IMG/VR virus record: IMGVR_UViG_3300032236_002285
Coordinates: 1 to 64,000 of that record
DNA length: 64,000 nt
Strand: one strand, 5' to 3'
Shown: positions 1-64,000 of the stretch, one piece after another
How positions within the stretch are numbered: the first letter of the stretch is position 1
Layout: every line of letters starts with the position of its first letter
Notes under the pieces: generated by a model
What the model saw: only the letters and a program-made list of their open reading frames with translations
Database searches by the model: none
What the model was told of the DNA's origin: nothing
Made by a program: the position numbers and the translations under genes

Positions 1-1632
1 TCAAGTGGTTCTTCGGGATCATCTGGTAACTCAGGTTCATCTGGATCAAGTGGTACATCAGGTTCTTCTGGATCAAGTGGTACATCAGGATCAAGTGGTT
101 CTTCGGGATCATCTGGTAACTCCGGTTCAAGTGGTTCTTCAGGTTCTTCAGGTTCAAGTGGTAACTCCGGTTCAAGTGGTTCTTCAGGTTCTTCAGGTTC
201 AAGTGGTAACTCAGGTTCATCTGGATCAAGTGGTACATCAGGATCAAGTGGTTCTTCAGGATCATCTGGTAACTCCGGATCAAGTGGTTCTTCAGGATCA
301 TCTGGTACGAGTGGATCTTCGGGATCTTCAGGTTCTTCTGGATCAAGTGGTACATCTGGTACTTCAGGTAGTTCAGGATCAAGTGGTAACTCAGGTTCCT
401 CAGGCTCTAGTGGTGTAAGTGGTTCAAGTGGATCAAGTGGTACATCAGGTTCAAGTGGATCAAGTGGTACATCAGGTAGTTCAGGATCATCTGGTAACTC
501 AGGCTCTTCAGGCTCCTCAGGTACATCAGGATCTTCAGGATCATCTGGTAACTCAGGTTCAAGTGGATCGAGTGGTACATCAGGTTCTTCGGGATCATCT
601 GGTAACTCAGGCTCAAGTGGTTCATCTGGTACATCAGGTTCTTCAGGATCATCTGGTAACTCAGGTTCTTCAGGATCATCTGGTAACTCAGGTTCTTCGG
701 GATCATCTGGTAACTCAGGTTCAAGTGGATCGAGTGGCACATCAGGTTCTTCAGGATCATCTGGTAACTCAGGTTCAAGTGGATCAAGTGGTAACTCAGG
801 TTCAAGTGGATCAAGTGGTACATCAGGTAACTCAGGCTCAAGTGGATCAAGTGGTACATCAGGTTCAAGTGGATCAAGTGGTACATCAGGTAGTTCAGGA
901 TCAAGTGGTAACTCAGGTTCTTCAGGATCATCTGGTAACTCAGGTTCTTCAGGATCATCTGGTAACTCAGGCTCAAGTGGATCAAGTGGTAACTCAGGTT
1001 CTTCAGGATCAAGTGGTACATCTGGTAACTCAGGCTCAAGTGGATCAAGTGGTAACTCAGGTTCAAGTGGATCGAGTGGTAACTCAGGTTCAAGTGGTTC
1101 ATCTGGTACATCAGGTTCTTCAGGATCAAGTGGTAACTCAGGTTCAAGTGGATCGAGTGGTACATCAGGTTCAAGTGGATCAAGTGGTACATCAGGTAGT
1201 TCAGGATCAAGTGGTAACTCAGGTTCTTCAGGATCAAGTGGTAACTCAGGTTCAAGTGGATCGAGTGGTACATCAGGTAGTTCAGGATCAAGTGGTACAT
1301 CAGGTAGTTCAGGATCAAGTGGTACATCAGGCTCACATGGATCAAGTGGATCTTCAGGAACATCAGGATCATCAGGATCATCAGGTGTTAATGGTGCTTC
1401 CGGTTCTTCAGGTTCTTCAGGTGTTAATGGTGCTTCAGGATCAAGTGGATCTTCAGGATCATCAGGATCATCAGGTGTTAATGGTGCTTCCGGTTCTTCA
1501 GGTTCTTCAGGTGTTAATGGTGCTTCAGGATCAAGTGGATCTTCAGGAACATCAGGCTCATCAGGCTCAAGTGGTAATTCAGGTTCAAGTGGATCATCAG
1601 GTACTTCAGGTAGCTCAGGTTCTTCTGGTACA
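1..1632 (+). repeat. Coding tandem repeat, 9-nt period (Gly-X-Ser; X mostly S/T/N), roughly 180 triplets
   Basis: Repeating ggt/gga-(tca/tct/aca/aac)-(agt/tca/tct) units with synonymous variation. A second short block lies near 2056-2187. Confidence 0.95.
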
Positions 1633-2679
1633 AGTGTTTCAGTTACTTCCCCATCAAATAACTCAGTATTAACATCAAATGGTACTGCAAATGGTGCTGT
1701 TGCTCAAGCTAACCTAATATTTAATGGTAGTATATTGAGTGTTACGGGTAGTATTGTTGCTGCAAATGGTTTATATAGTGTTGGTTCATATTCAGGTTCC
1801 TACTCAGATGGTACCGTTGTTGATTATGTTACTGGTAATGGTAGAATATCTGTAGGTCCTGCTGATAATTTAACTTTATATGCTGGTGGTCCGGCAAATA
1901 CATCTATTGGTGTTTTTGCAAGTGGTTCAACTACATTAAACCAACAATTATATTTGACTGGTATAGGTACTCAATCATCTACATTGTATTTAACTATAAG
2001 TACTCCTAGTGGTAAGATTGGCTATGCTACTGCTTCTGGTAGTGGTGGTGGTGGTGCTTCTGGTTCATCAGGTTCATCAGGTACAAGTGGCTCTTCGGGA
2101 TCAAGTGGTACATCAGGCTCACATGGTTCATCTGGATCAAGTGGAACTTCTGGATCAAGTGGTACATCGGGTACTTCTGGTACATCTCCTACTGCTGCTG
2201 TAGTTAGTAGTAGTGGTTCGGCTCTTTTTATTCCTCAGTGGTTAAACTCTACTACTTTACAGAATAGTGCAATGCAACAAGCCGGTTCTTTCCCAACTGC
2301 CAAAATTGGTATTAACCAAGTTCCTACTTCATATGCTTTAGAGGTAACTGGTGATATCTATGCTACAGGTAATATTATAGCATTCTCTGATGAATCAGTA
2401 AAAGATAATGTTAAAACAATTACAAATGCTCTTGATAAAGTCAATAAAATGAGAGGTGTTACCTTTACTAGAAATGACGAACAAGATAAAGATAGAGTGT
2501 ATGCCGGTGTTATAGCACAAGAAATGGCTCAGGCTTTCCCTGAAGTTGTATTCGATAATGCTGATGGTACTAAAGCCGTGGCTTACCCAAGTATTGTATC
2601 TGTCTTAATAGAGGCTATTAAAGAACAACAACTTCAAATAGACCAACTAAAAGAAGAGATTAAAAATCTAAAGAAATAA
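1..2679 (+). CDS. Tail fibre/spike-like protein (5'-truncated by window) with long Gly-X-Ser repeat and C-terminal intramolecular chaperone (peptidase S74-like) domain
   Basis: Frame 1 reads SSGSSGSSGNSG... from base 1 and continues without a stop into the 1735..2679 ORF. The C-terminus has AFSDESVKDNV...GVIAQE...VLIEAIKEQQLQI, typical of S74 chaperones of trimeric fibres. Confidence 0.85.
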   Translation, partial: SSGSSGSSGNSGSSGSSGTSGSSGSSGTSGSSGSSGSSGNSGSSGSSGSSGSSGNSGSSGSSGSSGSSGNSGSSGSSGTSGSSGSSGSSGNSGSSGSSGSSGTSGSSGSSGSSGSSGTSGTSGSSGSSGNSGSSGSSGVSGSSGSSGTSGSSGSSGTSGSSGSSGNSGSSGSSGTSGSSGSSGNSGSSGSSGTSGSSGSSGNSGSSGSSGTSGSSGSSGNSGSSGSSGNSGSSGSSGNSGSSGSSGTSGSSGSSGNSGSSGSSGNSGSSGSSGTSGNSGSSGSSGTSGSSGSSGTSGSSGSSGNSGSSGSSGNSGSSGSSGNSGSSGSSGNSGSSGSSGTSGNSGSSGSSGNSGSSGSSGNSGSSGSSGTSGSSGSSGNSGSSGSSGTSGSSGSSGTSGSSGSSGNSGSSGSSGNSGSSGSSGTSGSSGSSGTSGSSGSSGTSGSHGSSGSSGTSGSSGSSGVNGASGSSGSSGVNGASGSSGSSGSSGSSGVNGASGSSGSSGVNGASGSSGSSGTSGSSGSSGNSGSSGSSGTSGSSGSSGTSVSVTSPSNNSVLTSNGTANGAVAQANLIFNGSILSVTGSIVAANGLYSVGSYSGSYSDGTVVDYVTGNGRISVGPADNLTLYAGGPANTSIGVFASGSTTLNQQLYLTGIGTQSSTLYLTISTPSGKIGYATASGSGGGGASGSSGSSGTSGSSGSSGTSGSHGSSGSSGTSGSSGTSGTSGTSPTAAVVSSSGSALFIPQWLNSTTLQNSAMQQAGSFPTAKIGINQVPTSYALEVTGDIYATGNIIAFSDESVKDNVKTITNALDKVNKMRGVTFTRNDEQDKDRVYAGVIAQEMAQAFPEVVFDNADGTKAVAYPSIVSVLIEAIKEQQLQIDQLKEEIKNLKK

Positions 2680-2712
2680 AAAAAGACCCGTTGTAATTAA
2701 CGGGTCTTTTAA
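2677..2712. terminator. Bidirectional intrinsic terminator
   Basis: AAAAGACCCGTT-loop-AACGGGTCTTTT between convergent genes. Confidence 0.8.
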
Positions 2713-2714
2713 TT

Positions 2715-3455
2715 TTAAGGTGTTGCTACACCTCTTTTCGAGACGACAATAGAAGCCATTTCATTTGCCCAAATTATAGATGATTTGATATCACCTGTTT
2801 CTATGTATTTTAAGATAAAAGCTGATGTAAATGTATCACCTGCACCGCTAACATCTATTGTTTCTTGTGGATTAGGACTTGGATATATTATATCTTTGAA
2901 CTTTGTGCCCCTACTACCTAATGTTATTATAATATTATTACACTCTAATAAGTCTGAATTTTGAATAGACTCTTTTTCATTTAATTTTACAAAAGAATAA
3001 CTTTTAACAATTTCCTTACTTAGCCTCCTTTTTGAGTCTAGTATGGATATTTTGCTACTTCTAGCAATTTTACCAAGGTCTTCATCACTTATAAAGCCTT
3101 TATGATAATCACTAACAATAACAATACTATAATTAACTAAAGAAGATAATTTTTCACTTGTTAGTTCTAATTTAGATATACTTGTTTCACCCTCATCTAA
3201 TCTTAAAAACATATGATTACTCTTTTTCTCTACAAATCTTGTTTTTGTAATTATCTCATCTTGATGCCAATGGTCTACCTCAATATTTTTATTCATTGAT
3301 TTTAAGTTTCTAACAACATTACCAGCCATTCCATCATTTTCAACTATTTCCATAGGGTTTAGAACAGGTACTGGTGCTTCAGGACTAAATCTAGAAACAT
3401 CACAATACATGAATCTATCAATACATTTTTCTCCTATTACTAAAATCTTAATCAT
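2715..3455 (-). CDS. HldE/RfaE domain I-like heptose-7-phosphate kinase (PfkB family)
   Basis: MIKILVIGE...SRFSPEAPVPV...GMAGNV, SDYHKG, DVSGAGDTF anion-hole motif. Start moved to ATG 3455. Confidence 0.85.
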   Translation of the reverse strand: MIKILVIGEKCIDRFMYCDVSRFSPEAPVPVLNPMEIVENDGMAGNVVRNLKSMNKNIEVDHWHQDEIITKTRFVEKKSNHMFLRLDEGETSISKLELTSEKLSSLVNYSIVIVSDYHKGFISDEDLGKIARSSKISILDSKRRLSKEIVKSYSFVKLNEKESIQNSDLLECNNIIITLGSRGTKFKDIIYPSPNPQETIDVSGAGDTFTSAFILKYIETGDIKSSIIWANEMASIVVSKRGVATP

Positions 3456-3465
3456 TTTATACTTT

Positions 3466-3852
3466 TTATTTTTGAGAGTCACCTTTCCAAACTCTATATG
3501 AATCTGAATCAGAATGTGTTGTTGAAACTTCAAAGATAACACCATCTGTTAAAGCTTCTAATTGGTGAGGTTGACCTGGTCTTTGTCTAACGGTATCACC
3601 TTCAACTAACCTTTGTTCTATAACATCAGCTGTTTCGGTATCTATCCAACGATATAGGAATTCACCTTTATCAACATACCAAGTTTCATCTTTAATCATA
3701 TGATAGTGCATCGAAAATTTTGCACCTTTATTAAAACAAAGTAACTTGCCACAATAAAGTTCATTATTTTCAATAATAACTTCCTTACCCCAACCCTTTG
3801 GTACACAACATCCTTCTGTATGAAGTGCGTTTATAACAATTGGTTTATCCAT
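3466..3852 (-). CDS. Cupin-fold sugar isomerase-like protein
   Basis: KGWGKE...SMHYHMIKDETWYV...PGQPHQL...FEVST cupin motifs. Confidence 0.75.
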   Translation of the reverse strand: MDKPIVINALHTEGCCVPKGWGKEVIIENNELYCGKLLCFNKGAKFSMHYHMIKDETWYVDKGEFLYRWIDTETADVIEQRLVEGDTVRQRPGQPHQLEALTDGVIFEVSTTHSDSDSYRVWKGDSQK

Positions 3853-6025
3853 TTATTACTTGATTTATTTTTTCAATTACCATAGATGATGTAATTTGTT
3901 TAGTACATTCAAATTGCCTCTCAGTGTCTTTATGATCCGGACACCAGTTCCAATCACCTCCATTTAATCTATGTCGATTAAAACATCCTGTACAAACATT
4001 TTTATTTATAACACGATAGGTATTTGATGTAGTTTCACTATACTCTTCACTGAAGCCAGATATAAGTACGGTAGGTAATCCAATTGTCCAAGACAACCAA
4101 CTTAAACCAGAACCTAAACCAACAAAGAATTGACAAGTAGCCATTTCTTCAATTAATCTATCAATTGAGCCAGCTTCAAATTTAGTTATGCCTTTTGGTT
4201 GAAAATTACCCATATAACCATCAGGTTCTTTTGAGTAAAGAACAACTTCATAACCAAGTGATATTAAATAATCAACTACTTCTTGCCAACCATTTGGATT
4301 GTTCCAATATTTAGCTTGACAAGTGGCATGAATTCCAATACCAACTTTCTTTTTCTTTTCAACATTTGGAACTTTTAATAAAGCTCTTGTTTCTTTATAA
4401 TCTAAGCCTAAAATATCAGAGGCTGTTTTTTGTAATGGTTCTTTTCTAAAGTCATTTGGATTTCTCGCTTCATCATATTTACCATCTTTATAGAACCAAC
4501 CTATTTTATACATAGCGTATAGATTATCAACAACGCTGCCTGGTTCAACAAATGTAATATCTGGATATGTTTCTCTAAACAAATAGTTCATAAAACAAGA
4601 TACTACTAATTGACATTCATTTTTATCTTTAAATTCTCTAATAAAAGGAATCCAAGCTAATGTATCACCTAATGAGCTACTTTCTAATGTGATAAATACT
4701 TTCTTATCTTTTAAGTCTAAAGTTTTATCATATAATAAAGTACCACCTTCCCAAATCTTAGTATTCCATTTTGTAAAATATTCTCGATTTAACTTAACCC
4801 AGTGATTTATTGGTAGTATTTCAGAGTAATGACATCTACCTGACTCATCATAGAATTCTATTTTGAATTTACTATCAGAACTTCCAGTTATTTCTAAAAA
4901 TGGATTAACTATAAAATGTTGAGTTACTATTGGTTTAGGTATAAATTTAGTTTGTTCCATTATAGGCATTCTGTGTACTTTTTTATAAAAGTTATAATAA
5001 GTATTTGCGAAAGATTCTGACTCATCAATAACTTCATACTTTTTATCACTTTGTAATAAAGCAATGATTTTATACTTTGTAGAAACAAGATCCTCATTTA
5101 TTTCAGTAATATATGGAGTAAACATACTCATATATTGAGGTAAGTTTCTTGAAATTATTTTAAGACCGTGTGAAGCCGATTCTTTAAGAACTAAAGGATT
5201 ACACTCCCATGTTGAATTAAACATAAAGACATCGGCCGCTTTCATAAAAGTATCTATATCAGATCTTTCACCCCAAACTTTTACATTTGAAGGAATATTT
5301 TGCATAATTGGACTCCAATACTCTGAAAAGTTCATTGCTTGATTTCCTATAAAGTGAAATTGTATATCAGGATTTGATTGTTCCATCAATCTAGCTATTT
5401 CAACACCTTCTCCTTGATTCTTACCAGATGTCCAAAGACCTACATTAATTACATGTTTTTTATTAGGATCCATACCTAATAGTATTTTGGATTCTAATTT
5501 TTCAGCATCTGTTGGTACTTTATTTTCTAAAGGAAATTGTATAACCTCGCTATAAGAAGGCATTTTAGCAAATGTTTTTTCTTTGTGCCATGGTGTACAA
5601 AAAGCGTAAGCATCTGGGTTAAATATTTTACCTGAATCAGGGTTAAACCAAACATTATGACAAGTTTCAACTATTTTCCAAGTTCTATTATTATCATATA
5701 GTTCGTTTAAAAAGTTGCTAGGAAATTGTTGACCAAAACCTTCTAATATCTCATCAACATGTACAACATCTATGTTGTTTTCTTTAATTATATCAAGTAC
5801 TCTATTTTTATCTTCATAAAGAGTAAAGAAGTTTTCAGGTTTTATTAGCTTTTTAATTTGCTCTTTTTGAACAACATACTCATTGCTAAAATTTGAATAT
5901 TCAATTACAAATAACTCCAAATCTTCATAAGATATTAAAGCTTCAATTCTTCTTAAAAGAAATGAAGGCATCCCACCAGTTGAAAGATGTGGTGCTAAAA
6001 ATAAAATCTTTATCTTTTCTTGCAT
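3845..6025 (-). CDS. Fused glycosyltransferase: N-terminal GT4-like domain plus C-terminal Aah/TibC-like protein heptosyltransferase
   Basis: N-half has PHLSTGGMP, KNQGE and ECNPLVLKE. C-half has SSSLGDTLAWIP, KYWNNPNGW, GLGSGLSWLSW and a Cys cluster VCTGCFN...WNWCPDH...QFECTKQIT. Confidence 0.8.
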   Translation of the reverse strand: MQEKIKILFLAPHLSTGGMPSFLLRRIEALISYEDLELFVIEYSNFSNEYVVQKEQIKKLIKPENFFTLYEDKNRVLDIIKENNIDVVHVDEILEGFGQQFPSNFLNELYDNNRTWKIVETCHNVWFNPDSGKIFNPDAYAFCTPWHKEKTFAKMPSYSEVIQFPLENKVPTDAEKLESKILLGMDPNKKHVINVGLWTSGKNQGEGVEIARLMEQSNPDIQFHFIGNQAMNFSEYWSPIMQNIPSNVKVWGERSDIDTFMKAADVFMFNSTWECNPLVLKESASHGLKIISRNLPQYMSMFTPYITEINEDLVSTKYKIIALLQSDKKYEVIDESESFANTYYNFYKKVHRMPIMEQTKFIPKPIVTQHFIVNPFLEITGSSDSKFKIEFYDESGRCHYSEILPINHWVKLNREYFTKWNTKIWEGGTLLYDKTLDLKDKKVFITLESSSLGDTLAWIPFIREFKDKNECQLVVSCFMNYLFRETYPDITFVEPGSVVDNLYAMYKIGWFYKDGKYDEARNPNDFRKEPLQKTASDILGLDYKETRALLKVPNVEKKKKVGIGIHATCQAKYWNNPNGWQEVVDYLISLGYEVVLYSKEPDGYMGNFQPKGITKFEAGSIDRLIEEMATCQFFVGLGSGLSWLSWTIGLPTVLISGFSEEYSETTSNTYRVINKNVCTGCFNRHRLNGGDWNWCPDHKDTERQFECTKQITSSMVIEKINQVING

Positions 6026-6112
6026 AGTTACACTTATATTTTTTCTTATAGTTTATATAAAATTTTGTAATAAAGTTATATTCTTTATTATTAAAAAGTA
6101 TGTATGAAAATT

Positions 6113-6120
6113 AATATATA
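6113..6120 (+). promoter_or_regulatory. Putative late promoter AATATATA
   Basis: Recurring octamer, 5 nt before ATG 6126. Confidence 0.6.
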
Positions 6121-6125
6121 CTCAT

Positions 6126-6890
6126 ATGAAACTTGTAAAATATTTTGAATTTAATCAACAAGATTTAGAACCTATTAAATCTTTTTATCTTAAAGAAGAA
6201 TTAAATCCTAGATTATGGGATGATTTTAAGTTAGATGATGAAGTAAGAGAAGAATTACTTACAATTGCTCAAGATTTTTATGAAAATGTTGAGGCTGGTG
6301 CTGATGTAGTTGATATAGTACTTGCTGGATCTTTATGTAACTATAACTGGTCTGAAAAGTATTCAGATTTTGATTTACATATTATTATTGATTTTGATGA
6401 TGTTGATGAAAACTTTGAATTAGTTGAGAAGTTTTGTGATTATGCTAAAAAGATTTGGAATGAACAACATGATATTAAAATCAAAGGCTATGAAGTTGAA
6501 ATAGCTATTCAAGATAATGATGATTTAGATAAAGCTATTGAAGGTGGTAGAATGGGTGGTGTTTTTTCTTTATTGAAAAATAAATGGATTAAAAGACCAG
6601 AAAGAATAGATTTTGAGCCTGATGAAAAGCTAATAGAAGAAAAATCTAAAACTATTATGATGTCTGTTGATGATATCGAAGAACAATCAGAAGAAGATAA
6701 ATATGAAGCTTTTGATGAAAAGATTTCAAAGGTTTGGAAGAAGATTAAAGATTTTAGACAAAGTGGTTTAGATTCTGAATCTGGCGAGTTTTCAGTTGGT
6801 AACTTAGTATTTAAGTTACTAAGAAGAAATGGGTACATTGGTAAAATAATGGAACTAAAGAGAAAAGTTTACGATAAACAATTTAAGTAA
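6126..6890 (+). CDS. Pol-beta superfamily nucleotidyltransferase with N-terminal CTS-like tag
   Basis: DIVLAGSLCNYNWSEKYSDFDLHIIID (GS...DxD motif), third acidic residue in YEVE. Confidence 0.75.
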   Translation: MKLVKYFEFNQQDLEPIKSFYLKEELNPRLWDDFKLDDEVREELLTIAQDFYENVEAGADVVDIVLAGSLCNYNWSEKYSDFDLHIIIDFDDVDENFELVEKFCDYAKKIWNEQHDIKIKGYEVEIAIQDNDDLDKAIEGGRMGGVFSLLKNKWIKRPERIDFEPDEKLIEEKSKTIMMSVDDIEEQSEEDKYEAFDEKISKVWKKIKDFRQSGLDSESGEFSVGNLVFKLLRRNGYIGKIMELKRKVYDKQFK

Positions 6891-6891
6891 T

Positions 6892-7587
6892 ATGGAAATT
6901 AAAATATCAGAAATAGAACAAGTATTCAAAGATGTCTTTGTTGCTGAAGAAGGTGTAGTAAATACAGTTGAATCTGTATATGAGATGTCAAGAGATGAAG
7001 ATTTCTACAAACTTGTTATCTCTATACATGGTTTATCAACTCAAGATACTTCAATTATACATACTAAGTTTATATTCAAAACAGACTTAAATAAAAGACA
7101 TCTTATTGAAGATTCTTTTATCTATCTATATGATATCAATTGTGTTTATCATAAGATAGAGTTTACAAATGTTGTAGACATGAAAAAGAAAATAGAAGAT
7201 ATTGTTGAATCAAAAAACTTTGGAGAGGATTTGCAAATTCTTTCTGACTTTATTGAAGCTCCAGCTATGTTCTTAAACTATTACATGAGAAGAGATAAGA
7301 TTACGGATTATTCAATATTTGATGTTGAGTATGAACCTAAGTTTAAAACAACTCCTTGTGATAAAACAACATTTGATTTTAAGATTAACATTAATAATAA
7401 TTATAAAATGGAACTATCTATACATAAAATAGATAGAGTTGATGAGGAAGAACTAGATACTTATAAGTTTCAATTTAAGTTTATGGATGAGATTGAAACA
7501 TTTGAAACAGATACTCTTAAAAACCTACACTTCTTTATTGGAGACCATATTGCTAAAATTTTAGATAGAAAATTAAAGAATAAGTAA
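6892..7587 (+). CDS. Hypothetical protein
   Basis: 231-aa ORF in operon, typical codon usage. Confidence 0.7.
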   Translation: MEIKISEIEQVFKDVFVAEEGVVNTVESVYEMSRDEDFYKLVISIHGLSTQDTSIIHTKFIFKTDLNKRHLIEDSFIYLYDINCVYHKIEFTNVVDMKKKIEDIVESKNFGEDLQILSDFIEAPAMFLNYYMRRDKITDYSIFDVEYEPKFKTTPCDKTTFDFKININNNYKMELSIHKIDRVDEEELDTYKFQFKFMDEIETFETDTLKNLHFFIGDHIAKILDRKLKNK

Positions 7588-8243
7588 TGAGATATCTTGA
7601 AAAATTTGTCAATTATTTAAATGAATCAACAGAGGATATAACCGATTTAACTAAAGAAGAGTTAGATGAGTTACTTATTCCTATTACAGATTTAGGTGTT
7701 CAATATACATTTTCACCACCAAGAGTTATCACGGATGGTGAATTTTCTGGATTCAAATCAATGAATATAGTTTTTAGAAACTCTTTTCAATTAGGACCAT
7801 CTGGTGGATATACTGAGCAAATTATTGATGATAAATTCTGGGACTTCTTAGATGAGTTAATAGCTCTTAAAAATCGTTTAGAAAGTTCTAGAGTTTCTAT
7901 TAATACTAACTGGAGACACCACATAGTTGTTACTTTTGTACAAAAAGCCAAAGTTGAAGGTGATTTATTTACAATACAAAAGTTGTATAATGATATGTGT
8001 TTAAGAACTAATGCCGCAAAGAGTGATTTTGTAAATAACATGACTAAGAGTTTAGATAAAGAAAATTTAAAAATTACAGTTAATTGTAATGGTTATAGAG
8101 AGGGTGCTTATACTGATAGAAAGTGGAATGGTCTTTTCAGAGGTATAGATTTTTCTAAATTTAATGTTGAAAAGGATATTACTGAAGATAGATATGGTAT
8201 TAAAAATGCTGTTATTACAATTACTCTTAAAAGTGAATCATAA
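7587..8243 (+). CDS. Hypothetical protein with CTS-like N-terminus (MRYLEKFVNYLNES)
   Basis: ORF coupled to the upstream gene through a TAATG overlap. Confidence 0.7.
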   Translation: MRYLEKFVNYLNESTEDITDLTKEELDELLIPITDLGVQYTFSPPRVITDGEFSGFKSMNIVFRNSFQLGPSGGYTEQIIDDKFWDFLDELIALKNRLESSRVSINTNWRHHIVVTFVQKAKVEGDLFTIQKLYNDMCLRTNAAKSDFVNNMTKSLDKENLKITVNCNGYREGAYTDRKWNGLFRGIDFSKFNVEKDITEDRYGIKNAVITITLKSES

Positions 8244-8280
8244 CATTTAATATATATGTTAATAAAAATATTATAGTAAG

Positions 8281-9720
8281 ATGTCTCATATATTATTAAA
8301 ACAAGTACCAACTTCAGCGATTACTGCACCTGCATCAACAGATGTTAAATTTTTTAGTAATTTTAACGATGGTGGTCTTTTGTATTATATGGATAGTTCA
8401 GGCAATCCGATGCCTGTTGGTAGTGGAGGGGGTGGTTCTACATATGTTCCAGTTGTATCAACAACATATGCTAGTTTATACTCTTTGTGTACTTCAAGTG
8501 GATTTGCTACAGGTTCTTATTATTTAATTAATGACTTTGAATCAATTTATGAACAGCCAGATTTTTATTGTGATGGTACTCCTAAGTCTTCCTTAGATTT
8601 AAAAGGTAAGCCTTCTGGTTGGGGATACCAACCTATTTTAGTAATGGCCACTTCTAAAAATTCTTTATCAATTGATGCTTATCAACCGCCTATCACTGGT
8701 GGTAGTTATTATGGTTTTAATAATGATAAAATTAAATATGATTTTTCTTTTAATAAAACAGAGTTTAATAATAACACTAAAGGTAGAATAACAGAAAGAA
8801 TAGATCAGTTTGGTAACAGAACTGATTATGACCATAGAGCTATTAGATTTAAAAGATATCAAAATTATACTAAAAATACTATTAAATCGGGCATTATAGA
8901 CTCATATAATTGCACCACTGGTGATTTGACTGGTGTTGGTACTTTTTTCCTATCCGAACTATCAGCTAATGATATTATTATTATAGATTCAATGTCTGAT
9001 TTAGGTTATAATATTGGATTAAAAGTTAGATCCGTAACAAATGATGTCATGGCTACTGTTTTCATCGATAGCTTATACTCTGGTAGTGTTCCAAGTGTTG
9101 TTGCTTTAAATAGTGGTACGACAATTACTCCTGTTGATTACAGCTTTGGTGGTAAAAATTATGATTATTATTCAACAACGGCTACCGGTGTTTATAATCA
9201 ATATAAGGAAGTTTATTTTGGACAAGGTGATAATAATGATTGTAATAAGGAAGTTTATACGTTTCAATTATCATATCCTAATTTAACATCAGGTGCTACT
9301 AATAATAAAATTGGCAATTACTCTCAGATTTACTTATCTGGTTCTACTAATAATGTTTTTATATTACCTAATAATGTTTTTGGTTCATCTTGTAATAACA
9401 ATGTTATTTTAGATAATTGTTATAACAATCATATTGGTGATGGTTTCTTTGATAATAATTTAGGTTATAATTTTAGTAAAAATTTAATAGGTGATAATTT
9501 CTCAAAGAATACTACTATTGATACATTTTCTTCTAATATTATATCTGATAATTTTAGATGGAATATAATACAAACAGGTATTTCAACCTATGATTTTACA
9601 TCATCAACACATGTTTATAGTAACTATACCTGCTATATGTTTTCAAATTCTTCGGGGTTTTCTAGATTGTCATATTATGACCCATCTGATGTATTGACGA
9701 TTGTTAATGTTGATGCTTAA
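8281..9720 (+). CDS. Virion/tail-associated protein with Asn-rich beta-helix-like C-terminal repeats
   Basis: About 11-residue repeats (NNHIGDGFFDNNLGYNFSKNLIGDNF); AATATATA upstream near 8249. Confidence 0.55.
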   Translation: MSHILLKQVPTSAITAPASTDVKFFSNFNDGGLLYYMDSSGNPMPVGSGGGGSTYVPVVSTTYASLYSLCTSSGFATGSYYLINDFESIYEQPDFYCDGTPKSSLDLKGKPSGWGYQPILVMATSKNSLSIDAYQPPITGGSYYGFNNDKIKYDFSFNKTEFNNNTKGRITERIDQFGNRTDYDHRAIRFKRYQNYTKNTIKSGIIDSYNCTTGDLTGVGTFFLSELSANDIIIIDSMSDLGYNIGLKVRSVTNDVMATVFIDSLYSGSVPSVVALNSGTTITPVDYSFGGKNYDYYSTTATGVYNQYKEVYFGQGDNNDCNKEVYTFQLSYPNLTSGATNNKIGNYSQIYLSGSTNNVFILPNNVFGSSCNNNVILDNCYNNHIGDGFFDNNLGYNFSKNLIGDNFSKNTTIDTFSSNIISDNFRWNIIQTGISTYDFTSSTHVYSNYTCYMFSNSSGFSRLSYYDPSDVLTIVNVDA

Positions 9721-9986
9721 TTCATAAAAGAAATAACCTTATCTAAGTTTTCTCTGTTGAATCCGTCTAATGGTTTTCCGCCACTTTTTAAGTAGTCTCC
9801 GTATAAGTTATTATACTCATCTATTGTGTAGAATCTATTATCTATCTCTGATAATATTACATTTGTATCATGAAAGGTAACAGTTTTGTTTTGTAATCCC
9901 GTCTCTCCATATGCTGGTCCAATTGGTCCTACCAATTCAGTACCAGATACTTCTTCATTAAACTGTTTAAATGATTTAATCTTCAT
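9717..9986 (-). CDS. Small protein with CTS-like N-terminus (MKIKSFKQFNEE)
   Basis: 89-aa ORF carrying the shared N-terminal motif. Confidence 0.7.
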   Translation of the reverse strand: MKIKSFKQFNEEVSGTELVGPIGPAYGETGLQNKTVTFHDTNVILSEIDNRFYTIDEYNNLYGDYLKSGGKPLDGFNRENLDKVISFMN

Positions 9987-10437
9987 TTTCCTTTTCTATT
10001 TTTTCAAAATATTCATCTTGTTCTTCTAATGAATATTCTCTTTTCTTTGTATTATATATTAAATTATAAAGGAACTTATCATGTAGTTTGTGATGCTCAT
10101 CATGAACCATAGTTATGGTACAAGTTTCATCTTCAAAGTTATTTTCTACTTTTATTATTTCCATTCCAAATTTACCATCTTTGTCATGTAAGTTGCAAAT
10201 AACTTTTATTTTTTTCTCTAATAACTCAAGCACTTTATTAAAAGTGGTGTTTTTGGAAAGATATAAAAAGTCTTTCATATCCTCTTTGTTAGTGGATTGA
10301 TATAACTCTAAGAAATCACGCTCTCTTTTAGTTAGTGACTTTTTTTTATAAACCTTTTCTTTTATCTTATTTAATTCCATCTCTTTAACAGATTCGTTTA
10401 GTAGATAATATTTAATAATTCTTTCAAATTTGTTCAT
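9976..10437 (-). CDS. Hypothetical protein (N-terminal ...YLLNES; short 'SLTKRERDFL' helical motif)
   Basis: 153-aa ORF; reverse-strand AATATATA near 10461-10468. Confidence 0.65.
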   Translation of the reverse strand: MNKFERIIKYYLLNESVKEMELNKIKEKVYKKKSLTKRERDFLELYQSTNKEDMKDFLYLSKNTTFNKVLELLEKKIKVICNLHDKDGKFGMEIIKVENNFEDETCTITMVHDEHHKLHDKFLYNLIYNTKKREYSLEEQDEYFEKIEKENED

Positions 10438-10518
10438 ACAAATATAATACTTTCTTACATTATATATTAAGAAGTATTTACTTATTTTATATATACATTG
10501 TAAAATTACACTAAATTA

Positions 10519-13503
10519 ATGGATAAGAAGTTACTTGACGCTCTGAATAATTTATCTATCGCCCTTGGTGATATAGCACAGGCACTTGCTGATAAAAGTG
10601 AGGCTACTTCTGCAACAGCAAAGGCTATGAAGGGAGGTGATTTTATTAGTGAGATTAAAGAAATTAATGTAGGTGTAAAACAACTACAGAAAGATACTAA
10701 GCAAATTTTAAGTAATCAACAAACGATTATGAAAATGGCTGAAACAAAATCTAAAGATTCTAAAACATCAGATGTTGAGGGTTTAGGAAAAGATAAAACA
10801 TCACAAAAGAACTTCAAAGAAGGTATCGGTGTTATATTACTTATTGCAGTTGCTGTATTAGCTTTGGGTGTTGCCTTTAACTTAGTTGGTAAGGTTAACT
10901 TTCTTTCTGTTGTTGCTTTGTCATTAGCACTTCCGTTACTTGCTATTGGTTTTGCTAAAGTTTTAACGACACTAAAAGAAGTTGGTTTTAATGCTAAAGA
11001 AGATAGTAAGAATTTTCTTATTGCTATAGGTGCTATTGCACTATCTATAACAATGGCATCTTGGATATTACAAATGATTATTCCTTTGTCATTTTCTAAA
11101 GCCATGACTGCCACATTTATTGCTGTTACATTTGCACTATTAGCTCCTTCTATTTCAAGTTTTATGACGGCATTTAAGGGTCTAACCTGGATGGAGATAG
11201 CAAAAGGAGCAGTATCAATGGTTATAATATTACCAGCAATGGCTTTAGGTCTTGCTTTTGCATCTTGGGCATTTCAATTAATTAGACCTATTGGTATTGC
11301 ACAATTTCTTACTGCTGTTGGTATATCAGTTGCCTTTGTTGTTATTTCTTTTGGTTTAAAAAAGATGTTAGAGTCGTTTAAAGATGTAGATCTTAAAACG
11401 GCTGTAAAAGATATTGTACTTCTTCCTTTAGTTTTACCAGCAGTTGCTTTGGGTATAGCTCTATCATCATATGCTTTTCAATTAATAAAACCTGTAGGTT
11501 TATCTCAAATGTTTACCGCTGTTTTTATATCAGTTGCGTTTACTGTTATTGCTTATGGTTTGAATAAAATACTAACTTCATTTAAGGATATTTCTCCAGA
11601 ACAAGCAATTGAAGCCGCTATAATGATACCAATATTATTTGTTGGTATATCATATGCGATAGCCTTTTCATCTATAGCTTTTTCTAAAATAGTTCCAATT
11701 AGTTTTACTCAATTTCTTACCGCTGTTGGTATAGCCGCTGTTTTTGTTGTTATATCACTTGGTTTGAAGCTTATGACTAAAGCGATATCTCAGCTGAATT
11801 GGAAAGATGTTTTACTGATACCTGCTTTATACTCTGTTATATCAGTTGCTATATTTATATCTTCAGCTATTTTATCAAAAACTACAGTTATACCATTGTC
11901 TACATTAACCTCTATATTAGCATTTAGTATTACAATAGCGGGTGCTGTTGTTGCTATGGGAGGTGCTGTTTGGTTACTTACAAAAATGGGACTAGGTATT
12001 AAAGATGCTGTTATAGGTGGTTTACTAACTGTAATTATATCAACTGCTATAATGGTATCATCTCATATATTAGCACTTGGTAATTATAAAGATTACCCAG
12101 ATTGGAAATGGGCACTTGGTGTTGGTTTATCATTATTGGCTTTTGCCCCAGCTATGGTTGCTTTGGGTTTAATTAGTATGAGTGGTGTTGGTGCTCTTGC
12201 TTTATTGGCAGGTGCAGCCGCTGTCTTGGGTGTTGCTGGTACTATAGTTGTGACATCTCATATATTATCATCTGGTAAATATACAGGTGGTCCTCCACTT
12301 TGGTGGTCTATGTCTACTGCACTTTCATTAACTGCTTTTACTGCTGGTATGGTTTTACTTGGTGGTATGATTGTTGCTAGTTTTGGATTAGGTGCTTTGG
12401 CGCTTGCTGCTGGTAGTAAGGCTGTTCTAACTGTTGCTCAAACAATAGTTGATACATCTTTTATATTACAAAAGGGTAAGTATGTGGGTGGTCCTACTAA
12501 AGAATGGGCTGAGGGTATATCATTGGCTTTAGGTGCTTTTTCACCTGTTTATGGTATGTTAATGGCTAATAAAATAATGAGTCTATTTGGTGGTGGTGTT
12601 GGTCCAGATGATTTTACAAAGGCAATAAGAGTTGTTTCACAAGGTATAGTAGATGCTGCTATTTTCTTTGCAAATGTTGATCGTAGCATATTTAAGGGTG
12701 GTCCTACTAAAGAATGGTCGGATGGTGTAGGCGGTGCTATTGGTGCTTTCTCGCCTGTGTTTAAGGCTTTACATGAAGATAGTGGTTGGTTTACATCAAG
12801 TGATGATGTTATTAAAAACATGACAAATGCTGTAAAATCCATATCACAAAGTATAGTTGATGTTGCTACAAATTTTTCATCAGCAGGTAATATATGGACA
12901 AATTATCCTACCGCAGATTGGACTAAGAATATAGGACAAGCCATAACAAGTTTTGCAGATTTAGTTAAAAATCTTAAAGGTTATGAGAATTCAGGATTTA
13001 AATCTCTAATTGGTGCTGATCCTATAACTAATATTTCAAATGGTATGATTAAAATAGCCGGTGCTTATGATAGATTAGCAAGAGCTATAAAAAACTTTGG
13101 TTCAGCTCTTAATGGATTGGATATTGTTAAAGTTAATGCCTTTAGATCACTCACTGCTAACTTAGCTATGTTATCTGCTATGGATTCAACGATGTTTAGT
13201 AACATGTTGAAGGTTATTGAAAGTAGAAGTGGTGTTTTTGCTAACTTATTGAAATCACAAACAGCTGAGATTACTAAAAGACCAGGTGTTAATGTTGCAG
13301 GTGCTGCTGGTGCTGCTGGCCAAGGTAAAAAGGTTGATGAGTCATATATGAGAGATAATAAGGGTGAAACTCAACTACAAAAACTTGATAAAGTTGTTGC
13401 TTTATTAAGTGAATTGAGAAACTCAGCAAGAAGCATTGATGAGCATCTTCAAAATCCTAAAATGAAGAAAAATGAAGATATCGGCGCTAAAGGTGATGAT
13501 TAA
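10519..13503 (+). CDS. Tape-measure-like, multi-hydrophobic-helix virion protein
   Basis: 994 aa, Ala/Gly/Ile-rich with ~69-aa repeated hydrophobic units (LIRPIGIAQFLTAV / LIKPVGLSQMFTAV / IVPISFTQFLTAV) and GGPTKEW repeats; TATATATA upstream. Confidence 0.5.
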   Translation: MDKKLLDALNNLSIALGDIAQALADKSEATSATAKAMKGGDFISEIKEINVGVKQLQKDTKQILSNQQTIMKMAETKSKDSKTSDVEGLGKDKTSQKNFKEGIGVILLIAVAVLALGVAFNLVGKVNFLSVVALSLALPLLAIGFAKVLTTLKEVGFNAKEDSKNFLIAIGAIALSITMASWILQMIIPLSFSKAMTATFIAVTFALLAPSISSFMTAFKGLTWMEIAKGAVSMVIILPAMALGLAFASWAFQLIRPIGIAQFLTAVGISVAFVVISFGLKKMLESFKDVDLKTAVKDIVLLPLVLPAVALGIALSSYAFQLIKPVGLSQMFTAVFISVAFTVIAYGLNKILTSFKDISPEQAIEAAIMIPILFVGISYAIAFSSIAFSKIVPISFTQFLTAVGIAAVFVVISLGLKLMTKAISQLNWKDVLLIPALYSVISVAIFISSAILSKTTVIPLSTLTSILAFSITIAGAVVAMGGAVWLLTKMGLGIKDAVIGGLLTVIISTAIMVSSHILALGNYKDYPDWKWALGVGLSLLAFAPAMVALGLISMSGVGALALLAGAAAVLGVAGTIVVTSHILSSGKYTGGPPLWWSMSTALSLTAFTAGMVLLGGMIVASFGLGALALAAGSKAVLTVAQTIVDTSFILQKGKYVGGPTKEWAEGISLALGAFSPVYGMLMANKIMSLFGGGVGPDDFTKAIRVVSQGIVDAAIFFANVDRSIFKGGPTKEWSDGVGGAIGAFSPVFKALHEDSGWFTSSDDVIKNMTNAVKSISQSIVDVATNFSSAGNIWTNYPTADWTKNIGQAITSFADLVKNLKGYENSGFKSLIGADPITNISNGMIKIAGAYDRLARAIKNFGSALNGLDIVKVNAFRSLTANLAMLSAMDSTMFSNMLKVIESRSGVFANLLKSQTAEITKRPGVNVAGAAGAAGQGKKVDESYMRDNKGETQLQKLDKVVALLSELRNSARSIDEHLQNPKMKKNEDIGAKGDD

Positions 13504-13532
13504 ACATTTTAAACAATTATTATATAATCTAT

Positions 13533-13982
13533 ATGGCAAATAAAATTTCTTTTATTAAAAAACTAAGTATCTTTAGAGATTTCAAAAAAGTATTGAGATT
13601 AAATAAGATAGAAATACAAGAGGTATTTGGTGCTAGAGTTGATAATGCTTATAGAATTTACAATGTTATTAATGTACCAGTTGAAGAGATAGGCGAACCT
13701 TATAATTTAAGAAAGTCAGATATTGATTTAATAGCCGAAAAAACAGTTAGAGAATACTCTTCAGGTATTTCCAAGTATTTAGATTCAAAAGGACTACAAG
13801 AGATGTATGATTTCTATGAGATTAGAAAAGTAGATAAATATTCTTATTTAATAGTTATTGGATTTTCATTACCAAATGATCCTTTCAGAAGTAATATATA
13901 TTATGATAATTTGAGGTATAGAGTTATACCGATTTTATCAGTTATAAGTTTGATAATTTTATCGCTTATTTTATTTCTTTAA
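13533..13982 (+). CDS. Hypothetical protein with C-terminal transmembrane anchor
   Basis: C-terminal VIPILSVISLIILSLILFL. Confidence 0.65.
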   Translation: MANKISFIKKLSIFRDFKKVLRLNKIEIQEVFGARVDNAYRIYNVINVPVEEIGEPYNLRKSDIDLIAEKTVREYSSGISKYLDSKGLQEMYDFYEIRKVDKYSYLIVIGFSLPNDPFRSNIYYDNLRYRVIPILSVISLIILSLILFL

Positions 13983-14030
13983 CTAAACTTTTACCACTAC
14001 TCAACTTATAAAATAAAAAATAATTCTAAA

Positions 14031-14462
14031 ATGGATAAATTTTACGAGGTATCTGAAGATGCAATCGCACGCTTTTACGAAATCTTTAACAAAAAAACTT
14101 TCCCAGTAGCTATTGGTTTTCAGTTTATTGGTTGTGAAAAACAAAAAGAACTTATTAAAATTTCAAAAGTTGCAGACCAGTATGCTTTTCTTCTTAAAAA
14201 AGAAATACTAGTTTCTATCAATGATGATTTAATGAGTGTATTTGATGATGAATCAATTGAAATCTTAATCGAACAAGAAATTGATAAGGTAACAATGAAC
14301 ATTGAAACTGGAAAGATTAAATTAATCAAAACAGACTTAAATACTTTCTCAGCTATTGTTAATAAGTATGGTGTTGAAAAAGTAGCAAGAGCTAATAAAG
14401 TTGAAGAACTTTATCAAGAACAAAAGAAAGACGGTAAAGCTGACGAAGAATTTATAGCTTAA
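14031..14462 (+). CDS. Phage metallopeptidase-like protein, probably catalytically inactive
   Basis: ILIEQEIDKV where HExxH is expected, followed by DLNTFSAIVNKYG. Confidence 0.4.
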   Translation: MDKFYEVSEDAIARFYEIFNKKTFPVAIGFQFIGCEKQKELIKISKVADQYAFLLKKEILVSINDDLMSVFDDESIEILIEQEIDKVTMNIETGKIKLIKTDLNTFSAIVNKYGVEKVARANKVEELYQEQKKDGKADEEFIA

Positions 14463-14483
14463 TAAAATAAAAATAAAATTAAT

Positions 14484-15146
14484 ATGGAAAACATTGAAAC
14501 AAGAGTAGTTAAACCAGCAGTATCATTTTTTGAAAATGAGGAGGTTTATTTAGTTATAGATCCTCAAGAAGAATCTAATTTAGATTCTAAAATTAAAGAT
14601 ATTGAGGATTACATGAAAAATAATACAGGTAAAGGTAAAACTGAACAAGAGAAAGATGACCTTTATAAAAGTGCACAAGATTTGTGGAATAATTATGCTA
14701 CAGCACTTAAAAGTGCTCAGTATAATTTTCAATTAAATAGACCACAACACAGATTTTTAACTGATTTAATTCTCACTAAAATGGAATATGATGTTAATAC
14801 TGTATTTTTTGCTATAGAATTAACAGATATGTTAGGTAGTATGAAAGGTGCTAAATATACAGATGATAAGAATTTAATTTCTTTCCCTGTAAACGCAACA
14901 GAAATCACTTATATTTATCACTTAATCTCTAAGCATAAAGTAAAAGGTCTTTCAAAAGAAGCTTACTTATTTTCACAAATTCTTTATAGAATTGGTGGTA
15001 TCAGTAAGATGTTTAATTACTATGAGGCAGCTCATAAAAATTTATCAAGTGATATCCAAAATTGGGTTCTTACTTTTGATGAAGGTGTTGAGTTAGACAC
15101 TGTTACAACAAAAAAATCTTCTAAGAAAGAAAAAGTAACTGAATAG
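14484..15146 (+). CDS. Hypothetical protein
   Basis: 220-aa ORF followed by a terminator. Confidence 0.7.
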   Translation: MENIETRVVKPAVSFFENEEVYLVIDPQEESNLDSKIKDIEDYMKNNTGKGKTEQEKDDLYKSAQDLWNNYATALKSAQYNFQLNRPQHRFLTDLILTKMEYDVNTVFFAIELTDMLGSMKGAKYTDDKNLISFPVNATEITYIYHLISKHKVKGLSKEAYLFSQILYRIGGISKMFNYYEAAHKNLSSDIQNWVLTFDEGVELDTVTTKKSSKKEKVTE

Positions 15147-15165
15147 TAAATATCGGTTAAAAAAT

Positions 15166-15197
15166 TAAAACCTCTGTAAAACTACAGAGGTTTTTTA
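15166..15197. terminator. Bidirectional intrinsic terminator
   Basis: AAAACCTCTGTA-loop-TACAGAGGTTTT. Confidence 0.8.
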
Positions 15198-15199
15198 TT

Positions 15200-18100
15200 T
15201 TAATATATTGGTGTTATTGGTTGAAATGGACCTATTAAATCAATATAAGTCACCGGTTGTCTCAAGTCTTTAAGACCTCTTATTTCATAGTTCTTTTTAT
15301 CTTTATAAACCAACCCATACCCATTGTCTGTTGTTATCTCGATAACAATAAAAGGATCTATATTAGAGTCAATTGTAAAATTGAATGGTAATATAGGATT
15401 TGGTGGTGGTAACAACGAAGTAGTTGACTGTGTTGCATATTTAGGAACTTGTCTAAACTCTTTAATAGTCTGAACTGGTTCATAGTTAATTTCTTTCCAC
15501 TCAGTTATTTTTAACCAATTTTGAGTATCAACTACAGGTGTTATAGAGCTAGTTGCTGTTGAAGCCGTTCCTAATCCACTATAAACAAATATATCTCTAT
15601 TATACTCAACAATACTTGTTACACTATAGGATAGTCCAGATACCCATGATTGTACATTTTCGTAAGTTCTTGGGTTATGTACTTTATTATTATCAATTTG
15701 TGACTCATATATCTTACCATAATAGCTTACTTTATCTCCAATATTATAAGTTGTAAATGGATACCACTCTTTATATGTTTTATAAGTTCTAACTAATATA
15801 TCAAAATATTCTGGTAGTTCTAATGGAATACCATTATATGGTTTTGGTGGTGGTGTTAATCCAGTTGGATTTTTATCAGCACCTACTTTATCTATTATTG
15901 AGTAAAAATCAATTACACAATTGTAAACAGTTGAACCACTATTAATTGGCATCAAGTAAGCTTCGTTTAACTTAAATGATATTGGTGTCATATTCTGTCT
16001 AATATTGAATATTTGAACATCATATGATGTGTGTTGTATCTGTGGTTGATCATTAAAATAAGCCTTACCGGTTATATCTAATATCTTATGTGTTAAAGGT
16101 ATGATATTTCTCTTTAACCAATATTTAAGACCTTGTAATTTAATGATTACTTCATCTATTGAATAGTTTAGTACATTGTTACCATCTTTATCAGTAATAG
16201 CATAGGTTAGATTGAATAGATTTGTAGCCTCATAATCATTATTTGGGAAGTTATTTTTGAAGAAATCACTTTCTGTCCAACCTGGAACTGAATTATCAAA
16301 TATATCAGGAATTTCTTGTTTGAACAATTTTAAGAACTTTTCAGATTGTGGGTTAATGTTTCTATAATACTCATTTAATTGTAAATCATTATAACCAAAA
16401 AAGTTAATAGCATTAATAATTGATTTATAAGCACCGATATAAGGATATATCAAATGCTTCATCATTAACATTTCTTTTCTTTTCTTATTTAAGTATGTCC
16501 AGTCGATGCCACCTTCTAGTATATCATACTCCTTGAATATAAATACTTCACTAGGTGCTACCAATTTACCTACATTTCCCAATTCTGTTTTAAATCTTAT
16601 GTCTTCGATTTCAGTTTGACCGTAAGTTATAAATCTACCAATTTCTCTATCAATTACATTGATGTTAACAGTACAATATGTTGTGCTTCCACTAGATGGA
16701 TAATTACTTATTACAGAACTTTCTTGATATAAATAGTCATCAGAGTTAATAAAATCAACAATAATACTTTTGTAGTAAACACTTCTAATTTTAACAATTG
16801 TTCCATTGTTATCGGATATGTATTGTTTTTTATTGTTAGTTGTATCTTTTACATAGATAGTAATAATTTGACCTTCTTTTAACCCAATATCTGTGAAGCT
16901 ATATGGTGAGTTAACATTAAGCTCTATATAACCTCTTCTATCAGGTCCGTAAACATCAAGAGTTTGAAATGACATTATAGAATTATTAGTTGATGTTGAA
17001 TCAAATATAAGAGATATATCTTCTTTTTTATAAAGTTGAAGGATTGATCTTATTGCTCCTTCCTCATCTGCTCTAAAACCTATAAATAATTCTAAAGGTT
17101 CAGGTGAGGTTGATATGTCATTATCATCATCTATGTAACTTAAAGCATAAGAAACCGTTCCAAATATAGTTTGCTGATATTCTGGTGCGCTTAATTTTGT
17201 TAAGTCTTTATTAGGTTTAGTATTTAAAACCGCTGTTGTTAGTGGTTTAGGTCCAACATATGAATAACTACCGGTTGTTGGTAATTGAGTTCCTGAAAAA
17301 TCATACATGAAAAATTCAGGTGATACATCAGAATACCATTTAAAGTAGTATGTAACTTGAGCATCATTTTTGAAGTTTTCTCTTGGTTTTCTTAAATATT
17401 CTTTAGTCTTTAGCCAAAGGTCTACATGTGGTGTATAATCAGGACTTAAAGTTCCATATAAATTATCTTCAGCTATTTGAGTATTTATAACCTCTGGTGT
17501 TATTACACTATTTAATGTGACCTCCATCTCAAGTACTGAGTTTATTGATGGTTGTATAGTCCAAATAGACTTTCTTTCAGGATTGTATATTATTCTTCCT
17601 GAACCAGCTGATAAAGCCTCTGTATGTACTACTGAGCCGTTTGTAGGGTTTATAACTTGTATTACATTACTTAGCTTTGATGATAGATATACATCACCAT
17701 CATATTGATTTAGTGATAAATAACCCCAGTTACCAAGTGCTGTATTAACAACAACAGAGTTAGAATTTAAATCTAGAGCTTTAAATGATGTTGTTGAATC
17801 GGATATATTAACATCTCCTGTTAAATTGTTATAAATGATATCTTCAAATCCGCTTGTTAATACATTTGGTATTGATATTGTTAAACTATTATCTATTTTC
17901 CATAATGATGCTGAGCCATAAACATAAATTGATTCGTTAACTGGCTCATAGAAAATTGAGCCTGTTGCGCCTGGTACACCAAATGTAGTTTGTATAGCTC
18001 TTGTTGAGCCTAAAACTCTTAAAACAGAGCTTGTATTTGAGTTTGTGATGATATACATATCACCTTCAAAATCATTGAATATCATAGTACCCGTAGATGT

Positions 18101-21031
18101 TGCATCAACTGGGAAATTAGTAGAAGATGTTGTTAAAGTTTGTGATAAAACATTATTTAAATTGTATATTTCTACCTTAGCTACATCAGTATAAGAGATA
18201 TAAATATCACCATTGGAATTGTTTATTTGTAAATCCTTAGCCATATTTGGTAATGACCAATAAGTAACTAATGTATTCAATAATGGATCAACAACATATA
18301 CTTTTTGCTTTGATAAGCAATATAAATAATTGTTTATACCGTTGAATCTCATCAAGATACTTTGTGTGTTACCTGGTAGATTTACACTTGATATATAATT
18401 TCCTGAATAAGCATCTAATACAATTACACCATCACCAAATGCGTACATTGAACTTGATAATTGAACATATAATATGTCTACTAGATTAGAAGAACCAGGA
18501 TATGATAATAATGTGTAGTTATTTAAGTTATATGTGTTTGGATTGTATGTTAAACTAAACGCTGAGCTAAATTGTGACTTATTAAAAGGTCCACCAACCG
18601 CACTAGCACCTGTTGGTCCTACTATTGGTCCACATCCAGTTTGTCCAAATCCTACCTCAAATGCTAAGGTAATAAATGGTGATGAGTTACAAAGTTCGTT
18701 ATTAGTTCCCCAAAAAGGTCCTTGATAACTTAAATTCATTACACTTGGGTCAAGATGTTGTATATTATACTCTTGATTATTATAAGAATGGAATGTGTTG
18801 TTTATTGAAAACGCCATTCCGGTTGCAAACCCCGCATCTTCAAATGAGTAAGTTCCAGTTGATGTTGTTGATAGATTTACTTCATTTGAAGATATCAAAA
18901 CACCAAAATTTCCTTTAAGTTTTTTAGTTATAATGTAATCGTTTATACCTGGTAGAGTACTTTTACCAGTACTTATTGTGTAATCCAATCTTTGAATTGC
19001 AGACTTTATATCAAATTTCAATAAATTATTAATATTTGATACTACAATACCATATGTACTTAGATAATCACCATGTTCTTTAACCCAAGCAGATAAAGTA
19101 GATGGTATATCTGGATATTGTGAATATGTTCCTGTTAAATAAATTGTACTTTGGTCATATGTATCACCATTTATATTAAATGATAAATAGTTACCCATGT
19201 CATTGAATAAGACTCTTGAGTGTTCGATATAATAATTAGCAGTTGTACCAACTAAAACATTGTTTATAACCATTTCAACATTTGGATAATCCGTTGTTAA
19301 TTTAATTGAATTATAAAAAGGAGAAACAAAAGAACCAATATATTGTAGATCTGCTACTATACCTAACTTTTGTAAATCTACATAGTTTCTAGTTAGCCAA
19401 GATCTTAAAGTTCTATCAATAGTTCTTTGCATGTCTGGTGCAATACCACTATATACCCAAGCAATTTCCTCTTCAAATACTTGCTTGTTTATTACTATTT
19501 TAAATCCATACTCATCTAAATCAGTAAATACAATATTTACAGAGAAATTAGAAGAAAAATTATAGTTTAATTCTTTATTTACCGACTCAGTTACTTGTAT
19601 AAGTCTTTCATATGTTTCCTTAACATGACCAATAGAATATGTTGGTCCTATTGATGTTTGGTAAAAATTAACCTCAACATATTTAGAAGGGTACATCAAG
19701 TCTGCCTTTAGTTTACTATTTTCATAGTATAATTCAACATTAAATGATTTTAAGTCATTTACATATTTTTGAGCAGCAGATGCTAATGTTACCTCACTAC
19801 TTTGAGTCCAACCATATTGGAAATAAAGTTTATCTGTTGTTAAATATATTTGACAACTTGATAATGTTTCTGGTGTTATTAACTCATCTACTTCTAAATA
19901 TGAAATAACACTTGTCCAGTATGTTGTACTTGATTTTGGTGTTACAAATTGAGTTGTTGGGTCTGCAAAACTCTGAGTATAAGCTTGAATACATTCATAT
20001 ATTACATTTTCATATAATACATGAGATTGTACATCATAGAAAGTTTGTTGTGTATTTCCATTAAACGTAGGAATACTAGCTACCGTGAAAAAGTTTTGAT
20101 TGTTAACTGATCCAGTTATTTTAAATTGTGTTCCAGGTTTCAAAACAGCAGGTACCGTACTACCAAATACTATTTTATTTGTAGATGAATGTGTACTAGA
20201 TATGTATTGAAGCGTTAAAGAACCATCATATATTTTAGGTAGGTCTGTTTTTGTAGCAACTTCAATTATTAAGTCATTATTTAACAAATCAGATGTTGAT
20301 GTGTAATATTCAAAAAACTTATTATCAGTTACTTGTTCTTCTAATACCGTAAATGTTTTATTATTGTTAGTTGTATTTACGACATTTAACTTCTTTTTCT
20401 TGTATAACTTGTCATAAAAGTTTGGTTCATTCCAAGTTGATAAGTTATTCGCATATGACTGATTTATATAATTATAAATACCAATAGCATTTATAGCCGA
20501 TATAGATTTGCCTGTATATGTAGCATCATATATGTATTGACTATAAAAATTAGTCTCAAATGTTGCATTATCAACAGATGATATAATCATGATGGCACCT
20601 TTTTTAACACCAACAACCGTATATGTTTGTAATGGATTTGTAAATTCTAAAAGAGGGTAATCAAATCTTATAATTGTTCCAACAGGAAATGATTTATCTA
20701 AAAGTGTACCATATATCCACTTTGAATAAAAGCCTGGGTCGTTATTAATTGGTTCTATTTTAGTAATAGATTGTGTTGAAAAGTTACCAGCGTAAAAGTC
20801 AAATCCAAACTCATTGAATAATTGAAATTTATTCAAAGTCATTTCACCTGGTGATTCAAATTCAAAAGAAGGAATTCTTTCTAATGTATAAAGACCAGCA
20901 GTCTTGAATGTATCATTTGAGTTTTCATCAAAAAGGATTGTTCCTTCAAATCTATCGTTTGTATCGCTATAATTAAAATTTAAATTATCTCCTTCTTTGT
21001 TGAAAAATAATAAGTTCTTGTGATTAGACAT
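15200..21031 (-). CDS. Large baseplate wedge-like protein with beta-propeller and carbohydrate-binding-like modules
   Basis: IYPYIGAYKSIINAINFFGY wedge-type helix; YVTN-like repeats (YLYCLSKQKVYVVDP, DVYLSSKLSNVIQVINP); CBM5/12-like WYPFTTYNIGDKVSYYGKIYES. Confidence 0.6.
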   Translation of the reverse strand: MSNHKNLLFFNKEGDNLNFNYSDTNDRFEGTILFDENSNDTFKTAGLYTLERIPSFEFESPGEMTLNKFQLFNEFGFDFYAGNFSTQSITKIEPINNDPGFYSKWIYGTLLDKSFPVGTIIRFDYPLLEFTNPLQTYTVVGVKKGAIMIISSVDNATFETNFYSQYIYDATYTGKSISAINAIGIYNYINQSYANNLSTWNEPNFYDKLYKKKKLNVVNTTNNNKTFTVLEEQVTDNKFFEYYTSTSDLLNNDLIIEVATKTDLPKIYDGSLTLQYISSTHSSTNKIVFGSTVPAVLKPGTQFKITGSVNNQNFFTVASIPTFNGNTQQTFYDVQSHVLYENVIYECIQAYTQSFADPTTQFVTPKSSTTYWTSVISYLEVDELITPETLSSCQIYLTTDKLYFQYGWTQSSEVTLASAAQKYVNDLKSFNVELYYENSKLKADLMYPSKYVEVNFYQTSIGPTYSIGHVKETYERLIQVTESVNKELNYNFSSNFSVNIVFTDLDEYGFKIVINKQVFEEEIAWVYSGIAPDMQRTIDRTLRSWLTRNYVDLQKLGIVADLQYIGSFVSPFYNSIKLTTDYPNVEMVINNVLVGTTANYYIEHSRVLFNDMGNYLSFNINGDTYDQSTIYLTGTYSQYPDIPSTLSAWVKEHGDYLSTYGIVVSNINNLLKFDIKSAIQRLDYTISTGKSTLPGINDYIITKKLKGNFGVLISSNEVNLSTTSTGTYSFEDAGFATGMAFSINNTFHSYNNQEYNIQHLDPSVMNLSYQGPFWGTNNELCNSSPFITLAFEVGFGQTGCGPIVGPTGASAVGGPFNKSQFSSAFSLTYNPNTYNLNNYTLLSYPGSSNLVDILYVQLSSSMYAFGDGVIVLDAYSGNYISSVNLPGNTQSILMRFNGINNYLYCLSKQKVYVVDPLLNTLVTYWSLPNMAKDLQINNSNGDIYISYTDVAKVEIYNLNNVLSQTLTTSSTNFPVDATSTGTMIFNDFEGDMYIITNSNTSSVLRVLGSTRAIQTTFGVPGATGSIFYEPVNESIYVYGSASLWKIDNSLTISIPNVLTSGFEDIIYNNLTGDVNISDSTTSFKALDLNSNSVVVNTALGNWGYLSLNQYDGDVYLSSKLSNVIQVINPTNGSVVHTEALSAGSGRIIYNPERKSIWTIQPSINSVLEMEVTLNSVITPEVINTQIAEDNLYGTLSPDYTPHVDLWLKTKEYLRKPRENFKNDAQVTYYFKWYSDVSPEFFMYDFSGTQLPTTGSYSYVGPKPLTTAVLNTKPNKDLTKLSAPEYQQTIFGTVSYALSYIDDDNDISTSPEPLELFIGFRADEEGAIRSILQLYKKEDISLIFDSTSTNNSIMSFQTLDVYGPDRRGYIELNVNSPYSFTDIGLKEGQIITIYVKDTTNNKKQYISDNNGTIVKIRSVYYKSIIVDFINSDDYLYQESSVISNYPSSGSTTYCTVNINVIDREIGRFITYGQTEIEDIRFKTELGNVGKLVAPSEVFIFKEYDILEGGIDWTYLNKKRKEMLMMKHLIYPYIGAYKSIINAINFFGYNDLQLNEYYRNINPQSEKFLKLFKQEIPDIFDNSVPGWTESDFFKNNFPNNDYEATNLFNLTYAITDKDGNNVLNYSIDEVIIKLQGLKYWLKRNIIPLTHKILDITGKAYFNDQPQIQHTSYDVQIFNIRQNMTPISFKLNEAYLMPINSGSTVYNCVIDFYSIIDKVGADKNPTGLTPPPKPYNGIPLELPEYFDILVRTYKTYKEWYPFTTYNIGDKVSYYGKIYESQIDNNKVHNPRTYENVQSWVSGLSYSVTSIVEYNRDIFVYSGLGTASTATSSITPVVDTQNWLKITEWKEINYEPVQTIKEFRQVPKYATQSTTSLLPPPNPILPFNFTIDSNIDPFIVIEITTDNGYGLVYKDKKNYEIRGLKDLRQPVTYIDLIGPFQPITPIY

Positions 21032-21124
21032 CTATGGTTATAAACTTTTACATATATATTAATTTATCTTTTCTTAGTAAGTGATTTTAATATATACAAA
21101 TAATGAAAAAATAAACATTTATGT

Positions 21125-22258
21125 ATGAGACATATTAAAAAGTTCAATGAAACAAAAAAGTCAGAAAAAGTAAAAGACCAAGAGGTTCTTTTTAATGCTG
21201 AGGTTTTAGCTGATAAAGATGAGAAACCATCTTTTAAAACAGAAGTTGAAGACCAAGAAGAGGTTAAAAAAGAATTTGATAAGTTAAGAGGTAAAGTTGA
21301 GAAATTTGAAAACTTTATCATCGCTATCGAGATTGAACCTACTGATGAACTTGAAAAAGAAATAGAATCTGAATATGAAGAAGATAATGGTTGTGGTTGT
21401 TGTGATAACTGCACTGGTCAGCCTGGTTGTGATTGCGGTTGTGGTAACTGCACTTGTAGTGATGTTCAACATCCTGAAGAAGTTCAAGTTTTACCTGCTT
21501 CCCAGTTTGTTAACAATATGTTCGTTTTGCAGTTTTCTGAGAGTTTAAAGTTTCATTTAGATAATAATAAACCAATTACTGAAAATATATTCAGACCTGG
21601 TTCAGATGCTTTTTATGAAGTAATCAAAGAAGCAAGACAAATGTTTGATTTAGCTAAAGTTACTTTATGTGATGTTGATAAAGATATCTTTGAATCTACT
21701 GAGATTGGTAACTTTGCTATGTTCAAAGGTGAATTAGTTCCTTTAGATTTACCAATGGAAAGTATAGTTGAGACAAATCAACCAGCATTTTCTATACACG
21801 ATGTAACTCCTGATTTCAATTATGAGGTTATGGGTAAAACCGTTACAAATATTAAACCATTGGCTTGGACTAAAAATAAAGAGGCTTCTTGTATAACATT
21901 TGAAGGTGAGGTTGATGGTCAAACTTGTAAATGTAAATATGATGATGGTCAAGATGGATATGTATTTGAGGCTAAATATCAAGGAAAAGAAGTTAAATTA
22001 AACTACCCTATGAGAGGTGGTGCTAAGAAGTACCATGTTTTTGTGAAGACACCTAAAGGTAATGTTAAAAAGATTTCATTTGGTGATGTTCATGGTGGGT
22101 TAACGGCTAAGGTTAGTGATCCTAAAGCAAGAAAGTCATTTGCTGCCAGACATCAATGTGATATGAAGAAAGATAAAACTAAAGCTGGATATTGGGCTTG
22201 TAGAATTAATAAATATGGTCACCTATGGGGTGGCAAAACTTATCCTGGTTACTGGTAA
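21125..22258 (+). CDS. Multi-module protein: CTS-like N-terminus, Cys-rich segment, basic C-terminal domain (KSFAARHQC...AGYWAC)
   Basis: MRHIKKFNE; GCGCCDNCTGQPGCDCGCGNCTC; C-terminal domain resembles DUF6321-type phage proteins; AATATATA at 21089. Confidence 0.65.
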   Translation: MRHIKKFNETKKSEKVKDQEVLFNAEVLADKDEKPSFKTEVEDQEEVKKEFDKLRGKVEKFENFIIAIEIEPTDELEKEIESEYEEDNGCGCCDNCTGQPGCDCGCGNCTCSDVQHPEEVQVLPASQFVNNMFVLQFSESLKFHLDNNKPITENIFRPGSDAFYEVIKEARQMFDLAKVTLCDVDKDIFESTEIGNFAMFKGELVPLDLPMESIVETNQPAFSIHDVTPDFNYEVMGKTVTNIKPLAWTKNKEASCITFEGEVDGQTCKCKYDDGQDGYVFEAKYQGKEVKLNYPMRGGAKKYHVFVKTPKGNVKKISFGDVHGGLTAKVSDPKARKSFAARHQCDMKKDKTKAGYWACRINKYGHLWGGKTYPGYW

Positions 22259-22260
22259 TT

Positions 22261-22677
22261 ATGAAACACTTAAAAACATATCAAATATTTGAATCTGTTG
22301 ATAAAACATTTGTTAAAGATTTTTTAACAGATTTTGGCATACTTATGTCTCTTAATTTTAGTCAAATAACTAGAATGGGTAAAGATGCTGATGCTACAAA
22401 AGAGTTAACTCTTATGATGCAACAACTTAGAAAGCCAATAATAAATGGTCAAAATTATTTTGAATTTATTCAAGATAACATAAATAGTGTTTCAAATAAT
22501 CCTAAGTTACTTTCTACTATTTTAGGTATAGTAAGAGATTATTTAATCTATATAGAACCAAGAATTAAAAAGTTTGTAACTGATGAGCCATCTTCAAATG
22601 GTGTTAATTATAAAGAATCTTGGTTAAAAAGAATTGAAAAAATTAAAAACGACTATAAATTAATAGTAAGTCAATAA
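22261..22677 (+). CDS. Hypothetical protein with CTS-like N-terminus (MKHLKTYQIFES)
   Basis: Start moved to ATG 22261, directly after the upstream stop. Confidence 0.7.
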   Translation: MKHLKTYQIFESVDKTFVKDFLTDFGILMSLNFSQITRMGKDADATKELTLMMQQLRKPIINGQNYFEFIQDNINSVSNNPKLLSTILGIVRDYLIYIEPRIKKFVTDEPSSNGVNYKESWLKRIEKIKNDYKLIVSQ

Positions 22678-22678
22678 T

Positions 22679-22948
22679 ATGTCACTGCCATTCAAAGAAA
22701 CTAAATTAGGTGATAATACATTTATCAGAGAGTTCAAACAAGATACTGACTCTGGTGAGTTTATGTGGCATCGTGATAGAGAAGATAGAATAATTGAATC
22801 TATTGGCGAAACAGATTGGTTAATTCAAATTGATAATGAATTACCTAAAGAAATTAATAAAGAAGTGTTTATACCAATGGGTGTTTATCATAGATTGATA
22901 AAAGGTACAAATGATTTAAAGATAAAGTTAATAAAAAACCCATCTTAA
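22679..22948 (+). CDS. Small cupin-like protein
   Basis: WHRDREDR...FIPMGVYHRLIKG. Confidence 0.6.
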   Translation: MSLPFKETKLGDNTFIREFKQDTDSGEFMWHRDREDRIIESIGETDWLIQIDNELPKEINKEVFIPMGVYHRLIKGTNDLKIKLIKNPS

Positions 22949-22960
22949 AGATGGGTTTTT
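22934..22960. terminator. Bidirectional intrinsic terminator
   Basis: AAAAACCCATCTT-AAGATGGGTTTTT. Confidence 0.8.
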
Positions 22961-22963
22961 GTT

Positions 22964-24097
22964 TTAGTCAGCTTTGACTTTATAATTTTCATTGTATATT
23001 TTAATAACTTCATCAAATTCATTTACAATTCCTGATTTGAACTTATCATTATCATAAGATTGTTTTAAGATATACTCTTTGATATAATCTTCATATTCTA
23101 ATTGAACTGATATTTCCATTCCATTCTCATCAAATTCAACTTCATTAGATTCATTTACTTCTTCACCATCTACTAACTCTTTAGTAATGTCATCAATATA
23201 CTCTACTGAAGCAAAGTTACCTTTCTCTAACATAACTTCTAACTTTCTACGAAGCTTTCTGTTGTTGATTAATAAGTTATTTGAAATAGCCAAATCAATA
23301 TAATCTTTAGTATCTCTTAACTCATCTAAGTTATCAACATCTTCTTCTGTAACAACTCTAAATTTTCTAAATACAGGAGAAACATTATTTGGAAAAAATT
23401 CTTCAGTGTCATCATCTGTGTTTATTACAAAAATACCTTTTTGGTCACCTATGTCATTTCTGTCCATTTGAAATATAGAACCTACGAATGTAAATTGTTT
23501 ATTTGATTGAATTAAATGTATATGACCTGACCTAACTTTTTTGAATGATATGAAGTCGCTTATGTCTATTTTATCAGCATTTTTATGAGCAACTGATGTT
23601 AGGTGCATTTTACAACCATTTAGATCAGAGTGACAGAATAGATAATCACAGTTTTTATTATCATCTATGGCTTTTATTTGATCTAATCTTTTTTCAAAGA
23701 AAGGCATCATAAGTATTTTTAAACCATTGTATTCTATTACTTCGGTAGAGTTATAAACTTTAACATTTGGTATGTATCTAAATGGTCTTACTGAGTTAAT
23801 TTCGGAAGCACTTTTTGACCATAAGTCGTGATTTCCAATAATAATATGAAGAGGAGCAATTTTAGATATCTCTTCTACAACATCCATTCCATAATTAAGT
23901 AAGTTAATTGGAATAATGTTTCTATTATCAAAAAGGTCACCTAAGTGAACTATTATATCACCTGGTTTTACTTCTTTTTTAAGAAGGGGTATTAAAAATT
24001 TACTAAAGTATTCTTGGTGTACTTTGAACCATTTATCAACACTGTTTGGGTAGCCAAGACCTATATGTGTGTCACCTATTAGAAATATTTTACTCAT
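22964..24097 (-). CDS. gp47: Recombination endonuclease subunit (Mre11/SbcD-like)
   Basis: GDTHIG, HLGDLFD, GNHD, SGHIH metallophosphoesterase motifs. Confidence 0.85.
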   Translation of the reverse strand: MSKIFLIGDTHIGLGYPNSVDKWFKVHQEYFSKFLIPLLKKEVKPGDIIVHLGDLFDNRNIIPINLLNYGMDVVEEISKIAPLHIIIGNHDLWSKSASEINSVRPFRYIPNVKVYNSTEVIEYNGLKILMMPFFEKRLDQIKAIDDNKNCDYLFCHSDLNGCKMHLTSVAHKNADKIDISDFISFKKVRSGHIHLIQSNKQFTFVGSIFQMDRNDIGDQKGIFVINTDDDTEEFFPNNVSPVFRKFRVVTEEDVDNLDELRDTKDYIDLAISNNLLINNRKLRRKLEVMLEKGNFASVEYIDDITKELVDGEEVNESNEVEFDENGMEISVQLEYEDYIKEYILKQSYDNDKFKSGIVNEFDEVIKIYNENYKVKAD

Positions 24098-24166
24098 GTG
24101 TAAAAGGACGGAATTATTTTTTAATATATAGATATATTAGTTTATATTAAAAAAATAAGAATAGTT

Positions 24167-24967
24167 ATGATATATGATAAGAATTTCGTTTATTTCCTTG
24201 GATTCCTTTGGTCCGATGGTAATATTGAGAGATATAGAACAGTTTTGGAAATAGTTGAGGATGATGCTCTAGATATAGTTGAAGATATAAAGCTTATAAG
24301 TTTTCTAAATATTAAAACTATGAACCGTGTTAGAAAAAATAGAAGACCTCAGATGTCCATTTATTTTTGTGACTCTAAGTTCTATGATAGTTATCAATCA
24401 AAATATTTTATTGATAAAAGTGTAAAGGCACCGCTTGATTTACTATCTGATATACCCGTTGATTTGGTTAGGTATTTTTATCTTGGTCTTATTGATGGTG
24501 ATGGATGTTTTTATTTTAATGAGAAGAATAAATCAAGACAATTTTATATCACATCTTGTTATGATCAAGATTGGTCACATATAGAAGACTTATTTATATC
24601 ATTGAATATTAAACAATATGAGATTAGAAGAACAATTAATAAAAATGGAAATAGTAGTTCATATATAAGAATAAAAAAACATCAAGAAATAGAAATTCTA
24701 TATGAATATTTATATCCTATTGGATATGAGATAGGTTTAAAAAGAAAGTATAATAAGTGTAAAAGTATTGTTGATAATAAGCCTAAAAATTCATCTAATA
24801 AATCCAATATAGATACTGATTTGTTAATATCAAAAATAAACGAAGGTTTGGATATAATAGATATTGCCAACCATTTTGAGTGTAATTGGAGAAAGATATA
24901 CAATTGTTGTAAGAAAAACAATATATCTTATAATAGAGGTTTCTTTAAAAGAACTAGAAAAGTTTAA
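24167..24967 (+). mobile_element. Free-standing LAGLIDADG homing endonuclease
   Basis: YFLGFLWSDG and FYLGLIDGDG motifs; C-terminal HTH-like segment. Confidence 0.8.
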
Positions 24968-25299
24968 TCTTTTCTTCTGGCTTCTCTAGCACATTTCTCA
25001 CATCCACTACCTGCATATAAGTGAGCATTTGGTGTTTGTTCAAACTCACCATGTATAGGACATATTATTTTGACTTTAGTTCTACAGTTCTCATAAAGAA
25101 CTAAGTCGTAGTTATACTTATAGTTATGTTTAATATTTGACTTTTCAACAAATTCTTTACTCTTTTTACTTCTTCTATTAAGAGCTTTTAATTCTTTTGA
25201 TATGGCTTTTTCTTTAGACTTGCAATTTTTATTACAAAACTTTCTATCGGGTCTACCCCAAATAATCTCTTTATTGCAATATCTATAGTTACAGTTCAT
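24964..25299 (-). CDS. Zn-binding homing-endonuclease-associated protein (DUF723-like); no nuclease domain evident
   Basis: CNYRYC...KFCNKNC; KVKIICPIHGEFEQTPNAHL...GCEKC. Confidence 0.65.
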   Translation of the reverse strand: MNCNYRYCNKEIIWGRPDRKFCNKNCKSKEKAISKELKALNRRSKKSKEFVEKSNIKHNYKYNYDLVLYENCRTKVKIICPIHGEFEQTPNAHLYAGSGCEKCAREARRKD

Positions 25300-25412
25300 A
25301 TACTATTTATTAAATAGTGGAAATGGCATTTTTTACAACATAATATTTTAAAATAGAGCTAAAGAGAGAAAGAAGAAAAATATATAATTTATAAAAAATA
25401 ATTTAAAAAAAT

Positions 25413-26033
25413 ATGCCATTACCACACTTCACTCAACTTTTAAACACCGGTTCACCGGGTGGACCAGGTACGTTACCTGATGAAGTAGTATATACAAATT
25501 TGTTTGAGACGACATTTGTATTACCTGTAATTTTACAGGCTCAAGGTAGAAACCCTATCTTACTTCTTCAAAATGCGTTGAATATAGATTTTAACTTAAC
25601 AGAATTTGATGTTGCGGTTAAAGAACAAAGATTTAAATATTCAACAAGAGCGTTTTTAACAACTCCTACAAAAACTTCTGGTTCATTTAACATTAAGTTT
25701 AATGTTAACGTAAATCAACAAGGTTCTATGGAGACTTGGAACGCAATGAAAGCTTGGTACGATTTAGTATTTAACTCACAAAATGGTACACTTCACTATA
25801 AATCTGATATCATTGGTACAATTATTGTTAACCAACATGATAAAAAAGGTGTTGTTTTAAGACGTGTAACATTCCAAAACTGCCAAATCAGTAAGTTACA
25901 AGGTTATTCACTTGATTGGTCATCTAATAATATTATTGAATCAGTTCAAGCAGACTTTATCTATGATTACTTCATTGATGAATATATTGATAACAACTTT
26001 ACTATTAATCCTCCGATTGTATCTGGATACTAA
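25413..26033 (+). CDS. gp19: Tail tube protein
   Basis: MPLPHF start, AWYDLVFN...YKSDIIG...QHDKKG...LDWSS...FIYDYF pattern of T4-like tubes; close to the sheath gene. Confidence 0.8.
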   Translation: MPLPHFTQLLNTGSPGGPGTLPDEVVYTNLFETTFVLPVILQAQGRNPILLLQNALNIDFNLTEFDVAVKEQRFKYSTRAFLTTPTKTSGSFNIKFNVNVNQQGSMETWNAMKAWYDLVFNSQNGTLHYKSDIIGTIIVNQHDKKGVVLRRVTFQNCQISKLQGYSLDWSSNNIIESVQADFIYDYFIDEYIDNNFTINPPIVSGY

Positions 26034-26049
26034 GAATAGTGTTAAAAAT

Positions 26050-26111
26050 AAAAACCCATCTTTTAGATGGGTTTTTTTATGCACTAAAAAACCCACTTTT
26101 CAGTGGGTTTA
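26050..26111. terminator. Tandem pair of intrinsic terminators
   Basis: AAAACCCATCT..AGATGGGTTTT and AAAACCCACT..AGTGGGTTTT. Confidence 0.8.
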
Positions 26112-26117
26112 ATTATT

Positions 26118-26369
26118 TTAGAATTTTGGAATATTATTTGTCATATTTGAAGCATTTTTCATCATTGAATTAGCATCAAAGTTAGGCATTCCTTTTTGTT
26201 GTTCTTGCTCTTGTTTCTTTCTACTTGTTTCTTCTTCCTCAACAATTTCATTTACTAACTTAATGTTTTCTTCAAACATCCAGAAAGGCCACTCATCCAT
26301 AGCCATTTCTTGAGTGTGAAAATGCTTTTGTAAAAGAAGCTTATTCTTTAATATATGCTTCAAAGGCAT
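26118..26369 (-). CDS. Baseplate hub assembly protein (gp51-like)
   Basis: LQKHFH...MDEWPFWMFE motif; overlaps the 3' end of the gp26-like gene; start set at ATG 26369. Confidence 0.6.
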   Translation of the reverse strand: MPLKHILKNKLLLQKHFHTQEMAMDEWPFWMFEENIKLVNEIVEEEETSRKKQEQEQQKGMPNFDANSMMKNASNMTNNIPKF

Positions 26370-27279
26370 CGTGAATAACGAAAATACCTGACGCTCCGTT
26401 GGGAAATTGCATATCTGTGTGGACCTCCTCACCACACGAACAAGTTTTCTTCAATTCTTTGATACCAAATGTCATTTTACTAACTGCTGCATTTAAGAAT
26501 TGGAATGAAATATCATCAATCTCTTCAAACTCTTTCAATTTAGATTTAATACCTTCGTATGTTATTGAAGATCTACCTGTTAGCATGAAAGGAATAATCT
26601 TTAAGAAAGATAAGTTTGGAGTTCTTTTCTCGTTATTTTCTTTTAAGATATAATCTGTGAATGCTTTTTGTAGACCGATGTTCGGTGGAGTTAATTCAAA
26701 CTCTTTTCCATTTACTGTTCTAAAGTGATAAGATCTTGTAGAAGCACTGAAGTACTTGTCAAGTTTCTCATCAATTTCATGAAATGAAAAGTTTTCTCTT
26801 TTTAATTCCAATTGTAATTCATTTCCACAACCGCATCTTGTAGTTACTGTTAATGAATTGCCTTGTTGGAATGTTAATTCTCTAACTAAGAATATTAAGA
26901 ATAATCTATCTTGGTCTTTTATTTCAAGGTAAGAACTCATTCTACCATCTGAGTATTTAATTCTAACACAAGATTGTAGAATATCATTCATTTTTTCAAC
27001 AATATCATAGAAGTTTTGATCATCAACCATTGAATATGCTTGAATTTCTTTTACCTGAGCTGGTCTCACCATAAATATAGTACCTGCTGGATAAAAATCA
27101 CCACAAGGTAATTCTTTAATATCAAAATTAAAAAACTGAAGATCTGTAGTTCTTGTGTTGTCAATTTTTGGTTGTTCTACAAATGGAATATCAGAGTTAC
27201 TTTGACTCTTAGAAGCTTCTAAATTACCAAGATGTTTCTTTAAGTAATCTTCTTCGCTCATATTATTTTGTTCAGACAT
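26341..27279 (-). CDS. gp26: Baseplate hub subunit / tail assembly chaperone (gp26-like)
   Basis: ELPCG..FY, VRPAQVKE, DRLFLIFLVRELT, CGCG and CSCG Zn motifs. Confidence 0.65.
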   Translation of the reverse strand: MSEQNNMSEEDYLKKHLGNLEASKSQSNSDIPFVEQPKIDNTRTTDLQFFNFDIKELPCGDFYPAGTIFMVRPAQVKEIQAYSMVDDQNFYDIVEKMNDILQSCVRIKYSDGRMSSYLEIKDQDRLFLIFLVRELTFQQGNSLTVTTRCGCGNELQLELKRENFSFHEIDEKLDKYFSASTRSYHFRTVNGKEFELTPPNIGLQKAFTDYILKENNEKRTPNLSFLKIIPFMLTGRSSITYEGIKSKLKEFEEIDDISFQFLNAAVSKMTFGIKELKKTCSCGEEVHTDMQFPNGASGIFVIHDAFEAYIKE

Positions 27280-27350
27280 ATTAATTATTTATTTTTTATT
27301 ATATATTCGTGGGTTTATTATCCCTTGAATTCACCTTATGGTTATAATAA

Positions 27351-27383
27351 AAAAAAGAGGAAAGTTTTCACTTTCCTCTTTTT
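27351..27383 (-). terminator. Intrinsic terminator after the sheath gene
   Basis: AAAAAGAGGAAAG...CTTTCCTCTTTTT. Confidence 0.75.
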
Positions 27384-27402
27384 AGTATAAATTTAATGTT
27401 TA

Positions 27403-30400
27403 TTATCCGTTTATGAATCCACCTGCTGAGATAGCACCTGTTCTCAAGATTGTAATATTATTTACAATAATACCCATACCCTTGATTGGTTCAACATAAG
27501 TATCAAGAACACCAATTTGGTTGTCAATGATTTCACTTGTGTTATTTTCTTCATCCATTTTGTTAAAGTAGTTATATAAACCATTCTTACTTACATAAGT
27601 TTCACAGATAACGTCTGCTCTAAGTTTAATTTCTGATCTAACATCAGGTGTATTAAATTTCCATTGGAAGTCTAATAACATTCTTGATAATTCTCTCTCA
27701 AGTTCAATCAACACCTCTCTAACGTGTAAGTATGAAAGAGCTGATTTGTAAAGTGTTTGAGCTGTATTTTCAGTTTCAATTACATTTCCTCTGTTTCTCT
27801 TGAACACAATTGGGTTCATTTGAGCACCATTTATGTATTCGATATCAGTTGGAGTGAAATCCATTTCAGTTTTTGTAATGTTAGTGATTCTACCATTAGT
27901 AACACCTGCTGCGATTGTCCAAGGAGTAACACCACTTACATTAGAGATGTGTTTTCTCATATAAGTTGAAGCTACCCAAGCTGCTGGTGGTACATCTATT
28001 GGTCTACCATTGTCATCAACTGTAACATAAGGCATAAAGTAACCTACTGAAGTTGAACCTAATCCATCACCAAAAGAGTAAAGGAATGCAGGAGAGCTTG
28101 TTGGGTCACCGCCTTCTGCTACATAGTCAAGTCTAAGAGTACCATATGTAGGAGATGTTGGGTCATTGTCCATAAATGATGGAGATGTTGAGTTCTTGAA
28201 CTCCTTCATAGAAGGCATATTAATAATTCCAAGAGCGTCTAATCTTTCACCACAAATATCTACTAATTGTTGTTTAGATCTTTCAGTTAAACCAAGACCG
28301 AATGAGTCGATTAAATATCTAAAGTCAATAGCTTCTTTGTTAGTTATTGCTTTGAATAAAGGAGTTCCTTTAGCAACAATATTTAATATTGTATTTTGTC
28401 TTGATTCAGTACCGTCAGGTAAAGAAGCTGTTCTGATTCTAAATCCTTTCATAGCAATACCTTTGTAAGTAAGAGCATAGTCTTCAATTGCTGTATATCT
28501 AGTTGTTTCTAAACGTCCACCATAGTTAACTTTATAAATCTTATCATCACAAGTGATTTCAGATAATGTTGAGTCACCACTGTAAGCTTTCTTAGTTAGA
28601 ATTCTTGTAAGTTTTCTAGGTACACCAGCTTCAGGTGTTGTATTCCAACCTTCTGCTAATAAGAAGTTACCAGGAACGATTTCAGTATATCTACTTGACT
28701 TAACAAGTATTTTATTAGCCACTTGAACATATCCAGAAGGAACTTCAATTTCAACTGTTTGAGTGAAGTTTGATTTTTCTGATTGAATATAGATAGTATT
28801 ATTAGCTATTATATCAAGAGCTGTATTACCACTGAATGCAGCATCATCAAAGAATCCAACATAAAGATCTCCACTATTTAGATACATTTTAATAAATTTC
28901 TTATTAATGTAGTCATAAATTTCAGAAACATTCATAACTTCTTCATATACTACAGCCTCACTAACTTCATAAGCAAAATAACCACTATAACCTAAGTGAG
29001 TTGCTAAAGTTGCAGGTGCAGTATTTGATGCTATTATAAATGAACCAGTATTTTTTGTAGAATCTGGAACAATAAATTGTTCATATACATTGAAGGCTGG
29101 GTCAACAGCACCATCAAATATAACATAATTATGACCAGCATATGCAGATGTTGCACCTGTAGCTGTTTCACCATCAATGAATATAATAGTGTAAGTTTCG
29201 CCGTTTTGTATCATTGACTGAGGAACTCTATTAGTATAGAAGAAATCACCAGTGTTGATAATACCATCATAGTAGTTTGTGTAGTATTTAGAGTATAAAC
29301 CTACGACACCATCTGAAGTTGTAGCAGCTTCCATTTTAGTAGTCATAGAATCTTCACCCATTATAAGTTCATTATCTACTGTGTAAACTACAAAGAAACC
29401 AGCAAGTATATCAGATAATTGACCACTTGATAATCCTGTATTTAATACAAATGATTTGTTAGCAGTTGTTGTAGTAACAATATTTGTTATTGTCATTCCT
29501 GATAAGCTAACTTTATCAAAGTTATTAGCTGGACCAAGATTTAATACCATTTTGTCTTTGTTAACTGAACTAATAAGACTTACCAACTTGTTGAATAATT
29601 TAATTCTTCTATATTGTTGGTAGTTAGCACTTGTAGGTGTTGCGTTAGTGTTCATAAATTCTACCTTGATAGAACCAGAACCTAAGTTAGTGATATGATA
29701 ATCATCAGAACCACCTGTACCATAACTAAGATCTACAAAACTATTTAAGTCTACGTTTACATCTGTTATAGTAAGTGAGTTAGGTATAATTTGACCGTTA
29801 ATCATTCTAAAGTTAGCATAACCTAGAACGATATCAGTTGCTGGAACTGATGGGTGTGTAGTATTTACACCCGATGTTGAACCAGTTGTGTTAGAAACCA
29901 TTGTTATAGCTCCTGTGCTATCCAATACAAATGTAGATACAAATGATAATGTAGCTGAAGAAACTGAATAGTCAGTTGCACTTATAGTTAATGATGTTGT
30001 TGCAGAAACCGGAACTTGAACATCACCTATCATAGCAAAGGCATTATCTGCTACATTGTAGGTAACTACGATAGAAGCAGAAGCTGATGATGTAGCACCA
30101 TTTCTTGTTACGTTATACACATAACCTTCACCAAACCAGAATGTTCTGTTTTCACCATATGCGATTACACCAGTGCTTTCAGGGCCATTACCATTATCAA
30201 ATGCGTGGTATGGTTGTCCATTATAGTTGTATGTTACGTTTGTTAAAGCTGTAACGTTACCTGGTAAGTCTAATGGAGTATTTGTAATTTCAATAGACTC
30301 TGCGATTGTTTCTTTATAAGACAAGAACTCAATTGATGATTCATCAATACCTGCAGTTGTTTGACCTACTAAGTCTAATAAACCGTTGTAGTAATCTGTT

Positions 30401-31293
30401 TCAACTAAATCTGAGTTAAAAGCGCAGAATAAACCAGTTTTATCTGTATCTCTGTTAATTGTTGTTTCAATAAAAATATTAGTACCGTTGGCATCTCTAA
30501 AATATGGAATTAATGACAATCCTTGATAATAAGCTAATAAAGTAACATTTCTATCATTAGCGAAGTTTCCAATCTGTTCTTTAATAAGACCAGATGTGTT
30601 GAAGTAAGATTTCCATCTATTGTCAACTGCTAAAGTTTGGTAATCAGTCCAATCACCACCTACAACTAAAACATCTACTAAGTAGTCAGATGCCCAGTCA
30701 TTAGCATTTACATATGGCGGAAGTTTTTCTTGAGAACCATACCATTCGATAAGAGTTCTGTCGAAACCAGTTCTAGCACTTTTAATGATAAATGTAGTAA
30801 TATATTTATCAGAAAGATTAGTGATATTGAAAGCTCTCTCAGTATAACCAGTATTACCTTTAGTTAAATTGATGAAAGATTCTGTATCTCTTTTCCAGAA
30901 GCCAGTAGTGTCAAAGAATCTTCTGTATGCACCACTTCTTTCGATGTCGTTCATATATCCAGCAGAAGCTGATAATGATTTATAATCAATAACATCAAGA
31001 GTATCATCTGTACTTAAAAGATTGATAGCGTATACCGGAGCAGATTCTAACATTTTTTGGATAGTTCTGTGGAAAAATGAACCTTTTCTTTCCAAGCCTC
31101 TGTCAAGTTGACCAAATATCGACTCTAGGTCGCTAAGAGTTGTAAGTCTAATAGGTGTGTTTACTGGTCCTTTTTTAGAAACACCAATAACCATATTAGT
31201 AATACCCTCAACAACAGGAGATGTTATAATTGAATTATCATACTCTTCTATGAAGATTCCTGGTCTTTTGTATTTTCCAATTTGAATTGCCAT
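27403..31293 (-). CDS. gp18: Tail sheath protein (extended, 1296 aa)
   Basis: PGIFIEEYD, KGPVNTP, PWTIAAG..NG, LSYLHVRE, FNTPDVR, ENNTSEIID, YVEP. Confidence 0.92.
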   Translation of the reverse strand: MAIQIGKYKRPGIFIEEYDNSIITSPVVEGITNMVIGVSKKGPVNTPIRLTTLSDLESIFGQLDRGLERKGSFFHRTIQKMLESAPVYAINLLSTDDTLDVIDYKSLSASAGYMNDIERSGAYRRFFDTTGFWKRDTESFINLTKGNTGYTERAFNITNLSDKYITTFIIKSARTGFDRTLIEWYGSQEKLPPYVNANDWASDYLVDVLVVGGDWTDYQTLAVDNRWKSYFNTSGLIKEQIGNFANDRNVTLLAYYQGLSLIPYFRDANGTNIFIETTINRDTDKTGLFCAFNSDLVETDYYNGLLDLVGQTTAGIDESSIEFLSYKETIAESIEITNTPLDLPGNVTALTNVTYNYNGQPYHAFDNGNGPESTGVIAYGENRTFWFGEGYVYNVTRNGATSSASASIVVTYNVADNAFAMIGDVQVPVSATTSLTISATDYSVSSATLSFVSTFVLDSTGAITMVSNTTGSTSGVNTTHPSVPATDIVLGYANFRMINGQIIPNSLTITDVNVDLNSFVDLSYGTGGSDDYHITNLGSGSIKVEFMNTNATPTSANYQQYRRIKLFNKLVSLISSVNKDKMVLNLGPANNFDKVSLSGMTITNIVTTTTANKSFVLNTGLSSGQLSDILAGFFVVYTVDNELIMGEDSMTTKMEAATTSDGVVGLYSKYYTNYYDGIINTGDFFYTNRVPQSMIQNGETYTIIFIDGETATGATSAYAGHNYVIFDGAVDPAFNVYEQFIVPDSTKNTGSFIIASNTAPATLATHLGYSGYFAYEVSEAVVYEEVMNVSEIYDYINKKFIKMYLNSGDLYVGFFDDAAFSGNTALDIIANNTIYIQSEKSNFTQTVEIEVPSGYVQVANKILVKSSRYTEIVPGNFLLAEGWNTTPEAGVPRKLTRILTKKAYSGDSTLSEITCDDKIYKVNYGGRLETTRYTAIEDYALTYKGIAMKGFRIRTASLPDGTESRQNTILNIVAKGTPLFKAITNKEAIDFRYLIDSFGLGLTERSKQQLVDICGERLDALGIINMPSMKEFKNSTSPSFMDNDPTSPTYGTLRLDYVAEGGDPTSSPAFLYSFGDGLGSTSVGYFMPYVTVDDNGRPIDVPPAAWVASTYMRKHISNVSGVTPWTIAAGVTNGRITNITKTEMDFTPTDIEYINGAQMNPIVFKRNRGNVIETENTAQTLYKSALSYLHVREVLIELERELSRMLLDFQWKFNTPDVRSEIKLRADVICETYVSKNGLYNYFNKMDEENNTSEIIDNQIGVLDTYVEPIKGMGIIVNNITILRTGAISAGGFING

Positions 31294-31354
31294 ATTTTTA
31301 ATATTTTTTTTTATGTTATAGAGTATATATAAAATGTAAAAAATGATATTTTTT

Positions 31355-31915
31355 CTATTTTGATGTCTGACTTGACATCTTCTTGATATTATCCATCATA
31401 TTTTTTTCTACATCTTTCATTTTATCATCTAATGACTTTTGTGCTTCTGCTATATCTTTAACTAAAGAAGCTATAGTTGTCGTATTTGTCGATATTCTGT
31501 TGGTTATATCAGTGATTTTACCATTTACAGATTGTTTTGTACTGTCGTCGGTTATACTTTGTAGTTGACTACTAAAATCATCTTTTTTAACTTTATCATC
31601 AGCAATACTATTTTGAAGATTATCAACTTTTCTTTTAAGATTAGCAACATGTAAGTATTCAACTAAAAAAGGATTTTTAGGTGTTTTTTCATCGGCCTTG
31701 CCTATAATCTCATCAACCTTTATTTGTAAGTCAGCATCTGATTTTATTTTAAGATAAGCATTGTCTAACAAAGGTTTCTTTGTTTTGTATTCAGCCAATT
31801 GCTTTTGAGTTATTGATAACTCATCTTTAGCCATTTTAACATCAGGTTCGTCTGTTAGATTAATATCAAAGTCTGCTTCTTCTATAAAGAGTTTATATGT
31901 TTTAAGAGTTCTCAT
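31355..31915 (-). CDS. Coiled-coil protein with CTS-like N-terminus (MRTLKTYKLFIEE)
   Basis: 186-aa helical ORF. Confidence 0.7.
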   Translation of the reverse strand: MRTLKTYKLFIEEADFDINLTDEPDVKMAKDELSITQKQLAEYKTKKPLLDNAYLKIKSDADLQIKVDEIIGKADEKTPKNPFLVEYLHVANLKRKVDNLQNSIADDKVKKDDFSSQLQSITDDSTKQSVNGKITDITNRISTNTTTIASLVKDIAEAQKSLDDKMKDVEKNMMDNIKKMSSQTSK

Positions 31916-34797
31916 TATTTTTTAACTATTGATGTTTTGTTAGCATCGTTTGATGCTGCAATATTTACAAAGCCGCCATTTTTTGTTATTGAATTTGAGG
32001 CATTTGTTAATACAAATCTCCTAACTATATCTTTACCCTCTTTATCTTTTAATTTTTCCTGTAAAGTAAATATTGACTTAATATCAATTTCAGCCTCTTC
32101 TGATAATTTTGAAGATGCTGCTTTATTTTTACCCTCATCAAACTTAGTTATGGCTTTAATTGAATATTTACCACTTAACTTAAACTTACCATCTTTATCA
32201 ATAAGAGATTCTGGTTTTATTCTAAAAGCTGATATTATAAATTCCTTACCATCTTTATTTTTTTGATTTTTATTTAAACCAAATGGTAGATTACCACCTT
32301 CTAACTTAATAGAATTTCCCGATTCTGTTATGTATTTGTCAAAAAAGTACATACTTCTACAATATGAGATGTATAACTCACCATTTTGCAAGTCTTGTAT
32401 GTAGAAATATAATACTTTATTGTCATTTGTACTTGTTGCAAAGAAAGTACCTTTTAATTGTTCGTAGTTATCAAACTTTAATGGTTTTTCTGTAAAATTT
32501 AAGTTTCTAACCTTTATAGAATCTGCAATTTTACCATTTTCATTCATTTCTTTTTCTCCACCGATAGCCAACTTTTCGTTATCTACGGATGTACCAAAGT
32601 ATTTTTCAATAAATTCGGCTTGTTTGCCTTTCCCGGATTTATCAGTTTTGTATAAGGTATCACCATCAATCATATCATTCATGAATCTTAAAAGGTTCTT
32701 ACCCGCATCTTTTATTATGTTACCTTCTTCGGTTTTTAGTGTAGTCTCTTGTCTAAATATTTTTTGATATTTTGTATCTTTTTTAATATTAAGAACCGCA
32801 TCTTCCCATTGGTCAAAAATCGCATTATTTCTATATGGACCACCAGTAGAACCCGCGTTGTCTGGTGACCCACCGCCAAATGTTGTGTACTCTCTAAATG
32901 TTTTATTAGATACCCTTCCTCCTTGTCTGCCTGTTGGTATAACTTGAGTTGTATGTAATTTATATGCTCTATTAAAAACTTTAACTATTTCAATAATAGG
33001 ATCCATTCCTTGTATCACAATAGAATCGCTTTTACTAGCCTTGTCAAATGCTATACGAGCTTTTTCCATTTCACTCTTTGTCATTACAAAGCTTTTGATA
33101 TCTACATTTTTATCCCAATAATCTTTTATCTTTTGAGACATGATCATTTGAGTTGGTTCTGAAACCTCTTCAGTTTTATCGGTTGTTATTTTTTCCTCTT
33201 TAGAATCTACATCCTCGTCAGCTTCATTTATAAAGTCAAAATATCTAAATATTGATTTAGATTCTTTTTTTAATTGATTGGGTCTAACAGCAAATGTTCC
33301 ATTTGATTTGTCAGTTGCTACTGATAAAAGGTCTTTATTATCTAATTCTTTTCCTTTTTTATCATCAGATGTTAGATATTTTTTATCATCACCTGGATAA
33401 ACAACTTTATCCTTATCTACTGCAATAACATCTTTAGTCTCGCCTTTTTTATTGGTGTATTTATAATGCTTACCTAATTCAATATCATCTTCTGTTTTAA
33501 CCTCTGATTCAGTATTGGAATCTTTAGTTTCTTGAGACGATTTTAACTTTGGTAATAGTTCTTTTAATTTATCATATGAACTAATAAAATCTTTAATAGG
33601 TTGATTAGCTTCTGTTAGTTGAGCTGATAAGCCCATATCACCTTTGAATGCTAAAATAACATTACCAAATAATGAAATAGCCTTAGGTATGTCATTATCA
33701 GAATCTGGATTTAATTCTTCTTTAACAAGATCATCATGGCTTAATAGGTTCTTACCAATAGTTTGCTCATTCATAACTACTTGGTATCCTATTTTACTTA
33801 TAGTTTTTTTATATAGTTCTGCATTCTCACCGGATTCAGAGTTCTTAATAAGATCTTGAATTCTAGTAACCATATTAGAAATACCTGACTTAGTGTAAGC
33901 ACTTTCAACTTTTTTCCAAGCATTAATAGCTTTAGTTTCATTTGATGCTAACTCTGACTCAAATATTGGAAGAGACTCATTTTCATAAAAAAATCTTTCA
34001 GTTGTTACCTCTGCTTTTACAGGTTCTTTTGTATCAACTTTAGTTGTTTCTTTTTCATTTGGTTTAGCCTGAGTTGTTGATTTTGGATAAGTTATTTTAC
34101 CATCTTTTACAACATCGCATAAAGAAATAACAGATTTTAGTAAAGTAACTGATGTTTTGTAAAATAATTCAGATGTTTCACTTGATACCTCTGGCTTTTC
34201 TTCACTTTTTTCTTCACCTTCTGTTTCTACAGGCTTTTCTTCTTCTCCTTTTTTAAACTCATTTAAGAATTCTCTAAACTTTTTTAATTCTTTTATTAAT
34301 TTATCTAAATCACTCTTATCAATTGTTAATTCATCCGCTGGTGTTTTATTTTCAAAGTCTGTAATTTCTTTGATAGCGGTATCGGTTAGATTTTTTAACC
34401 CTTCTATTTCTTTAAGTGTCTCATCATCACTTTTACCTTCAAGTTCCTCAACTGAATTCTTTAACTCTTCTAAAAAAGCATATAGTGAAACTTTATTATA
34501 TCTAGCTTTATCTTCTTTTGATAAGCCAGATGCGTATGATCTACTTAATAAATCATCAAAAGCTTCTTGCAATCTTTTACCAACTTGCTTTATTTTAACT
34601 AGATTTGCACCTATTTTTGCTTTTCTGATGGCAGAGTTTATCAATCTACCAAGTAATGAGTCATTCCAAGGTATATCATTGGCAAATGGACCAGATTCAA
34701 TTTCTTCATTGATTGAATCATCTTTTATAGATATATGTTCATCGATCTTGATTATACTTCTTTTAAGGAATTCATCTCTATTACTAAGATACTTCAT
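31915..34797 (-). CDS. Large charged putative internal head protein
   Basis: Start at ATG 34797 (MKYLSNRDEFL); several x-N/F-E processing-like sites (SINEE, PIFES, DFINEA); reverse-strand AATATATA at 34821-34828. Confidence 0.55.
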   Translation of the reverse strand: MKYLSNRDEFLKRSIIKIDEHISIKDDSINEEIESGPFANDIPWNDSLLGRLINSAIRKAKIGANLVKIKQVGKRLQEAFDDLLSRSYASGLSKEDKARYNKVSLYAFLEELKNSVEELEGKSDDETLKEIEGLKNLTDTAIKEITDFENKTPADELTIDKSDLDKLIKELKKFREFLNEFKKGEEEKPVETEGEEKSEEKPEVSSETSELFYKTSVTLLKSVISLCDVVKDGKITYPKSTTQAKPNEKETTKVDTKEPVKAEVTTERFFYENESLPIFESELASNETKAINAWKKVESAYTKSGISNMVTRIQDLIKNSESGENAELYKKTISKIGYQVVMNEQTIGKNLLSHDDLVKEELNPDSDNDIPKAISLFGNVILAFKGDMGLSAQLTEANQPIKDFISSYDKLKELLPKLKSSQETKDSNTESEVKTEDDIELGKHYKYTNKKGETKDVIAVDKDKVVYPGDDKKYLTSDDKKGKELDNKDLLSVATDKSNGTFAVRPNQLKKESKSIFRYFDFINEADEDVDSKEEKITTDKTEEVSEPTQMIMSQKIKDYWDKNVDIKSFVMTKSEMEKARIAFDKASKSDSIVIQGMDPIIEIVKVFNRAYKLHTTQVIPTGRQGGRVSNKTFREYTTFGGGSPDNAGSTGGPYRNNAIFDQWEDAVLNIKKDTKYQKIFRQETTLKTEEGNIIKDAGKNLLRFMNDMIDGDTLYKTDKSGKGKQAEFIEKYFGTSVDNEKLAIGGEKEMNENGKIADSIKVRNLNFTEKPLKFDNYEQLKGTFFATSTNDNKVLYFYIQDLQNGELYISYCRSMYFFDKYITESGNSIKLEGGNLPFGLNKNQKNKDGKEFIISAFRIKPESLIDKDGKFKLSGKYSIKAITKFDEGKNKAASSKLSEEAEIDIKSIFTLQEKLKDKEGKDIVRRFVLTNASNSITKNGGFVNIAASNDANKTSIVKK

Positions 34798-34847
34798 AAA
34801 TTTATGTAATTTTTTCAACTTATATATTAAAAACTATTTACTTAAAA

Positions 34848-34878
34848 TTGGTAAATTAGATAATAATGCTTATATTTG
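34848..34878 (+). promoter_or_regulatory. Bacteroidota housekeeping-sigma type promoter (-33 TTG / -7 TAnnTTTG)
   Basis: TTG at 34848, 20-nt spacer, TATATTTG at 34871. Confidence 0.65.
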
Positions 34879-34902
34879 TATAACAAATTAACCACTACAA
34901 CA

Positions 34903-35370
34903 ATGAAATCTATGAATATTGACATCAACAAAATTGTTCACTTAGAATTGAGAAACAAACACGGTAAAAAGTTTTCTAACACAAGACTTAAATTTATTGC
35001 TGAATTTCTATCAATTAACTCTGATTTTTTGGTTGATTTAAGTGATAAGTATGACAATATCTGGTTTATCAATACTGGTGTTACAACTATGGTATTCGCT
35101 ACCTGTGGTGTATCTTCTTATTCTTTTGAGCCTTTTAGTGTTGGATATGATGTTGTTAGAGATATAAAAGCCATTGAAGTTCCAAAAACTCCACCTCAAA
35201 CTAAAAAATCTAAAGTTGTTAAAACTAATGAAGTTGGTAACGTCTTTATTGAAGATTTGATTGGTGATTTAGATTTAGACGTGGATACTATTCTTGATAA
35301 GATTTCTGCTACTGGTATGGCATCTTTGACCAAGAGAGAATTAGAGTTTTTGAACAGCCTTAATAAATAA
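34903..35370 (+). CDS. Hypothetical (probably early) protein with C-terminal DUF6576-like helix
   Basis: VDTILDKISATGMASLTKRELEFL; start set at ATG 34903. Confidence 0.6.
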   Translation: MKSMNIDINKIVHLELRNKHGKKFSNTRLKFIAEFLSINSDFLVDLSDKYDNIWFINTGVTTMVFATCGVSSYSFEPFSVGYDVVRDIKAIEVPKTPPQTKKSKVVKTNEVGNVFIEDLIGDLDLDVDTILDKISATGMASLTKRELEFLNSLNK

Positions 35371-35395
35371 AAAAAATCATTTTTTTCCACTTCTT

Positions 35396-35424
35396 AAAAA
35401 ACCAGGCATATGTCTGGTTTTTTT
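35396..35424 (+). terminator. Intrinsic terminator
   Basis: AAAAACCAGGCA-TA-TGTCTGGTTTTT. Confidence 0.75.
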
Positions 35425-35536
35425 TATTTTAAAATATATTTTTTTTATCCACCTTTGAAATTTTTGTAAATTCCACGATTGTCTTTTTAATAATAAAAAA
35501 ATAGAATATATAAGTCATACAAATTCATATTTTATT

Positions 35537-35830
35537 ATGAGATATACAGAGTTAAATTATCGTGGTAAAACTTACACAAGTACAAATGAAATACACGATA
35601 TTCTTCTTAAAGAAAAATTCTACTGGCTTATTGACTCAGAGATTGAGAATGCTCAGTTAGAAATAAAAAACAACACACTTATATGGAAAAAAGGTAGTTT
35701 CTATAATGGAGACTGGTACTATGGTATTTTTAAAGACGGTAGCTTTTATGGAAACTGGGAAAACGGTATATGGGAAAACGGCAATTTTGGCGGTAAATGG
35801 CAAAGCGGCATTAATCTTACAAAGATATAA
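35537..35830 (+). CDS. Small protein with G-x-W/F pentapeptide-type repeats
   Basis: GDWYYGIFKDGSFYGNWENGIWENGNF. Confidence 0.65.
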   Translation: MRYTELNYRGKTYTSTNEIHDILLKEKFYWLIDSEIENAQLEIKNNTLIWKKGSFYNGDWYYGIFKDGSFYGNWENGIWENGNFGGKWQSGINLTKI

Positions 35831-35847
35831 AAAAAAACTAAATTACC

Positions 35848-36321
35848 ATGAAGAGAAAAAGAATTGCTCTTGAAACTAAAGAAAAGAAACAAGAAGCTAA
35901 TGAAATTTTGAATCAGAGAGAATTAAGAGTAACAAAAGAAGGAACTGAGTACTTCTTTGAGATTGGTCCAGAAATGACATCAGATTTAGCAGAGGCGGTG
36001 TCAATATTAATGAGAAAGGCTGACTGGAATGATCCGATTTGGAATACGGCAATAGATAAAAAAATGATTTATGAAGATATAACCCCTGAAAAAGCACTAT
36101 ATTGGTTATCTGGTGGACACAAAGAATGGGACTCACTAGATCATTATAATAGACCTTGGTGTGATTGTTATTTAGAATTTCAAGAAGAATTTGGGTTTTT
36201 AATAATAAACATAGTTAAAAAGTCAAAAACGTTATTAGATATAAGAAATGGCTTTATGAAATACTTAAATTTACCAACATTATATAACTTCGCAATAGGC
36301 AAAAGCATGGTAAGAAACTAA
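35848..36321 (+). CDS. Hypothetical protein
   Basis: 157-aa ORF followed by a terminator at 36338-36366. Confidence 0.65.
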   Translation: MKRKRIALETKEKKQEANEILNQRELRVTKEGTEYFFEIGPEMTSDLAEAVSILMRKADWNDPIWNTAIDKKMIYEDITPEKALYWLSGGHKEWDSLDHYNRPWCDCYLEFQEEFGFLIINIVKKSKTLLDIRNGFMKYLNLPTLYNFAIGKSMVRN

Positions 36322-36382
36322 AAATAATATATTTAAGAAATCCCGTTAGAAATGACGGGATTTTTTATTTAATATATACATT

Positions 36383-36664
36383 ATGGAAAAAATGAAAAAG
36401 GTTTGTAGCAACCCCTGGTGTAAAGCACATTTCTATTACACAGAAGATGATATGGTGGAAGTTAAAAACGACCATAGAATATCTAAGATAGATAATGTTT
36501 TGAGGGAAGTTCAAAAAATTGCACCAAGTGAGTGTCCAAAGTGTAGAAGCTTTGCTACTGAACTAAGTGGTGGTGTTGAATGGAAAGATAAAGAATATGA
36601 GGGTCCAAGATTTGATGGTACTCCACATGAATTTAGATATAAAGTAACAAATTATAAATTATAA
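36383..36664 (+). CDS. Zn-ribbon protein
   Basis: CSNPWC...CPKC; AATATATA 4 nt upstream. Confidence 0.65.
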   Translation: MEKMKKVCSNPWCKAHFYYTEDDMVEVKNDHRISKIDNVLREVQKIAPSECPKCRSFATELSGGVEWKDKEYEGPRFDGTPHEFRYKVTNYKL

Positions 36665-37509
36665 TGAAATCACATTTTTTTGACTTAGATGTAATATTGA
36701 CTACTAATAGTTCTGTTTGGATTGTTGATAAAACAAAACCTAATATTCCTATTATGAAAATATCTGAATCAGATTTTAATTTGATTAAAAGAGGTATTTA
36801 TAAAAGCCAAGGAAACTCAATTAATTTTGGTGGTCATATTTACTGGATTCCAACAGAAATGTTTGAAACACTGAAGATAAAAGCAAAAAACTATAAAGCT
36901 GATATTTCAAATCTTGCTTTTTCTATGCAAGAATTCATGAATAAAGAATTAATAGAAAATTTAGAATATACTATTAATTTAGATAACATTTTACATTTAA
37001 AAAATACCAACGATGATATTTACGTTATTTGTTCTAGAAATAATAAAAGAAATTATGAGTTAATGATTTCTAAGATAGAAGATAAATTAAAAGAGAATGG
37101 ATTGGTTATAAAGAAGTTTTACTATATTTCTGAAACTTTTTATAATAGAAACTCTGACGATATATCACATAAAAAAGTAAGATTATTATTACAACATATT
37201 ATTGGTCTAAAAACAGATGGTGAAAAATTCACTGATGAGAAATTAGAACAATATGATGAGTTATTCTATTATGATGATGAAGATAGTGCTATAAAATTAG
37301 CAAAAGATTCTAACAAATTATTAACAGTTTTATTATCAAATACTGAATCAGATCTAAAAGACAATATTAAAGAAGAATTAAAATCTAAAGAACATACACT
37401 ATATGTTAATTATGCAACTGGTAATAAAGTAAATAGATTTATAATCACAAAAGTTGATATTCAATTTAGTAATTTAATAACTGTATTTGAAAGTTTTAAG
37501 TGGAGATAA
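36664..37509 (+). CDS. HAD-fold-like protein
   Basis: FFDLDV motif I-like, ICSR motif II-like, YYDD motif IV-like. Confidence 0.5.
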   Translation: MKSHFFDLDVILTTNSSVWIVDKTKPNIPIMKISESDFNLIKRGIYKSQGNSINFGGHIYWIPTEMFETLKIKAKNYKADISNLAFSMQEFMNKELIENLEYTINLDNILHLKNTNDDIYVICSRNNKRNYELMISKIEDKLKENGLVIKKFYYISETFYNRNSDDISHKKVRLLLQHIIGLKTDGEKFTDEKLEQYDELFYYDDEDSAIKLAKDSNKLLTVLLSNTESDLKDNIKEELKSKEHTLYVNYATGNKVNRFIITKVDIQFSNLITVFESFKWR

Positions 37510-38145
37510 TTATTTATCCTTATCTTTATTTATCATAGCATTCTTAATCAAATCATTCAACTTTCTATTATCCATAATAGCACCTGATGCGTCTTCACTT
37601 GCTGCTTCTTCTGATGCTGCATTTTGAGCTTTAATAACATCTGGATTTTCAATTTCGTTAAGACCTAAGTCTTTTCTCAATCCTTTATAAAACTTTTCAA
37701 GTTCGGTTCTTTGTGTAGATGAGAATTTAGAATTTTCTCTAATTTGACCAATTGTTTGATTGACAACCTCGTGCATTCTAGCAGAGTTATCACCATTATC
37801 AACTTGTCTTAATTGTGATAAGAAGTTCTTTCTTGTCATTTTTTGTAAGAAGATAGTCTCAGCATATACTTTAGCATCTTCTTTCATTTTATTTCTAATA
37901 TAAGGGTGTTCTTTTAATTGAGGTACATCACTTAAATATAAATCAATAAGTGATTCTAATACGTCCATAGACTGTTGTGTTGCAACTGTCATATCTGAGT
38001 CGTAATCATATATTTCTATCTCACCTAAATCTGGTAAATCTTCAGGTCTGGCAAGGTGTTTACTAATATCAAATTCACCACTCTCTGATTGGATTTCATC
38101 GAATTCGTCTTTGATTCTATTTCTTTCATTCTCTGTTTTTGACAT
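37510..38145 (-). CDS. gp16: Terminase small subunit (gp16-like)
   Basis: SARMHEVVNQTIGQ resembles the gp16 PRxxEV motif; divergent from the large terminase; start set at ATG 38145. Confidence 0.6.
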   Translation of the reverse strand: MSKTENERNRIKDEFDEIQSESGEFDISKHLARPEDLPDLGEIEIYDYDSDMTVATQQSMDVLESLIDLYLSDVPQLKEHPYIRNKMKEDAKVYAETIFLQKMTRKNFLSQLRQVDNGDNSARMHEVVNQTIGQIRENSKFSSTQRTELEKFYKGLRKDLGLNEIENPDVIKAQNAASEEAASEDASGAIMDNRKLNDLIKNAMINKDKDK

Positions 38146-38163
38146 AAGAAGGCGGTTTTTTAC

Positions 38164-38173
38164 AATATATATT
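38164..38173. promoter_or_regulatory. Palindromic bidirectional late promoter AATATATATT
   Basis: Only such motif in the 50-nt gap between divergent TerS and TerL. Confidence 0.6.
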
Positions 38174-38195
38174 AAAAAATATCTTTTCCTAAAAT

Positions 38196-40340
38196 ATGGC
38201 GTTTGCTCCACAACAAGAAAGACAAATGGTTTTCACAACCAAATTGGTAGATGATGCTACAGATAAGATTAATGACGGTGTTGTTGTTAAGAGATATCAA
38301 AATCCTTGGTTAAAGTCTGAAGTAGGACTTAGAAGAGCCGGTGTTACATTTAAAATGACCGCTGATGAACAATCAGAATATGTTAGGTGTGCTTTAGATG
38401 TTCATTACTTTACTGAAAAGTATTGTAAGGTTAAAACCGAAGATGGTTCTATTAATAATATAAAACTAAGAGATTATCAAGAAGAGATATTAGATAACTT
38501 TGTAAACAACAGATTTAATATTTTAATGGCATCTCGTCAGGTTGGTAAAACAATCTCATCATCTATTTTCATGTTGCATACAATTTTATTTAATAATGAT
38601 AAAAATATAATGATTGTAGCCAACAAAGGTGATACAGCAGTAGAGATTGTTGATAAGATTAAATCAATTTATTCATTATTACCTTTCTTCTTAAAACCAG
38701 GTATTAAAACTTGGAATCAAAAGTCATTAACATTTGAAAATGGTTGTAGAATTAAAACATCTGCTAGAACAAAGACTCCAGCCATCGGTTTTACCATTGA
38801 CGTACTTTATTTAGATGAGTTTGCTCATATTCCTTCAAATATTATTGAGCCTTATTATACCGCGGCTTTTCCAACTGTATCAGCCGTTCAGAATTCAAAA
38901 ATTATTATTACATCTACTCCAAATGGTATGAATTTATTTCATAGATTATTGATAGATGCGGAAAGACCTGAGGGTGATCCTTTAAAAAATAACTATAAAC
39001 CAATGAGGGTTTATTGGTATCAAGTACCTGGTCGTTTCGTTACTTATATAAGGTTAAATGCTCATAAATTGTATGAACATGGTGTCACTAAAGAAGACAT
39101 TTTTAATACTGTTAGTGATGCTTGGTCTTCTGTTACTAAGGTTGAGATGAAGTTTATCACAGATACAATGAAAGATGTCATTTATGTTTATAATAATGAT
39201 AAGTGTACTGATGAAGATGTTAGAAAAATGACATTTATTGATAGTAAAGGACACGAGGTTCCTATTTTAGCAATATCAGAAATGACAACCTGGAAAGAAG
39301 AAGCCATTAAGGACATTGGTGGTGAAGATGCGTTTAACCAAGAATATGGTTTAAGATTTATTAATGCTTCTAAGTCATTATTAAACGAAGCAATTATTGA
39401 TGAGTTATTAAGAAATAAAAAGCATTATGTTCATGAGCCTATAATGGAATTTGATAAAAGACTAAAATTTAGTTATGCCGATTTAAAATGGGTAGATGAT
39501 GATGAGGTTTTTATACCTATCATGAGAAAAGATTATAAATATGTAATATCGGTCGATATATCAGAAGGACTTGGTCAGGATTACTCTATTATAAATATAT
39601 TTAAGATATCTGAAAAACCAAGAGATTTAATAGAAATTCAAAAACCATCTTATAAGTCAATAGTTGATTTCTTTAGGTTAGAACAGATTGGTATTTATAG
39701 AAATAATTACATATCTGTCAAGCAGTTGGCTGAGTTACTTTATATGATAGTATTTGAATATTTAAACCCGGATAACTGTAAGGTGGTTGTTGAGTTAAAT
39801 AATTATGGCAACACTTTATTTGCTGAATTGCCACATGTATTTGATGGTAATAATAATTATGGTTCTTCGGTATTTGTTAGATATAAACACAGAGCAGACG
39901 CTACTGAAGAAAAGGTCGGATTAAAAGTGGGTGAGAATAAAAATCTTATGGTTAAAGATTATCAAGATTTGATGCAAAGTAAGGGTTTTGTTATTACCAA
40001 TGAAGAAAACATAAGAGAGATTACAACATTTGTTAAACACACTACATCAGCAGGTAATACTAGATATGCCGCTGACGTTGGACATGATGATACCGTAATG
40101 ACAATTGTCAATGCTACCACTGTGTTTGGTAGACATGACTTTAGTGAGATGATTGAAGAGTGGTCAAGTAAGTTTGTTGATAAGGAGTTTATGAGTTATG
40201 TTCAAGAAACATTAAAAAATATGGACTATGTAGAAGGTTTAGACTATGGTCAAGTCTTAAAAATAAGAAAACAGCAAATGAATCGATTTAAGGCTAATAA
40301 TAATGGATTTGGTACGGGTACTAATTGGTTTGGTAAATAA
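38196..40340 (+). CDS. gp17: Terminase large subunit
   Basis: LRDYQ, SRQVGKT Walker A, LYLDEFA Walker B, ITSTPNG, VDISEGLGQDYS, HDDTVM. Confidence 0.95.
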   Translation: MAFAPQQERQMVFTTKLVDDATDKINDGVVVKRYQNPWLKSEVGLRRAGVTFKMTADEQSEYVRCALDVHYFTEKYCKVKTEDGSINNIKLRDYQEEILDNFVNNRFNILMASRQVGKTISSSIFMLHTILFNNDKNIMIVANKGDTAVEIVDKIKSIYSLLPFFLKPGIKTWNQKSLTFENGCRIKTSARTKTPAIGFTIDVLYLDEFAHIPSNIIEPYYTAAFPTVSAVQNSKIIITSTPNGMNLFHRLLIDAERPEGDPLKNNYKPMRVYWYQVPGRFVTYIRLNAHKLYEHGVTKEDIFNTVSDAWSSVTKVEMKFITDTMKDVIYVYNNDKCTDEDVRKMTFIDSKGHEVPILAISEMTTWKEEAIKDIGGEDAFNQEYGLRFINASKSLLNEAIIDELLRNKKHYVHEPIMEFDKRLKFSYADLKWVDDDEVFIPIMRKDYKYVISVDISEGLGQDYSIINIFKISEKPRDLIEIQKPSYKSIVDFFRLEQIGIYRNNYISVKQLAELLYMIVFEYLNPDNCKVVVELNNYGNTLFAELPHVFDGNNNYGSSVFVRYKHRADATEEKVGLKVGENKNLMVKDYQDLMQSKGFVITNEENIREITTFVKHTTSAGNTRYAADVGHDDTVMTIVNATTVFGRHDFSEMIEEWSSKFVDKEFMSYVQETLKNMDYVEGLDYGQVLKIRKQQMNRFKANNNGFGTGTNWFGK

Positions 40341-40367
40341 AAAAAAGACACATTTCTGTGTCTTTTT
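40340..40367. terminator. Bidirectional intrinsic terminator
   Basis: AAAAGACACA-TTTC-TGTGTCTTTT. Confidence 0.75.
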
Positions 40368-40369
40368 TA

Positions 40370-40654
40370 TTAATTATTTGCTTCCATTGTCGCACTTAGT
40401 CCAGCACTTCTTAGTTTATCCTTCATTGTTGAGATTGTTTCTATATCACCATATTTAACATCACAAAATCCGTTATAGTGAACTATGTGAGCACACTGAG
40501 TTGCTTGCTCTTGCTCGTGTTTACAAACTTTCATTAAACAAGTGATAACCCAATCAAACGTATTGTGATCATCATTGTGAAGTATTAACTTATAAGGTTT
40601 TGATAAAATCTCATCTACCTTTGATTCAGTTTTCTTTTTGGTAATTGTCGCCAT
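40370..40654 (-). CDS. clpS: ATP-dependent Clp protease adaptor ClpS
   Basis: YKLILHNDDHNTFDWVI...AHIVHYNG. Confidence 0.85.
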   Translation of the reverse strand: MATITKKKTESKVDEILSKPYKLILHNDDHNTFDWVITCLMKVCKHEQEQATQCAHIVHYNGFCDVKYGDIETISTMKDKLRSAGLSATMEANN

Positions 40655-40660
40655 AATTTA

Positions 40661-41191
40661 TTATATATTATTTGAGAAAATAGTTTCTTTTTTGTTAACA
40701 ACATCAACTACTGTAACTTTCACATGATGTTCTTCAGCCCATTCTTCAAACTTAATTAAATGTTCATGTCTATCGTCAAAAAGTATAAACTCATGGACTC
40801 CTAGTTCTTCAATCTTTTCTTCAAATAGTTTAGTTTTGAAGTTATATGTATCACCACCCCAGTTTAAATGTACTTCATCAAATGATAGATTATGTTGGTT
40901 TAGAATACTCATAACATTTTCAAGCATTCCTGTTTTTTTTCTAAGACGACCTGTTGCCAAAATAACATAGTTATCTGGATCTGATACGGCTTCTAAGTAT
41001 TTTTTATAAACCCATTGATTTAATGGTACATAAAATATTTCAGGGTCTATACTTTCTGGTCTACCCCACCAACCACCAAACGGCCAATCAGTTCCAGTTT
41101 TTTCTTTCCAAATTTTTTGACCTTCTTCAGGCTTTGGGGTGTGACAAATTGTATCGTCAAAGTCAAATGATATCAGCCTTTTATAACTCAT
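40661..41191 (-). CDS. HAD phosphatase (RNA-repair 'Swiss army knife'-like)
   Basis: SFDFDDT, WWGRPES, LATGR, FDDRHEH. Confidence 0.7.
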   Translation of the reverse strand: MSYKRLISFDFDDTICHTPKPEEGQKIWKEKTGTDWPFGGWWGRPESIDPEIFYVPLNQWVYKKYLEAVSDPDNYVILATGRLRKKTGMLENVMSILNQHNLSFDEVHLNWGGDTYNFKTKLFEEKIEELGVHEFILFDDRHEHLIKFEEWAEEHHVKVTVVDVVNKKETIFSNNI

Positions 41192-41292
41192 TATTGTAGT
41201 TTATTTTTAAATATTTACAAATATATATAAAATTTTTGAAAATTAAAAGGGTAAATTGAAAAATAATATATATTGCAAAAATAATAAGTTTT

Positions 41293-41709
41293 ATGAAATT
41301 AGACATTAAGTCAATTTTGATACTTGTTTTACTTGGACTAACAATTTTATTTGGTTTCAAATGGTTTTTATCTGGTGATTCAGCATCAAAAGAAAGAGTT
41401 AAACAATTAGAGTTACAATTCGACTCATTACAAAAACAAAAAGCAGCGGTTGATATTGAAATAAACTCCTGGAAAGCAAAATCTGATAGTCTTAAACAAT
41501 TGGATATTAAATTACAATCAGAATTAGTTAAGCAAGAGGCTCAAACAAAAAAAGCAGAAATTGAAGCTAATAAATCTAAAGCTAATTTAGATAAGTTAAG
41601 ACATGATATGGCTGAAACTAAAAGTAAAATAAATGATTTTAAGAACCATCCACCTAATAGAACAGGAGATTCACTCTTGCAGTCACTAAAAAATAAACTA
41701 TCACACTAA
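41293..41709 (+). CDS. Membrane-anchored coiled-coil protein, i-spanin-like
   Basis: N-terminal TM (SILILVLLGLTILFGF) followed by a coiled coil. Confidence 0.5.
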   Translation: MKLDIKSILILVLLGLTILFGFKWFLSGDSASKERVKQLELQFDSLQKQKAAVDIEINSWKAKSDSLKQLDIKLQSELVKQEAQTKKAEIEANKSKANLDKLRHDMAETKSKINDFKNHPPNRTGDSLLQSLKNKLSH

Positions 41710-42221
41710 TGAAAAAACTTTTATCAATAATTATAGGAATGACTTTAAGTTTAACAGCTTTTTGTCAATATTCAAATCCTATAGAATACCCAAGATATGA
41801 AAAGGATTCAAATGGTCAAGATGTTGTTGTTATAACTATACAACAAGCTCAAACTCTTGATAATAATATGGAGCTATTAGGACTTTTAGAACAACTTAAT
41901 TCTCAATTGCAAAATTCAGATTCAGTTTGTATTAAAGTTATTAACGATAAAGACCAGGTAATTTCTTCACAAAAAATGGAAATTCAAAAATTAAAAGAGT
42001 CTTTAGATAATAAAGATCAACAAATTTCAGCATTACAAGGTGAGATTGCTGGTTATCTTAAAAAGATTATGGTTTTAGAGGACCAAGTAGAAAATAGACA
42101 AAATGTTATAGATGAGAAGAATTTACAATTAAGAAAAGCAAAGACTAAAATGGTCATAGGTGGTATAGGCGGTACTGCCATTATTATTGGCTTAATAGTA
42201 AGTATTATAACACATCATTAA
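41709..42221 (+). CDS. Exported coiled-coil protein with C-terminal TM, spanin-like partner
   Basis: Signal peptide MKKLLSIIIGMTLSLTAFCQ; C-terminal hydrophobic helix; coupled to the upstream gene. Confidence 0.45.
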   Translation: MKKLLSIIIGMTLSLTAFCQYSNPIEYPRYEKDSNGQDVVVITIQQAQTLDNNMELLGLLEQLNSQLQNSDSVCIKVINDKDQVISSQKMEIQKLKESLDNKDQQISALQGEIAGYLKKIMVLEDQVENRQNVIDEKNLQLRKAKTKMVIGGIGGTAIIIGLIVSIITHH

Positions 42222-42280
42222 TGTGAAAAAAATGACTTTTTATACTTAATATATAATCTATAAAAAATATTCAAATACAA

Positions 42281-42847
42281 ATGAAGCATATTAGAACATA
42301 TGAAAGTTATCGTGTTAAAAAGAATAGAGAAGAAATTATTAGAGAATCTGTTCTTCAAGTTAACGATATTTACAAAGTAAAGACAATGATTGATATTCCT
42401 CAATCTTTAATCAATGCTTATGTAAAAAAAGTAAAAGATACTACTGGTAAAAACTTACGCACGTTCTTTGGTGATGTTGATATTGCTGAAGAAATTGTAA
42501 AGTTTATTAATATGGATAACTTAGATGTTGATAAAATCCCTGGTGGTGCTTTAATGGGTGGTGGTCAATCACAAACTCAAACACAATCACAGGCTCAACC
42601 TCAAGTTCAAGTAGAAGCACAACCTCAAGCTCAAACTCAAGAAGCTCCTCAGGCACAAGCTCAACCAGCTCAAACTGAAGAAGCTCCTCAAGCTCAAGCA
42701 CCTGCACAAGGTGAATTTGAAGAACCTGCACAAGGACAAGCTCAAGCACCTGCACAAGGACAAGCTCAGGCTCCTGCTGAAGAGGAAGAAGCTCCAGCAC
42801 AAGGTGAAGAAGAAAAAGAAGAAGGTGAAGAAGAATTACCTCTTTAA
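42281..42847 (+). CDS. Protein with CTS-like N-terminus and Q/A/P/E low-complexity tail
   Basis: MKHIRTYESY...IIRES; AATATATA at 42248; terminator at 42870-42899. Confidence 0.7.
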   Translation: MKHIRTYESYRVKKNREEIIRESVLQVNDIYKVKTMIDIPQSLINAYVKKVKDTTGKNLRTFFGDVDIAEEIVKFINMDNLDVDKIPGGALMGGGQSQTQTQSQAQPQVQVEAQPQAQTQEAPQAQAQPAQTEEAPQAQAPAQGEFEEPAQGQAQAPAQGQAQAPAEEEEAPAQGEEEKEEGEEELPL

Positions 42848-42964
42848 TTAATAAAATATTAAAAGAATTAAAACCCATCAAATATTTGATGGGTTTTTTA
42901 TTTAATAAAATTACCATCAATGTGATTATCAATTTTTAATATATATAATAAAAATAAGTTATTT

Positions 42965-43654
42965 ATGAAAGTTTGTTGTTCATGTAAACAGGTAAAAACA
43001 CTTGATTCATTTGGTAAATTAAAATCAAGTAAAGATGGCTATAGACATAATTGTAAAGATTGTAGAAAAATATACTCTATAGATAATAAAGATAAAATTA
43101 AAGAATATAGAAAAGGTTATTATTTATCAAATAAAGAAAAGTGTAATTATAAAAGTAAGCAGTGGTACATAGAAAATATAGAATTCAAAAAAGAATATGA
43201 CAAAGAATATGCTTTAGTAAATAAAGATAAAAGAAGTGAAACTTATAAGAAGTGGAGAAATGATAATATTGATAAAATAAGAGAATATAAAAAAAATTAT
43301 TATCATAATGTTACTACAAAAGATCCTGATAAACTAATTAAAGTTTCTGCTAGGTCTTTAGTTAAGAGATTTATGAAGGTTAAAAATCACAAAACAAATG
43401 AGATAATTGGGTGTTCTTATGAGTATCTAAGATTTTATTTAGAATCTAAATTTGAAAAATGGATGACTTGGGATAATTATGGTTTATATAATGGTGAATT
43501 AAATCATGGGTGGGATATTGATCACATAATACCACTATCGTCTGCTAAAACAGACGAAGAATTAATTAGATTAAATCACTATACTAACTTACAACCTCTT
43601 TGTAGTAAAGTGAATAGAGATATTAAAAATGATAAAATTGATTTTTATATATAG
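42965..43654 (+). mobile_element. HNH-type homing endonuclease
   Basis: N-terminal CxxC...CKDC; WDNYG...WDIDHIIPL...HYTNLQPL. Confidence 0.75.
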
Positions 43655-43657
43655 TTA

Positions 43658-44272
43658 ATGGCTTATATTAAAAAATTTGAGAGTTTTCAAAGTCAATCTA
43701 TATTGGTTATAGTTGATGTTCAGAAAAGCTTTCGTAAGTTTTTTTCAGAAATGTATCTGAATGAATTAAAGAAGTATTGTAAACAATTTGATATTGTTTA
43801 TCAAATTTTTGATAATCACATAGATGGTAAGAATGTGGATAAAGATTATTTATATGATGATGAGCCGATTATTCCTATTCATAAAGATCTTTATCATTTC
43901 CCTAATCAAAAAGAACTTATTGAAAAAAGATACAATTATAAAGTAGATGCTGACTTTTATAAGAAAATTCTAGATAAAGAAGTATATAATGATATTTCTG
44001 ATAAAGAAGATAAGAAATTATTAAAGAAAGGTGATATATTTCCTACTAAAGAATATACATACATAGTTTATATTGGTAATAACCATCAGTGGTATCACTG
44101 CCCTAAGAAGTTATATGAGTTATTAACATCATTAAAAGATAAAGAAGTTACAATAGTTGGTGGTGCTGATGGTGAATGTCTTGAAGACATTGTAACCACC
44201 GCTGAAAGTTTAGGCGTTAAAATTAAAAGAAATTACAAGTATATCTATACTGCTAGTAGTTGTCCGATTTAA
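43658..44272 (+). CDS. Cysteine hydrolase (isochorismatase/nicotinamidase-like) with CTS-like N-terminus
   Basis: ILVIVDVQKSF; VTIVGGADGECL; N-terminus MAYIKKFES. Confidence 0.6.
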   Translation: MAYIKKFESFQSQSILVIVDVQKSFRKFFSEMYLNELKKYCKQFDIVYQIFDNHIDGKNVDKDYLYDDEPIIPIHKDLYHFPNQKELIEKRYNYKVDADFYKKILDKEVYNDISDKEDKKLLKKGDIFPTKEYTYIVYIGNNHQWYHCPKKLYELLTSLKDKEVTIVGGADGECLEDIVTTAESLGVKIKRNYKYIYTASSCPI

Positions 44273-44760
44273 CCCTCGTCAGGCATATCAAAACAAATTC
44301 TTAAAACATCACCGTCAAATCCAACCGAACATTGTTCAAAGTTAGAAAAAGCTTGAAACCTCGGAACAATTTCTTCTTGAAGTAGTTTAAATATTTTTTT
44401 AATTTTATTATTATTTGCCATAATAATGTTCTTTAATTTTTCTAGATTTTCGATCTGATTGTCAACTGAATAGCCAAGTGGTGTATAAAGTAACTCTATA
44501 TTACCTGGTTCATCTGTTGGTGGTATTACTTCAAGTAAATATTTAGCTGTTAAGTAAGTTCCTTCTTCATCAACTTCCTCATCATTTATTTGAGGTATCG
44601 TTAATTCACAATCGTAAAAATAGTCGTTCTCTTTTGTATAGTCGTGAAATTCGCAGTGGAAATAATCAGATAATTCCATCATAATCTCTTTGAATGTTTC
44701 AAAATCACATTCTTCTCCTGAAGCTTCGTTGAACTTTTTTAAGTAAGTCATCTTTTTCAT
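44269..44760 (-). CDS. Acidic protein with CTS-like N-terminus (MTYLKKFNEA)
   Basis: 163-aa ORF. Confidence 0.65.
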   Translation of the reverse strand: MKKMTYLKKFNEASGEECDFETFKEIMMELSDYFHCEFHDYTKENDYFYDCELTIPQINDEEVDEEGTYLTAKYLLEVIPPTDEPGNIELLYTPLGYSVDNQIENLEKLKNIIMANNNKIKKIFKLLQEEIVPRFQAFSNFEQCSVGFDGDVLRICFDMPDEG

Positions 44761-45845
44761 AGTGTATCTATAAATTTATATAGTTTTTTAGTATATTCTT
44801 TTCTTTTGTATTCTGCATTTGTCATACAATAAGCAACAAAAGCAAAGTACTTAACTTTCTCTATTAGTACTTCTCTTGATAGTACACCACCAGCATATCT
44901 AAACTCAACATAATTATTGGATAGTTTTGTTATATTGAAGCCAAGATTCTTAAATCCGATATCAGTAACTTTTTTACTTATGAATTGATTTAATACAACT
45001 TCAGCTTCTTTTAAATTATGTAGGTCTAAAGATTTTAGCTTTAACTTTTCTTTATCAGTTAGTTTTCTCAAATATGGTATTAAAGAACCACAAAACTTGT
45101 TATTCATTCTCCAAGTCATGTCTTTGAATGTGTAGGGTGTTGTTTCTTTTTCTGAGAAGTCATTTAACAACATTAAACCTTTAATTGGATTCCACTCTAC
45201 TGGTTGGTTTGAACCAATGTTTATGTGTATACCAGTTCTTTCTGAGAAGTACCAATAATCTTGTTTTTCTAAATCATTATAAAAGTCATTTATCATCTCA
45301 ATTGATTCTGATAAACTTGGTATGTAAGTTTTTGGTTTAATTTCAATACCTCTATCTAAAGTAGAATCACCCACAAAATCAATCTTTCTATACCATTTTC
45401 TTGTAAAGTTAGGCATATGTTGTTTAACCATCCTTTTTAGATGTGAATAATTCTCCTCGTAAATAAATGATTTAATTGAGTTTTTAAGATGATCTATTAT
45501 TTCTTTTTCTCTTTCAGTTTCGTATTTATTAATATCAAACATCTCTTCAAATGTATTTAAATCAATAGATTTATCTTCAACATGATCATATAATTTATAC
45601 ATTAAATCATAAACTAAATCTTTTTCGGATTTCTTTCTTATTCTCATGTCTTTGTAAACAATATCTATAATATCTTCTACCGCATCTTCGTCAATATCTT
45701 TAAATTTAACCTTAATATTACTTCTATCTAATGTTTCTATTTCAAACTCAAATGCCACCGTGAAGTAATCGCTGAAGCTTTCAATCATTGCGATATCTTT
45801 AGGGTTTACTTCTTCAAATAAAGAGAATTTAATTAGATGTTTCAT
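44757..45845 (-). CDS. Putative amidoligase (COOH-NH2 ligase type 2) with CTS-like N-terminus
   Basis: AFEFEIE, DSTL..GIEI, TGIHINIG, VEFRYAGG; N-terminus MKHLIKFSLFEE. Confidence 0.7.
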   Translation of the reverse strand: MKHLIKFSLFEEVNPKDIAMIESFSDYFTVAFEFEIETLDRSNIKVKFKDIDEDAVEDIIDIVYKDMRIRKKSEKDLVYDLMYKLYDHVEDKSIDLNTFEEMFDINKYETEREKEIIDHLKNSIKSFIYEENYSHLKRMVKQHMPNFTRKWYRKIDFVGDSTLDRGIEIKPKTYIPSLSESIEMINDFYNDLEKQDYWYFSERTGIHINIGSNQPVEWNPIKGLMLLNDFSEKETTPYTFKDMTWRMNNKFCGSLIPYLRKLTDKEKLKLKSLDLHNLKEAEVVLNQFISKKVTDIGFKNLGFNITKLSNNYVEFRYAGGVLSREVLIEKVKYFAFVAYCMTNAEYKRKEYTKKLYKFIDTL

Positions 45846-45893
45846 ATTGTCTATATATATAAAATTAATATATACTAAAAATTAATGTGAATT

Positions 45894-46340
45894 ATGCCAG
45901 CTCGTTCAAAAACACAACAAAGATTAATGGGTCAAGCTTATGCTTACAAAACAGGTGAGTTAAAGTCAAAAGATATGGATCCAGAGTATGCTGATGAGAT
46001 AAAGAAATTAGCTAAGTCAATGACTGAGAAACAGCTAAGAGATTTTGCTAAGACAAAACATAAAAATCTTCCTGAGAAAGTAGAAGAAAAAATAAAAAGA
46101 TTTGATTCTTTTAATGAATCTATTGAAGATGGTATGAATGATAGAGTTGTCTATATAATAATAGACCAAGATATGCACAGTTATGAAGCTATTCTAGGTA
46201 TATATGACACATTTGAAAAGGCAATGAACTCTAATGTGTGGTCAAATAGAGGTATAACTCCTAATGAAGAAGGTGAAGGAGATTCTCTATTCATCTATAA
46301 AGAGTATGTGAACAAAGAACTACAACCAAAATATAATTAA
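45894..46340 (+). CDS. DUF3008-like protein with internal CTS-like motif
   Basis: MPARSKTQQRLMG...SMTEKQLRDFAKTKHKNLP followed by KIKRFDSFNES. Confidence 0.65.
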   Translation: MPARSKTQQRLMGQAYAYKTGELKSKDMDPEYADEIKKLAKSMTEKQLRDFAKTKHKNLPEKVEEKIKRFDSFNESIEDGMNDRVVYIIIDQDMHSYEAILGIYDTFEKAMNSNVWSNRGITPNEEGEGDSLFIYKEYVNKELQPKYN

Positions 46341-46344
46341 AAAC

Positions 46345-46370
46345 AAAAACCAGTCATTTGACTGGTTTTT
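46345..46370. terminator. Bidirectional intrinsic terminator
   Basis: AAAACCAGTCA-TT-TGACTGGTTTT. Confidence 0.75.
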
Positions 46371-46743
46371 ATGTTATAACTGCATATACATTATAGTCTG
46401 CTATTTGAAATAGTATCTCCATATATTCCTGATATCTTTCGGGGTCTTCATAAAAGTTAACTTGTAATTGATAAGATATTGAATCTAATTCAGGTATATA
46501 ATTTTTTACTTGATTTCTTAATTCCGCTTCAATTGTTTCGGCTGATAATCTTGTCTCATGTAAATATCTTGGTAAATCTCCGCCAAAATTTGGCTCACAT
46601 AATAATTCACCTCTATTGGTGAATATCATCATCTCCCATTTTTGCACGACAACTTTAACAAGATCATCTTCAATGATTTGAGAATCATTAAATCTTGGGT
46701 GTCCAGTGTATTCAATATAAAAATCTGTAAAGTCAAAAGCCAT
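46369..46743 (-). CDS. gp25: Baseplate wedge subunit / sheath initiator
   Basis: FTNRGELLCEPNFGGDLPRYLHE...YIPEL. Confidence 0.8.
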   Translation of the reverse strand: MAFDFTDFYIEYTGHPRFNDSQIIEDDLVKVVVQKWEMMIFTNRGELLCEPNFGGDLPRYLHETRLSAETIEAELRNQVKNYIPELDSISYQLQVNFYEDPERYQEYMEILFQIADYNVYAVIT

Positions 46744-46775
46744 AACATATATATTAATATATTATGGCTCTTTTG

Positions 46776-47738
46776 TTATAGTAAAATCTCTCTGAATTTA
46801 CCAACTATTGTTAAACCTAAAACAATAGGGTCAGTGTTGGTTTCTAGCTTGGAAGAATAATCAGCAATAATAAAATTACATTCAAATAATTTATCTATAT
46901 TCTTACTCTCTGAGATAGACCAATCAATAAATGGCCTGCCTAATAGTTTAATCATGACATCAATCTTTTCAGCGCCAAAGTTAGTCATTAAAAAGTGATA
47001 TATTTTCTCATAATCTAAAGATTTATCATAGATACAATTGTATAAGTCTGTTTTTACTTTATTAGATACATTTGAAGTATTATCACCAAGACTACCTGTT
47101 TCTAAGTAGTTTTGAACTTCAACCATTATAGACCTAAAGTCTGGAAACTTCTTAGTAATAATAGAAATTAAATCTTCTTTAGGTATTTGTTTACCTTCTT
47201 TAGGTAGAATTACATTATTAATTCTTTTATAAATCTCTTGTTTAAGATATTTCTCTTCTTCAACACCTTGACAATCAAAGTTTATTTGAGGAATTCTTGA
47301 TTTGATTCCATCAGAAATCTTATTTAAGTGATTGGTGGTAATAATGAATCTAACATTCTTATTGTACTTTTCTATAAAAGCTTTGAATGCGTCTTGGAAT
47401 TGAGCAGATACTCTTTCAAACTCATCTAAGAAGATATATTTAATATCAGAATCTGTCTCCATCATTGGTTTGAATTTACAAAAATCTTCTATTTCACTTC
47501 TTAAAACATCAATAGATGTGTATAAAGATGAGTTTAGTTCTAAGTAAGGCTTATCTTTTGTGTACTTACCAACAAGTATTCTAGCTAAGCTAGTTTTACC
47601 AGTTCCAAAGTGACCGTAAAATATAAAGTTTTGATTTATACCATTTTCAAAGTGTTTCTTGATTCTTGGTAAAAGAATAACATCGTCCATATTCTTTGGA
47701 CGCCATTTTTCCCATAAAAGTAAAGATTTAACTGACAT
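46776..47738 (-). CDS. gp44: Sliding clamp loader large subunit (RFC-like AAA+)
   Basis: LWEKWRP, GHFGTGKT, FLDEFE, FIITTN, KSR, FPDFR. Confidence 0.9.
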   Translation of the reverse strand: MSVKSLLLWEKWRPKNMDDVILLPRIKKHFENGINQNFIFYGHFGTGKTSLARILVGKYTKDKPYLELNSSLYTSIDVLRSEIEDFCKFKPMMETDSDIKYIFLDEFERVSAQFQDAFKAFIEKYNKNVRFIITTNHLNKISDGIKSRIPQINFDCQGVEEEKYLKQEIYKRINNVILPKEGKQIPKEDLISIITKKFPDFRSIMVEVQNYLETGSLGDNTSNVSNKVKTDLYNCIYDKSLDYEKIYHFLMTNFGAEKIDVMIKLLGRPFIDWSISESKNIDKLFECNFIIADYSSKLETNTDPIVLGLTIVGKFREILL

Positions 47739-47788
47739 ATTAGGTATATAAATTATTAAGAGAAAGTTTATATTTAATATATACTCGT

Positions 47789-48736
47789 ATGATAGGTGAA
47801 AGATTTAATTTTGAAGATGTATTTTTTAGAGATTTAACCGTTTGTGTTTTAGATACTTTAGAGGGACAAGTTAAATGGATCAACAGGTTTTCATCTGGTG
47901 ATGTTTTTGTTGAGGTTCCCTTTTATTATTCACTTACGGGTGACGAGAGATTTCTATTAGATTCATTTGCGGATGATATAGTATCAGAAAACAGATTTGT
48001 TGAGTTAAATACAGATATGATTCCAAGAGGTCATTTAACAATGACTGGTTTTAATATCAAGTCTGATGAATTTGCTAACCCAAATGTTTGGCTAAGAATG
48101 GTTGTTGAGAATGAAGTAGAGATTAGAAAAATAATAGCTAAAGTTAGAGCTGTTCCAATTACCGTAAACTATGATTTAGAAATATTACTAAACTCTGAAA
48201 TTGACACATTCAAGTGTTCTCAGGCTATTATGGATACTCTTTGGTTATATAAGTTTATGTACTTTGAGTATAACTTCATGAATATAGATGCTGTTATTTT
48301 AATGCCTGATTCAAATCAAATTGAAATGTCAAGAGAGAAAAATCTAACATCAGATAATAGTATTAAATTAAAAGTTTCTTTTACGGTTGATACTTATTAT
48401 CCAGCTTTTAGAAGTGATAGAGTTAATGGTACTGGTTACCCTCAACAATATGGTTCAGGTATGAAAGATAGTAATGGTTTTGCATTTTCTGGTGGATATT
48501 CAGAGTATTTTGACCAACCTAAGCAAGCAACACCTTATGGTGCTACTACTAGTTTTTATAATACGCAATCAGCTTCACCAAATAGTGCTTATGGTCAGTT
48601 TGCTAACTCTGATTATATGATAATATCACCTAAAAGAACTAGATGGTTTAACAACATCTTAAAAGCAAGAGAAAAGGCAACCGGTAATATAATTAACCCT
48701 AATGGTAAGGATCCAGGTGGTCCTCCAAATCATTAA
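47789..48736 (+). CDS. gp15: Tail terminator / sheath stabiliser
   Basis: VPFYYS, IPRGHL, AVPITVNYDLEI pattern; late promoter 5 nt upstream. Confidence 0.7.
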   Translation: MIGERFNFEDVFFRDLTVCVLDTLEGQVKWINRFSSGDVFVEVPFYYSLTGDERFLLDSFADDIVSENRFVELNTDMIPRGHLTMTGFNIKSDEFANPNVWLRMVVENEVEIRKIIAKVRAVPITVNYDLEILLNSEIDTFKCSQAIMDTLWLYKFMYFEYNFMNIDAVILMPDSNQIEMSREKNLTSDNSIKLKVSFTVDTYYPAFRSDRVNGTGYPQQYGSGMKDSNGFAFSGGYSEYFDQPKQATPYGATTSFYNTQSASPNSAYGQFANSDYMIISPKRTRWFNNILKAREKATGNIINPNGKDPGGPPNH

Positions 48737-48815
48737 TACAACTAATTTAAAAAATGGTAAAAAATGACTTTTTATCTATAATATATAGAGTATATAAAAA
48801 AAAATATTTTAAAAT

Positions 48816-50099
48816 ATGAAGAATCTTAAACTTGAGTTATTTAACTTCAAAAAGGATCTTACTCTAGACCAGGAGGAAGTTTCTGTGATAGTTGAGGGAC
48901 ATATGAATGCTTGTAATCAGTTATCTGAGAAGCAAATCATAGTTTCTCTTAACGAAAGACTTAAACCATACACTTATGATAAAAGCGTTAAATCTTTATT
49001 AGAAAGTCTTAACGATGATATGAAGAATTATGAGTTGTTATATGAATTGAAGAATTTATATAATGTTCTTAACTCTAAGAATCAAGGAGAGCTTTACAGA
49101 CAACCTTTGAATGTTGTTCTTCAAACAATTAATTTAGAAACTGATCAAGATAGAATGTCTAAAATTCTTAATGAATTAGCAGTTTATGACTGGGTTCCAG
49201 AAGTTAAATTATTCGTTCATAATTTAACAAAATCACCTGAAAAGAAAACAAACCTTTTAAGTGGCGGTAAAGCGGAATCAACATTTACTATTGTTGAGCA
49301 AGTTGAAGATGGTCACATCGCTTTAGTTAAAGATTCATGGTTCTTATTATCTGAAAATACAATTGAAAAAACATTATTAGAAACTCATGTTAAAGATGAA
49401 GAGTCTTTGAAGTCTTTAAGAATGTTAGAAACAGCAATGAAATATGCTCAAGTTACAGAAGATAGAGTTAATTTCAGAATTTCTGAATATTTAACAATCG
49501 GTCTTGCAGTTGGTAAAAAATCTGGTCTTTTTATCAATGATGACGAAATGAACGAAGAAACAACATTAGAAAGTTTATTCTCTTCTCCTATTGTTCCTAT
49601 CGTTAACAAAAATTTCTACCCTATTTTATTAGAAGTTTCTAAAAACTTAGATAAATTCGTAGAATTAGATGTTGTTAAAAGAGTTAACAACTTAATCAAT
49701 CCTTATTTGGAATTATTTGCTTTCAATTACAAAAACAATACTTTTGTTTACAGATGTGATGAGAGATATGGTAATTCATTCTTCAAATACGAATCTGCTT
49801 TAGAATTAGTAAACGAAGTAAGAAACGAATTAAACTATGATTTAACTTATTTCTTTGAAAATAAATTAGATAAAGAATTAATCGTTAAAAGAAAATTAGA
49901 AGATAAAGAAAGAGAAATCACTTTGAAACTTGAAGATGTTAACTTTAACATCGCTAAAGTTAAAGGTTCTATCCAAATGATTGGTGAATCTGAAGTTTTA
50001 ACTACTGCTCTTAAAAACTTAGAAAAGAGAAAAGATAACTTAGATGTTGAATTACAAGCTACTAAGGAACTTCAATACAAAGAAAGAATTAAACTTTAA
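48816..50099 (+). CDS. Hypothetical late protein, possibly a prohead core component
   Basis: 427 aa with highly expressed-type codon usage; late promoter at 48780; terminator at 50114-50143. Confidence 0.55.
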   Translation: MKNLKLELFNFKKDLTLDQEEVSVIVEGHMNACNQLSEKQIIVSLNERLKPYTYDKSVKSLLESLNDDMKNYELLYELKNLYNVLNSKNQGELYRQPLNVVLQTINLETDQDRMSKILNELAVYDWVPEVKLFVHNLTKSPEKKTNLLSGGKAESTFTIVEQVEDGHIALVKDSWFLLSENTIEKTLLETHVKDEESLKSLRMLETAMKYAQVTEDRVNFRISEYLTIGLAVGKKSGLFINDDEMNEETTLESLFSSPIVPIVNKNFYPILLEVSKNLDKFVELDVVKRVNNLINPYLELFAFNYKNNTFVYRCDERYGNSFFKYESALELVNEVRNELNYDLTYFFENKLDKELIVKRKLEDKEREITLKLEDVNFNIAKVKGSIQMIGESEVLTTALKNLEKRKDNLDVELQATKELQYKERIKL

Positions 50100-50239
50100 T
50101 ATCAAATATTAATAAAATCCTCAAAGAAATTTGAGGATTTTTTATTTTAAAATAAACTTTCATGTTGCATGTATGTATAACATGAAAGCATGAAAAAAAG
50201 GCTCTACTCTTTAGAGACTTAAAAAATAAGTACTTATGA

Positions 50240-50605
50240 ATGTATTTAAATAATAAAGACCTTTATATTGAGGTAATCGTATCAAAAGCACAAGGCAAAC
50301 TAACAAGAAATGCTGAAAAAATGTTAGAACTACTTGCCAAAAAAACAATCAAAAAAATGAGATATTGGTCTAATGATGATAAATTAGACTGCTACCAATC
50401 AGGACTATTAGATATGTTCCAAAACTGGTATAACTTTAATGAAGATAAATCCGTAAATGCTTTCGCATACTTTACAGAGGTATTCAAAAGAGGAATCGCC
50501 AAAGGTTATAACGAACTTTATAAGAAGAAAGGTGATAACGAACACTTAATCAAATTAATTTCAATTGAAGGTTCAAACGATGGACAAGGACTTCACTCAC
50601 TCTAA
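50240..50605 (+). CDS. gp55: Late-transcription sigma factor (gp55-like, minimal)
   Basis: YLNNKDL start; NFNEDKSVNAFAYFTEV sigma region 2 motif. Confidence 0.75.
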   Translation: MYLNNKDLYIEVIVSKAQGKLTRNAEKMLELLAKKTIKKMRYWSNDDKLDCYQSGLLDMFQNWYNFNEDKSVNAFAYFTEVFKRGIAKGYNELYKKKGDNEHLIKLISIEGSNDGQGLHSL

Positions 50606-50729
50606 TATTAATATCAAAACATTTGATATAGTTATGGAACCCGCCTTTGGTGTGAGTTCTATACCTATAACTATACTTCCCTCTCGACAGAAAAGAATAA
50701 AGCAAAAAATTGAAAACATCTTTAAAATA

Positions 50730-50757
50730 AAAAATCCACTCAATTGAGTGGATTTTT
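50730..50757. terminator. Bidirectional intrinsic terminator
   Basis: AAAATCCACTCAATTGAGTGGATTTT. Confidence 0.75.
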
Positions 50758-50773
50758 ACTTTATAATCATTTA

Positions 50774-51865
50774 TTATGCTTCTGTTGAAACTTCAACTTC
50801 TGAGTAAACCGTTTGTAACATTCTGAGTGATACTTGATAAGGGTCGCAGTTAGAAGCAGGTCTTCTATCTTCAAAATATCCTTTGTTTTCTACAATTGCT
50901 TGAGCTGGAATTCTTATAGAAGTGTCTCTTGTAGAGAATCCATAACTAAAATCGTTGATACTTGATGTTTCATGAGCACCAGTTAATCTTTGGTCGTTGT
51001 ATAATCCATAAACTTCAATGTGTTCTTTTTGATATTTTTCCAATCTACTCATAGTATCTTTGATAATATCTAAACCACCTTCTTCTCTCATTTCTTTAGT
51101 AGAGAAGTTAACGTGACAACCTGTTCCGTTCCAATCACCTTTAATTGGTTTTGGGTGAAGTGATACATTTACGTTATGTTTCTCCGCAACTCTATCAAGA
51201 ATATATCTTGAAACCCATAGTTGATCAGAGCCATTTAAAGCGGTAACTGGTCCAATTTGATATTCCCATTGTCCTAAAAGAACTTCCGCATTTATACCAG
51301 AGATATCTAAACCAATTTCCATACACATATTCATATGTTCTTCGACAATTTCTCTACCAATTACATTGTCAGCGCCTATACCACAATAGTAATCACCTTG
51401 AGGTCTTGGAGCGATGTTTTCTTGAAAGCCTAATGGTAAACCAATACCTTCACCAAAAGGTGAACCTGACTTGTGCATTAATGTGTATTCTTGTTCCCAA
51501 CCAAACCAAGGAAGTTCATTTTTAACATAATTTTCGTTTAACTTTAATGCTTTTAATTTTTCGGATAATGCTTTTCTGTGATTTGTTTTGTGTGGTGTTC
51601 CATCTGGGTTTAAAACTTCACAAAAAACTAATTTATTTGTTCCTTTTCTGAAAGGATCATAGGTTACAAATACAGGCTTTAGTAAACAATCTGTATTTTT
51701 ACCTTTACCTGATTGAGCTTGTAGTGTTGAACTCCCATCAAAAGACCATACCGGAAAATCATTAGGACTCATTGAGTCGATTTCATTAGTAATTTTAGTT
51801 TTACTTCTAAGTCTTTGTGGATTTGAACCATCAAGCCAAATGTACTCTAATTTGATATTACTCAT
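50774..51865 (-). CDS. glnII: Glutamine synthetase type II
   Basis: LEYIWLDG, WSFDGSST, EQEY, GINAEV..GQWEYQIGP, HPKPIKGDWNGTGCH, RLTGAHET, YFEDRRPASNCDPY. Confidence 0.93.
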   Translation of the reverse strand: MSNIKLEYIWLDGSNPQRLRSKTKITNEIDSMSPNDFPVWSFDGSSTLQAQSGKGKNTDCLLKPVFVTYDPFRKGTNKLVFCEVLNPDGTPHKTNHRKALSEKLKALKLNENYVKNELPWFGWEQEYTLMHKSGSPFGEGIGLPLGFQENIAPRPQGDYYCGIGADNVIGREIVEEHMNMCMEIGLDISGINAEVLLGQWEYQIGPVTALNGSDQLWVSRYILDRVAEKHNVNVSLHPKPIKGDWNGTGCHVNFSTKEMREEGGLDIIKDTMSRLEKYQKEHIEVYGLYNDQRLTGAHETSSINDFSYGFSTRDTSIRIPAQAIVENKGYFEDRRPASNCDPYQVSLRMLQTVYSEVEVSTEA

Positions 51866-51947
51866 ATGTTATTGTTTTTTTTTATTTTATATCAATTATT
51901 AAACTTTGTTTAATTTAATTCCTAAAATATGTACAAAATTTAAAATA

Positions 51948-52253
51948 ATGAATAAGGTAATTTTACAACTTTGGGAGGAATCTAACACCAAAGAAGGTTT
52001 TCTTAGTAATGGGTGCTCATTACATATAAATTTAAAAGAAAGAGGTGACTACGTTGCCGATGTTTATAAAGATAGAGTAGATTCATCTATCCCTAATGAA
52101 TATGATAGAATAGTAGGTGAATGTGTTGAGGTCTTTGTAGATGATAGATTATACAATATGATTGTTGAGGAAAAATCAGTTAAAATAAATGAGGCTTCTT
52201 TTCAAAATCTACTAAATTTTCAAGAGATAATTTTTAACAGAAATAATATATGA
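51948..52253 (+). CDS. Hypothetical protein
   Basis: Start set at ATG 51948 (MNKVILQLWEES). Confidence 0.6.
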   Translation: MNKVILQLWEESNTKEGFLSNGCSLHINLKERGDYVADVYKDRVDSSIPNEYDRIVGECVEVFVDDRLYNMIVEEKSVKINEASFQNLLNFQEIIFNRNNI

Positions 52254-52597
52254 TAACTTTTTTATTTTACATAGTATCAATTCTTTTTGCCTGTAACGAA
52301 GTTTATTATGTACTTAATAAGCTACGATTAGATACTAATTTTAAGAACTTGGATCTTACATCATCTAGTAAGGTAGATATAGCACATTATTTATTTAGAA
52401 TTATGTTTTGGGTTTGGATGATTATTGGTATTTGGTCATCTCAATCTGGCTTATTTATATTTCTGTGTATATTACACGCTGTTAGATTTCCTTTTTATCA
52501 TCTTAGTAGAAGACTTTATATAATTTGGACTAATATCTTACCAAGTATATCCTTTATCTTTATACTTATAATATTAGTTTATAAAATTAAAGGTTAA
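52250..52597 (+). CDS. Small multi-pass membrane protein
   Basis: Three to four hydrophobic segments in 115 aa. Confidence 0.6.
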   Translation: MITFLFYIVSILFACNEVYYVLNKLRLDTNFKNLDLTSSSKVDIAHYLFRIMFWVWMIIGIWSSQSGLFIFLCILHAVRFPFYHLSRRLYIIWTNILPSISFIFILIILVYKIKG

Positions 52598-53114
52598 ACT
52601 TTTTTAGATGTTGTTCAGTTATGATAATAAATTCATAGCCTTTCTTATTACACCAATTTATCATAGTCTCCCATTTTTGCTTATTTTTATAAGCCATTTT
52701 AAGGTCATATTCAAAGTTTTTTAACTTCTTCATTCCAGACTCTGGTACGTTAAGGTTGCCTTCATTTAAGTCTTGAACCATCTTATACTCTTTGAATGGT
52801 TTAACCTCTACAACGACTTGTTTAAGTACTCCATCTGAATTTCTCATCTCATAGTAGAAGTCAGGATAATAACAATGTTCTTTTATCTTAGTATCACCGT
52901 TATCAAAGTGTGTCATTTGATATGGTATTCTCATACACTCAGCACCCCACTTTGTAATGGTTTTATTATTATCTAACCAAGTCATTATTTTCTTTTCCCA
53001 AGAACTTCTGTAATAAACACCACCTTGTGTATTTAATTTAATTACTTTGTCTTTGTACTTTGGTATATAGTTGCCTTGATTATAGTTAGTGTTATTTGGT
53101 TTTGAATTTAACAT
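52587..53114 (-). CDS. gp4: Head completion nuclease
   Basis: YRSSWE, WGAE..IPY, YYPDF, VEVKP, NKQKWE, FIIITE. Confidence 0.85.
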   Translation of the reverse strand: MLNSKPNNTNYNQGNYIPKYKDKVIKLNTQGGVYYRSSWEKKIMTWLDNNKTITKWGAECMRIPYQMTHFDNGDTKIKEHCYYPDFYYEMRNSDGVLKQVVVEVKPFKEYKMVQDLNEGNLNVPESGMKKLKNFEYDLKMAYKNKQKWETMINWCNKKGYEFIIITEQHLKKFNL

Positions 53115-53130
53115 ACCTTGGATTAGTTTA

Positions 53131-53144
53131 TTTTATATATAAAA
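53131..53144. promoter_or_regulatory. 14-bp palindrome TTTTATATATAAAA, putative bidirectional late promoter
   Basis: Lies in the 44-nt gap between divergent gp4 and gp2. Confidence 0.55.
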
Positions 53145-53158
53145 GAAAATAGATTTCC

Positions 53159-53854
53159 ATGGGTGAATTAGTAGATAGAGTCGGACTAAGAATGTTAGTT
53201 GATGGTGATGGGTTAGTAGATAACTTCAAAAACAATTCATTATACTTCTATGATAAATATCAAAAATCAGATAAAGATGTTAAAGCTGTTGATGTTAAAG
53301 ATATTTATCCAGGTGGCTTTTATCACTTTCATTATTTAGATGATTCTAATTGGATGAAATATTCACCGGTATTTATTACCAACTTTAAGAAGATATCAAA
53401 TCAAATAATAATATTTGGTGTAAATTTTAATTTTATTCCACTAGAGATAAGAGCTTACTTATTTGATAAATTTATAAAAGAAGAAGATTTTGATAAAGAT
53501 AATTTATTAAAAGTTAACTACGAGGGAATGTATTCTGAATTAATTAAATATGGCTTTGAATATGCTTTAGTTGAGTATAATGCTATACAAATAAGATTAG
53601 TACATAAAATAAGTATGAATCTTGTTCCTAGATTTATAATGTCAGCACACCCTAAGAATAAATACGACCCTGCTAAGTTATTTGATATATGGAAAGCTAA
53701 AATAGGTGATAAGAGTAAGAGAAATCAAGAGATAATGAAATCAATGATAGATGATTTTTATGACGTTAAAGGTGAGATTAATGAGAAGTATGTTTTATTA
53801 AAAGACCATATACAAAGAATACAGAATAGTATGAAAAAATATGGTGGTGGATAA
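53159..53854 (+). CDS. gp2: DNA end protector
   Basis: PGGFYHFHY...SPVF...FGVNFNFIPLEIR; adjacent to gp4. Confidence 0.65.
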   Translation: MGELVDRVGLRMLVDGDGLVDNFKNNSLYFYDKYQKSDKDVKAVDVKDIYPGGFYHFHYLDDSNWMKYSPVFITNFKKISNQIIIFGVNFNFIPLEIRAYLFDKFIKEEDFDKDNLLKVNYEGMYSELIKYGFEYALVEYNAIQIRLVHKISMNLVPRFIMSAHPKNKYDPAKLFDIWKAKIGDKSKRNQEIMKSMIDDFYDVKGEINEKYVLLKDHIQRIQNSMKKYGGG

Positions 53855-53887
53855 TAATATATACACTATAAAAAATTAAAACTCTAA

Positions 53888-54361
53888 ATGAAACATTTAA
53901 GAAAATTTGAAGAACTTCAGTATTCTACATATATGAAAGCGGCTGATAAGATGCAGTCTTATGGTCAAACTGGTAAATCAGAGGTAATGAGAAAACATGC
54001 TAAAGATATCTCTAGAAAAGAGATAGATGAGATGACATTTGGTATATTAGTTGGTAATGTAAAAGAGTTTCCAAATGCTAAGCTTCAAACAGCTAGACTT
54101 TTTAAATCAGCTTCTTCTTGGGTTTTACAAGCTATTTTTAATTCTAATGAAAATACACATAGTATAACTTGTAGTGTTTCAAATAAAGGTGAAATTACCT
54201 GGTCAAGTGGTAATAAGTTCATCAATAGAAAATCAGTTGCTAAATTTCAACATTTAGTTTTATTACTTGCTAACTACCAACCAGATTTTTTAACATTCTT
54301 AAAAGATAATAACCTTAAATCTGAAGATTTAAAATTAGTGTCAAGAACATTTTATATCTAA
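53888..54361 (+). CDS. Hypothetical protein with CTS-like N-terminus (MKHLRKFEE)
   Basis: 157-aa ORF; AATATATA upstream near 53856. Confidence 0.7.
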   Translation: MKHLRKFEELQYSTYMKAADKMQSYGQTGKSEVMRKHAKDISRKEIDEMTFGILVGNVKEFPNAKLQTARLFKSASSWVLQAIFNSNENTHSITCSVSNKGEITWSSGNKFINRKSVAKFQHLVLLLANYQPDFLTFLKDNNLKSEDLKLVSRTFYI

Positions 54362-54434
54362 CACCTAATCTGGTTCTGACTTTAGAGGAAGGTTAGAAAT
54401 TTAATATATAAACGAAATAGTTATTTTAAAATAA

Positions 54435-56162
54435 ATGGCATCTTATAATCAATTTCAAGCCGGCTCAGGTCAATCAAATTTCACTTATACAAATAGTGCT
54501 GTTGAAAATAAAGGACTTTTTAGTAGAATTTTAAGAAGTTTGTCATCATACGGTATGAACTATGATGATATGATTGTTAGAAACCAAGTTGGTATTGGTA
54601 TCAACGAAGATCCATTTGCTGCTAGAGGAAACTCAATGTATGATTTCTTTTCACAAAGAGCAGTGGCTTCTGTTTTAAACAGAAAATCAATTCCTTATTT
54701 AGATAAAGCATACGCTGATAAAAGAAGAATTCTAAGAGAATATTCAATTAAAGATGAAATCAGAGATTTCGTTAGTTCTATTACAGATGAAAGTATTGTT
54801 TATAATGATGAAAGAGATTTTTGCTCACCTGCTGCTTTAGGTAATGACTATTCTCAAGAAATTAAAGATAAATACCAAGAATATTTTGAAAAAATTTATA
54901 ATAAATATGGCTTTGGTGATAACATCACAGCTTGGAATATGATGAGAGATTTCTTAATTGATGGTTATCTAGCATTGGAAGTTATTTATGATGATAAGAA
55001 AAAGAATATTATTGGTTTTAATAGATTAAGACCTGAAACATTAGTTCCCGCATTTGAACCAACAATTGGTCACTTGTGGATCCAGTTTCCAGAAGATCCT
55101 CAATTAAGAAGAATCTTCTTAGACTCTCAAATTGTTTATATCTCATATTCAACTCAAAATGATTATTCAGAAACATCTTATGTAGAGGGTTTAATTAAAC
55201 CTTATAACCAATTAAAGATTCTTGAACAAACAAGAGTAATGTTTAACATTATTAATGCTACGGTTTATCAAAAGTTTACTATTCCTATTAAGGGTTTATC
55301 AAGACAAAGAGCCGAAGAACAAATCGGTCAATTGATTAATGACTATTCGGAAGAAGTTGAATGGGATGATTCATTAGGTACATTAACTATTAATGGTGCT
55401 AAACACTTACCTTATAATAAACAAATTTGGTTCCCTGAAGGAGATGCTGGTACTCCAGCTATGGAATTGGTTTCACCTGAAGGACATAATTTGAATGAGT
55501 CAGATATGTTGACTTGGTTCTACAATGCTCTAAAAAGAGCTTCTAAAATTCCTTTCCAACGTTTTGATAAAGAAAATGGTGGTGGTAACTTAATCAATGA
55601 CTCATCAGATATGACAAGAGATGAGATTAAATTTTATAACTTTATTAATAGATTAAGAGCTAACTTCAAAGAGATTATCGTTAAGCCGTTAAAACTTCAA
55701 ATGTTAATTGAGTTTCCTGAATTAAAAGAAGATGAGGTTCTTATGAACCAAATTGATATTATCTTTAACTCAAATCAAGTATTTGAAGAATGGAAAAAAT
55801 TAAATAATTTGGCTAAGAAAGCTGAAATATTTGGTACTTTAGTTGGTATTATGAATGGTGAAAAACCTTACTTCCATATTGAGTATTTAATTGATAACGT
55901 ATTCAAATTAACTCCAGAAGAAAAAGCAGAAAACCAAAAATATTGGGCTAAAGATGCCGCTGGTGCTCCTGGTGGAGGCGGTGGTGCTGGTGCTCCAGGT
56001 GGTGAAGGCGGTGGTGAAGGCGTTGTTCCTGGTGAAGGCGGTGAAGCCGGTGGTGGTGAGGCTCCTGAAGCTGGTGGTGCTCAAGCTGCTCCTGAAGCTC
56101 AGGCGGCTCCTGAAAATCCTCCTCCAGCCGAAGGTGGTGGTGAAACCGAATTTGAATTCTAA
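54435..56162 (+). CDS. gp20: Portal protein
   Basis: FLIDG, KPYNQLKILE, AEEQIGQLINDY, ASKIPFQRF, MTRDEIKFYNFINRLR; Gly/Glu/Ala-rich tail. Confidence 0.92.
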   Translation: MASYNQFQAGSGQSNFTYTNSAVENKGLFSRILRSLSSYGMNYDDMIVRNQVGIGINEDPFAARGNSMYDFFSQRAVASVLNRKSIPYLDKAYADKRRILREYSIKDEIRDFVSSITDESIVYNDERDFCSPAALGNDYSQEIKDKYQEYFEKIYNKYGFGDNITAWNMMRDFLIDGYLALEVIYDDKKKNIIGFNRLRPETLVPAFEPTIGHLWIQFPEDPQLRRIFLDSQIVYISYSTQNDYSETSYVEGLIKPYNQLKILEQTRVMFNIINATVYQKFTIPIKGLSRQRAEEQIGQLINDYSEEVEWDDSLGTLTINGAKHLPYNKQIWFPEGDAGTPAMELVSPEGHNLNESDMLTWFYNALKRASKIPFQRFDKENGGGNLINDSSDMTRDEIKFYNFINRLRANFKEIIVKPLKLQMLIEFPELKEDEVLMNQIDIIFNSNQVFEEWKKLNNLAKKAEIFGTLVGIMNGEKPYFHIEYLIDNVFKLTPEEKAENQKYWAKDAAGAPGGGGGAGAPGGEGGGEGVVPGEGGEAGGGEAPEAGGAQAAPEAQAAPENPPPAEGGGETEFEF

Positions 56163-56173
56163 AACATATTATA

Positions 56174-56205
56174 AAAAAAGCCTCTCAAAATTGAGAGGCT
56201 TTTTT
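56174..56205. terminator. Bidirectional intrinsic terminator
   Basis: AAAAGCCTCTCAA-AA-TTGAGAGGCTTTT. Confidence 0.8.
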
Positions 56206-56656
56206 ATGCTGCTTGTTTTGGATAATCTATATAAAAGTATTTTATATTATTGTCAATGATTAATTGATTAATTTCAATCTCTACATTTGATTCTATCAAT
56301 GATTTTAACAAATCACCCATATCAGTACTTAATGGCTTTATACCTAATGTTAGTTTTTCAACTAAGTCGTCTTTTATTATAAAGTGCATAGACTTTACAT
56401 CAAAACAAGCTTCTTTTATTTTTGCTTCTTCTTTAATATTTGGTGTCATCATACCCCAAATCATTCCTTTGTTGTATATTTCTTCAATATCAAACTGAAC
56501 TCTTCTTCCTTCTAATAAGTTAGTTAGTTTAATCTCTCTTTTAAATGAAATCCAGTCGCTAAAATTTTTAAGTATATCTTCATAATACTCTAATTTAGCA
56601 TCTTTTAAAATGACATCATATTTATATGTTTCACTATTTAATGATAAAAGTCCCAT
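56204..56656 (-). CDS. Hypothetical protein
   Basis: 150-aa ORF coupled to rnr. Confidence 0.6.
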   Translation of the reverse strand: MGLLSLNSETYKYDVILKDAKLEYYEDILKNFSDWISFKREIKLTNLLEGRRVQFDIEEIYNKGMIWGMMTPNIKEEAKIKEACFDVKSMHFIIKDDLVEKLTLGIKPLSTDMGDLLKSLIESNVEIEINQLIIDNNIKYFYIDYPKQAA

Positions 56657-58536
56657 TACAATAAAGTAAAATCTATTTGTTTTCTTTCTAAATCTACAGA
56701 CTTAACCACAACTTTAAGAGCATCTCCTAATCTAATTTTATCACCAGATTCATTAGTTATTGTGTAGTTATTTGTATCAACTGACCAAGTTCCTTCTAAA
56801 GATTGATATCTAACCATTCCTTCGCACTTACTTTCAATCAATTCAACATACATACCCCAGTCAGTTACACCTGAAACAATACCATCAAATACATTACCTA
56901 TCTTATCTAAAAGATATTCAGCTTGTTTATATTTAATTGAATCTCTTTGAGCCTTAGCCGCAACCAATTCTCTAGCAGAACACCATTTAGCTTGCTCTTC
57001 AATCTTACCTGGATTTCCTTGACCTGCTTTGTTTAAGAAATCAAACAAAATTCTATGTGTAATTAAGTCCGGGTATCTACGAATTGGAGAAGTAAAGTGA
57101 GAATAGTGAGTAAATCCTAAACCATAGTGTCCGATGTTCTTAATTGTATAAGTTGCTTTAGACATACATCTAGTAACTAAAGTCTCAATCATATTTTCTT
57201 CAGGAGTGTCTTTAATCTCTTTTAGTAAGTTATTAAGTGATTTTTTAATTTCAGCTGGATCATCAAAGATTTCCACATCATATCCAAAAGTTTTACAAAC
57301 TCCAACTAAAGCATTTAACTTGTCTATATTTGGTGTGTCGTGAACACGATAAACATTTGCCCAAATAGCATCAGATAAAGTTTTAGCAACTGACTTATTA
57401 GCAAGTAACATAAACTCTTCAATTAACTTGTTGGCTTCTTTTTGTTCTTTGAAATAAACTCCAATTGGCTTTTTATTATCTTCAGCTAATTTGAATCTTA
57501 CTTCAATGCCTCCCATTTCAATGGAACCTTCATTAATTCTTTTCTTTCTAATCTTTTTTGCTAGTGTGTCAAGTAATCTAATTTCTTTAGAATAATCACC
57601 ATCTTTGCCTTCAATGATTTCTTGTGCTTCTTCATAAGCATATCTTCTATCAGAATGAATAACGGTTTTACCCATCCAAGTATTTAATATCTCACCATTA
57701 CTATTCAAAGTAAATACAACAGAAAATGCTAATCTGTCTTCGTGTGGTTTAAGTGAACATATACCATTACTTAAACGTTCTGGTAACATTGGAACACATC
57801 TATCAACTAGATAAACAGAGGTAGCTCTTTTGAAAGCTTCATCGTCTAATTTAGTTCCTGGTTTAACATAGTGACCTACGTCAGCAATGTGAACACCTAC
57901 TTCAATTTTATTATCACTAATAATATTAACTGATAAGGCATCATCAAAGTCTTTAGCATCAACTGGGTCAATGGTTAAAGTAGTAACACTTCTCATATCT
58001 TTACGAGACTTTATTTCTTTTTCAGTGATAGTCTCAGGAACTAATTGAGATTCATCAATAACTTCTTGTGGAAACTCAACAGGTAAACCATACTCAATCA
58101 TAATTGAGTTCATTTCTGTATTGTTGTCACCTGAATTTCCTAGTATTTTTGTGATTTTTCCTTGTGGTGATTTAGAATCTTCCCACTTTGTTAGTTCAAC
58201 TACAACCTTTTGGTCGTGTTCGGCTTTTAATCCGCCTTTAATATAAAAGTCAACTGGTACTTTATAACTATCAGGTACAACAAATATTGTTTTTTTACCT
58301 ATTTGTACTCTACCGACATATTCAGTTTTAAATCTTGAAACAACTTCAATGACTTTCCCTTCTAATTTTCTTTCGGCTTGAAATATTTGAATTTTTACTT
58401 TATCTAAGTGTAAAGCCTTACCTGTGTTTTTCTTGTAGATAAAGATTTCTTTATCTTCTACTAATAAGGATGCGTTACCACTTGTCGCAAATTCTATCTG
58501 ACCTTCAAATACATCCCCTTCTTTTAATTTTATCAT
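56656..58536 (-). CDS. rnr: Ribonuclease R
   Basis: TIDPVDAKDFDDALS, HIADV, IEEFMLLAN, HFTSPIRRYPDL, C-terminal S1 domain. Confidence 0.93.
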   Translation of the reverse strand: MIKLKEGDVFEGQIEFATSGNASLLVEDKEIFIYKKNTGKALHLDKVKIQIFQAERKLEGKVIEVVSRFKTEYVGRVQIGKKTIFVVPDSYKVPVDFYIKGGLKAEHDQKVVVELTKWEDSKSPQGKITKILGNSGDNNTEMNSIMIEYGLPVEFPQEVIDESQLVPETITEKEIKSRKDMRSVTTLTIDPVDAKDFDDALSVNIISDNKIEVGVHIADVGHYVKPGTKLDDEAFKRATSVYLVDRCVPMLPERLSNGICSLKPHEDRLAFSVVFTLNSNGEILNTWMGKTVIHSDRRYAYEEAQEIIEGKDGDYSKEIRLLDTLAKKIRKKRINEGSIEMGGIEVRFKLAEDNKKPIGVYFKEQKEANKLIEEFMLLANKSVAKTLSDAIWANVYRVHDTPNIDKLNALVGVCKTFGYDVEIFDDPAEIKKSLNNLLKEIKDTPEENMIETLVTRCMSKATYTIKNIGHYGLGFTHYSHFTSPIRRYPDLITHRILFDFLNKAGQGNPGKIEEQAKWCSARELVAAKAQRDSIKYKQAEYLLDKIGNVFDGIVSGVTDWGMYVELIESKCEGMVRYQSLEGTWSVDTNNYTITNESGDKIRLGDALKVVVKSVDLERKQIDFTLL

Positions 58537-58551
58537 ATATGAGTATTCTAT

Positions 58552-58947
58552 TTAAGAAACCTCATTTTGTTTATCTCTTTTTGATATATTATCTACACCA
58601 TATTTCTCAATAAGTGTATTCTTCATCTTATTAAGTACTTTTTTATTTTGTATTGGGTAGTCAACTCCAAAGTTTTTTCTTAGGGTTTCTTTTCTTTTTA
58701 CCTCTGAGCATTTTCTACAATAGTATTCTCCAAACTTGTTATCATATTTAACATAGTTCTTAAATATTACTTCTTTCTCAACTCCACATCCATCACACTT
58801 ACATTTTATTTTATAATGTGATCCTTTTGACATTAATTCAATTGGTATTTTAATTATTTCACCAATTGCTACATCATATCCTAAATCATCATAATACTGA
58901 TAATTTGATTCATTAATTTTTATCTCTATCTCTCTTGTTAGGATCAT
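58552..58947 (-). CDS. Zn-ribbon protein with homing-endonuclease-associated 'KYGVD' repeats; no nuclease domain evident
   Basis: CDGCG...CRKC; KNFGVDYP, EKYGVDN. Confidence 0.6.
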   Translation of the reverse strand: MILTREIEIKINESNYQYYDDLGYDVAIGEIIKIPIELMSKGSHYKIKCKCDGCGVEKEVIFKNYVKYDNKFGEYYCRKCSEVKRKETLRKNFGVDYPIQNKKVLNKMKNTLIEKYGVDNISKRDKQNEVS

Positions 58948-59058
58948 AAAAAACCGCTCAATTTCTTTTATTTATTAAATTTTATTCCTTTCCTCTTGAA
59001 TCTATCTATAAATAATCCTAACTTTTATAAATATGGTTTTCCTTTTAATAAATAGTGT

Positions 59059-59691
59059 ATGGCTTTTAAAAGAAAATGTACTAATTGTTTTTTTATTGGA
59101 ATGGATGATCAATACTTTACAAATAATAAAAAAATTTGTAATACTTGTTTTGATTTAAAATCTGAAGTTAAAATAAAGAAAAAATTAGAATCAAAAATAA
59201 AAAAGAGTGAGTATCTAAAATCTTGGCGATTAAAAAATAAAGAATATCTGAAAAAATATTCAGATAAGTGGATAAGTGAGAATCCTGAGAAAGTTAAAAA
59301 GTACTCAAAAAAAGCGTATTTAAAGAACAAAGAGTCTATAAATGAATATCAAAAATTTTATGTAAAAAAAAGAAGATTGAGTGATCCACTATTTAAATTG
59401 AAAACCAATCTAAGAAATCTAATAAAGAATAGTTTACAAAAACAAGGTTATACTAAAAAATCTAAAACCTATGATATAGTTGGGATATCTTATGATGAAT
59501 TTAGAGAGTATATAGAGAGTCAGTTTACAGATGGTATGTGTTGGGATAATTATGGAGAATGGCACTTAGATCATATAATTCCTATATGTTCTGCTGACTC
59601 TGAATCATCAGCTATTGATTTATGTTATTATAAAAATTTTCAACCATTATGGGCGGTTGATAATCAAACTAAAAGTGGTAAAATTTTATAG
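59059..59691 (+). mobile_element. HNH-type homing endonuclease
   Basis: CTNC...CNTC; DPLFKLK; WDNYGEWHLDHIIP...NFQPLWA..N. Confidence 0.75.
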
Positions 59692-59696
59692 GTTGG

Positions 59697-59745
59697 AACG
59701 TCTAAAATGTTGATTTTTATTTAAAAAATCAACATTTTAGACGTT
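59697..59745. repeat. Perfect 22-bp inverted repeat (hairpin)
   Basis: AACGTCTAAAATGTTGATTTTT-ATTTA-AAAAATCAACATTTTAGACGTT. Confidence 0.9.
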
Positions 59746-59875
59746 TTATTTTTACACACTCTTGAAACAAAATGCCCTGATAGATTACACTCGGTCTGTA
59801 AATAATCCACCTTTGATTTTTTTGAATAAATAAGGTCTTATATATACTCTATATTTTAAAAAATAATAAACTTAA

Positions 59876-62038
59876 ATGAAACCAGTATTAATTATAGAAA
59901 ATTCAACAAACTCTCTTATTAGAGAGAATAATGGTTCACAAAAGAAGGATTATATTTTAGGTGGTACATTCACAGAATTTGGTGTTAAAAACCGTAATGA
60001 AAGAATTTACACTGCTGAGAAATTTCTTCCAGCGTTACAAGAACTAAATGAAAGAATGAGCAGCTTAGGTGTTGTTTATGGTGAGTTTGATCATCCAGAT
60101 GTTTTCGATACATCTCTTTCTAGAGCATCACACATCATTACAAAAGCTAATTATGTTAAAGAGTCAAATCTTGTTAGTGGTGAAATCAGATTATTAAATA
60201 CTTATTGGGGTAGAGAAGCTAAGGCATTGGTCGATGACGGATGTCCTGTTTTTGTTTCTTCAAGAGCAGCTGGTATCACTGAATCAGATGGTACTGTTTC
60301 GTTAAAAAAATTATTCACTTATGATATCGTTGCTGATCCGGGTTTTGCTTCAGCTAAAATGTCTATCAAGACGCTTAATGAATCATTAGGATATAATGAA
60401 AACTCTAACTTTAGGATATATGAAATGTCCGATGAGTCCAAAATAAATCAACTATTTGATATGAACAAAAATGAATTTGTTACAAAGCAACAGTTAACTG
60501 AATATTCTCAGTATTTAGTTAAGGAATTAGCTTCTACTAAAAAAGAAGTTAAAGGTGCTCTTACTAAAGGTAACTTATCTCCAAAGAAAATGGAGCAACT
60601 TTTAGAGTACTATGAAGAGTTAAATTCAACAAATGCTCAAGTTGTTAAATATCTAGATTATTTGGCTGAAAAAGTACAAGTTATGGTTAATGAGAACAAG
60701 TCGTTAAAAGAAACAACTGACAAACTTATTAAGCACAATGACTATTTAGCTGAAAATTTAGAGAAAGCTGTTAACTACTCTGAATATTTAGCTGAAAACT
60801 TAGACAAAAATATTGAGTATTCTGAATACTTAGCTGAGAACTTAGATAAGAACATTTCTTACTCTGAATACATTGCTGAAAACTTAGATAAGAACATTTC
60901 TTACTCTGAATATTTAGCTGAAAACTTAGACAAAAATATCGAATACTCTGAATACTTAGCAGAAAATCTTGATAAGAATATTGCTTATTCAGAATATATC
61001 GCTGAAAACTTAGACAAAAATATTGCATACGCTGAATACATTGCTGAGCACGTTGATAATTCAATTGCTTACTCTGAATACTTAGCAGAACATGTTGAAG
61101 GTAACATTGCTTACTCTGAATACATTGCTGAACATTTAGATGATAACATTGCTTATTCAGAATATATTGCTGAAAATCTTGACAAATCAATTTCATATCA
61201 AGGTTTAATCGTTGAAAAGTTAAATTCTAAAAAATTAAACGAATCAATGAATGAAGAAGATGAGGAAGCTTTCCCATCATTACATGATGCTGGTTTTGAA
61301 GATGCTCACGAAGAAGAAGGTCATGAAGATGCTCACGAAGATGACGAAGAAGATTGTGGTCCAATGGGTCATGAAGAAGAAGGTCATGAAGAAGAAGCTC
61401 ACGAAGACGTTCACGAAAATAAAGAAGAAGATGACGAAGAAGATTGCGGTCCAATGAGTCATGAAGAAGAAGGACATGAAGATGAAGAAGAAGAAAACTG
61501 GGAAGTTAAAGGTAACAGCGATTCTGAATTATCTGAGTCAATAAATAAATTAATTGAAGAAGCTAAAAAACGTAAAGTTTCTGAAAATAGTGATTTGAAT
61601 TTCTTAAAATTCTTAAACAAATCACAAGTAGATAGTTTCTATGCTTTGTCTGATGAAGACCAAGAGGCTGTTAAATTTCACATAAGCGAAAGAAATTACT
61701 TCACATCTAAAGATGTGTTAAGCCTAATCGCAGAAGCACTATCATCTAAGAATGAATCTCTTGAAGAAAGAGTTATCAGATTAATGCCTGAAAACACTAA
61801 GGCTATCTGGAGTCAAATGAATGAATCTGCTAAAAAATCTATCTTATCACAAGCTAGACTTTACCCAGCTGAAGTTTTAATGACTGAATCACAAATTGAA
61901 CATTTCTGGTTAACTAGAAATTTCAAGAAAAACGAATCTGTAACTAAAAAGTTAGTAGCTCATGAAAGTTTAATACAAGAAGATAAACTTTCTGATAATG
62001 ACGTTACTGCGATTATGGAAAGATTCAAAAACATCTAA
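59876..62038 (+). CDS. gp21: Prohead protease fused to scaffold/core protein (gp21+gp22-like)
   Basis: KNRNERIY, GEFDHP, ASHII, VSSRAAG, YDIVADPGF, followed by coiled-coil repeats and an acidic tract; directly upstream of the MCP. Confidence 0.9.
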   Translation: MKPVLIIENSTNSLIRENNGSQKKDYILGGTFTEFGVKNRNERIYTAEKFLPALQELNERMSSLGVVYGEFDHPDVFDTSLSRASHIITKANYVKESNLVSGEIRLLNTYWGREAKALVDDGCPVFVSSRAAGITESDGTVSLKKLFTYDIVADPGFASAKMSIKTLNESLGYNENSNFRIYEMSDESKINQLFDMNKNEFVTKQQLTEYSQYLVKELASTKKEVKGALTKGNLSPKKMEQLLEYYEELNSTNAQVVKYLDYLAEKVQVMVNENKSLKETTDKLIKHNDYLAENLEKAVNYSEYLAENLDKNIEYSEYLAENLDKNISYSEYIAENLDKNISYSEYLAENLDKNIEYSEYLAENLDKNIAYSEYIAENLDKNIAYAEYIAEHVDNSIAYSEYLAEHVEGNIAYSEYIAEHLDDNIAYSEYIAENLDKSISYQGLIVEKLNSKKLNESMNEEDEEAFPSLHDAGFEDAHEEEGHEDAHEDDEEDCGPMGHEEEGHEEEAHEDVHENKEEDDEEDCGPMSHEEEGHEDEEEENWEVKGNSDSELSESINKLIEEAKKRKVSENSDLNFLKFLNKSQVDSFYALSDEDQEAVKFHISERNYFTSKDVLSLIAEALSSKNESLEERVIRLMPENTKAIWSQMNESAKKSILSQARLYPAEVLMTESQIEHFWLTRNFKKNESVTKKLVAHESLIQEDKLSDNDVTAIMERFKNI
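60733..61200 (+). repeat. Coding tandem repeat, 42 nt / 14 aa (YSEY[LI]AENLDKNI[AES]), 10 full copies plus degenerate flanks
   Basis: Read directly in the translation of 59876..62038. Confidence 0.95.
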
Positions 62039-62114
62039 TCTATAAAAAATCCACACTTACGAAAATCAAGTAAATAAAGGGTTATATATAGATCATAAAA
62101 AAAAATAAAAAATT

Positions 62115-63809
62115 ATGTCACACATTAGAATAGACAAAACAAAAGCAGTTAAGAAATGGGCTCCTGTATTGGAGAACATGGGCGTTGCTGCTGATAGAGT
62201 TGAATGGATGTCAGAAATGGCTGAGTATCACTCAATCAATGAAAACGCATATGTAAATGCTTCTAACGTAGCAGGTATGGGTAGTGTATTGAATCCAGTT
62301 GTTGGTTCATTAGCTGGTAACCCAGGTAACTACACAAATGCTTACGGTAACGTAGCAGGTTCTGGCGACGTAGGTCAAAACTTACTTCCAGTAGCTATGA
62401 AAATCGCGGGTCAAACTATCGGTTTAGACTTAGTAGCTGTTAAACCAACTCCTGGTCCAAAAATCGATTTGTTATATATCGACTTCCAATATGACGATAT
62501 TAACACATCATCAAATGAAAGACCACAAGTTTTCAAATTGACTTGTGATAACGTAGCAGCTATCGAAGCAGCTATTACTTCTGATCTTTCTGGTTATTCA
62601 ATTAATCAAAGTCAAGGTGGTTTACAAGGTGGTAGAGTATTCTACGGTATTACTGCATCTAGCGTTTATAAAACAACAACTGAACCAGGTACTAAAACAA
62701 ACATCGTTGAGTTCTTAGGTTTCTCTCGTGTTGATGGTTTACCAATGTTCAGAGCTTACAGACAAAATAACTCTACAGCAGTAGGTGCTTATAATAACAC
62801 TTTTGACGCAACTAAAAACACTTTTGACCAAACTAGTCCAATAGTTTCTCAAATTTTAAGTATCTCTGGTGTAACTCCAACAGCTAACTCTAATAAAGCA
62901 GTTCAATTAGTATCTGCTCTTGAAGATCATCTTCCTGGTTTCTCTGCAAACTGGACATCTTCTACAGGTGCTGCTTCTGGTAACTACCCAATGGGTCGTC
63001 AAGCAGATGATGACAGCTATGCTGGTGTTATCGGTCCAAAAATTTCTTCTAAAACTGTTGCAGTTGGTACTATTGAAGTATCTTCAGCTCTTAGAAGAAC
63101 TGAAATTGAAGATATCAAAGCTAATACAGGTATGGATATCGTTCAAAAAATGGAATCAATCCTTGTTAACGAACTTTCTCAAACAATCTCTAAACAAATT
63201 GTTGCTAAAGTATTCGAAATGGGTGATTTGAACAGAACAGGCGCTCCTGCTTCTTCTGCAACTGCTAACCCTAACTCACTTTCAGGTTGGACAATTTTTG
63301 ACTTGGATACTGCATACGCATCTAACCAAGTTGGTGGTGAAACAACTCACGCTGTTCAACGTAAGTTGATCACTAAGATTGCTCACGCTTCTAACTATAT
63401 CGCAACTGAAGGTCGTGTTGGTCCTGCTCAATACCTTATCACAAACGGAGGTCTTGCTGCCGCTTTACAAGATATCGCTGGTTATACAATTAACCCAGTT
63501 AAATCTAAATTAAACGGTCAAGGTCAACTTTATCCAGTTGGTTCAATCGGAGATATCTCTATCTATGTAGATCCATATCAAAGATACAACGATAATAGAA
63601 TCGTTCTTGGTAGAAAAAACAACCCAGATCAACCAGGTATCATTTTCGTACCTTACTTGATGGCTCAGTCTATCTCAGTTATCTCTGAAGCTACATTCGC
63701 TCCACGTATGTTACTTCGTTCAAGATACGCTGTAACTGAAGTTGGTTGGTACCCACACAAGCAATACATGACTATTAAAGTTAATGATGCTGCTCAATTA
63801 CTTAACTAA
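62115..63809 (+). CDS. gp23: Major capsid protein
   Basis: KKWAPVLE, QTIGLDLVAVKP, IYVDPY, GIIFVPY, TFAPRMLLRSRYA; probable processing site SINE near residue 43. Confidence 0.93.
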   Translation: MSHIRIDKTKAVKKWAPVLENMGVAADRVEWMSEMAEYHSINENAYVNASNVAGMGSVLNPVVGSLAGNPGNYTNAYGNVAGSGDVGQNLLPVAMKIAGQTIGLDLVAVKPTPGPKIDLLYIDFQYDDINTSSNERPQVFKLTCDNVAAIEAAITSDLSGYSINQSQGGLQGGRVFYGITASSVYKTTTEPGTKTNIVEFLGFSRVDGLPMFRAYRQNNSTAVGAYNNTFDATKNTFDQTSPIVSQILSISGVTPTANSNKAVQLVSALEDHLPGFSANWTSSTGAASGNYPMGRQADDDSYAGVIGPKISSKTVAVGTIEVSSALRRTEIEDIKANTGMDIVQKMESILVNELSQTISKQIVAKVFEMGDLNRTGAPASSATANPNSLSGWTIFDLDTAYASNQVGGETTHAVQRKLITKIAHASNYIATEGRVGPAQYLITNGGLAAALQDIAGYTINPVKSKLNGQGQLYPVGSIGDISIYVDPYQRYNDNRIVLGRKNNPDQPGIIFVPYLMAQSISVISEATFAPRMLLRSRYAVTEVGWYPHKQYMTIKVNDAAQLLN

Positions 63810-63829
63810 TTTGAGTTACCAAATATTGA

Positions 63830-63855
63830 AAAAAGACCCTTTATGGGTCTTTTTT
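63830..63855 (+). terminator. Intrinsic terminator after the MCP gene
   Basis: AAAAGACCC-TTTAT-GGGTCTTTT. Confidence 0.8.
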
Positions 63856-63889
63856 CTTTTTAAACAATTTTGAATTTAATATATACTTT

Positions 63890-64000
63890 ATGAAAAAATA
63901 CTTACTTATTGAGGTAAATTCTGATGATGATATCATTGTTAAGTACTTTGATGATTTAACTGATGTACATTCTTATGTTTGTCATGAGTTAATGTACGAG
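63890..64000 (+). CDS. Partial hypothetical protein running off the window
   Basis: ATG 4 nt after AATATATA (63878-63885); open to the end of the window. Confidence 0.5.
   Translation, partial: MKKYLLIEVNSDDDIIVKYFDDLTDVHSYVCHELMYE

Follow-up and report, generated by a model that had tools for sequence, protein, structure and literature searches.

The window analyzed here covered the initial 64 kb of a virus record that is 476,236 bp long. The region from 6126 to 6890 on the forward strand encoded a protein of 254 aa, a predicted nucleotidyltransferase (NTase) of the Pol-beta fold, which was assigned to the phage family PHROG 36119 (phrog_36119, 'unknown function', E 1.6e-35). The gene was present in a single copy in the genome. 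Its ATG at 6126 was the first start codon past an in-frame stop, which confirmed the open reading frame marked in an earlier note on this DNA. Many close orthologues of the NTase possessed an additional ~110 aa at the C-terminus, which were missing from the copy in the window.

The NTase gene was separated by a one-base gap from o231 (6892–7587, forward strand), and the start of the third gene, o218 (7587–8243, forward strand), overlapped the end of o231. No terminator-like site was found between 6126 and 8243, and the three genes appeared to form one operon. Upstream of the NTase gene, a 726-aa double glycosyltransferase was encoded on the opposite strand, and a collagen-like tail-fiber protein occupied positions 1–2679. 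The o231 gene was a conserved neighbor of the NTase in the huge phages LR756502 and LR745206 (75–78% identity). It had 1,663 homologues, and the listed metagenomic ones shared at least 85% identity with it, which was above the values for the NTase. The AlphaFold2 (AF2) model of o231 was poor (pLDDT 65, pTM 0.49), because its relatives were limited to those of at least 84% identity. Searches of Pfam, PHROG and Atlas found no family for o231 or o218.

The source genome is a T4-related megaphage, with 29.9% G+C, ~600 genes, the standard code and a CheckV completeness of 97%. The window contained a T4-type head module, including the portal (54435–56162), a gp21-like head maturation protease that is greatly extended at the C-terminus (59876–62038, forward strand; phrog_207, E 1.2e-31; tblastn match to the S-B68 prohead core protein) and the T4-type major capsid protein (MCP; 62115–63809, forward strand). 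The protease was of the kind that removes the capsid-targeting sequence (CTS) in T4. A gp55-like late sigma factor was encoded at 50240–50605 on the forward strand (phrog_234, E 4.3e-6; weak match to S-B68 gp55), and this genomic context pointed to T4-type late transcription in the phage.

Based on the NTase protein, the nearest public genomes were the 634–642-kb 'huge phages' LR756502, LR745206, and LR756504 (48–71% identity). More distant homologues occurred in Lak megaphages, Maribacter phages Molly and Colly, cluster-C T4-like cyanophages and Caulobacter phage Cr30. No near relative was found when 8 kb were compared with phage records by megablast. The search of sequencing runs detected the locus in DNA metagenomes alone, mostly labeled freshwater and at small shares, and in 0 RNA runs. 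Open reading frames were called with code 11 throughout, except in the Lak-C1 sample, where TAG was read through; Lak phages have been reported to use code 15 (PMC7824862).

Conservation of the NTase was read from two alignments, A1 with 50 diverse relatives (36–64% identity) and A2 with 77 further fusion proteins. In A1, the invariant residues were L26, W31, G68, S69, S80, D81, D83, H85, E125, R211, N226, K230, and R233. G68, S69, S80, D81, D83, and H85 were invariant in A2 as well, and so were the apparent counterparts of R211, N226, K230, and R233, while E125 was conserved in at least 90% of the A2 sequences. The AF2 model was of high confidence (pLDDT 94.5, pTM 0.87) and comprised a Pol-beta NTase domain plus a four-helix bundle. 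The catalytic motif G68-S69...S80-D81-F-D83 (6327–6374, forward strand) took its canonical positions in this model, with G-S after strand 61–67 and D-x-D on strand 81–88. E125, the third catalytic carboxylate (6498–6500, forward strand), was likewise found at its canonical position on strand 122–130. The protein thus possessed h-G-[GS], [DE]-h-[DE]-h, the third carboxylate and the core fold, as expected of the Pol-beta superfamily. The intact GS...DxD motif of the earlier note, which corresponds to G68-S69...D81-x-D83, was far beyond chance, being invariant in the 50 relatives and located on the canonical strands.

The fold comparison that had been proposed as a check was carried out with Foldseek. 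The top matches in the PDB were all NTases, namely CdnE, ANT(6), AAD(9), ANT(4'), Tam41, MNT and the CCA-adding enzyme, but they were weak (E 2.3e-3 or worse, TM 0.2–0.3). The family profile matched the DrrA AMPylation domain (E 0.0038), and further matches were obtained to the minimal NTases 2rff, 1ylq, HI0073, and MNT. At the sequence level, the single protein gave only chance-level matches in the PDB, nothing significant in NCBIfam and PADLOC, and no match to PF01909 (NTP_transf_2) at E up to 1 (gathering threshold 21 bits). Two relatives, P0149 with 25.5 bits and P0182 with 22.4 bits, exceeded the Pfam threshold for NTP_transf_2, and 11 other fusion proteins matched it at E up to 1e-4. From these Foldseek, DrrA and Pfam matches, the proteins are therefore considered a divergent family within the Pol-beta superfamily, and the protein in the window has no close counterpart among solved structures or named subfamilies. 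The conserved residues and the model suggested that this protein is a Pol-beta NTase that is apparently catalytically competent and probably active.

The C-terminal four-helix bundle covered residues 162–254 (6609–6887, forward strand) and carried R211, N226, K230, and R233. Comparison with all PDB representatives by VIA-align was dominated by generic helical bundles matching these same residues and was therefore uninformative on the C-terminal domain. A PADLOC match of residues 162–208 to HEPN_IX was non-significant (E 0.057). By analogy with two-domain enzymes of the ANT/KNTase type, the bundle probably binds the NTP or the substrate.

The family was large. A word search retrieved 2,992 proteins, and an exhaustive HMMER search yielded 3,716 cluster representatives at 50% identity, of which 1,021 reached E values of 1e-30 or lower. 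The neighbors of the protein in the ESM-Atlas and BFVD were viral throughout. The family is essentially viral and phage-restricted, and it has neither a Pfam model nor a functional PHROG name. It was also acidic, with a median pI of 5.15 and a pI of 4.6 for the protein in the window. Approximately two-thirds of the best family representatives (97 of 150) had at least 330 aa and were fusions, which reached 1,592 aa and in which the NTase domain was mostly C-terminal.

Fusion partners were identified by Pfam scans of 95 long representatives. ART-PolyVal was found in seven of these, and GNAT acetyltransferases and the M23 peptidase in two each. The other partners included InPase, phage lysozyme, Amidase_2, 2H/LigT/Acb1 phosphoesterase, LysM, GDSL lipase and methyltransferase. 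In P0144, P0151, and P0182, the ART domain ended ~20 residues ahead of the NTase domain. On jumbo-phage contigs, the ART-NTase genes of P0151 and P0144 were followed after ~5–6 kb by Peptidase_S77, the gp21 family, and closely behind it by Gp23. Polyvalent proteins are multidomain proteins that have been proposed to be packaged and injected with phage DNA (Iyer et al. 2017; PMC5512222). Their domains include ART, GNAT, InPase, 2H and lysozyme, among which InPase, 2H and lysozyme were given as specific to the phage-type polyvalent proteins (PMC5512222). The Pol-beta NTase published in this context was minimal, occurred in conjugative elements and was stated to be absent from the phage type (PMC5512222). 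The present family therefore adds to the polyvalent repertoire. With its ART, lysozyme and InPase fusions near virion genes, the family behaved as a polyvalent module, of which the protein in the window is the solo version. Speaking against delivery with the genome, solo versions from Maribacter phage Molly and from a marine contig were surrounded by non-structural genes such as NUDIX, thymidine kinase and a metallophosphatase.

Homologues of the NTase were also encoded by cultured cyanophages, as g125 in S-CRM01 and as gp156/ORF156 in S-CREM2 (126012–126725; 30% identity over 235 aa, E 3e-28). The product of ORF156 was detected by mass spectrometry in CsCl-purified virions of S-CREM2, with six unique peptides and 15.2% coverage (PMC10665884, Table 3), and the neighboring ORF154 (an NMNAT-like cytidylyltransferase) and ORF155 also belonged to the virion proteome (PMC10665884). 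The authors cautioned that abundant non-structural infection proteins can co-purify with virions (PMC10665884). The proposal that the NTase travels with the genome thus gained support from the virion homologue, from the fusions to ART-PolyVal and other polyvalent domains and from the two fusions encoded beside prohead-protease and MCP genes. These lines were indirect but convergent in suggesting a virion association of the family. Because its relatives occur in virus particles and are fused to domains of injected effectors, the NTase in the window is a good candidate for a host-delivered enzyme.

A promoter-like motif, TTAATATATA, was located at 6111–6120 on the forward strand. It ended 5 nt before the ATG at 6126, with CTCAT in between, and represented the 'proximal' class. 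The T4 late consensus TATAAATA was absent upstream of the NTase gene and was weakly enriched genome-wide. In comparison, AATATATA was found upstream of 135 genes, against 8.3 expected. There were 285 occurrences of [AT]ATATATA in the genome, and the motif occurred in orientation within 80 nt upstream of 172 of the ~600 genes, whereas 14 hits were expected. Its position showed two peaks, one at 28–33 nt before the ATG, followed by an A-rich leader, and the other at 12–13 nt before the ATG, which is the class of the NTase gene. Before the MCP gene, the same motif was found at about -31.

The motif preceded all six identifiable T4-type late genes (gp4, terminase, sheath, portal, protease, and MCP), compared with three of ten replication genes (Fisher's exact test by hand calculation, about 0.01). 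It may not be strictly late, because ~27% of all genes have it upstream, PhoH, UvsX and NrdA among them. The motif was kept before the orthologues of the NTase gene, as the proximal class in LR756502 and LR745206 and as the distal class in LR756504, and in a 100-kb sample of LR756502 it preceded 51 of 137 genes. Sigma-70 promoters scored below the shuffled expectation in a scan. The motif TTTGATA[TA]AA, present before gp32, gp41 and gp46, was set aside as an early-promoter candidate since its sites were too few (6 genes vs. 2.4 expected). The 'late promoter' of the earlier note was therefore not that of T4 with TATAAATA, but the genome's own TTAATATATA motif, as found before the six late genes. 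Late expression of the NTase gene is plausible, considering the association of the motif with structural genes.

About five bases separate the motif from the start site in T4 late promoters. By analogy, we infer for the proximal class that transcripts would begin at the ATG or right next to it and hence be leaderless. The 5′ ends of transcripts would then lie 5–6 nt downstream of TATATATA, including the A of the ATG at 6126.

The N-termini of many proteins of this genome resembled MIKKYNQFIKES, MRLKRYNDFIKES or MKLKRYNQFLES. In 24 genes, the pattern [KR].[YF]..F[ILVFM] began within the first nine residues, where the internal rate predicted 1.0. With an iterated PSSM, at least 72 proteins (~12% of the proteome) scored above every internal control window, and after removal of their first 22 residues the 72 tag proteins fell into 69 unrelated groups. 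The consensus of the tag was M-(I/K)-K-K-Y-x-(Q/E/D)-F-(I/L)-x-E-S. The CTS of T4 is MKTYQEFIAE (PMC8442874), and the full tag aligned with it residue for residue, including the I/L-x-E end that resembles the T4 cleavage site. The promoter motif was found on 50% of the tag-bearing genes vs. 23% of the others.

Residues 1–9 of the NTase, MKLVKYFEF (6126–6152, forward strand), corresponded to the first half of this T4-CTS-like tag. They were conserved in more than 100 orthologues, and they fit the pattern ^M[KR]..[KR][YF]..F, which occurred in 7 genes vs. 0.1 expected from shuffled N-termini. Related N-terminal sequences were found at the corresponding internal positions of the fused relatives, and the cyanophage form of the protein begins with MKKLISE. 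The terminal [ILV]-x-[ED] of the tag was absent from the NTase, and the PSSM rank of the protein was 202 of 600, which is at background level; residues 11–20 formed a confident helix in the AF2 model. The idea of a CTS-like start thus held for the first nine residues, while the I/L-x-E end was missing and the PSSM rank was low. The N-terminus of o218 (MRYLEKF...) resembled the tag with a borderline PSSM score of 8.2.

The domain profiles started at residue 38 in the CCA-adding enzyme, at residue 54 in the Glu/Gln-tRNA synthetase and at residue 78 in RNA ligase 1. Judging by these offsets, the tag sits as an extra element in front of otherwise standard enzymes. It was also carried by NUDIX, DeoC, 2H/Acb1 and ankyrin proteins. 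Enrichment of the tag was observed in LR756502 (9 vs. 0.8), and no enrichment was detected in the samples of S-B68 (146 kb), Lak-C1 (50 kb) and Molly (16 kb). Since a tRNA synthetase, the CCA-adding enzyme and an RNA ligase carry the tag, capsid targeting by it is unproven. A tentative explanation, which we consider rather unlikely, is that a clade of freshwater megaphages uses the T4-CTS-like peptide as a portable address label and that the NTase carries a degenerate form of it.

Taken together, the reading that we favor, though with little more than even confidence, is that the gene encodes a catalytically competent NTase, which is made late, carried in the virion and used in the host as an early take-over or counter-defence effector. 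The earlier overall reading was thus partly supported: the active-type NTase and, in relatives, the link to virions agreed with it, whereas the promoter was the phage's own motif and the tag a half-match without the cleavage-type end. In the proposed scheme, the enzyme would be made late from the gp55-type promoter of the phage, and its mRNA, probably leaderless, would be shared with the two downstream genes. As virion cargo, the NTase would be released into the next host and act early in take-over or counter-defence. With an NTP and two metal ions bound, it would release pyrophosphate and attach the NMP (most likely AMP) to a hydroxyl group on a macromolecule or metabolite of the host. In other phages, the same NTase module is part of polyvalent proteins of the injected type and follows immediately upon their ADP-ribosyltransferase domain. 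The fusion to InPase fits a reaction that releases pyrophosphate.

The earlier note had stated that the substrate cannot be read from the sequence, and the fold, profile and fusion analyses came to the same outcome. In our judgement, protein nucleotidylylation of the DrrA/GlnE/MNT-like kind ranks first, followed by a small molecule or nucleotide and then by an RNA 3′ end. The SD-x-D-h motif with its resemblance to DrrA and MNT, and the ART and GNAT partners, made us lean toward protein modification. GlnE/DrrA and MNT (MntA/HEPN-MNT) share G-S-x(10)-S-D-x-D-h with the NTase and likewise belong to conflict settings. Compared with DrrA, the similarity was restricted to the catalytic core, and the NTase possessed neither the GEF nor the P4M domain. 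The identity as an MNT antitoxin was rejected: such a protein has ~100–130 aa and an HEPN RNase neighbor, whereas the NTase, at 254 aa and with its own helical domain, was approximately twice the size of MNT, and its neighbors were o231 and the glycosyltransferase instead of the HEPN toxin gene of HEPN-MNT pairs.

An explanation that we regard as unlikely is that the protein modifies a small molecule or nucleotide, either as an ANT/KNTase/Lnu-like enzyme or as one that makes or inactivates a signaling nucleotide against CBASS, Thoeris or Pycsar-type defence. Its best full-length Foldseek matches were two-domain enzymes, namely ANT(6), AAD(9), ANT(4'), LinB, AadA, CdnE, CdnB and CdnD, but these matches had E values of 2e-3 or worse and the low TM scores given above. 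The two-domain KNTase/ANT(4'), ANT(6), AAD(9)/ANT(9), AadA and LinB resemble the NTase in their length (~250 aa), in an N-terminal NTase followed by a helical domain and in the G-S...D-x-D...E set. One homologue in the cyanophage DSL-LC02 was annotated 'aminoglycoside nucleotidyltransferase', although this annotation was automatic. The Acb1/2H and InPase fusions would fit such a substrate, as would the neighboring NMNAT-like cytidylyltransferase in the cyanophage and the NUDIX protein in Molly. However, PADLOC and NCBIfam gave no significant match to this end, and no conserved partner pointed to a specific nucleotide pathway. The identity as a CD-NTase was set aside, as the full fold with a CBASS-type operon or effector partner was not found.

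Still less probable is a cytoplasmic RNA-end enzyme of the CCA-adding, poly(A)/TENT or RlaP-like type, which would remain unpackaged and counter host anticodon nucleases during infection. A sub-threshold Pfam match to the palm domain of MTPAP-like poly(A) polymerases (E 0.064 for the NTase, 5e-4 for P0125) and one fusion with a 2H/LigT phosphoesterase are consistent with it, and jumbo phages commonly encode NTases for RNA repair (PMC7824862). However, the genome already encoded a canonical CCA-adding enzyme (PF01743, E 3e-30), an RlaP-like NTase motif, a T4-type RNA ligase 1 and a 2H phosphoesterase, and the CCA-adding enzyme and RNA ligase 1 genes were separate and far from the NTase gene. 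The family was acidic and without a recognizable RNA-binding domain, and most of its recognized fusion partners modify proteins or the cell wall. Repair of RNA ends was argued against by this acidic character and by the separate CCA-adding, RlaP-like and RNA-ligase genes, which made tRNA-end repair the least likely of the functions named in the earlier note. An identity as RlaP or a CCA-adding enzyme was rejected, since the protein had no match to Pfam RlaP or PolyA_pol and RNA ligase 1 was distant in the genome. A catalytically dead NTase fold that serves the virion as a structural or scaffold component, which might be suggested by the homologue in virions and by the apparent operon with the highly conserved o231 close to tail-fiber-like genes, is highly improbable given that the catalytic residues were conserved over 127 diverse sequences, including distant fusions, and that some relatives exceeded the Pfam threshold for an active family.

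The favored reading, a virion-carried effector, has parallels in two known systems. The polyvalent Pol-beta NTase resembles the present family as a module inside large proteins that are thought to be transferred with invading DNA (PMC5512222). That domain has four strands and three helices and is fused to ArdC-N in firmicute conjugative elements (PMC5512222), whereas the present family, a viral one, is larger, brings a helical domain of its own and is paired with ART-PolyVal. The second parallel is with Alt and IPI-III of T4. The megaphage shares with T4 the T4-type head module with a gp21-like protease, the late-type promoter and the N-terminal K-Y-x-E-F, and the ART-fused relatives beside gp21/gp23 recall Alt. 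However, the NTase is acidic and lacks the I/L-x-E end of the tag, while the IPs are basic. T4 packages Alt and the IPs in its head, whereas the comparison for the megaphage is drawn from its genes.

Pol-beta NTases are versatile weapons between hosts and parasites, with roles in AMPylation, cyclic nucleotides, tRNA repair and the inactivation of antibiotics. The present family, with ~3,700 clusters at 50% identity, had no name, no Pfam model and no process tied to it. The detection in cyanophage virions, the fusion with ART-PolyVal in jumbo T4-like phages and the presumed late-type expression in a megaphage mark it as a candidate for a novel type of effector that phages inject. S-CREM2, S-CRM01, Cr30, and Maribacter phage Molly are culturable carriers of the family. 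The analysis also yielded a defined promoter motif, one class of which is apparently leaderless, and the CTS-like tag on ~12% of the proteome, and both offer starting points for studying how uncultured megaphages regulate their genes and sort their proteins. If the tag is a capsid-targeting signal, the heads of these phages would be loaded with a whole enzymatic toolkit that is injected with the DNA. If this is true, the NTase family, either solo or fused to ART-PolyVal, would be a widespread component of the injected arsenal.

The genome of the 476-kb T4-like megaphage record (G000) encodes an N-terminal peptide resembling the T4 capsid-targeting sequence (CTS) on at least 72 proteins, the bodies of which are unrelated. 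The consensus of this tag is M-(I/K)-K-K-Y-x-(Q/E/D)-F-(I/L)-x-E-S. Within the window, examples of tag bearers are encoded at 21125–22258 and 43658–44272 on the plus strand, and at 9717–9986, 31355–31915, and 44269–44760 on the minus strand. Elsewhere in G000, the tag was found on a Glu/Gln-tRNA synthetase (262861–264486), an RNA ligase 1 (326882–328225) and a CCA-adding enzyme (378728–379897), and it was also borne by NUDIX, DeoC, and 2H/Acb1 proteins. The CTS-like tag was enriched in the huge phage LR756502 as well, and no enrichment was detected in the sampled parts of S-B68, Lak-C1, and Molly. The nucleotidyltransferase (NTase) homologues of two cyanophages, S-CREM2 gp156 (2971–3684 of its locus) and that of S-B68, begin with MKKLISE and MKRLLSE, respectively. 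These short N-termini end in I/L-x-E, which is the type of site cleaved by gp21 in T4.

Many of the close orthologues of the window's NTase (6126–6890), at 72–79% identity, were ~363 aa long, including that in LR756502 (7992–9083 of its locus) and the family representatives P0101, P0109, P0122, and P0124. Their additional C-terminal ~110 aa had no Pfam match, and this extension was absent from the window's NTase and most of its 254-aa relatives. Pol-beta NTase-like motifs were observed, as regular-expression matches only, in three more G000 genes (133057–133650, plus strand; 434654–435496 and 446188–447150, minus strand). By the same matching, one of the three carried an RlaP-like G-S-x-x-Y-G...S-D-x-D motif, and one was a second CCA/poly(A)-polymerase-like protein. 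In two other jumbo T4-like phages (L021, a 363-kb contig, and L022), a giant ART-PolyVal-NTase protein shared a conserved block with a ClpB-like AAA+ chaperone and a stand-alone InPase gene. The L021 copy of this block lay upstream of the genes for the prohead protease and the MCP, with an IS605 OrfB/Cas12f-like TnpB gene likewise present.

Divergent from the NTase gene and adjoining tail-fibre-like genes, there was a gene for a 726-aa double glycosyltransferase (3845–6025, minus strand), with a GT1-family domain at residues 186–307 and a GT9/heptosyltransferase-like domain at residues 539–659. The ORF at 1–2679 (plus strand), which extended past the start of the record, encoded a collagen-like tail-fibre protein; searching PHROGs gave many tail-fibre matches for it. 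The G+C content of the first 2 kb was 44%, compared with ~29% elsewhere, because of the Gly-X-Y repeats of this protein. The record is labelled 'provirus' in IMG/VR despite its 97% completeness; no host-like flank was noticed in the 64-kb window.

The window also encoded a gp21-like prohead protease (59876–62038, plus strand), whose domain covered only the first ~310 of 720 residues and whose long, unassigned C-terminal part could represent a scaffold or core protein fused to it, and a very small gp55-like late sigma factor of 121 aa (50240–50605, plus strand; phrog_234, E = 4.3e-6). The motif TATATATA was not found upstream of the sigma-factor gene. Genome-wide, the promoter-like motif TTAATATATA, whose core TATATATA is one base away from that of the T4 late consensus (TATAAATA), preceded ~170 genes of G000; window examples were found at 6111–6120 and also upstream of 8281, 10519, 38196, 54435, 59876, and 62115, and, on the minus strand, upstream of 21031 and 31293. 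Its spacing was two-peaked: the distal class lay 28–33 nt ahead of the ATG with an A-rich leader, and the proximal class lay 12–13 nt ahead of the ATG. Judged from sequence, the proximal spacing implies that ~60–75 genes of G000 would be expressed from leaderless mRNAs.

What the first reader, a model, noticed from the sequence alone, without database searches (positions are those of the whole stretch)
36371..63892. Late promoters 4-6 nt from the start codon imply leaderless mRNAs
Seen: the octamer-to-ATG gap is 5 nt (6126), 4 (25299), 4 (36383), 4 (43658), 6 (45845), 4 (46743), 5 (47789), 4 (59059) and 4 (63890). Abundant proteins (MCP, sheath, tube, portal) instead have ~20-30 nt A-rich leaders. 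Known: T4 late transcripts start about 5-6 nt after the octamer. Inference: many late mRNAs start at or next to the AUG, so leader length may set protein stoichiometry in two tiers.
Basis: partly seen in the sequence, partly recalled or inferred. Interest (0 to 1): 0.6.

Follow-up and report, generated by a model that had tools for sequence, protein, structure and literature searches.

The report
Promoters butted against start codons
In this 476-kb phage of a Flavobacterium-like host, about one gene in seven has a promoter ending just 4-7 bases before its ATG, so its mRNA should have essentially no leader; this is a conserved, clade-wide habit in a host phylum where such mRNAs are rare, but no RNA data could be obtained to prove it.

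Summary
All nine sites check out, and a tenth lies at 40662. The octamer is not T4's TATAAATA but (TTT)AATATATA or TATATATA.

Across the whole 476-kb genome, the distance from octamer to ATG has two peaks: 4-7 nt (73 genes) and about 16-30 nt (89 genes). Almost nothing falls at 8-16 nt and nothing below 3. In the long-gap class, the 5th base after the octamer is A in 83% of cases and opens an A-run. That marks the likely transcription start, which is the A of ATG in the gap-4 genes.

A second promoter class, the Bacteroidota sigma-A type (TTG...TAnnTTTG), shows the same spike at exactly 4 nt (21 genes). For that class, published mapping places the start 4-5 nt after the element.

The pattern is kept in related phages with terminase identity down to 65%. 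In orthologues the spacer letters vary but the spacer length does not.

Not supported:
- The "late, T4-like" label. The motif also precedes ribonucleotide reductase, bS21 and ClpS, and no gp55 homologue was found.
- The two-tier stoichiometry idea, which has only weak support.

No RNA evidence was obtainable. I read these as probable leaderless mRNAs, with confidence about 0.7.

The parts
6113..6128 (+). AATATATA + 5 nt + ATG of a 254-aa protein (phrog_36119, unknown function)
25297..25311 (-). Variant octamer AATAAATA + 4 nt + ATG of a 111-aa HNH-endonuclease-like protein
36334..36385 (+). Terminator hairpin (36334-36367) whose T-tail runs into TTTAATATATA (octamer 36371-36378), then 4 nt, then ATG of a 93-aa protein
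   Evidence: arrangement kept in orthologues down to 36% identity
40652..40669 (-). AATATATA + 7 nt + ATG of ClpS (94 aa). The gap changes between 4, 7, 11 and 24-26 nt among relatives.
43646..43660 (+). TATATATA + 4 nt + ATG of a 204-aa protein. The octamer lies in the last codons of the upstream gene, and the stop TAG overlaps its end.
45843..45861 (-). TATATATA + 6 nt (8 in the other register) + ATG of a 362-aa protein
46741..46755 (-). AATATATA + 4 nt + ATG of a gp25-like baseplate wedge protein (124 aa)
47776..47791 (+). AATATATA + 5 nt + ATG of a 315-aa protein (weak match to gp15 sheath stabiliser)
59047..59061 (+). Variant octamer AATAAATA + 4 nt + ATG of a 210-aa endonuclease-VII-like protein
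63878..63892 (+). AATATATA + 4 nt + ATG of a 228-aa protein that runs past the window end
38164..38173 (.). 10-bp palindrome AATATATATT serving as a two-way promoter. On the + strand it gives a 24-nt gap to large terminase (38196-40340). On the - strand it gives a 20-nt gap to a 211-aa gene (37510-38145).
54403..54437 (+). Leadered promoter of the portal gene (gap 24)
62083..62117 (+). Leadered promoter of the major capsid gene (gap 24)
59839..59878 (+). Leadered promoter of the prohead protease gene (gap 29)
31291..31331 (-). Leadered promoter of the tail sheath gene (gap 30)
34871..34905 (+). Host-type (Bacteroidota sigma-A) -7 element TATATTTG, 24-nt gap to a 155-aa gene. This is the window's example of the second promoter class.

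Best explanation
TTTAATATATA is the phage's own single-element, -10-type promoter, with no -35 element. RNA polymerase most likely starts at the 5th base after the octamer, occasionally the 6th.

Genes then fall into two discrete designs:
- **Leaderless design.** The ATG is placed exactly at the start site, 4-7 nt after the octamer. This gives an mRNA with a leader of 0-3 nt, presumably translated by direct 70S binding to the 5'-terminal AUG.
- **Leadered design.** The mRNA begins with AAA and carries a minimal A-rich leader of about 15-22 nt without a Shine-Dalgarno sequence, as is usual in Bacteroidota.

Leaders of about 4-12 nt would suit neither initiation route, and they are avoided.

The same two designs are used with the host sigma-A promoters (TTG...TAnnTTTG), which presumably drive early genes.

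Shown here: the sequence statistics, the geometry and the conservation. Inferred: the start site, the mode of translation, and which polymerase factor reads the motif.
For: 1. **Two peaks, with or without gene calls.** For AATATATA, gene starts fall at gap 4 (31), 5 (17), 6 (7) and 7 (4), and about 60 fall at gaps 19-26. Almost none fall at 8-16, and only two below 4 (gaps -1 and 1). The few gap-3 cases come from TATATATA.
2. **One promoter, two designs.** Both classes share TTT + octamer and lack a -35 element. In the long-gap class the 5th base after the octamer is A in 83% of cases, followed by more A, with T favoured at the 4th base. Relative G001 shows the same (36 of 43 A).
3. **Host-type promoters behave the same way.** For TAT[AC]TTTG, 21 sites have an ORF-opening ATG at gap exactly 4, against 0-5 at any other offset. 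In Flavobacterium the -7 element occupies -12 to -5, with 4 or 5 nt to the mapped start (PMC6847099; PMC9723704). That places +1 on the A of ATG.
4. **Few alternative sources of a leader.** 39 of 73 short-gap genes head divergent gene pairs, and 61 of 73 have no other promoter-like octamer within 150 nt upstream. 11 of 73 have a terminator hairpin directly abutting the promoter, against 3% at random positions.
5. **Conservation.** Two peaks are seen in every terminase-identity band from 65% to 100%, in all of G001 and in LR745206.1. In orthologues the spacer letters vary while the octamer and the 4-6 nt length persist. Between G000 and G002, 30 of 36 short-gap genes stay short and 37 of 46 long-gap genes stay long.
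6. **Not a paralogue artefact.** The 73 short-gap genes belong to 68 distinct families.
7. **Start codon.** It is ATG in 72 of 73 short-gap genes.
8. **Bacteroidota-type translation.** Shine-Dalgarno-like words are nearly absent upstream, and the closest bacterial bS21 homologues are from Flavobacterium.
Against:
- The closest characterised single-element phage promoter, phiEco32 tAATGTAtA, starts 6-8 nt downstream (PMC8948821). That geometry would cut off a gap-4 ATG.
- 34 of 73 short-gap genes follow a gene on the same strand, so read-through could also give leadered copies of their mRNAs.
- The factor that reads the motif is unidentified. The only sigma found is an ECF type with region 4, which would be expected to need a -35 element.
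- Gaps of 6-7 nt imply leaders of 1-3 nt rather than strictly none.
Confidence: 0.7

Rival explanations
1. The octamer is a promoter, but transcription starts 6-8 nt downstream, as for phiEco32 gp36. The gap-4 and gap-5 ATGs would then be missing from those transcripts. These genes would be translated from read-through mRNAs, and the close spacing would only reflect gene packing.
For: phiEco32 single-element promoters start 6-8 nt after tAATGTAtA. 34 of 73 short-gap genes have an upstream gene on the same strand, with a median spacer of 21 nt.
Against: - Packing does not predict a tenfold ATG spike at exactly gap 4 with a hard edge below it.
- It does not predict the same spike after host -7 elements, whose start distance is known to be 4-5 nt.
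- 39 of 73 short-gap genes head divergent pairs, and 61 of 73 have no other promoter-like site upstream.
- Some promoters directly follow terminators.
Confidence: 0.1
2. In the short-gap genes the AU-rich octamer is a translation signal: an unstructured ribosome landing site at -12 to -5, where a Shine-Dalgarno sequence would sit. It would not be a promoter there.
For: The 4-7 nt spacing resembles Shine-Dalgarno-to-AUG spacing. Bacteroidota favour A-rich, unstructured initiation regions (PMC6847099).
Against: - The identical TTT + octamer occurs 19-26 nt upstream of another 89 genes.
- It sits at the head of divergent units and forms two-way palindromes.
- An undisputed promoter element, TAnnTTTG, shows the same 4-nt spike.
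- No spread of spacings is seen, as a landing site would allow.
Confidence: 0.07
3. The start codons are mis-called. The real starts lie downstream, and the ATG next to the octamer is incidental.
For: My gene calls simply take the first ATG of each open frame. Most short-gap proteins have no known family.
Against: - The enrichment holds without gene calls.
- Orthologues at 36-60% identity begin at the same ATG with the same geometry.
- With a 4-nt gap the frame reads AAT ATA TAN, and N is A or G in 48% of the short-gap class as a whole. An in-frame stop therefore often sits 6 nt upstream of the ATG.
Confidence: 0.05

Closest known systems
T4 late promoters (TATAAATA, gp55/gp33/gp45)
   Same: A single AT-rich 8-bp element of -10 type with no -35 element, placed a few bases before the start, in front of virion genes.
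   Different: - The octamer differs: AATATATA here, and TATAAATA is not enriched.
- No gp55 or gp45 homologue was found by single-sequence search.
- The motif also precedes non-late functions.
- T4 late mRNAs are leadered and use Shine-Dalgarno sequences (own knowledge).
Bacteroidota sigma-A promoters (-33 TTTG / -7 TAnnTTTG)
   Same: The phage's second promoter class matches this consensus, including an upstream TTG. The phage-specific octamer occupies the same -12 to -5 register with the same 4-nt distance to the inferred start.
   Different: In the hosts, leaderless mRNAs are a small minority: 3.7% of 5' UTRs under 10 nt in B. thetaiotaomicron and 5.5% in F. psychrophilum. Here about 45% of promoter-proximal genes have the leaderless layout. 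TAHHTTTG-N4-ATG is about four times denser per Mb in the phage than in two Flavobacterium genomes, where it barely exceeds the control pattern.
phiEco32 gp36 sigma promoters (tAATGTAtA)
   Same: A phage-specific single-element promoter with no -35 element, and nearly the same letters (TAATATATA against TAATGTATA).
   Different: The start is reported 6-8 nt downstream there. gp36 lacks region 4, whereas the only sigma found here has it. No leaderless layout is described for phiEco32.
Leaderless mRNAs (lambda cI from PRM; many genes of Actinobacteria, Deinococcus, archaea and their viruses)
   Same: A promoter element directly precedes an AUG that is the 5' end of the mRNA, and an AUG start codon is required (own knowledge; PMC4633059 is cited within).
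   Different: Here it is a genome-wide, two-peak design in a huge phage of a phylum that rarely uses it. In the jumbo phages that have been studied, none was seen: phiKZ showed no leaderless transcript, and AR9 5' UTRs are 26-491 nt.
Virion-RNAP early promoters of phiKZ-like jumbo phages (AR9: AAATATATATTAT-N6-G)
   Same: An extended AT-rich single element with a fixed short distance to the start.
   Different: No multisubunit RNAP was detected here by Pfam models, by a search for the DFDGD motif, or by PHROG scans of the large proteins. The distance is 6 nt to a G there, against 4 nt to an A here.

Membership tests
T4-type late transcription system | Promoter octamer TATAAATA centred near -10 | tested here: not met
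   TATAAATA has 21 hits in the window against 17 expected. Genome-wide it has 154 hits with no spike before gene starts. The enriched octamer is AATATATA.
T4-type late transcription system | No -35 element | tested here: met
   Information content is about 0 from -72 to -17 relative to the inferred start.
T4-type late transcription system | gp55 sigma and gp45 clamp co-activator encoded | tested here: inconclusive
   T4 gp55 and gp45 used as single queries find nothing in the genome. Such searches are insensitive. A clamp loader is present.
Leaderless mRNA | Transcript 5' end at, or within about 3 nt of, the AUG | not testable with these tools
The feature is inferred from geometry only.
Leaderless mRNA | AUG (not GUG or UUG) start codon | tested here: met
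   72 of 73 short-gap genes start with ATG. This is weak evidence, because 95% of all genes do.
Leaderless mRNA | No alternative upstream promoter or read-through that would supply a leader | tested here: inconclusive
   61 of 73 have no other promoter-like octamer within 150 nt, 39 of 73 head divergent pairs, and 11 of 73 follow a terminator. However, 34 of 73 have an upstream gene on the same strand.
Bacteroidota sigma-A promoter (second class) | -7 element TAnnTTTG, with no G at the two n positions | tested here: met
   TAT[AC]TTTG is enriched about ninefold upstream of genes.
Bacteroidota sigma-A promoter (second class) | -33 TTTG about 19-21 nt upstream | tested here: inconclusive
   TTG lies 17-25 nt upstream at 67 of 209 sites, and at 11 of 23 gap-4/5 sites. 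The -33 element is also weak in F. johnsoniae.
phiEco32 gp36-type single-element promoter | Sigma lacking region 4, matching a promoter without a -35 element | tested here: not met
   The only sigma detected has regions 2 and 4_2 and resembles ECF sigmas such as SigW and SigE.
phiKZ/AR9-type phage multisubunit RNAP | Split beta/beta' homologues encoded | tested here: inconclusive
   There are no Pfam Rpb1_2 or Rpb2_6 matches, no DFDGD motif, and no PHROG RNAP hit among proteins of 700 aa or more. Five proteins of 1351-1943 aa have no PHROG match, and a sixth (1715 aa) has only a negligible one.

The most novel reading that the evidence does not exclude
A widespread clade of huge freshwater phages of Flavobacteriia runs two parallel translation channels. 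In this genome, about half of its own transcription units are leaderless and about half carry a minimal leader. The phage would exploit this split, for example through its own bS21 or other changes to the ribosome, to favour or time its own protein synthesis in a host whose mRNAs are almost all leadered.
Probability: 0.15. Interest if true: 0.8.

Novelty: new variant of a known kind. Interest (0 to 1): 0.62.

Why it matters
- **Scale and setting.** If the starts map where the geometry predicts, this is the first large-scale use of leaderless mRNAs found in a huge phage. About 15% of all genes and 45% of promoter-proximal genes have this layout, in a phylum that translates without Shine-Dalgarno sequences and where leaderless mRNAs are rare.
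- **A natural experiment.** The empty zone between 8 and 16 nt shows which leader lengths Bacteroidota ribosomes cannot use.
- **Practical use.** It supplies a compact 11-bp promoter and an exact start-codon rule. These could improve gene calling in roughly 170 related metagenomic phage contigs.
- **A testable link.** It suggests a connection to phage-encoded ribosomal protein bS21.
- **Prior work.** I found no earlier description in the searched literature.

Tried and rejected
- **T4 analogy.** TATAAATA is not enriched. T4 gp55 and gp45 queries found nothing.
- **Phage RNA polymerase.** Pfam beta and beta' models, a DFDGD motif search, and PHROG scans of 18 proteins of 700-1943 aa gave no polymerase.
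- **The one sigma found.** It is an ordinary ECF type with region 4. I do not assign the octamer to it.
- **E. coli-type promoters.** They are not enriched: 98 found against 94 expected.
- **Paralogue expansion as the cause.** Rejected, because the 73 genes belong to 68 families.
- **Tests of the two-tier abundance idea.**
  - Protein length: not significant (p = 0.057).
  - Overall NNC codon bias: not significant (p = 0.21).
  - Top-40 codon-biased genes: 5 long-gap against 0 short-gap (p = 0.06).
  - A, S or P as second residue: p = 0.006.
- **Tube protein.** Not confirmed by Pfam, PHROGs or PDB sequence search. The only evidence is a language-model match.
- **Circular closure of the contig.** Joining the contig ends does not restore the truncated fibre gene, and there is no terminal repeat.
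Full report
**What the window is.** The window is the first 64 kb of a single 476,236-bp contig with 29.9% G+C. IMG/VR holds it as a virus record, about 97% complete. Under the standard bacterial code, a simple longest-ORF caller gives 636 genes covering 94% of the sequence.

The window carries a myovirus-type virion module:
- large terminase, 38196-40340;
- portal, 54435-56162;
- prohead protease, 59876-62038;
- major capsid protein, 62115-63809;
- tail sheath, 27403-31293 on the minus strand;
- head closure protein;
- gp25-like wedge protein.

The only relative in the phage database is LR745206.1, an uncultured 634,780-bp phage. IMG/VR, however, holds 168 contigs with a terminase 65-89% identical.

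**The host is almost certainly a member of the Bacteroidota, probably Flavobacteriia.** Four lines point there:
- The phage uses the phylum-specific promoter TTG-N(19-21)-TAnnTTTG.
- Shine-Dalgarno-like words are nearly absent upstream of genes.
- Its bS21 gene is closest to those of Flavobacterium species, at 59% identity.
- Several large proteins carry N-terminal signal-peptide-like sequences of the kind I associate with Bacteroidota secreted proteins (own reading).

**Checking the observation.** The octamer, however, is AATATATA or TATATATA, usually preceded by TTT. T4's TATAAATA is not enriched and has no positional relation to genes. Two of the nine sites (25299 and 59059) carry the variant AATAAATA, which shows no genome-wide spike and is therefore weaker evidence. 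One further site was missed: ClpS at 40654, gap 7.

**The genome-wide picture.**
- AATATATA is the most enriched 8-mer upstream of genes. Of 181 copies, 134 lie within 50 nt of a start in the sense orientation.
- The gap to the start codon has two sharp peaks: 4 nt (31), 5 (17), 6 (7) and 7 (4), against about 60 at 19-26 nt. There is nearly nothing at 8-16 nt, and only two sites below 4 (gaps -1 and 1).
- The pattern does not depend on my gene calls. ATG stands at gap 4 in 33 of 181 sites against 3.2 expected (p = 3e-23).
- Counting both octamer forms once per gene gives 73 short-gap and 89 long-gap genes. A later classifier with slightly wider limits counts 91 long-gap genes.
- The 73 short-gap genes fall into 68 unrelated families, so duplication does not explain them.

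**Where transcription should start.**
- The two classes share the same upstream T-run and octamer, and neither has a -35 element.
- In the long-gap class, the 5th base after the octamer is A in 83% of cases. It opens an A-rich run, and T is favoured at the 4th base. This is the usual pyrimidine(-1)/purine(+1) signature of a start site.
- In gap-4 genes, that same position is the A of ATG.
- The hard lower edge at 4 nt fits this reading: an ATG any closer would be cut off the transcript.
- Read as TAATAT + 7 nt, the geometry is the canonical distance from a sigma-70-family -10 hexamer to the start (own knowledge).

**An internal control with known geometry.** The phage's host-type promoters, TAT[AC]TTTG, show the same behaviour. 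21 sites have an ORF-opening ATG at a gap of exactly 4, against 0-5 at every other offset. For this element the start distance has been measured. In F. johnsoniae it occupies -12 to -5, with 4 or 5 nt to the start (PMC6847099). F. psychrophilum gives the same register (PMC9723704). For these genes the A of ATG is therefore predicted to be +1.

**Could a leader come from elsewhere?**
- 39 of 73 short-gap genes head a divergent gene pair.
- 61 of 73 have no other promoter-like octamer within 150 nt upstream.
- 11 of 73 have a terminator hairpin plus T-run directly abutting the octamer, against 3% of random positions. An example is 36334-36367, whose T-tail runs into the promoter of the gene at 36383.
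- On the other side, 34 of 73 follow a gene on the same strand. Read-through versions of their mRNAs cannot be excluded.

**Conservation.**
- The two peaks appear in all terminase-identity bands.
- They appear in the whole 204-kb contig G001, whose terminase is 67% identical. There the counts are 16, 10, 2 and 1 at gaps 4-7, an empty zone from 9 to 17 apart from a single site at gap 13, and 29 at gaps 18-27. The 5th base after the octamer is A in 36 of 43 leadered promoters.
- They appear in 45 kb of LR745206.1.
- In orthologues of five window genes, the spacer letters change freely while the octamer and a 4-6 nt spacer persist, down to 36-60% protein identity.
- Among reciprocal best hits with the 385-kb relative G002, 30 of 36 short-gap genes stay short and 37 of 46 long-gap genes stay long. 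Only 8 switch class, and promoter type almost never changes.
- When genes do switch (ClpS, and the gene at 47789), most land in one mode or the other, though one ClpS lineage sits at an intermediate gap of 11 nt.

**How unusual this is.**
- Short 5' UTRs are a small minority in Bacteroidota. UTRs under 10 nt make up 3.7% in B. thetaiotaomicron and 5.5% in F. psychrophilum, and 87% of F. johnsoniae leaders exceed 10 nt.
- In this phage, 96 of 636 genes (15%) have the butt-joined layout. That is 45% of the 213 genes with a recognised promoter.
- TAHHTTTG-N4-ATG occurs 30 times in 0.48 Mb of phage. Two 3.5-3.7 Mb Flavobacterium genomes have 50 and 64 copies, where the reversed control pattern gives 36 and 51.
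- The jumbo phages studied by TSS mapping show nothing similar. phiKZ has no leaderless transcripts, and AR9 5' UTRs are 26-491 nt.
- Searches for leaderless mRNAs in huge, jumbo or crAss-like phages, or for this motif, found no prior description. The paper on bS21-encoding lake phages did not analyse promoters.

- The system is not demonstrably T4-like. The octamer is different, no gp55 or gp45 homologue was found by single-sequence search, and no phage RNA polymerase was detected.
- The only sigma found is an ordinary ECF type with region 4, at genome 209428-210216. It is a poor fit for a promoter without a -35 element, so the recognition factor is unknown.
- The nearest precedent in letters is the phiEco32 gp36 element tAATGTAtA. 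Its start lies 6-8 nt downstream, which is the main reason for caution here.
- The motif is not restricted to late genes. It precedes the ribonucleotide reductase large subunit (gap 24), bS21 (gap 23) and ClpS.

**The two-tier stoichiometry idea is only weakly supported.**
- For it: MCP, sheath, portal and protease are leadered. None of the 40 most NNC-biased genes is in the short-gap class, against 5 in the long-gap class (p = 0.06). A, S or P as second residue is commoner in the long-gap class (26 of 89 against 8 of 73, p = 0.006).
- Against it: terminase and reductase are also leadered. Overall codon bias and protein length do not differ between the classes. Orthologues occasionally switch class.

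**Verdict.** The leaderless interpretation is the best explanation, at about 0.7, but it rests on geometry, statistics and conservation rather than on RNA.

Noticed in passing
window 1-2679 (+): An 892-aa open frame is cut by the contig start. It has collagen triple-helix repeats plus a C-terminal Peptidase_S74 chaperone domain, which indicates a tail fibre. It explains the 39% G+C at the window start. Joining the contig ends does not restore the gene, and there is no terminal repeat.
   Followed up: partly
window 38164-38173; 53134-53141; 45852-45874: Palindromic cores (AATATATATT, TATATATA) serve divergent genes on both strands, making very compact two-way promoters.
   Followed up: partly
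window 36334-36378; also 42870-42907, 40341-40368: Strong intrinsic-terminator hairpins occur in 35-50 kb (14 against 3.5 expected). The T-tail of the one at 36334-36367 runs directly into the T-rich upstream part of the next promoter, and the tail of the 42870-42897 hairpin reads similarly. The hairpin at 40341-40368 is two-way and sits between terminase and ClpS.
   Followed up: partly
window 40370-40654 (-); genome 284643-286775: The phage encodes a ClpS adaptor (Pfam E = 2e-19) and a 710-aa ATP-dependent protease (phrog_4871, E = 3e-249), suggesting that it interferes with host proteolysis.
   Followed up: no
genome 171225-171413 (L094:1483-1671): A phage bS21 ribosomal protein gene sits under an AATATATA promoter (gap 23). 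Its closest bacterial homologues are from Flavobacterium spp. (59% identity). Unlike the published bS21 phages, it lies far from the terminase/capsid block.
   Followed up: partly
genome 209428-210216 (L001:1237-2025): A single ECF-type sigma factor (regions 2 and 4_2, about 75-aa N-terminal extension) lies inside an operon with no promoter motif of its own. Its target promoters are unknown.
   Followed up: partly
window 24964-25299 (-), 42965-43654, 59059-59691; genome 302270, 304985, 354419: An HNH gene and a five-member family of endonuclease-VII-like zinc-finger proteins are scattered through the genome, and at least four of the six have a promoter of their own. These may be homing endonucleases. 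The two short-gap sites with the variant octamer AATAAATA belong to this group.
   Followed up: no
window 15200-21031 (-), 10519-13503, 31915-34797 (-); genome 141762, 156343, 175858, 198045, 424424: Eight proteins of 960-1943 aa, most of them under leadered AATATATA promoters. Seven have no PHROG match, and the 1715-aa one has only a negligible hit (phrog_17264, E = 1e-4). Pfam was run only on the three in the window and found nothing. A divergent polymerase or virion protein could be among them.
   Followed up: partly
window 3845-6025 (-): A 726-aa protein fuses a group-1 glycosyltransferase domain with a family-9 (heptosyltransferase-like) domain.
   Followed up: no
leadered genes genome-wide: Aligned on the ATG, leadered promoter genes show an 80-85% A block at -17 to -15. 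This is the inferred 5' end of the mRNA, so the leader length itself looks constrained to about 16-20 nt.
   Followed up: partly

What the first reader, a model, noticed from the sequence alone, without database searches (positions are those of the whole stretch)
43658..46340. Cluster of four tag-bearing genes including an amidoligase and a cysteine amidohydrolase
Seen: a cysteine hydrolase (+), an acidic protein and an amidoligase (-), and a DUF3008-like protein (+), all with the CTS-like motif. Known: COOH-NH2 ligases form amide bonds (e.g. glutamylation) and isochorismatase-family enzymes hydrolyse amides such as nicotinamide. Inference: packaged writer/eraser-like enzymes, or an injected NAD- or peptide-modifying counter-defence kit.
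Basis: inference. Interest (0 to 1): 0.6.

Follow-up and report, generated by a model that had tools for sequence, protein, structure and literature searches.

The report
Capsid-tagged enzyme genes in huge phage
Four real genes in the virion-gene region of a 476-kb uncultured phage, including a divergent cysteine amidohydrolase and a glutamine-synthetase-fold amide ligase, carry a short peptide much like phage T4's capsid-targeting signal; about a tenth of the phage's proteins carry it, so these proteins are probably loaded into the head, but nothing shows that they work as a pair.

Summary
Pfam, PHROGs, NCBIfam and PADLOC recognise only the DUF3008 domain.

Fold predictions confirm the two enzyme calls:
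- The 204-aa protein has an isochorismatase/nicotinamidase-like fold with a conserved Asp-Lys-Cys set and a D-x-H motif.
- The 362-aa protein has a glutamine-synthetase/Amidoligase_2-like fold with conserved ExExE, HxN and ExR motifs.

The "tag" is real. An N-terminal M-[KR]-x-[IL]-K-[TK]-[YF]-x-x-F-x-E peptide heads about 63 of 620 ORFs, against fewer than 1 in shuffles. It is constrained at the protein level and sits on unrelated folds. It resembles the T4 IPII/IPIII capsid-targeting sequence in the positions that matter in T4.

The window also encodes a T4-type prohead protease fused to a scaffold. The scaffold part holds about 11 repeats of YSEY[IL]AE, which resemble T4's cleavage and targeting motif.

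Packaging is therefore the best reading (about 0.5), but it is unproven. The writer/eraser or kit idea is not supported: only the hydrolase-ligase adjacency recurs, and only inside one syntenic clade. The acidic and DUF3008 genes are strain-variable, and the DUF3008 tag is internal.

The parts
43658..44272 (+). Tagged isochorismatase/nicotinamidase-like cysteine hydrolase, 204 aa. The tag is aa 1-13 (43658-43696) and the catalytic domain starts at beta-1, aa 15.
   Evidence: AF2 model pLDDT 89.5. The top 28 VIA-align rows are all isochorismatase-superfamily chains, Z 8.2-10.3, then a drop to 7.1. Foldseek gives nicotinamidases at probability 0.96-0.99. The PDB profile hit is Pnc1 at E 0.005, with the VDxQ Asp and the catalytic Cys aligned. 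D20, D52, K90, H143 and C174 are kept in >=90% of 61 sequences.
43646..43654 (+). Promoter-like TATATATAG box 4 nt upstream of the hydrolase ATG, overlapping the end of the HNH gene.
   Evidence: The same box family precedes the MCP, protease, portal, sheath and TerL genes.
44269..44760 (-). Acidic 163-aa protein (pI 4.3) with a short-form tag (aa 1-13, 44722-44760). Its start overlaps the ligase stop by 4 nt. Its stop overlaps the hydrolase gene by 4 nt, convergently.
   Evidence: The tag residues K3, Y6, K8, K9, F10, N11 and E12 are invariant or nearly so. There is one clear paralogue at 376187-376678. No family or fold was assigned.
44757..45845 (-). Tagged glutamine-synthetase-fold amide ligase (Amidoligase_2-like), 362 aa. 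The tag is aa 1-12 (45810-45845). A helical insert spans about aa 47-130.
   Evidence: AF2 pLDDT 84.5, with residues 1-11 below 50. VIA-align gives glutamine synthetases at Z up to 10.9, YbdK 8.0, Dop 7.8 and PafA 7.1. The nearest ESM Atlas cluster is viral PF12224 at TM 0.64. E33, E35, E37, D160, E168, H207, N209, E314 and R316 are invariant in 46 sequences.
45846..45893 (.). 48-bp divergent intergenic region with TATATATA-type boxes facing both the ligase and the DUF3008 gene.
45894..46340 (+). DUF3008 protein, 148 aa. It comprises the DUF3008 domain (aa 3-63, 45900-46082), an internal Met-less tag-like segment KIKRFDSFNES (aa 66-76, 46089-46121), and a small C-terminal domain with weak DUF7336/DpnD-PcfM-like similarity.
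   Evidence: Pfam PF11450 at E 5e-12. Relatives keep aa 1-79 and swap or drop everything after NES. C-terminal fold leads have TM about 0.5.
42281..42847 (+). Neighbouring tagged 188-aa protein with a Q/A/P-rich linker and an acidic tail ending ...EEELPL. It belongs to the conserved block upstream of the hydrolase.
42965..43654 (+). HNH endonuclease inserted between the 188-aa gene and the hydrolase. It is a mobile insertion, not part of the unit.
   Evidence: phrog_1035 at E 7e-15. It is absent at this site in LR745206 and LR756502.
59876..62038 (+). T4 gp21-like prohead protease fused to a scaffold-like C-terminal part. This is the presumed reader and cutter of the tag.
   Evidence: phrog_207 at E 1e-31. 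PF03420 matches weakly. tblastn hits 676 phage records, mostly T4-like, and spans the separate protease and scaffold genes in Serratia phage BF. The protein holds 5 of the genome's 48 NES tripeptides.
60739..61186 (+). 10.7 tandem copies of a 42-nt (14-aa) unit, YSEY[LI]AENLDKNI, inside the scaffold part.
   Evidence: The repeats are conserved in LR756501 at 54% identity. They follow the same arom-x-x-arom-[LI]-x-E pattern as the T4 CTS YQEFIAE and the T4 gp23 segment FGSFLTE.
62115..63809 (+). T4 gp23-like major capsid protein.
   Evidence: phrog_138 at E 4e-26.

Best explanation
The window is the start of a roughly 476-kb Mahaphage-type huge phage with a T4-type head. Its closest relatives are the 634-735-kb uncultured phages predicted to infect Bacteroidetes.

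The four genes are independent, separately transcribed accessory or core genes. They lie in the conserved TerL ... gp25-like/clamp-loader block. What unites them is a portable peptide of 10-13 residues, M-[KR]-x-[IL]-K-[TK]-[YF]-x-x-[FY]-x-E, or the short form ...[YF]-L-K-[KR]-F-N-E-[SA].

Most likely this peptide is a T4-type capsid-targeting propeptide. It would form an amphipathic helix whose aromatic pair docks on the coiled-coil scaffold; the scaffold itself is built of YSEY[IL]AE repeats. That would carry the attached protein into the prohead core, after which the gp21-like protease would cut the peptide off behind the Glu. The mature proteins would stay in the head and enter the host with the DNA.

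The two enzymes are probably active. One is an Asp-Lys-Cys amidohydrolase of the isochorismatase/nicotinamidase superfamily. It acts on a small amide, and nicotinamide is the leading but unproven guess. The other is an ATP-dependent carboxylate-amine ligase of the glutamine-synthetase/Amidoligase_2 superfamily, substrate unknown.

Shown: the genes, the folds, the conserved motifs, the genome-wide modular tag, and the T4-type head genes. Inferred: targeting, cleavage, packaging, injection and substrates.
For: 1. Folds and motifs: ligase; hydrolase.
2. In both models the tag is an unstructured appendage ahead of the first strand. Untagged relatives start directly at the domain.
3. The tag heads 63 of 620 ORFs against fewer than 1 in shuffles, and it is N-terminal-specific.
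4. Synonymous codon use inside the tag equals the genome's, and substitutions are conservative (K/R, F/Y, I/L). The constraint is therefore on the peptide.
5. It sits on unrelated folds: this hydrolase and ligase, plus NUDIX, DeoC, a zeta-toxin/AAA_33 kinase, OmpA and Toprim-like proteins elsewhere in the genome. In LR756502 a tagged SET-domain protein occupies the slot between hydrolase and ligase.
6. T4 IPIII and IPII begin MKTYQEFIAE and IPI begins MKTFKEF. In T4, residues 4 and 7 target and residues 8 and 10 direct cleavage (PMC9026906). These correspond to the two most informative tag positions and the following [IL]-x-E.
7. 51 of 63 tags have a hydrophobic-x-E within aa 5-18, against 177 of 557 untagged proteins (p 8e-14). 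The residue after the Glu is mostly S, E or A.
8. T4-type portal, protease+scaffold and MCP lie within 20 kb. The scaffold carries about 11 CTS-like repeats, conserved in the 735-kb relative. The T4 gp23 N-terminal region holds the same pattern, FGSFLTE.
9. The hydrolase keeps its tag in 12 of 14 orthologues at 62-80% identity, while the letters of the tag drift.
10. A TATATATA-type box is found upstream of 35 of 63 tagged genes against 139 of 557 others (p 1e-6). The same box precedes the MCP, protease, portal, sheath and TerL genes.
Against: - There is no proteomic or expression evidence; no RNA run holds the locus.
- A tenth of the proteome is a lot of cargo. The tagged set includes enzymes that one would expect to work in the cytoplasm: a Glu/Gln-tRNA-synthetase-like protein (weak tag), DeoC and NUDIX.
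- The hydrolase is as conserved as TerL and the clamp loader (70-72% against 73-78% identity). That is unlike the fast-evolving T4 internal proteins.
- Ligase orthologues at the same site in LR745206 and several IMG/VR contigs lack the tag, so the tag is dispensable for that enzyme.
- The tag can be internal, or at the C-terminal end of 78-79-aa DUF3008 proteins.
- The position of the Glu relative to the aromatic residues is not uniform.
- The promoter-like box also precedes the RNR large subunit, ClpS and HNH genes, so it is not a clean late-gene marker.
- Neither enzyme reaches any Pfam threshold.
Confidence: 0.5

Rival explanations
1. The tag is a real peptide signal but not for the capsid. 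It might address proteins to another phage-made assembly, a partner hub or a turnover pathway in the infected cell. The hydrolase and ligase would then act in the cytoplasm during infection.
For: - The tagged set includes metabolic-type enzymes: DeoC, NUDIX and an aaRS-like protein.
- The hydrolase is conserved like a core gene.
- The tag occurs internally and at C-terminal ends.
- The phage encodes ClpS next to the block.
- The promoter-like box is not confined to structural genes.
Against: - No alternative receptor was identified.
- This reading does not account for the detailed match to the T4 CTS residues that were tested experimentally.
- It does not account for the CTS-like repeats in the scaffold.
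- ClpS reads N-terminal L/F/Y/W, which the tag does not expose.
Confidence: 0.27
2. The hydrolase and the ligase form a functional pair that makes and removes one amide bond. The substrate could be a small molecule such as nicotinate/nicotinamide, a DNA base hypermodification, or a protein. This could hold whether or not they are packaged.
For: - They are adjacent in 16 of 19 assessable loci of the clade.
- Adjacency survives an inversion of the ligase gene in L063, L066 and L076.
- Their chemistries are opposite.
- The hydrolase has a D-x-H motif aligned to the nicotinamidase metal site.
- One representative fuses the hydrolase domain to the Thoeris inhibitor Tad3 (PMC13728456).
- Pfam amidoligase domains co-occur with thymidine-hypermodification genes in viral contigs (PMC8989533).
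Against: - The adjacency lies inside a block that is syntenic as a whole, so it is not independent evidence.
- In the window the genes are convergent and are separate transcription units.
- About 35 more distant ligase loci have no hydrolase within 8 kb, and L067-L069 keep the ligase without the hydrolase.
- There are 1187 hydrolase hits against 143 ligase hits.
- The genome has no NAPRTase/NAMPT-family gene.
- No DNA-modification genes were seen among the annotated neighbours.
- Erasers of known GS-fold writers are homologues of the writer (Dop for PafA), not isochorismatase-like enzymes (own knowledge).
Confidence: 0.15
3. The motif has no function of its own. It would be a relic of a common leader spread by recombination or gene duplication, or a by-product of A/T-rich, weakly structured 5' coding ends that favour translation initiation in a host without Shine-Dalgarno use.
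For: - The tag residues (K, Y, F, I, N, L) have A/T-rich codons.
- There is a slight excess of A-ending codons for T, S, I and R in the tag.
- Many tagged genes are small paralogues in tandem arrays, for example at 246-249 kb and 373-380 kb.
- The tag marks domain-swap joints.
Against: - The positions are specific, with 2-4 bits each. Substitutions are conservative and synonymous codons are used freely.
- The tag is kept on orthologues while its letters drift.
- It is present on unrelated folds.
- Nucleotide identity that could drive recombination is not conserved.
Confidence: 0.08

Closest known systems
Phage T4 capsid-targeting sequence (CTS) of internal proteins IPI, IPII and IPIII (and Alt), removed by prohead protease gp21
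   Same: - It is a short N-terminal propeptide on otherwise unrelated proteins.
- It has K-T-[YF]-x-x-F with an aromatic pair three residues apart, followed by [IL]-x-E.
- The phage has a gp21-type protease, a scaffold, gp20-like portal and gp23-like MCP.
- The loci are variable, with cargo swapped behind a constant tag.
   Different: - The tag here is about 3 residues longer at the N-terminus (M-K-x-L before K-T-Y).
- There are about 60 tagged ORFs instead of a handful.
- The cargo includes sizeable enzymes and one gene conserved like a core gene.
- The tag also occurs internally or at a C-terminus.
- Protease and scaffold are fused, and the scaffold holds CTS-like tandem repeats.
- Packaging and cleavage are untested.
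Nicotinamidase/pyrazinamidase PncA/Pnc1 and other isochorismatase-like cysteine hydrolases (PF00857)
   Same: - Same fold: Z 9-10, about 130 aligned residues.
- The VDxQ Asp and the GxxxxC Cys align.
- A Lys sits at the end of strand 3.
- D52-x-H54 aligns to the QDWH metal motif of the A. baumannii enzyme.
   Different: - There is no Pfam hit at E<=1.
- Identity is about 15-20%.
- An insertion of about 25 residues follows D52.
- The His of D-x-H is absent in more distant family members.
- H143 is a family-specific conserved residue with no counterpart known to me.
- The protein carries the tag.
- The substrate is unknown.
Amidoligase_2 (PF12224) and the glutamine synthetase / YbdK / PafA-Dop carboxylate-amine ligase superfamily
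   Same: - GS-type catalytic fold: Z 10.9 to human GS, 8.0 YbdK, 7.8 Dop, 7.1 PafA.
- The nearest predicted structures are viral PF12224 clusters, TM 0.64.
- The ExExE strand, HxN and ExR motifs are invariant.
   Different: - Only 1 of 46 family members touches PF12224, at E 0.09.
- It lacks the GS beta-grasp N-domain.
- It carries an 80-residue four-helix insert.
- No Pup-like partner was found: the neighbouring acidic protein has no conserved C-terminal Gly-Gly-Gln/Glu.
Ejection/inner-body proteins of phiKZ, 201phi2-1 and SPN3US, processed by a gp21-related protease
   Same: Giant phages load dozens of proteins into the head and trim them after Glu (PMC9026906).
   Different: In those phages no short common N-terminal address is known, and the propeptides are long and diverse. 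Here a single compact tag would predict the cargo from sequence.

Membership tests
T4-type capsid-targeting propeptide (CTS) | A propeptide of 10-19 residues at the extreme N-terminus of otherwise unrelated proteins. | tested here: met
   Met for the hydrolase, the ligase and the acidic protein. The tag precedes the first structured element. Not met for the DUF3008 protein, whose copy is internal.
T4-type capsid-targeting propeptide (CTS) | Targeting residues: two aromatic residues three apart (T4 positions 4 and 7). | tested here: met
   Tag positions 7 and 10 carry 3.3 and 3.35 bits, as F/Y. T4 sequences were read. The role of these residues comes from PMC9026906.
T4-type capsid-targeting propeptide (CTS) | A processing site, [L/I]-x-E, at the end of the propeptide. 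| tested here: inconclusive
   51 of 63 tags have hydrophobic-x-E within aa 5-18 (p 8e-14), but the register varies: IFE|S, FNE|S, KFE|S.
T4-type capsid-targeting propeptide (CTS) | A gp21-type prohead protease and a scaffolding core in the same phage. | tested here: met
T4-type capsid-targeting propeptide (CTS) | Tag-dependent encapsidation and removal of the tag in the prohead. | not testable with these tools
   No virion proteome or RNA run is available. The co-fold of scaffold repeats with the hydrolase gave no verdict.
Isochorismatase-like cysteine hydrolase superfamily | A three-layer alpha/beta fold with a parallel sheet. | tested here: met
   The top 28 VIA-align rows are all from this superfamily (Z 8.2-10.3), and the next unrelated row is at 7.1. 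See also Foldseek.
Isochorismatase-like cysteine hydrolase superfamily | An Asp-Lys-Cys catalytic triad. | tested here: met
   D20, K90 and C174 are kept in >=90% of 61 sequences. The Asp and Cys align to those of Pnc1. The equivalence of the Lys is inferred from its place at the end of strand 84-90. The 3-D geometry was not measured.
Isochorismatase-like cysteine hydrolase superfamily | A match to PF00857 above the gathering score. | tested here: not met
   No hit at E<=0.1, and none in the genome at E<=1.
Nicotinamidase (PncA/Pnc1) specifically | A metal site Asp-x-His plus a further His, and nicotinamide turnover. | tested here: inconclusive
   D52-N53-H54 aligns to QDWH, and D-N-H is kept in the close clade. 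It is absent in distant members. The third ligand is uncertain, and activity is not testable here. No NAPRTase/NAMPT partner is present.
Amidoligase_2 / glutamine-synthetase-fold carboxylate-amine ligases | A GS-type catalytic fold. | tested here: met
   Z 10.9, 208 residues aligned to human GS. The twelve best rows are all from this superfamily. Atlas TM is 0.64 to a PF12224 cluster.
Amidoligase_2 / glutamine-synthetase-fold carboxylate-amine ligases | Conserved acidic, His and Arg residues for metal, ATP and acyl-phosphate. | tested here: met
   E33, E35, E37, D160, E168, H207, N209, E314 and R316 are invariant in 46 sequences. Their one-to-one equivalence to GS residues is inferred.
Amidoligase_2 / glutamine-synthetase-fold carboxylate-amine ligases | A match to PF12224 above the gathering score. 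| tested here: not met
   1 of 46 members at E 0.09, and none in the genome at E<=1.
DUF3008 (PF11450) | A match above the gathering score. | tested here: met
   46.2 bits against a cut-off of 24, covering the whole 57-position profile.
Pup/PafA/Dop-like protein tagging (writer, eraser, modifier) | A small modifier with a conserved C-terminal Gly-Gly-Gln/Glu, and an eraser homologous to the ligase. | tested here: not met
   The C-terminus of the acidic protein is variable. The protein is absent at this site in most relatives. The hydrolase belongs to an unrelated fold.

The most novel reading that the evidence does not exclude
Mahaphage-type huge phages use one compact T4-derived address peptide to load several dozen different proteins into the capsid. 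The cargo would include this amidohydrolase and amide ligase, a SET-domain methyltransferase, and NUDIX and kinase-like enzymes. The injected proteome of an uncultured phage could then be read straight from its genome. The tag would work by mimicking one unit of the YSEY[IL]AE coiled-coil repeat of a fused protease-scaffold.
Probability: 0.4. Interest if true: 0.85.

Novelty: new variant of a known kind. Interest (0 to 1): 0.62.

Why it matters
If the tag is a capsid address, it predicts from sequence which proteins an uncultivable 0.5-Mb phage delivers into its Bacteroidota host at the moment of infection. It would also show that the T4 internal-protein system has been scaled up from a few small inhibitors to dozens of enzymes.

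It gives two enzyme families with no Pfam home a fold and a testable chemistry. It also offers a short, transferable packaging tag for engineering.

I found no description of this motif in the paper library.

If the tag is not a capsid address, it is still an unexplained, strongly conserved sorting-type signal on a tenth of a phage proteome.

Tried and rejected
- **Sequence libraries.** Pfam, PHROGs, NCBIfam and PADLOC gave nothing for the hydrolase, the ligase or the acidic protein. Weak hits (GxGYxYP_C, BESS, DNA_primase_S) were dismissed as chance.
- **PDB sequence profile for the ligase.** Only noise, with EhpF at E 0.07.
- **Co-fold.** Scaffold repeats (aa 250-460) with the hydrolase scored 0.00, "no answer". 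This is neither support nor evidence against.
- **Pup-like reading of the acidic protein.** Rejected, because it has no conserved C-terminal motif.
- **Paralogues of the acidic protein.** jackhmmer found only one, at 376187. A looser "tag + ...ELxD..." likeness to about 10 small tagged ORFs is visible by eye but was not established.
- **ESM Atlas look-ups.** The acidic protein returned only unnamed viral clusters at 0.82. The DUF3008 C-terminus returned weak DUF7336/DpnD-PcfM leads.
- **NAD salvage partner.** PF04095 is absent from the genome.
- **Fusion partners of the hydrolase domain.** Nine of ten long fusions had no Pfam domain. One had Tad3.
- **Promoter-like box as a late-gene marker.** Ambiguous. 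With the box: a tail fibre and the RNR large subunit. Without it: helicase/methylase, topoisomerase II and SbcC-like genes.
- **NES tripeptide as a cleavage motif.** It is not enriched genome-wide (48 observed, 53 expected). It is concentrated in the protease-scaffold (5) and in the first 20 residues of proteins (13). Suggestive only.
- **Sequencing runs.** Three DNA runs from one study and no RNA.
- **Iyer et al. 2009 on amidoligases.** The paper is not held. Statements about it rest on my own knowledge.

Full report
**Context.** The window is the first 64 kb of a single 476,236-bp virus contig with 30% G+C. CheckV puts it at about 97% complete. Its only relatives among deposited phages are the 634-735-kb "uncultured phage" genomes LR745206, LR756502 and LR756501/3. 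These are the Mahaphage clade, predicted to infect Bacteroidetes (PMC7162821).

The window holds the virion module:
- tail sheath, 27403-31293
- large terminase, 38196-40340
- gp25-like wedge protein, 46369-46743
- clamp loader, 46776-47738
- portal, 54435-56162
- prohead protease, 59876-62038
- major capsid protein, 62115-63809

The protease protein hits 676 phage records, mostly T4-like cyanophages and coliphages. In cultured jumbo phages such as Serratia phage BF, the match runs across two separate genes, annotated prohead core protease and scaffolding protein. Here the two are fused.

**Observation.** The four ORFs are exactly as stated. The hydrolase (+) and the acidic gene (-) converge and overlap by 4 nt. 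The acidic gene's start overlaps the ligase stop by 4 nt. The ligase (-) and the DUF3008 gene (+) diverge across 48 bp. All four have homologues in metagenomic huge-phage contigs.

**The hydrolase.** No family library recognises it. An exhaustive search found 148 cluster representatives. In an alignment of 61 of them, D20, Q22, D52, K90, H143, G168, G169, C174 and D177 are kept in at least 90%.

A profile of this alignment has yeast nicotinamidase Pnc1 as its best PDB hit (E 0.005). The VDxQ Asp and the catalytic Cys are in register. The A. baumannii nicotinamidase comes next, and there D52 falls on the Asp of the QDWH metal motif. The window's protein reads D52-N53-H54.

The AlphaFold model is confident (pLDDT 89.5). 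Its 28 best structural matches are all isochorismatase-superfamily enzymes: pyrazinamidase, nicotinamidases, N-carbamoylsarcosine amidase, and biuret/triuret-type hydrolases. They score Z 8.2-10.3 over about 130 residues, and the next row drops to 7.1. Foldseek agrees.

So it is a divergent cysteine amidohydrolase. The nicotinamidase reading is a lead, not a result.

**The ligase.** Forty-six homologues share invariant E33, E35 and E37 on the first strand, D160...R165-G-I-E168, H207-I-N209, and E314-F-R316.

The model (pLDDT 84.5) matches glutamine synthetases best: Z 10.9, with 208 residues aligned to human GS. Gamma-glutamylmethylamide synthetase, YbdK (8.0), Dop (7.8), PafA (7.1) and glutamate-cysteine ligases follow. 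Its nearest predicted structures in the ESM Atlas are viral clusters that carry PF12224 Amidoligase_2 (TM 0.64). The Pfam model itself does not reach it.

It is therefore a new branch of the GS-fold carboxylate-amine ligases. It has an extra four-helix insert at about aa 47-130.

**The acidic and DUF3008 proteins.** The acidic protein (pI 4.3) has no recognisable fold or family. Its first 12 residues are the best-conserved part of the family, and its C-terminus is variable.

The DUF3008 protein is a true PF11450 member over aa 3-63. After that comes KIKRFDSFNES, and then a small domain with only weak DUF7336/DpnD-PcfM-like similarity.

IMG/VR relatives keep aa 1-79 and then either stop or continue with unrelated domains. 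Other relatives carry, in frame and far downstream of DUF3008, a complete tag including its Met, directly after a poly-Lys run (L030, L034, L036, L040, L042). The tag is thus a module boundary.

**The tag.** Many ORFs begin M-[KR]-x-[IL]-K-[TK]-[YF]-x-x-[FY]-x-E. A matrix built from 37 such N-termini gave these counts:

| Set scanned | Hits at score >=10 |
|---|---|
| N-termini of 620 ORFs | 63 ORFs |
| Shuffled proteins | fewer than 1 |
| 134,787 internal positions | 7 |

Four of the internal hits (score >=12) start at an in-frame Met 9-14 residues into the called ORF, so they are probably the true starts.

Synonymous codon use inside the tag matches the rest of the genome. Replacements are K/R, F/Y and I/L/V. 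Selection therefore acts on the peptide.

The tag is modular:
- It precedes the first strand of both enzyme folds as a low-confidence appendage.
- Distant hydrolases and ligases start without it.
- Elsewhere in the genome it heads NUDIX, DeoC, zeta-toxin/AAA_33-kinase, OmpA and Toprim-like proteins, and a tRNA-synthetase-like protein with a weaker tag.
- In LR756502 a tagged SET-domain protein sits in the slot between hydrolase and ligase.
- In multi-domain fusions of the hydrolase, the tag is at the far N-terminus and the domain joints read ...NES....

**Why a capsid-targeting signal is the best reading.**
1. T4 IPIII and IPII start MKTYQEFIAE, and IPI starts MKTFKEF. In T4 the first 10 residues suffice for packaging. 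Residues 4 and 7 carry targeting, residues 8 and 10 direct cleavage, and gp21 removes the peptide (PMC9026906; PMC10229621).
2. The tag contains the same K-T-[YF]-x-x-F core, and its two aromatic positions are the most informative. Many tags continue F-[IL]-x-E as in T4.
3. 51 of 63 tags have hydrophobic-x-E within aa 5-18, against 177 of 557 other ORFs.
4. The phage's protease-scaffold fusion carries 10.7 tandem 14-residue units, YSEY[LI]AENLDKNI. They are conserved in the 735-kb relative and degenerate into plain heptad-like repeats in a more distant one.
5. The unit has the T4 pattern arom-x-x-arom-[LI]-x-E. That pattern also occurs in the T4 gp23 N-terminal region as FGSFLTE, just before Ala66. 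That this is the gp23 maturation site is from my own knowledge.

I infer two things from this. The repeats are both the coiled-coil scaffold and a string of protease sites. The tags mimic one unit and so co-assemble into the core.

**What weakens it.** Nothing shows packaging or cleavage. The co-fold gave no verdict and no RNA data exist. Sixty cargo species, some of them metabolic enzymes, is a great deal. The hydrolase is conserved like TerL and the clamp loader. Ligase orthologues at the same site may lack the tag. The register of the Glu varies.

A TATATATA-type box is enriched upstream of tagged genes (35/63 against 139/557, p 1e-6). It precedes the MCP, protease, portal, sheath and TerL genes. 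It also precedes the RNR large subunit, ClpS and HNH genes, so it does not prove late co-expression.

**Is it a kit?** Synteny says no for the four genes and "unclear" for the enzyme pair.
- In LR745206 the hydrolase and an untagged ligase abut, with nothing between them.
- In LR756502 a tagged SET protein lies between them.
- In L024 an unrelated 124-aa gene does.

Among 57 IMG/VR ligase loci, 20 lie in the TerL...clamp-loader block. Of the 19 that can be assessed, 16 have the hydrolase next to or near the ligase. In three of these the ligase is inverted, and three keep the ligase alone. The acidic gene recurs twice, once in a contig near-identical to the window, and the DUF3008 gene once. 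About 35 more distant ligase loci have neither the block nor the hydrolase.

The adjacency is thus no more than clade-level synteny can explain.

Leads for function:
- the D-x-H motif;
- one fusion of the hydrolase domain to Tad3, a phage protein that blocks the Thoeris TIR enzyme ThsB;
- the reported co-occurrence of Pfam amidoligase domains with thymidine-hypermodification clusters (PMC8989533).

Against an NAD-salvage role, the genome has no NAPRTase/NAMPT-family gene.

**Verdict.** The enzyme calls are right at superfamily level. The CTS analogy is well founded but unproven, at about 0.5. The writer/eraser or kit reading is not supported.

I found no published description of this tag. I rate it a new variant of a known kind: the T4 internal-protein/CTS system, expanded and attached to enzymes in huge phages.

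Noticed in passing
window 59876-62038, repeats at 60739-61186; L101 (LR756501): The prohead protease and scaffold are fused in one 720-aa protein. It has 10.7 tandem 14-aa units YSEY[LI]AENLDKNI, a His/Glu/Asp-rich block, and 5 of the genome's 48 NES tripeptides. The repeats are conserved in the 735-kb relative.
   Followed up: partly
window-wide, e.g. 43646-43654, 45851-45875, and upstream of 62115, 59876, 54435, 38196 and 31293: A TAATATATA/TATATATA[CG] box lies upstream of 174 of 620 ORFs, either about 30 nt or about 12 nt before the ATG. The 12-nt class (hydrolase, ligase, gp25-like, 47789, 6126, 36383) would give nearly leaderless mRNAs. The box also precedes the RNR large subunit.
   Followed up: partly
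window 1-2679 (+): A 5'-open ORF holds more than 170 Gly-Ser-Ser / Gly-X-Ser triplets (27-nt period) and a fibre-like C-terminal end. It looks like a collagen-like tail fibre, and it explains the 44% G+C of the first 2 kb.
   Followed up: partly
window 42965-43654 (+): An HNH endonuclease gene is inserted just upstream of the hydrolase. It is absent at this site in LR745206 and LR756502 but present in L050 and L053. It shares 67% nucleotide identity with HNH genes of Flavobacterium phages.
   Followed up: partly
window 42281-42847 (+): A tagged 188-aa protein has a Q/A/P-rich low-complexity linker and an acidic tail ending EEELPL. The tail is reminiscent of the C-terminal tip of SSB proteins. 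The protein is conserved upstream of the hydrolase in all relatives.
   Followed up: no
L026 6334-6777 (LR756502): A tagged SET-domain protein (PF00856, E 2e-11) occupies the slot between hydrolase and ligase in a relative.
   Followed up: partly
P0280 (622 aa, metagenomic): The hydrolase domain is fused C-terminally to a Tad3 domain (PF25185, E 8e-34). Tad3 is a phage inhibitor of the Thoeris ThsB enzyme.
   Followed up: partly
L030, L034, L036, L040, L042 (IMG/VR contigs): DUF3008 proteins contain, in frame after a poly-Lys run, a complete internal tag including its Met (for example ...KKRKE-MKHLTTFEAF...). This could be a gene fusion or an internal start site.
   Followed up: no
window 50774-51865 (-), 40370-40654 (-), 56656-58536 (-): The phage encodes a bona fide glutamine synthetase (Gln-synt_N and Gln-synt_C), a ClpS adaptor and an RNase II/R (RNB) homologue close to the head genes.
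   Followed up: no
genome 246-249 kb and 373-380 kb (outside the window): There are tandem arrays of small tagged paralogues. Many have a helix motif ...[IL]L.EL.D.G... a few residues after the tag. The acidic protein of the finding and its paralogue at 376187 look like members.
   Followed up: partly
genome 262861-264486 (outside the window): A Glu/Gln-tRNA-synthetase-like protein has a 53-residue N-terminal extension that starts with a weak tag ending F-L-A-E-S.
   Followed up: no
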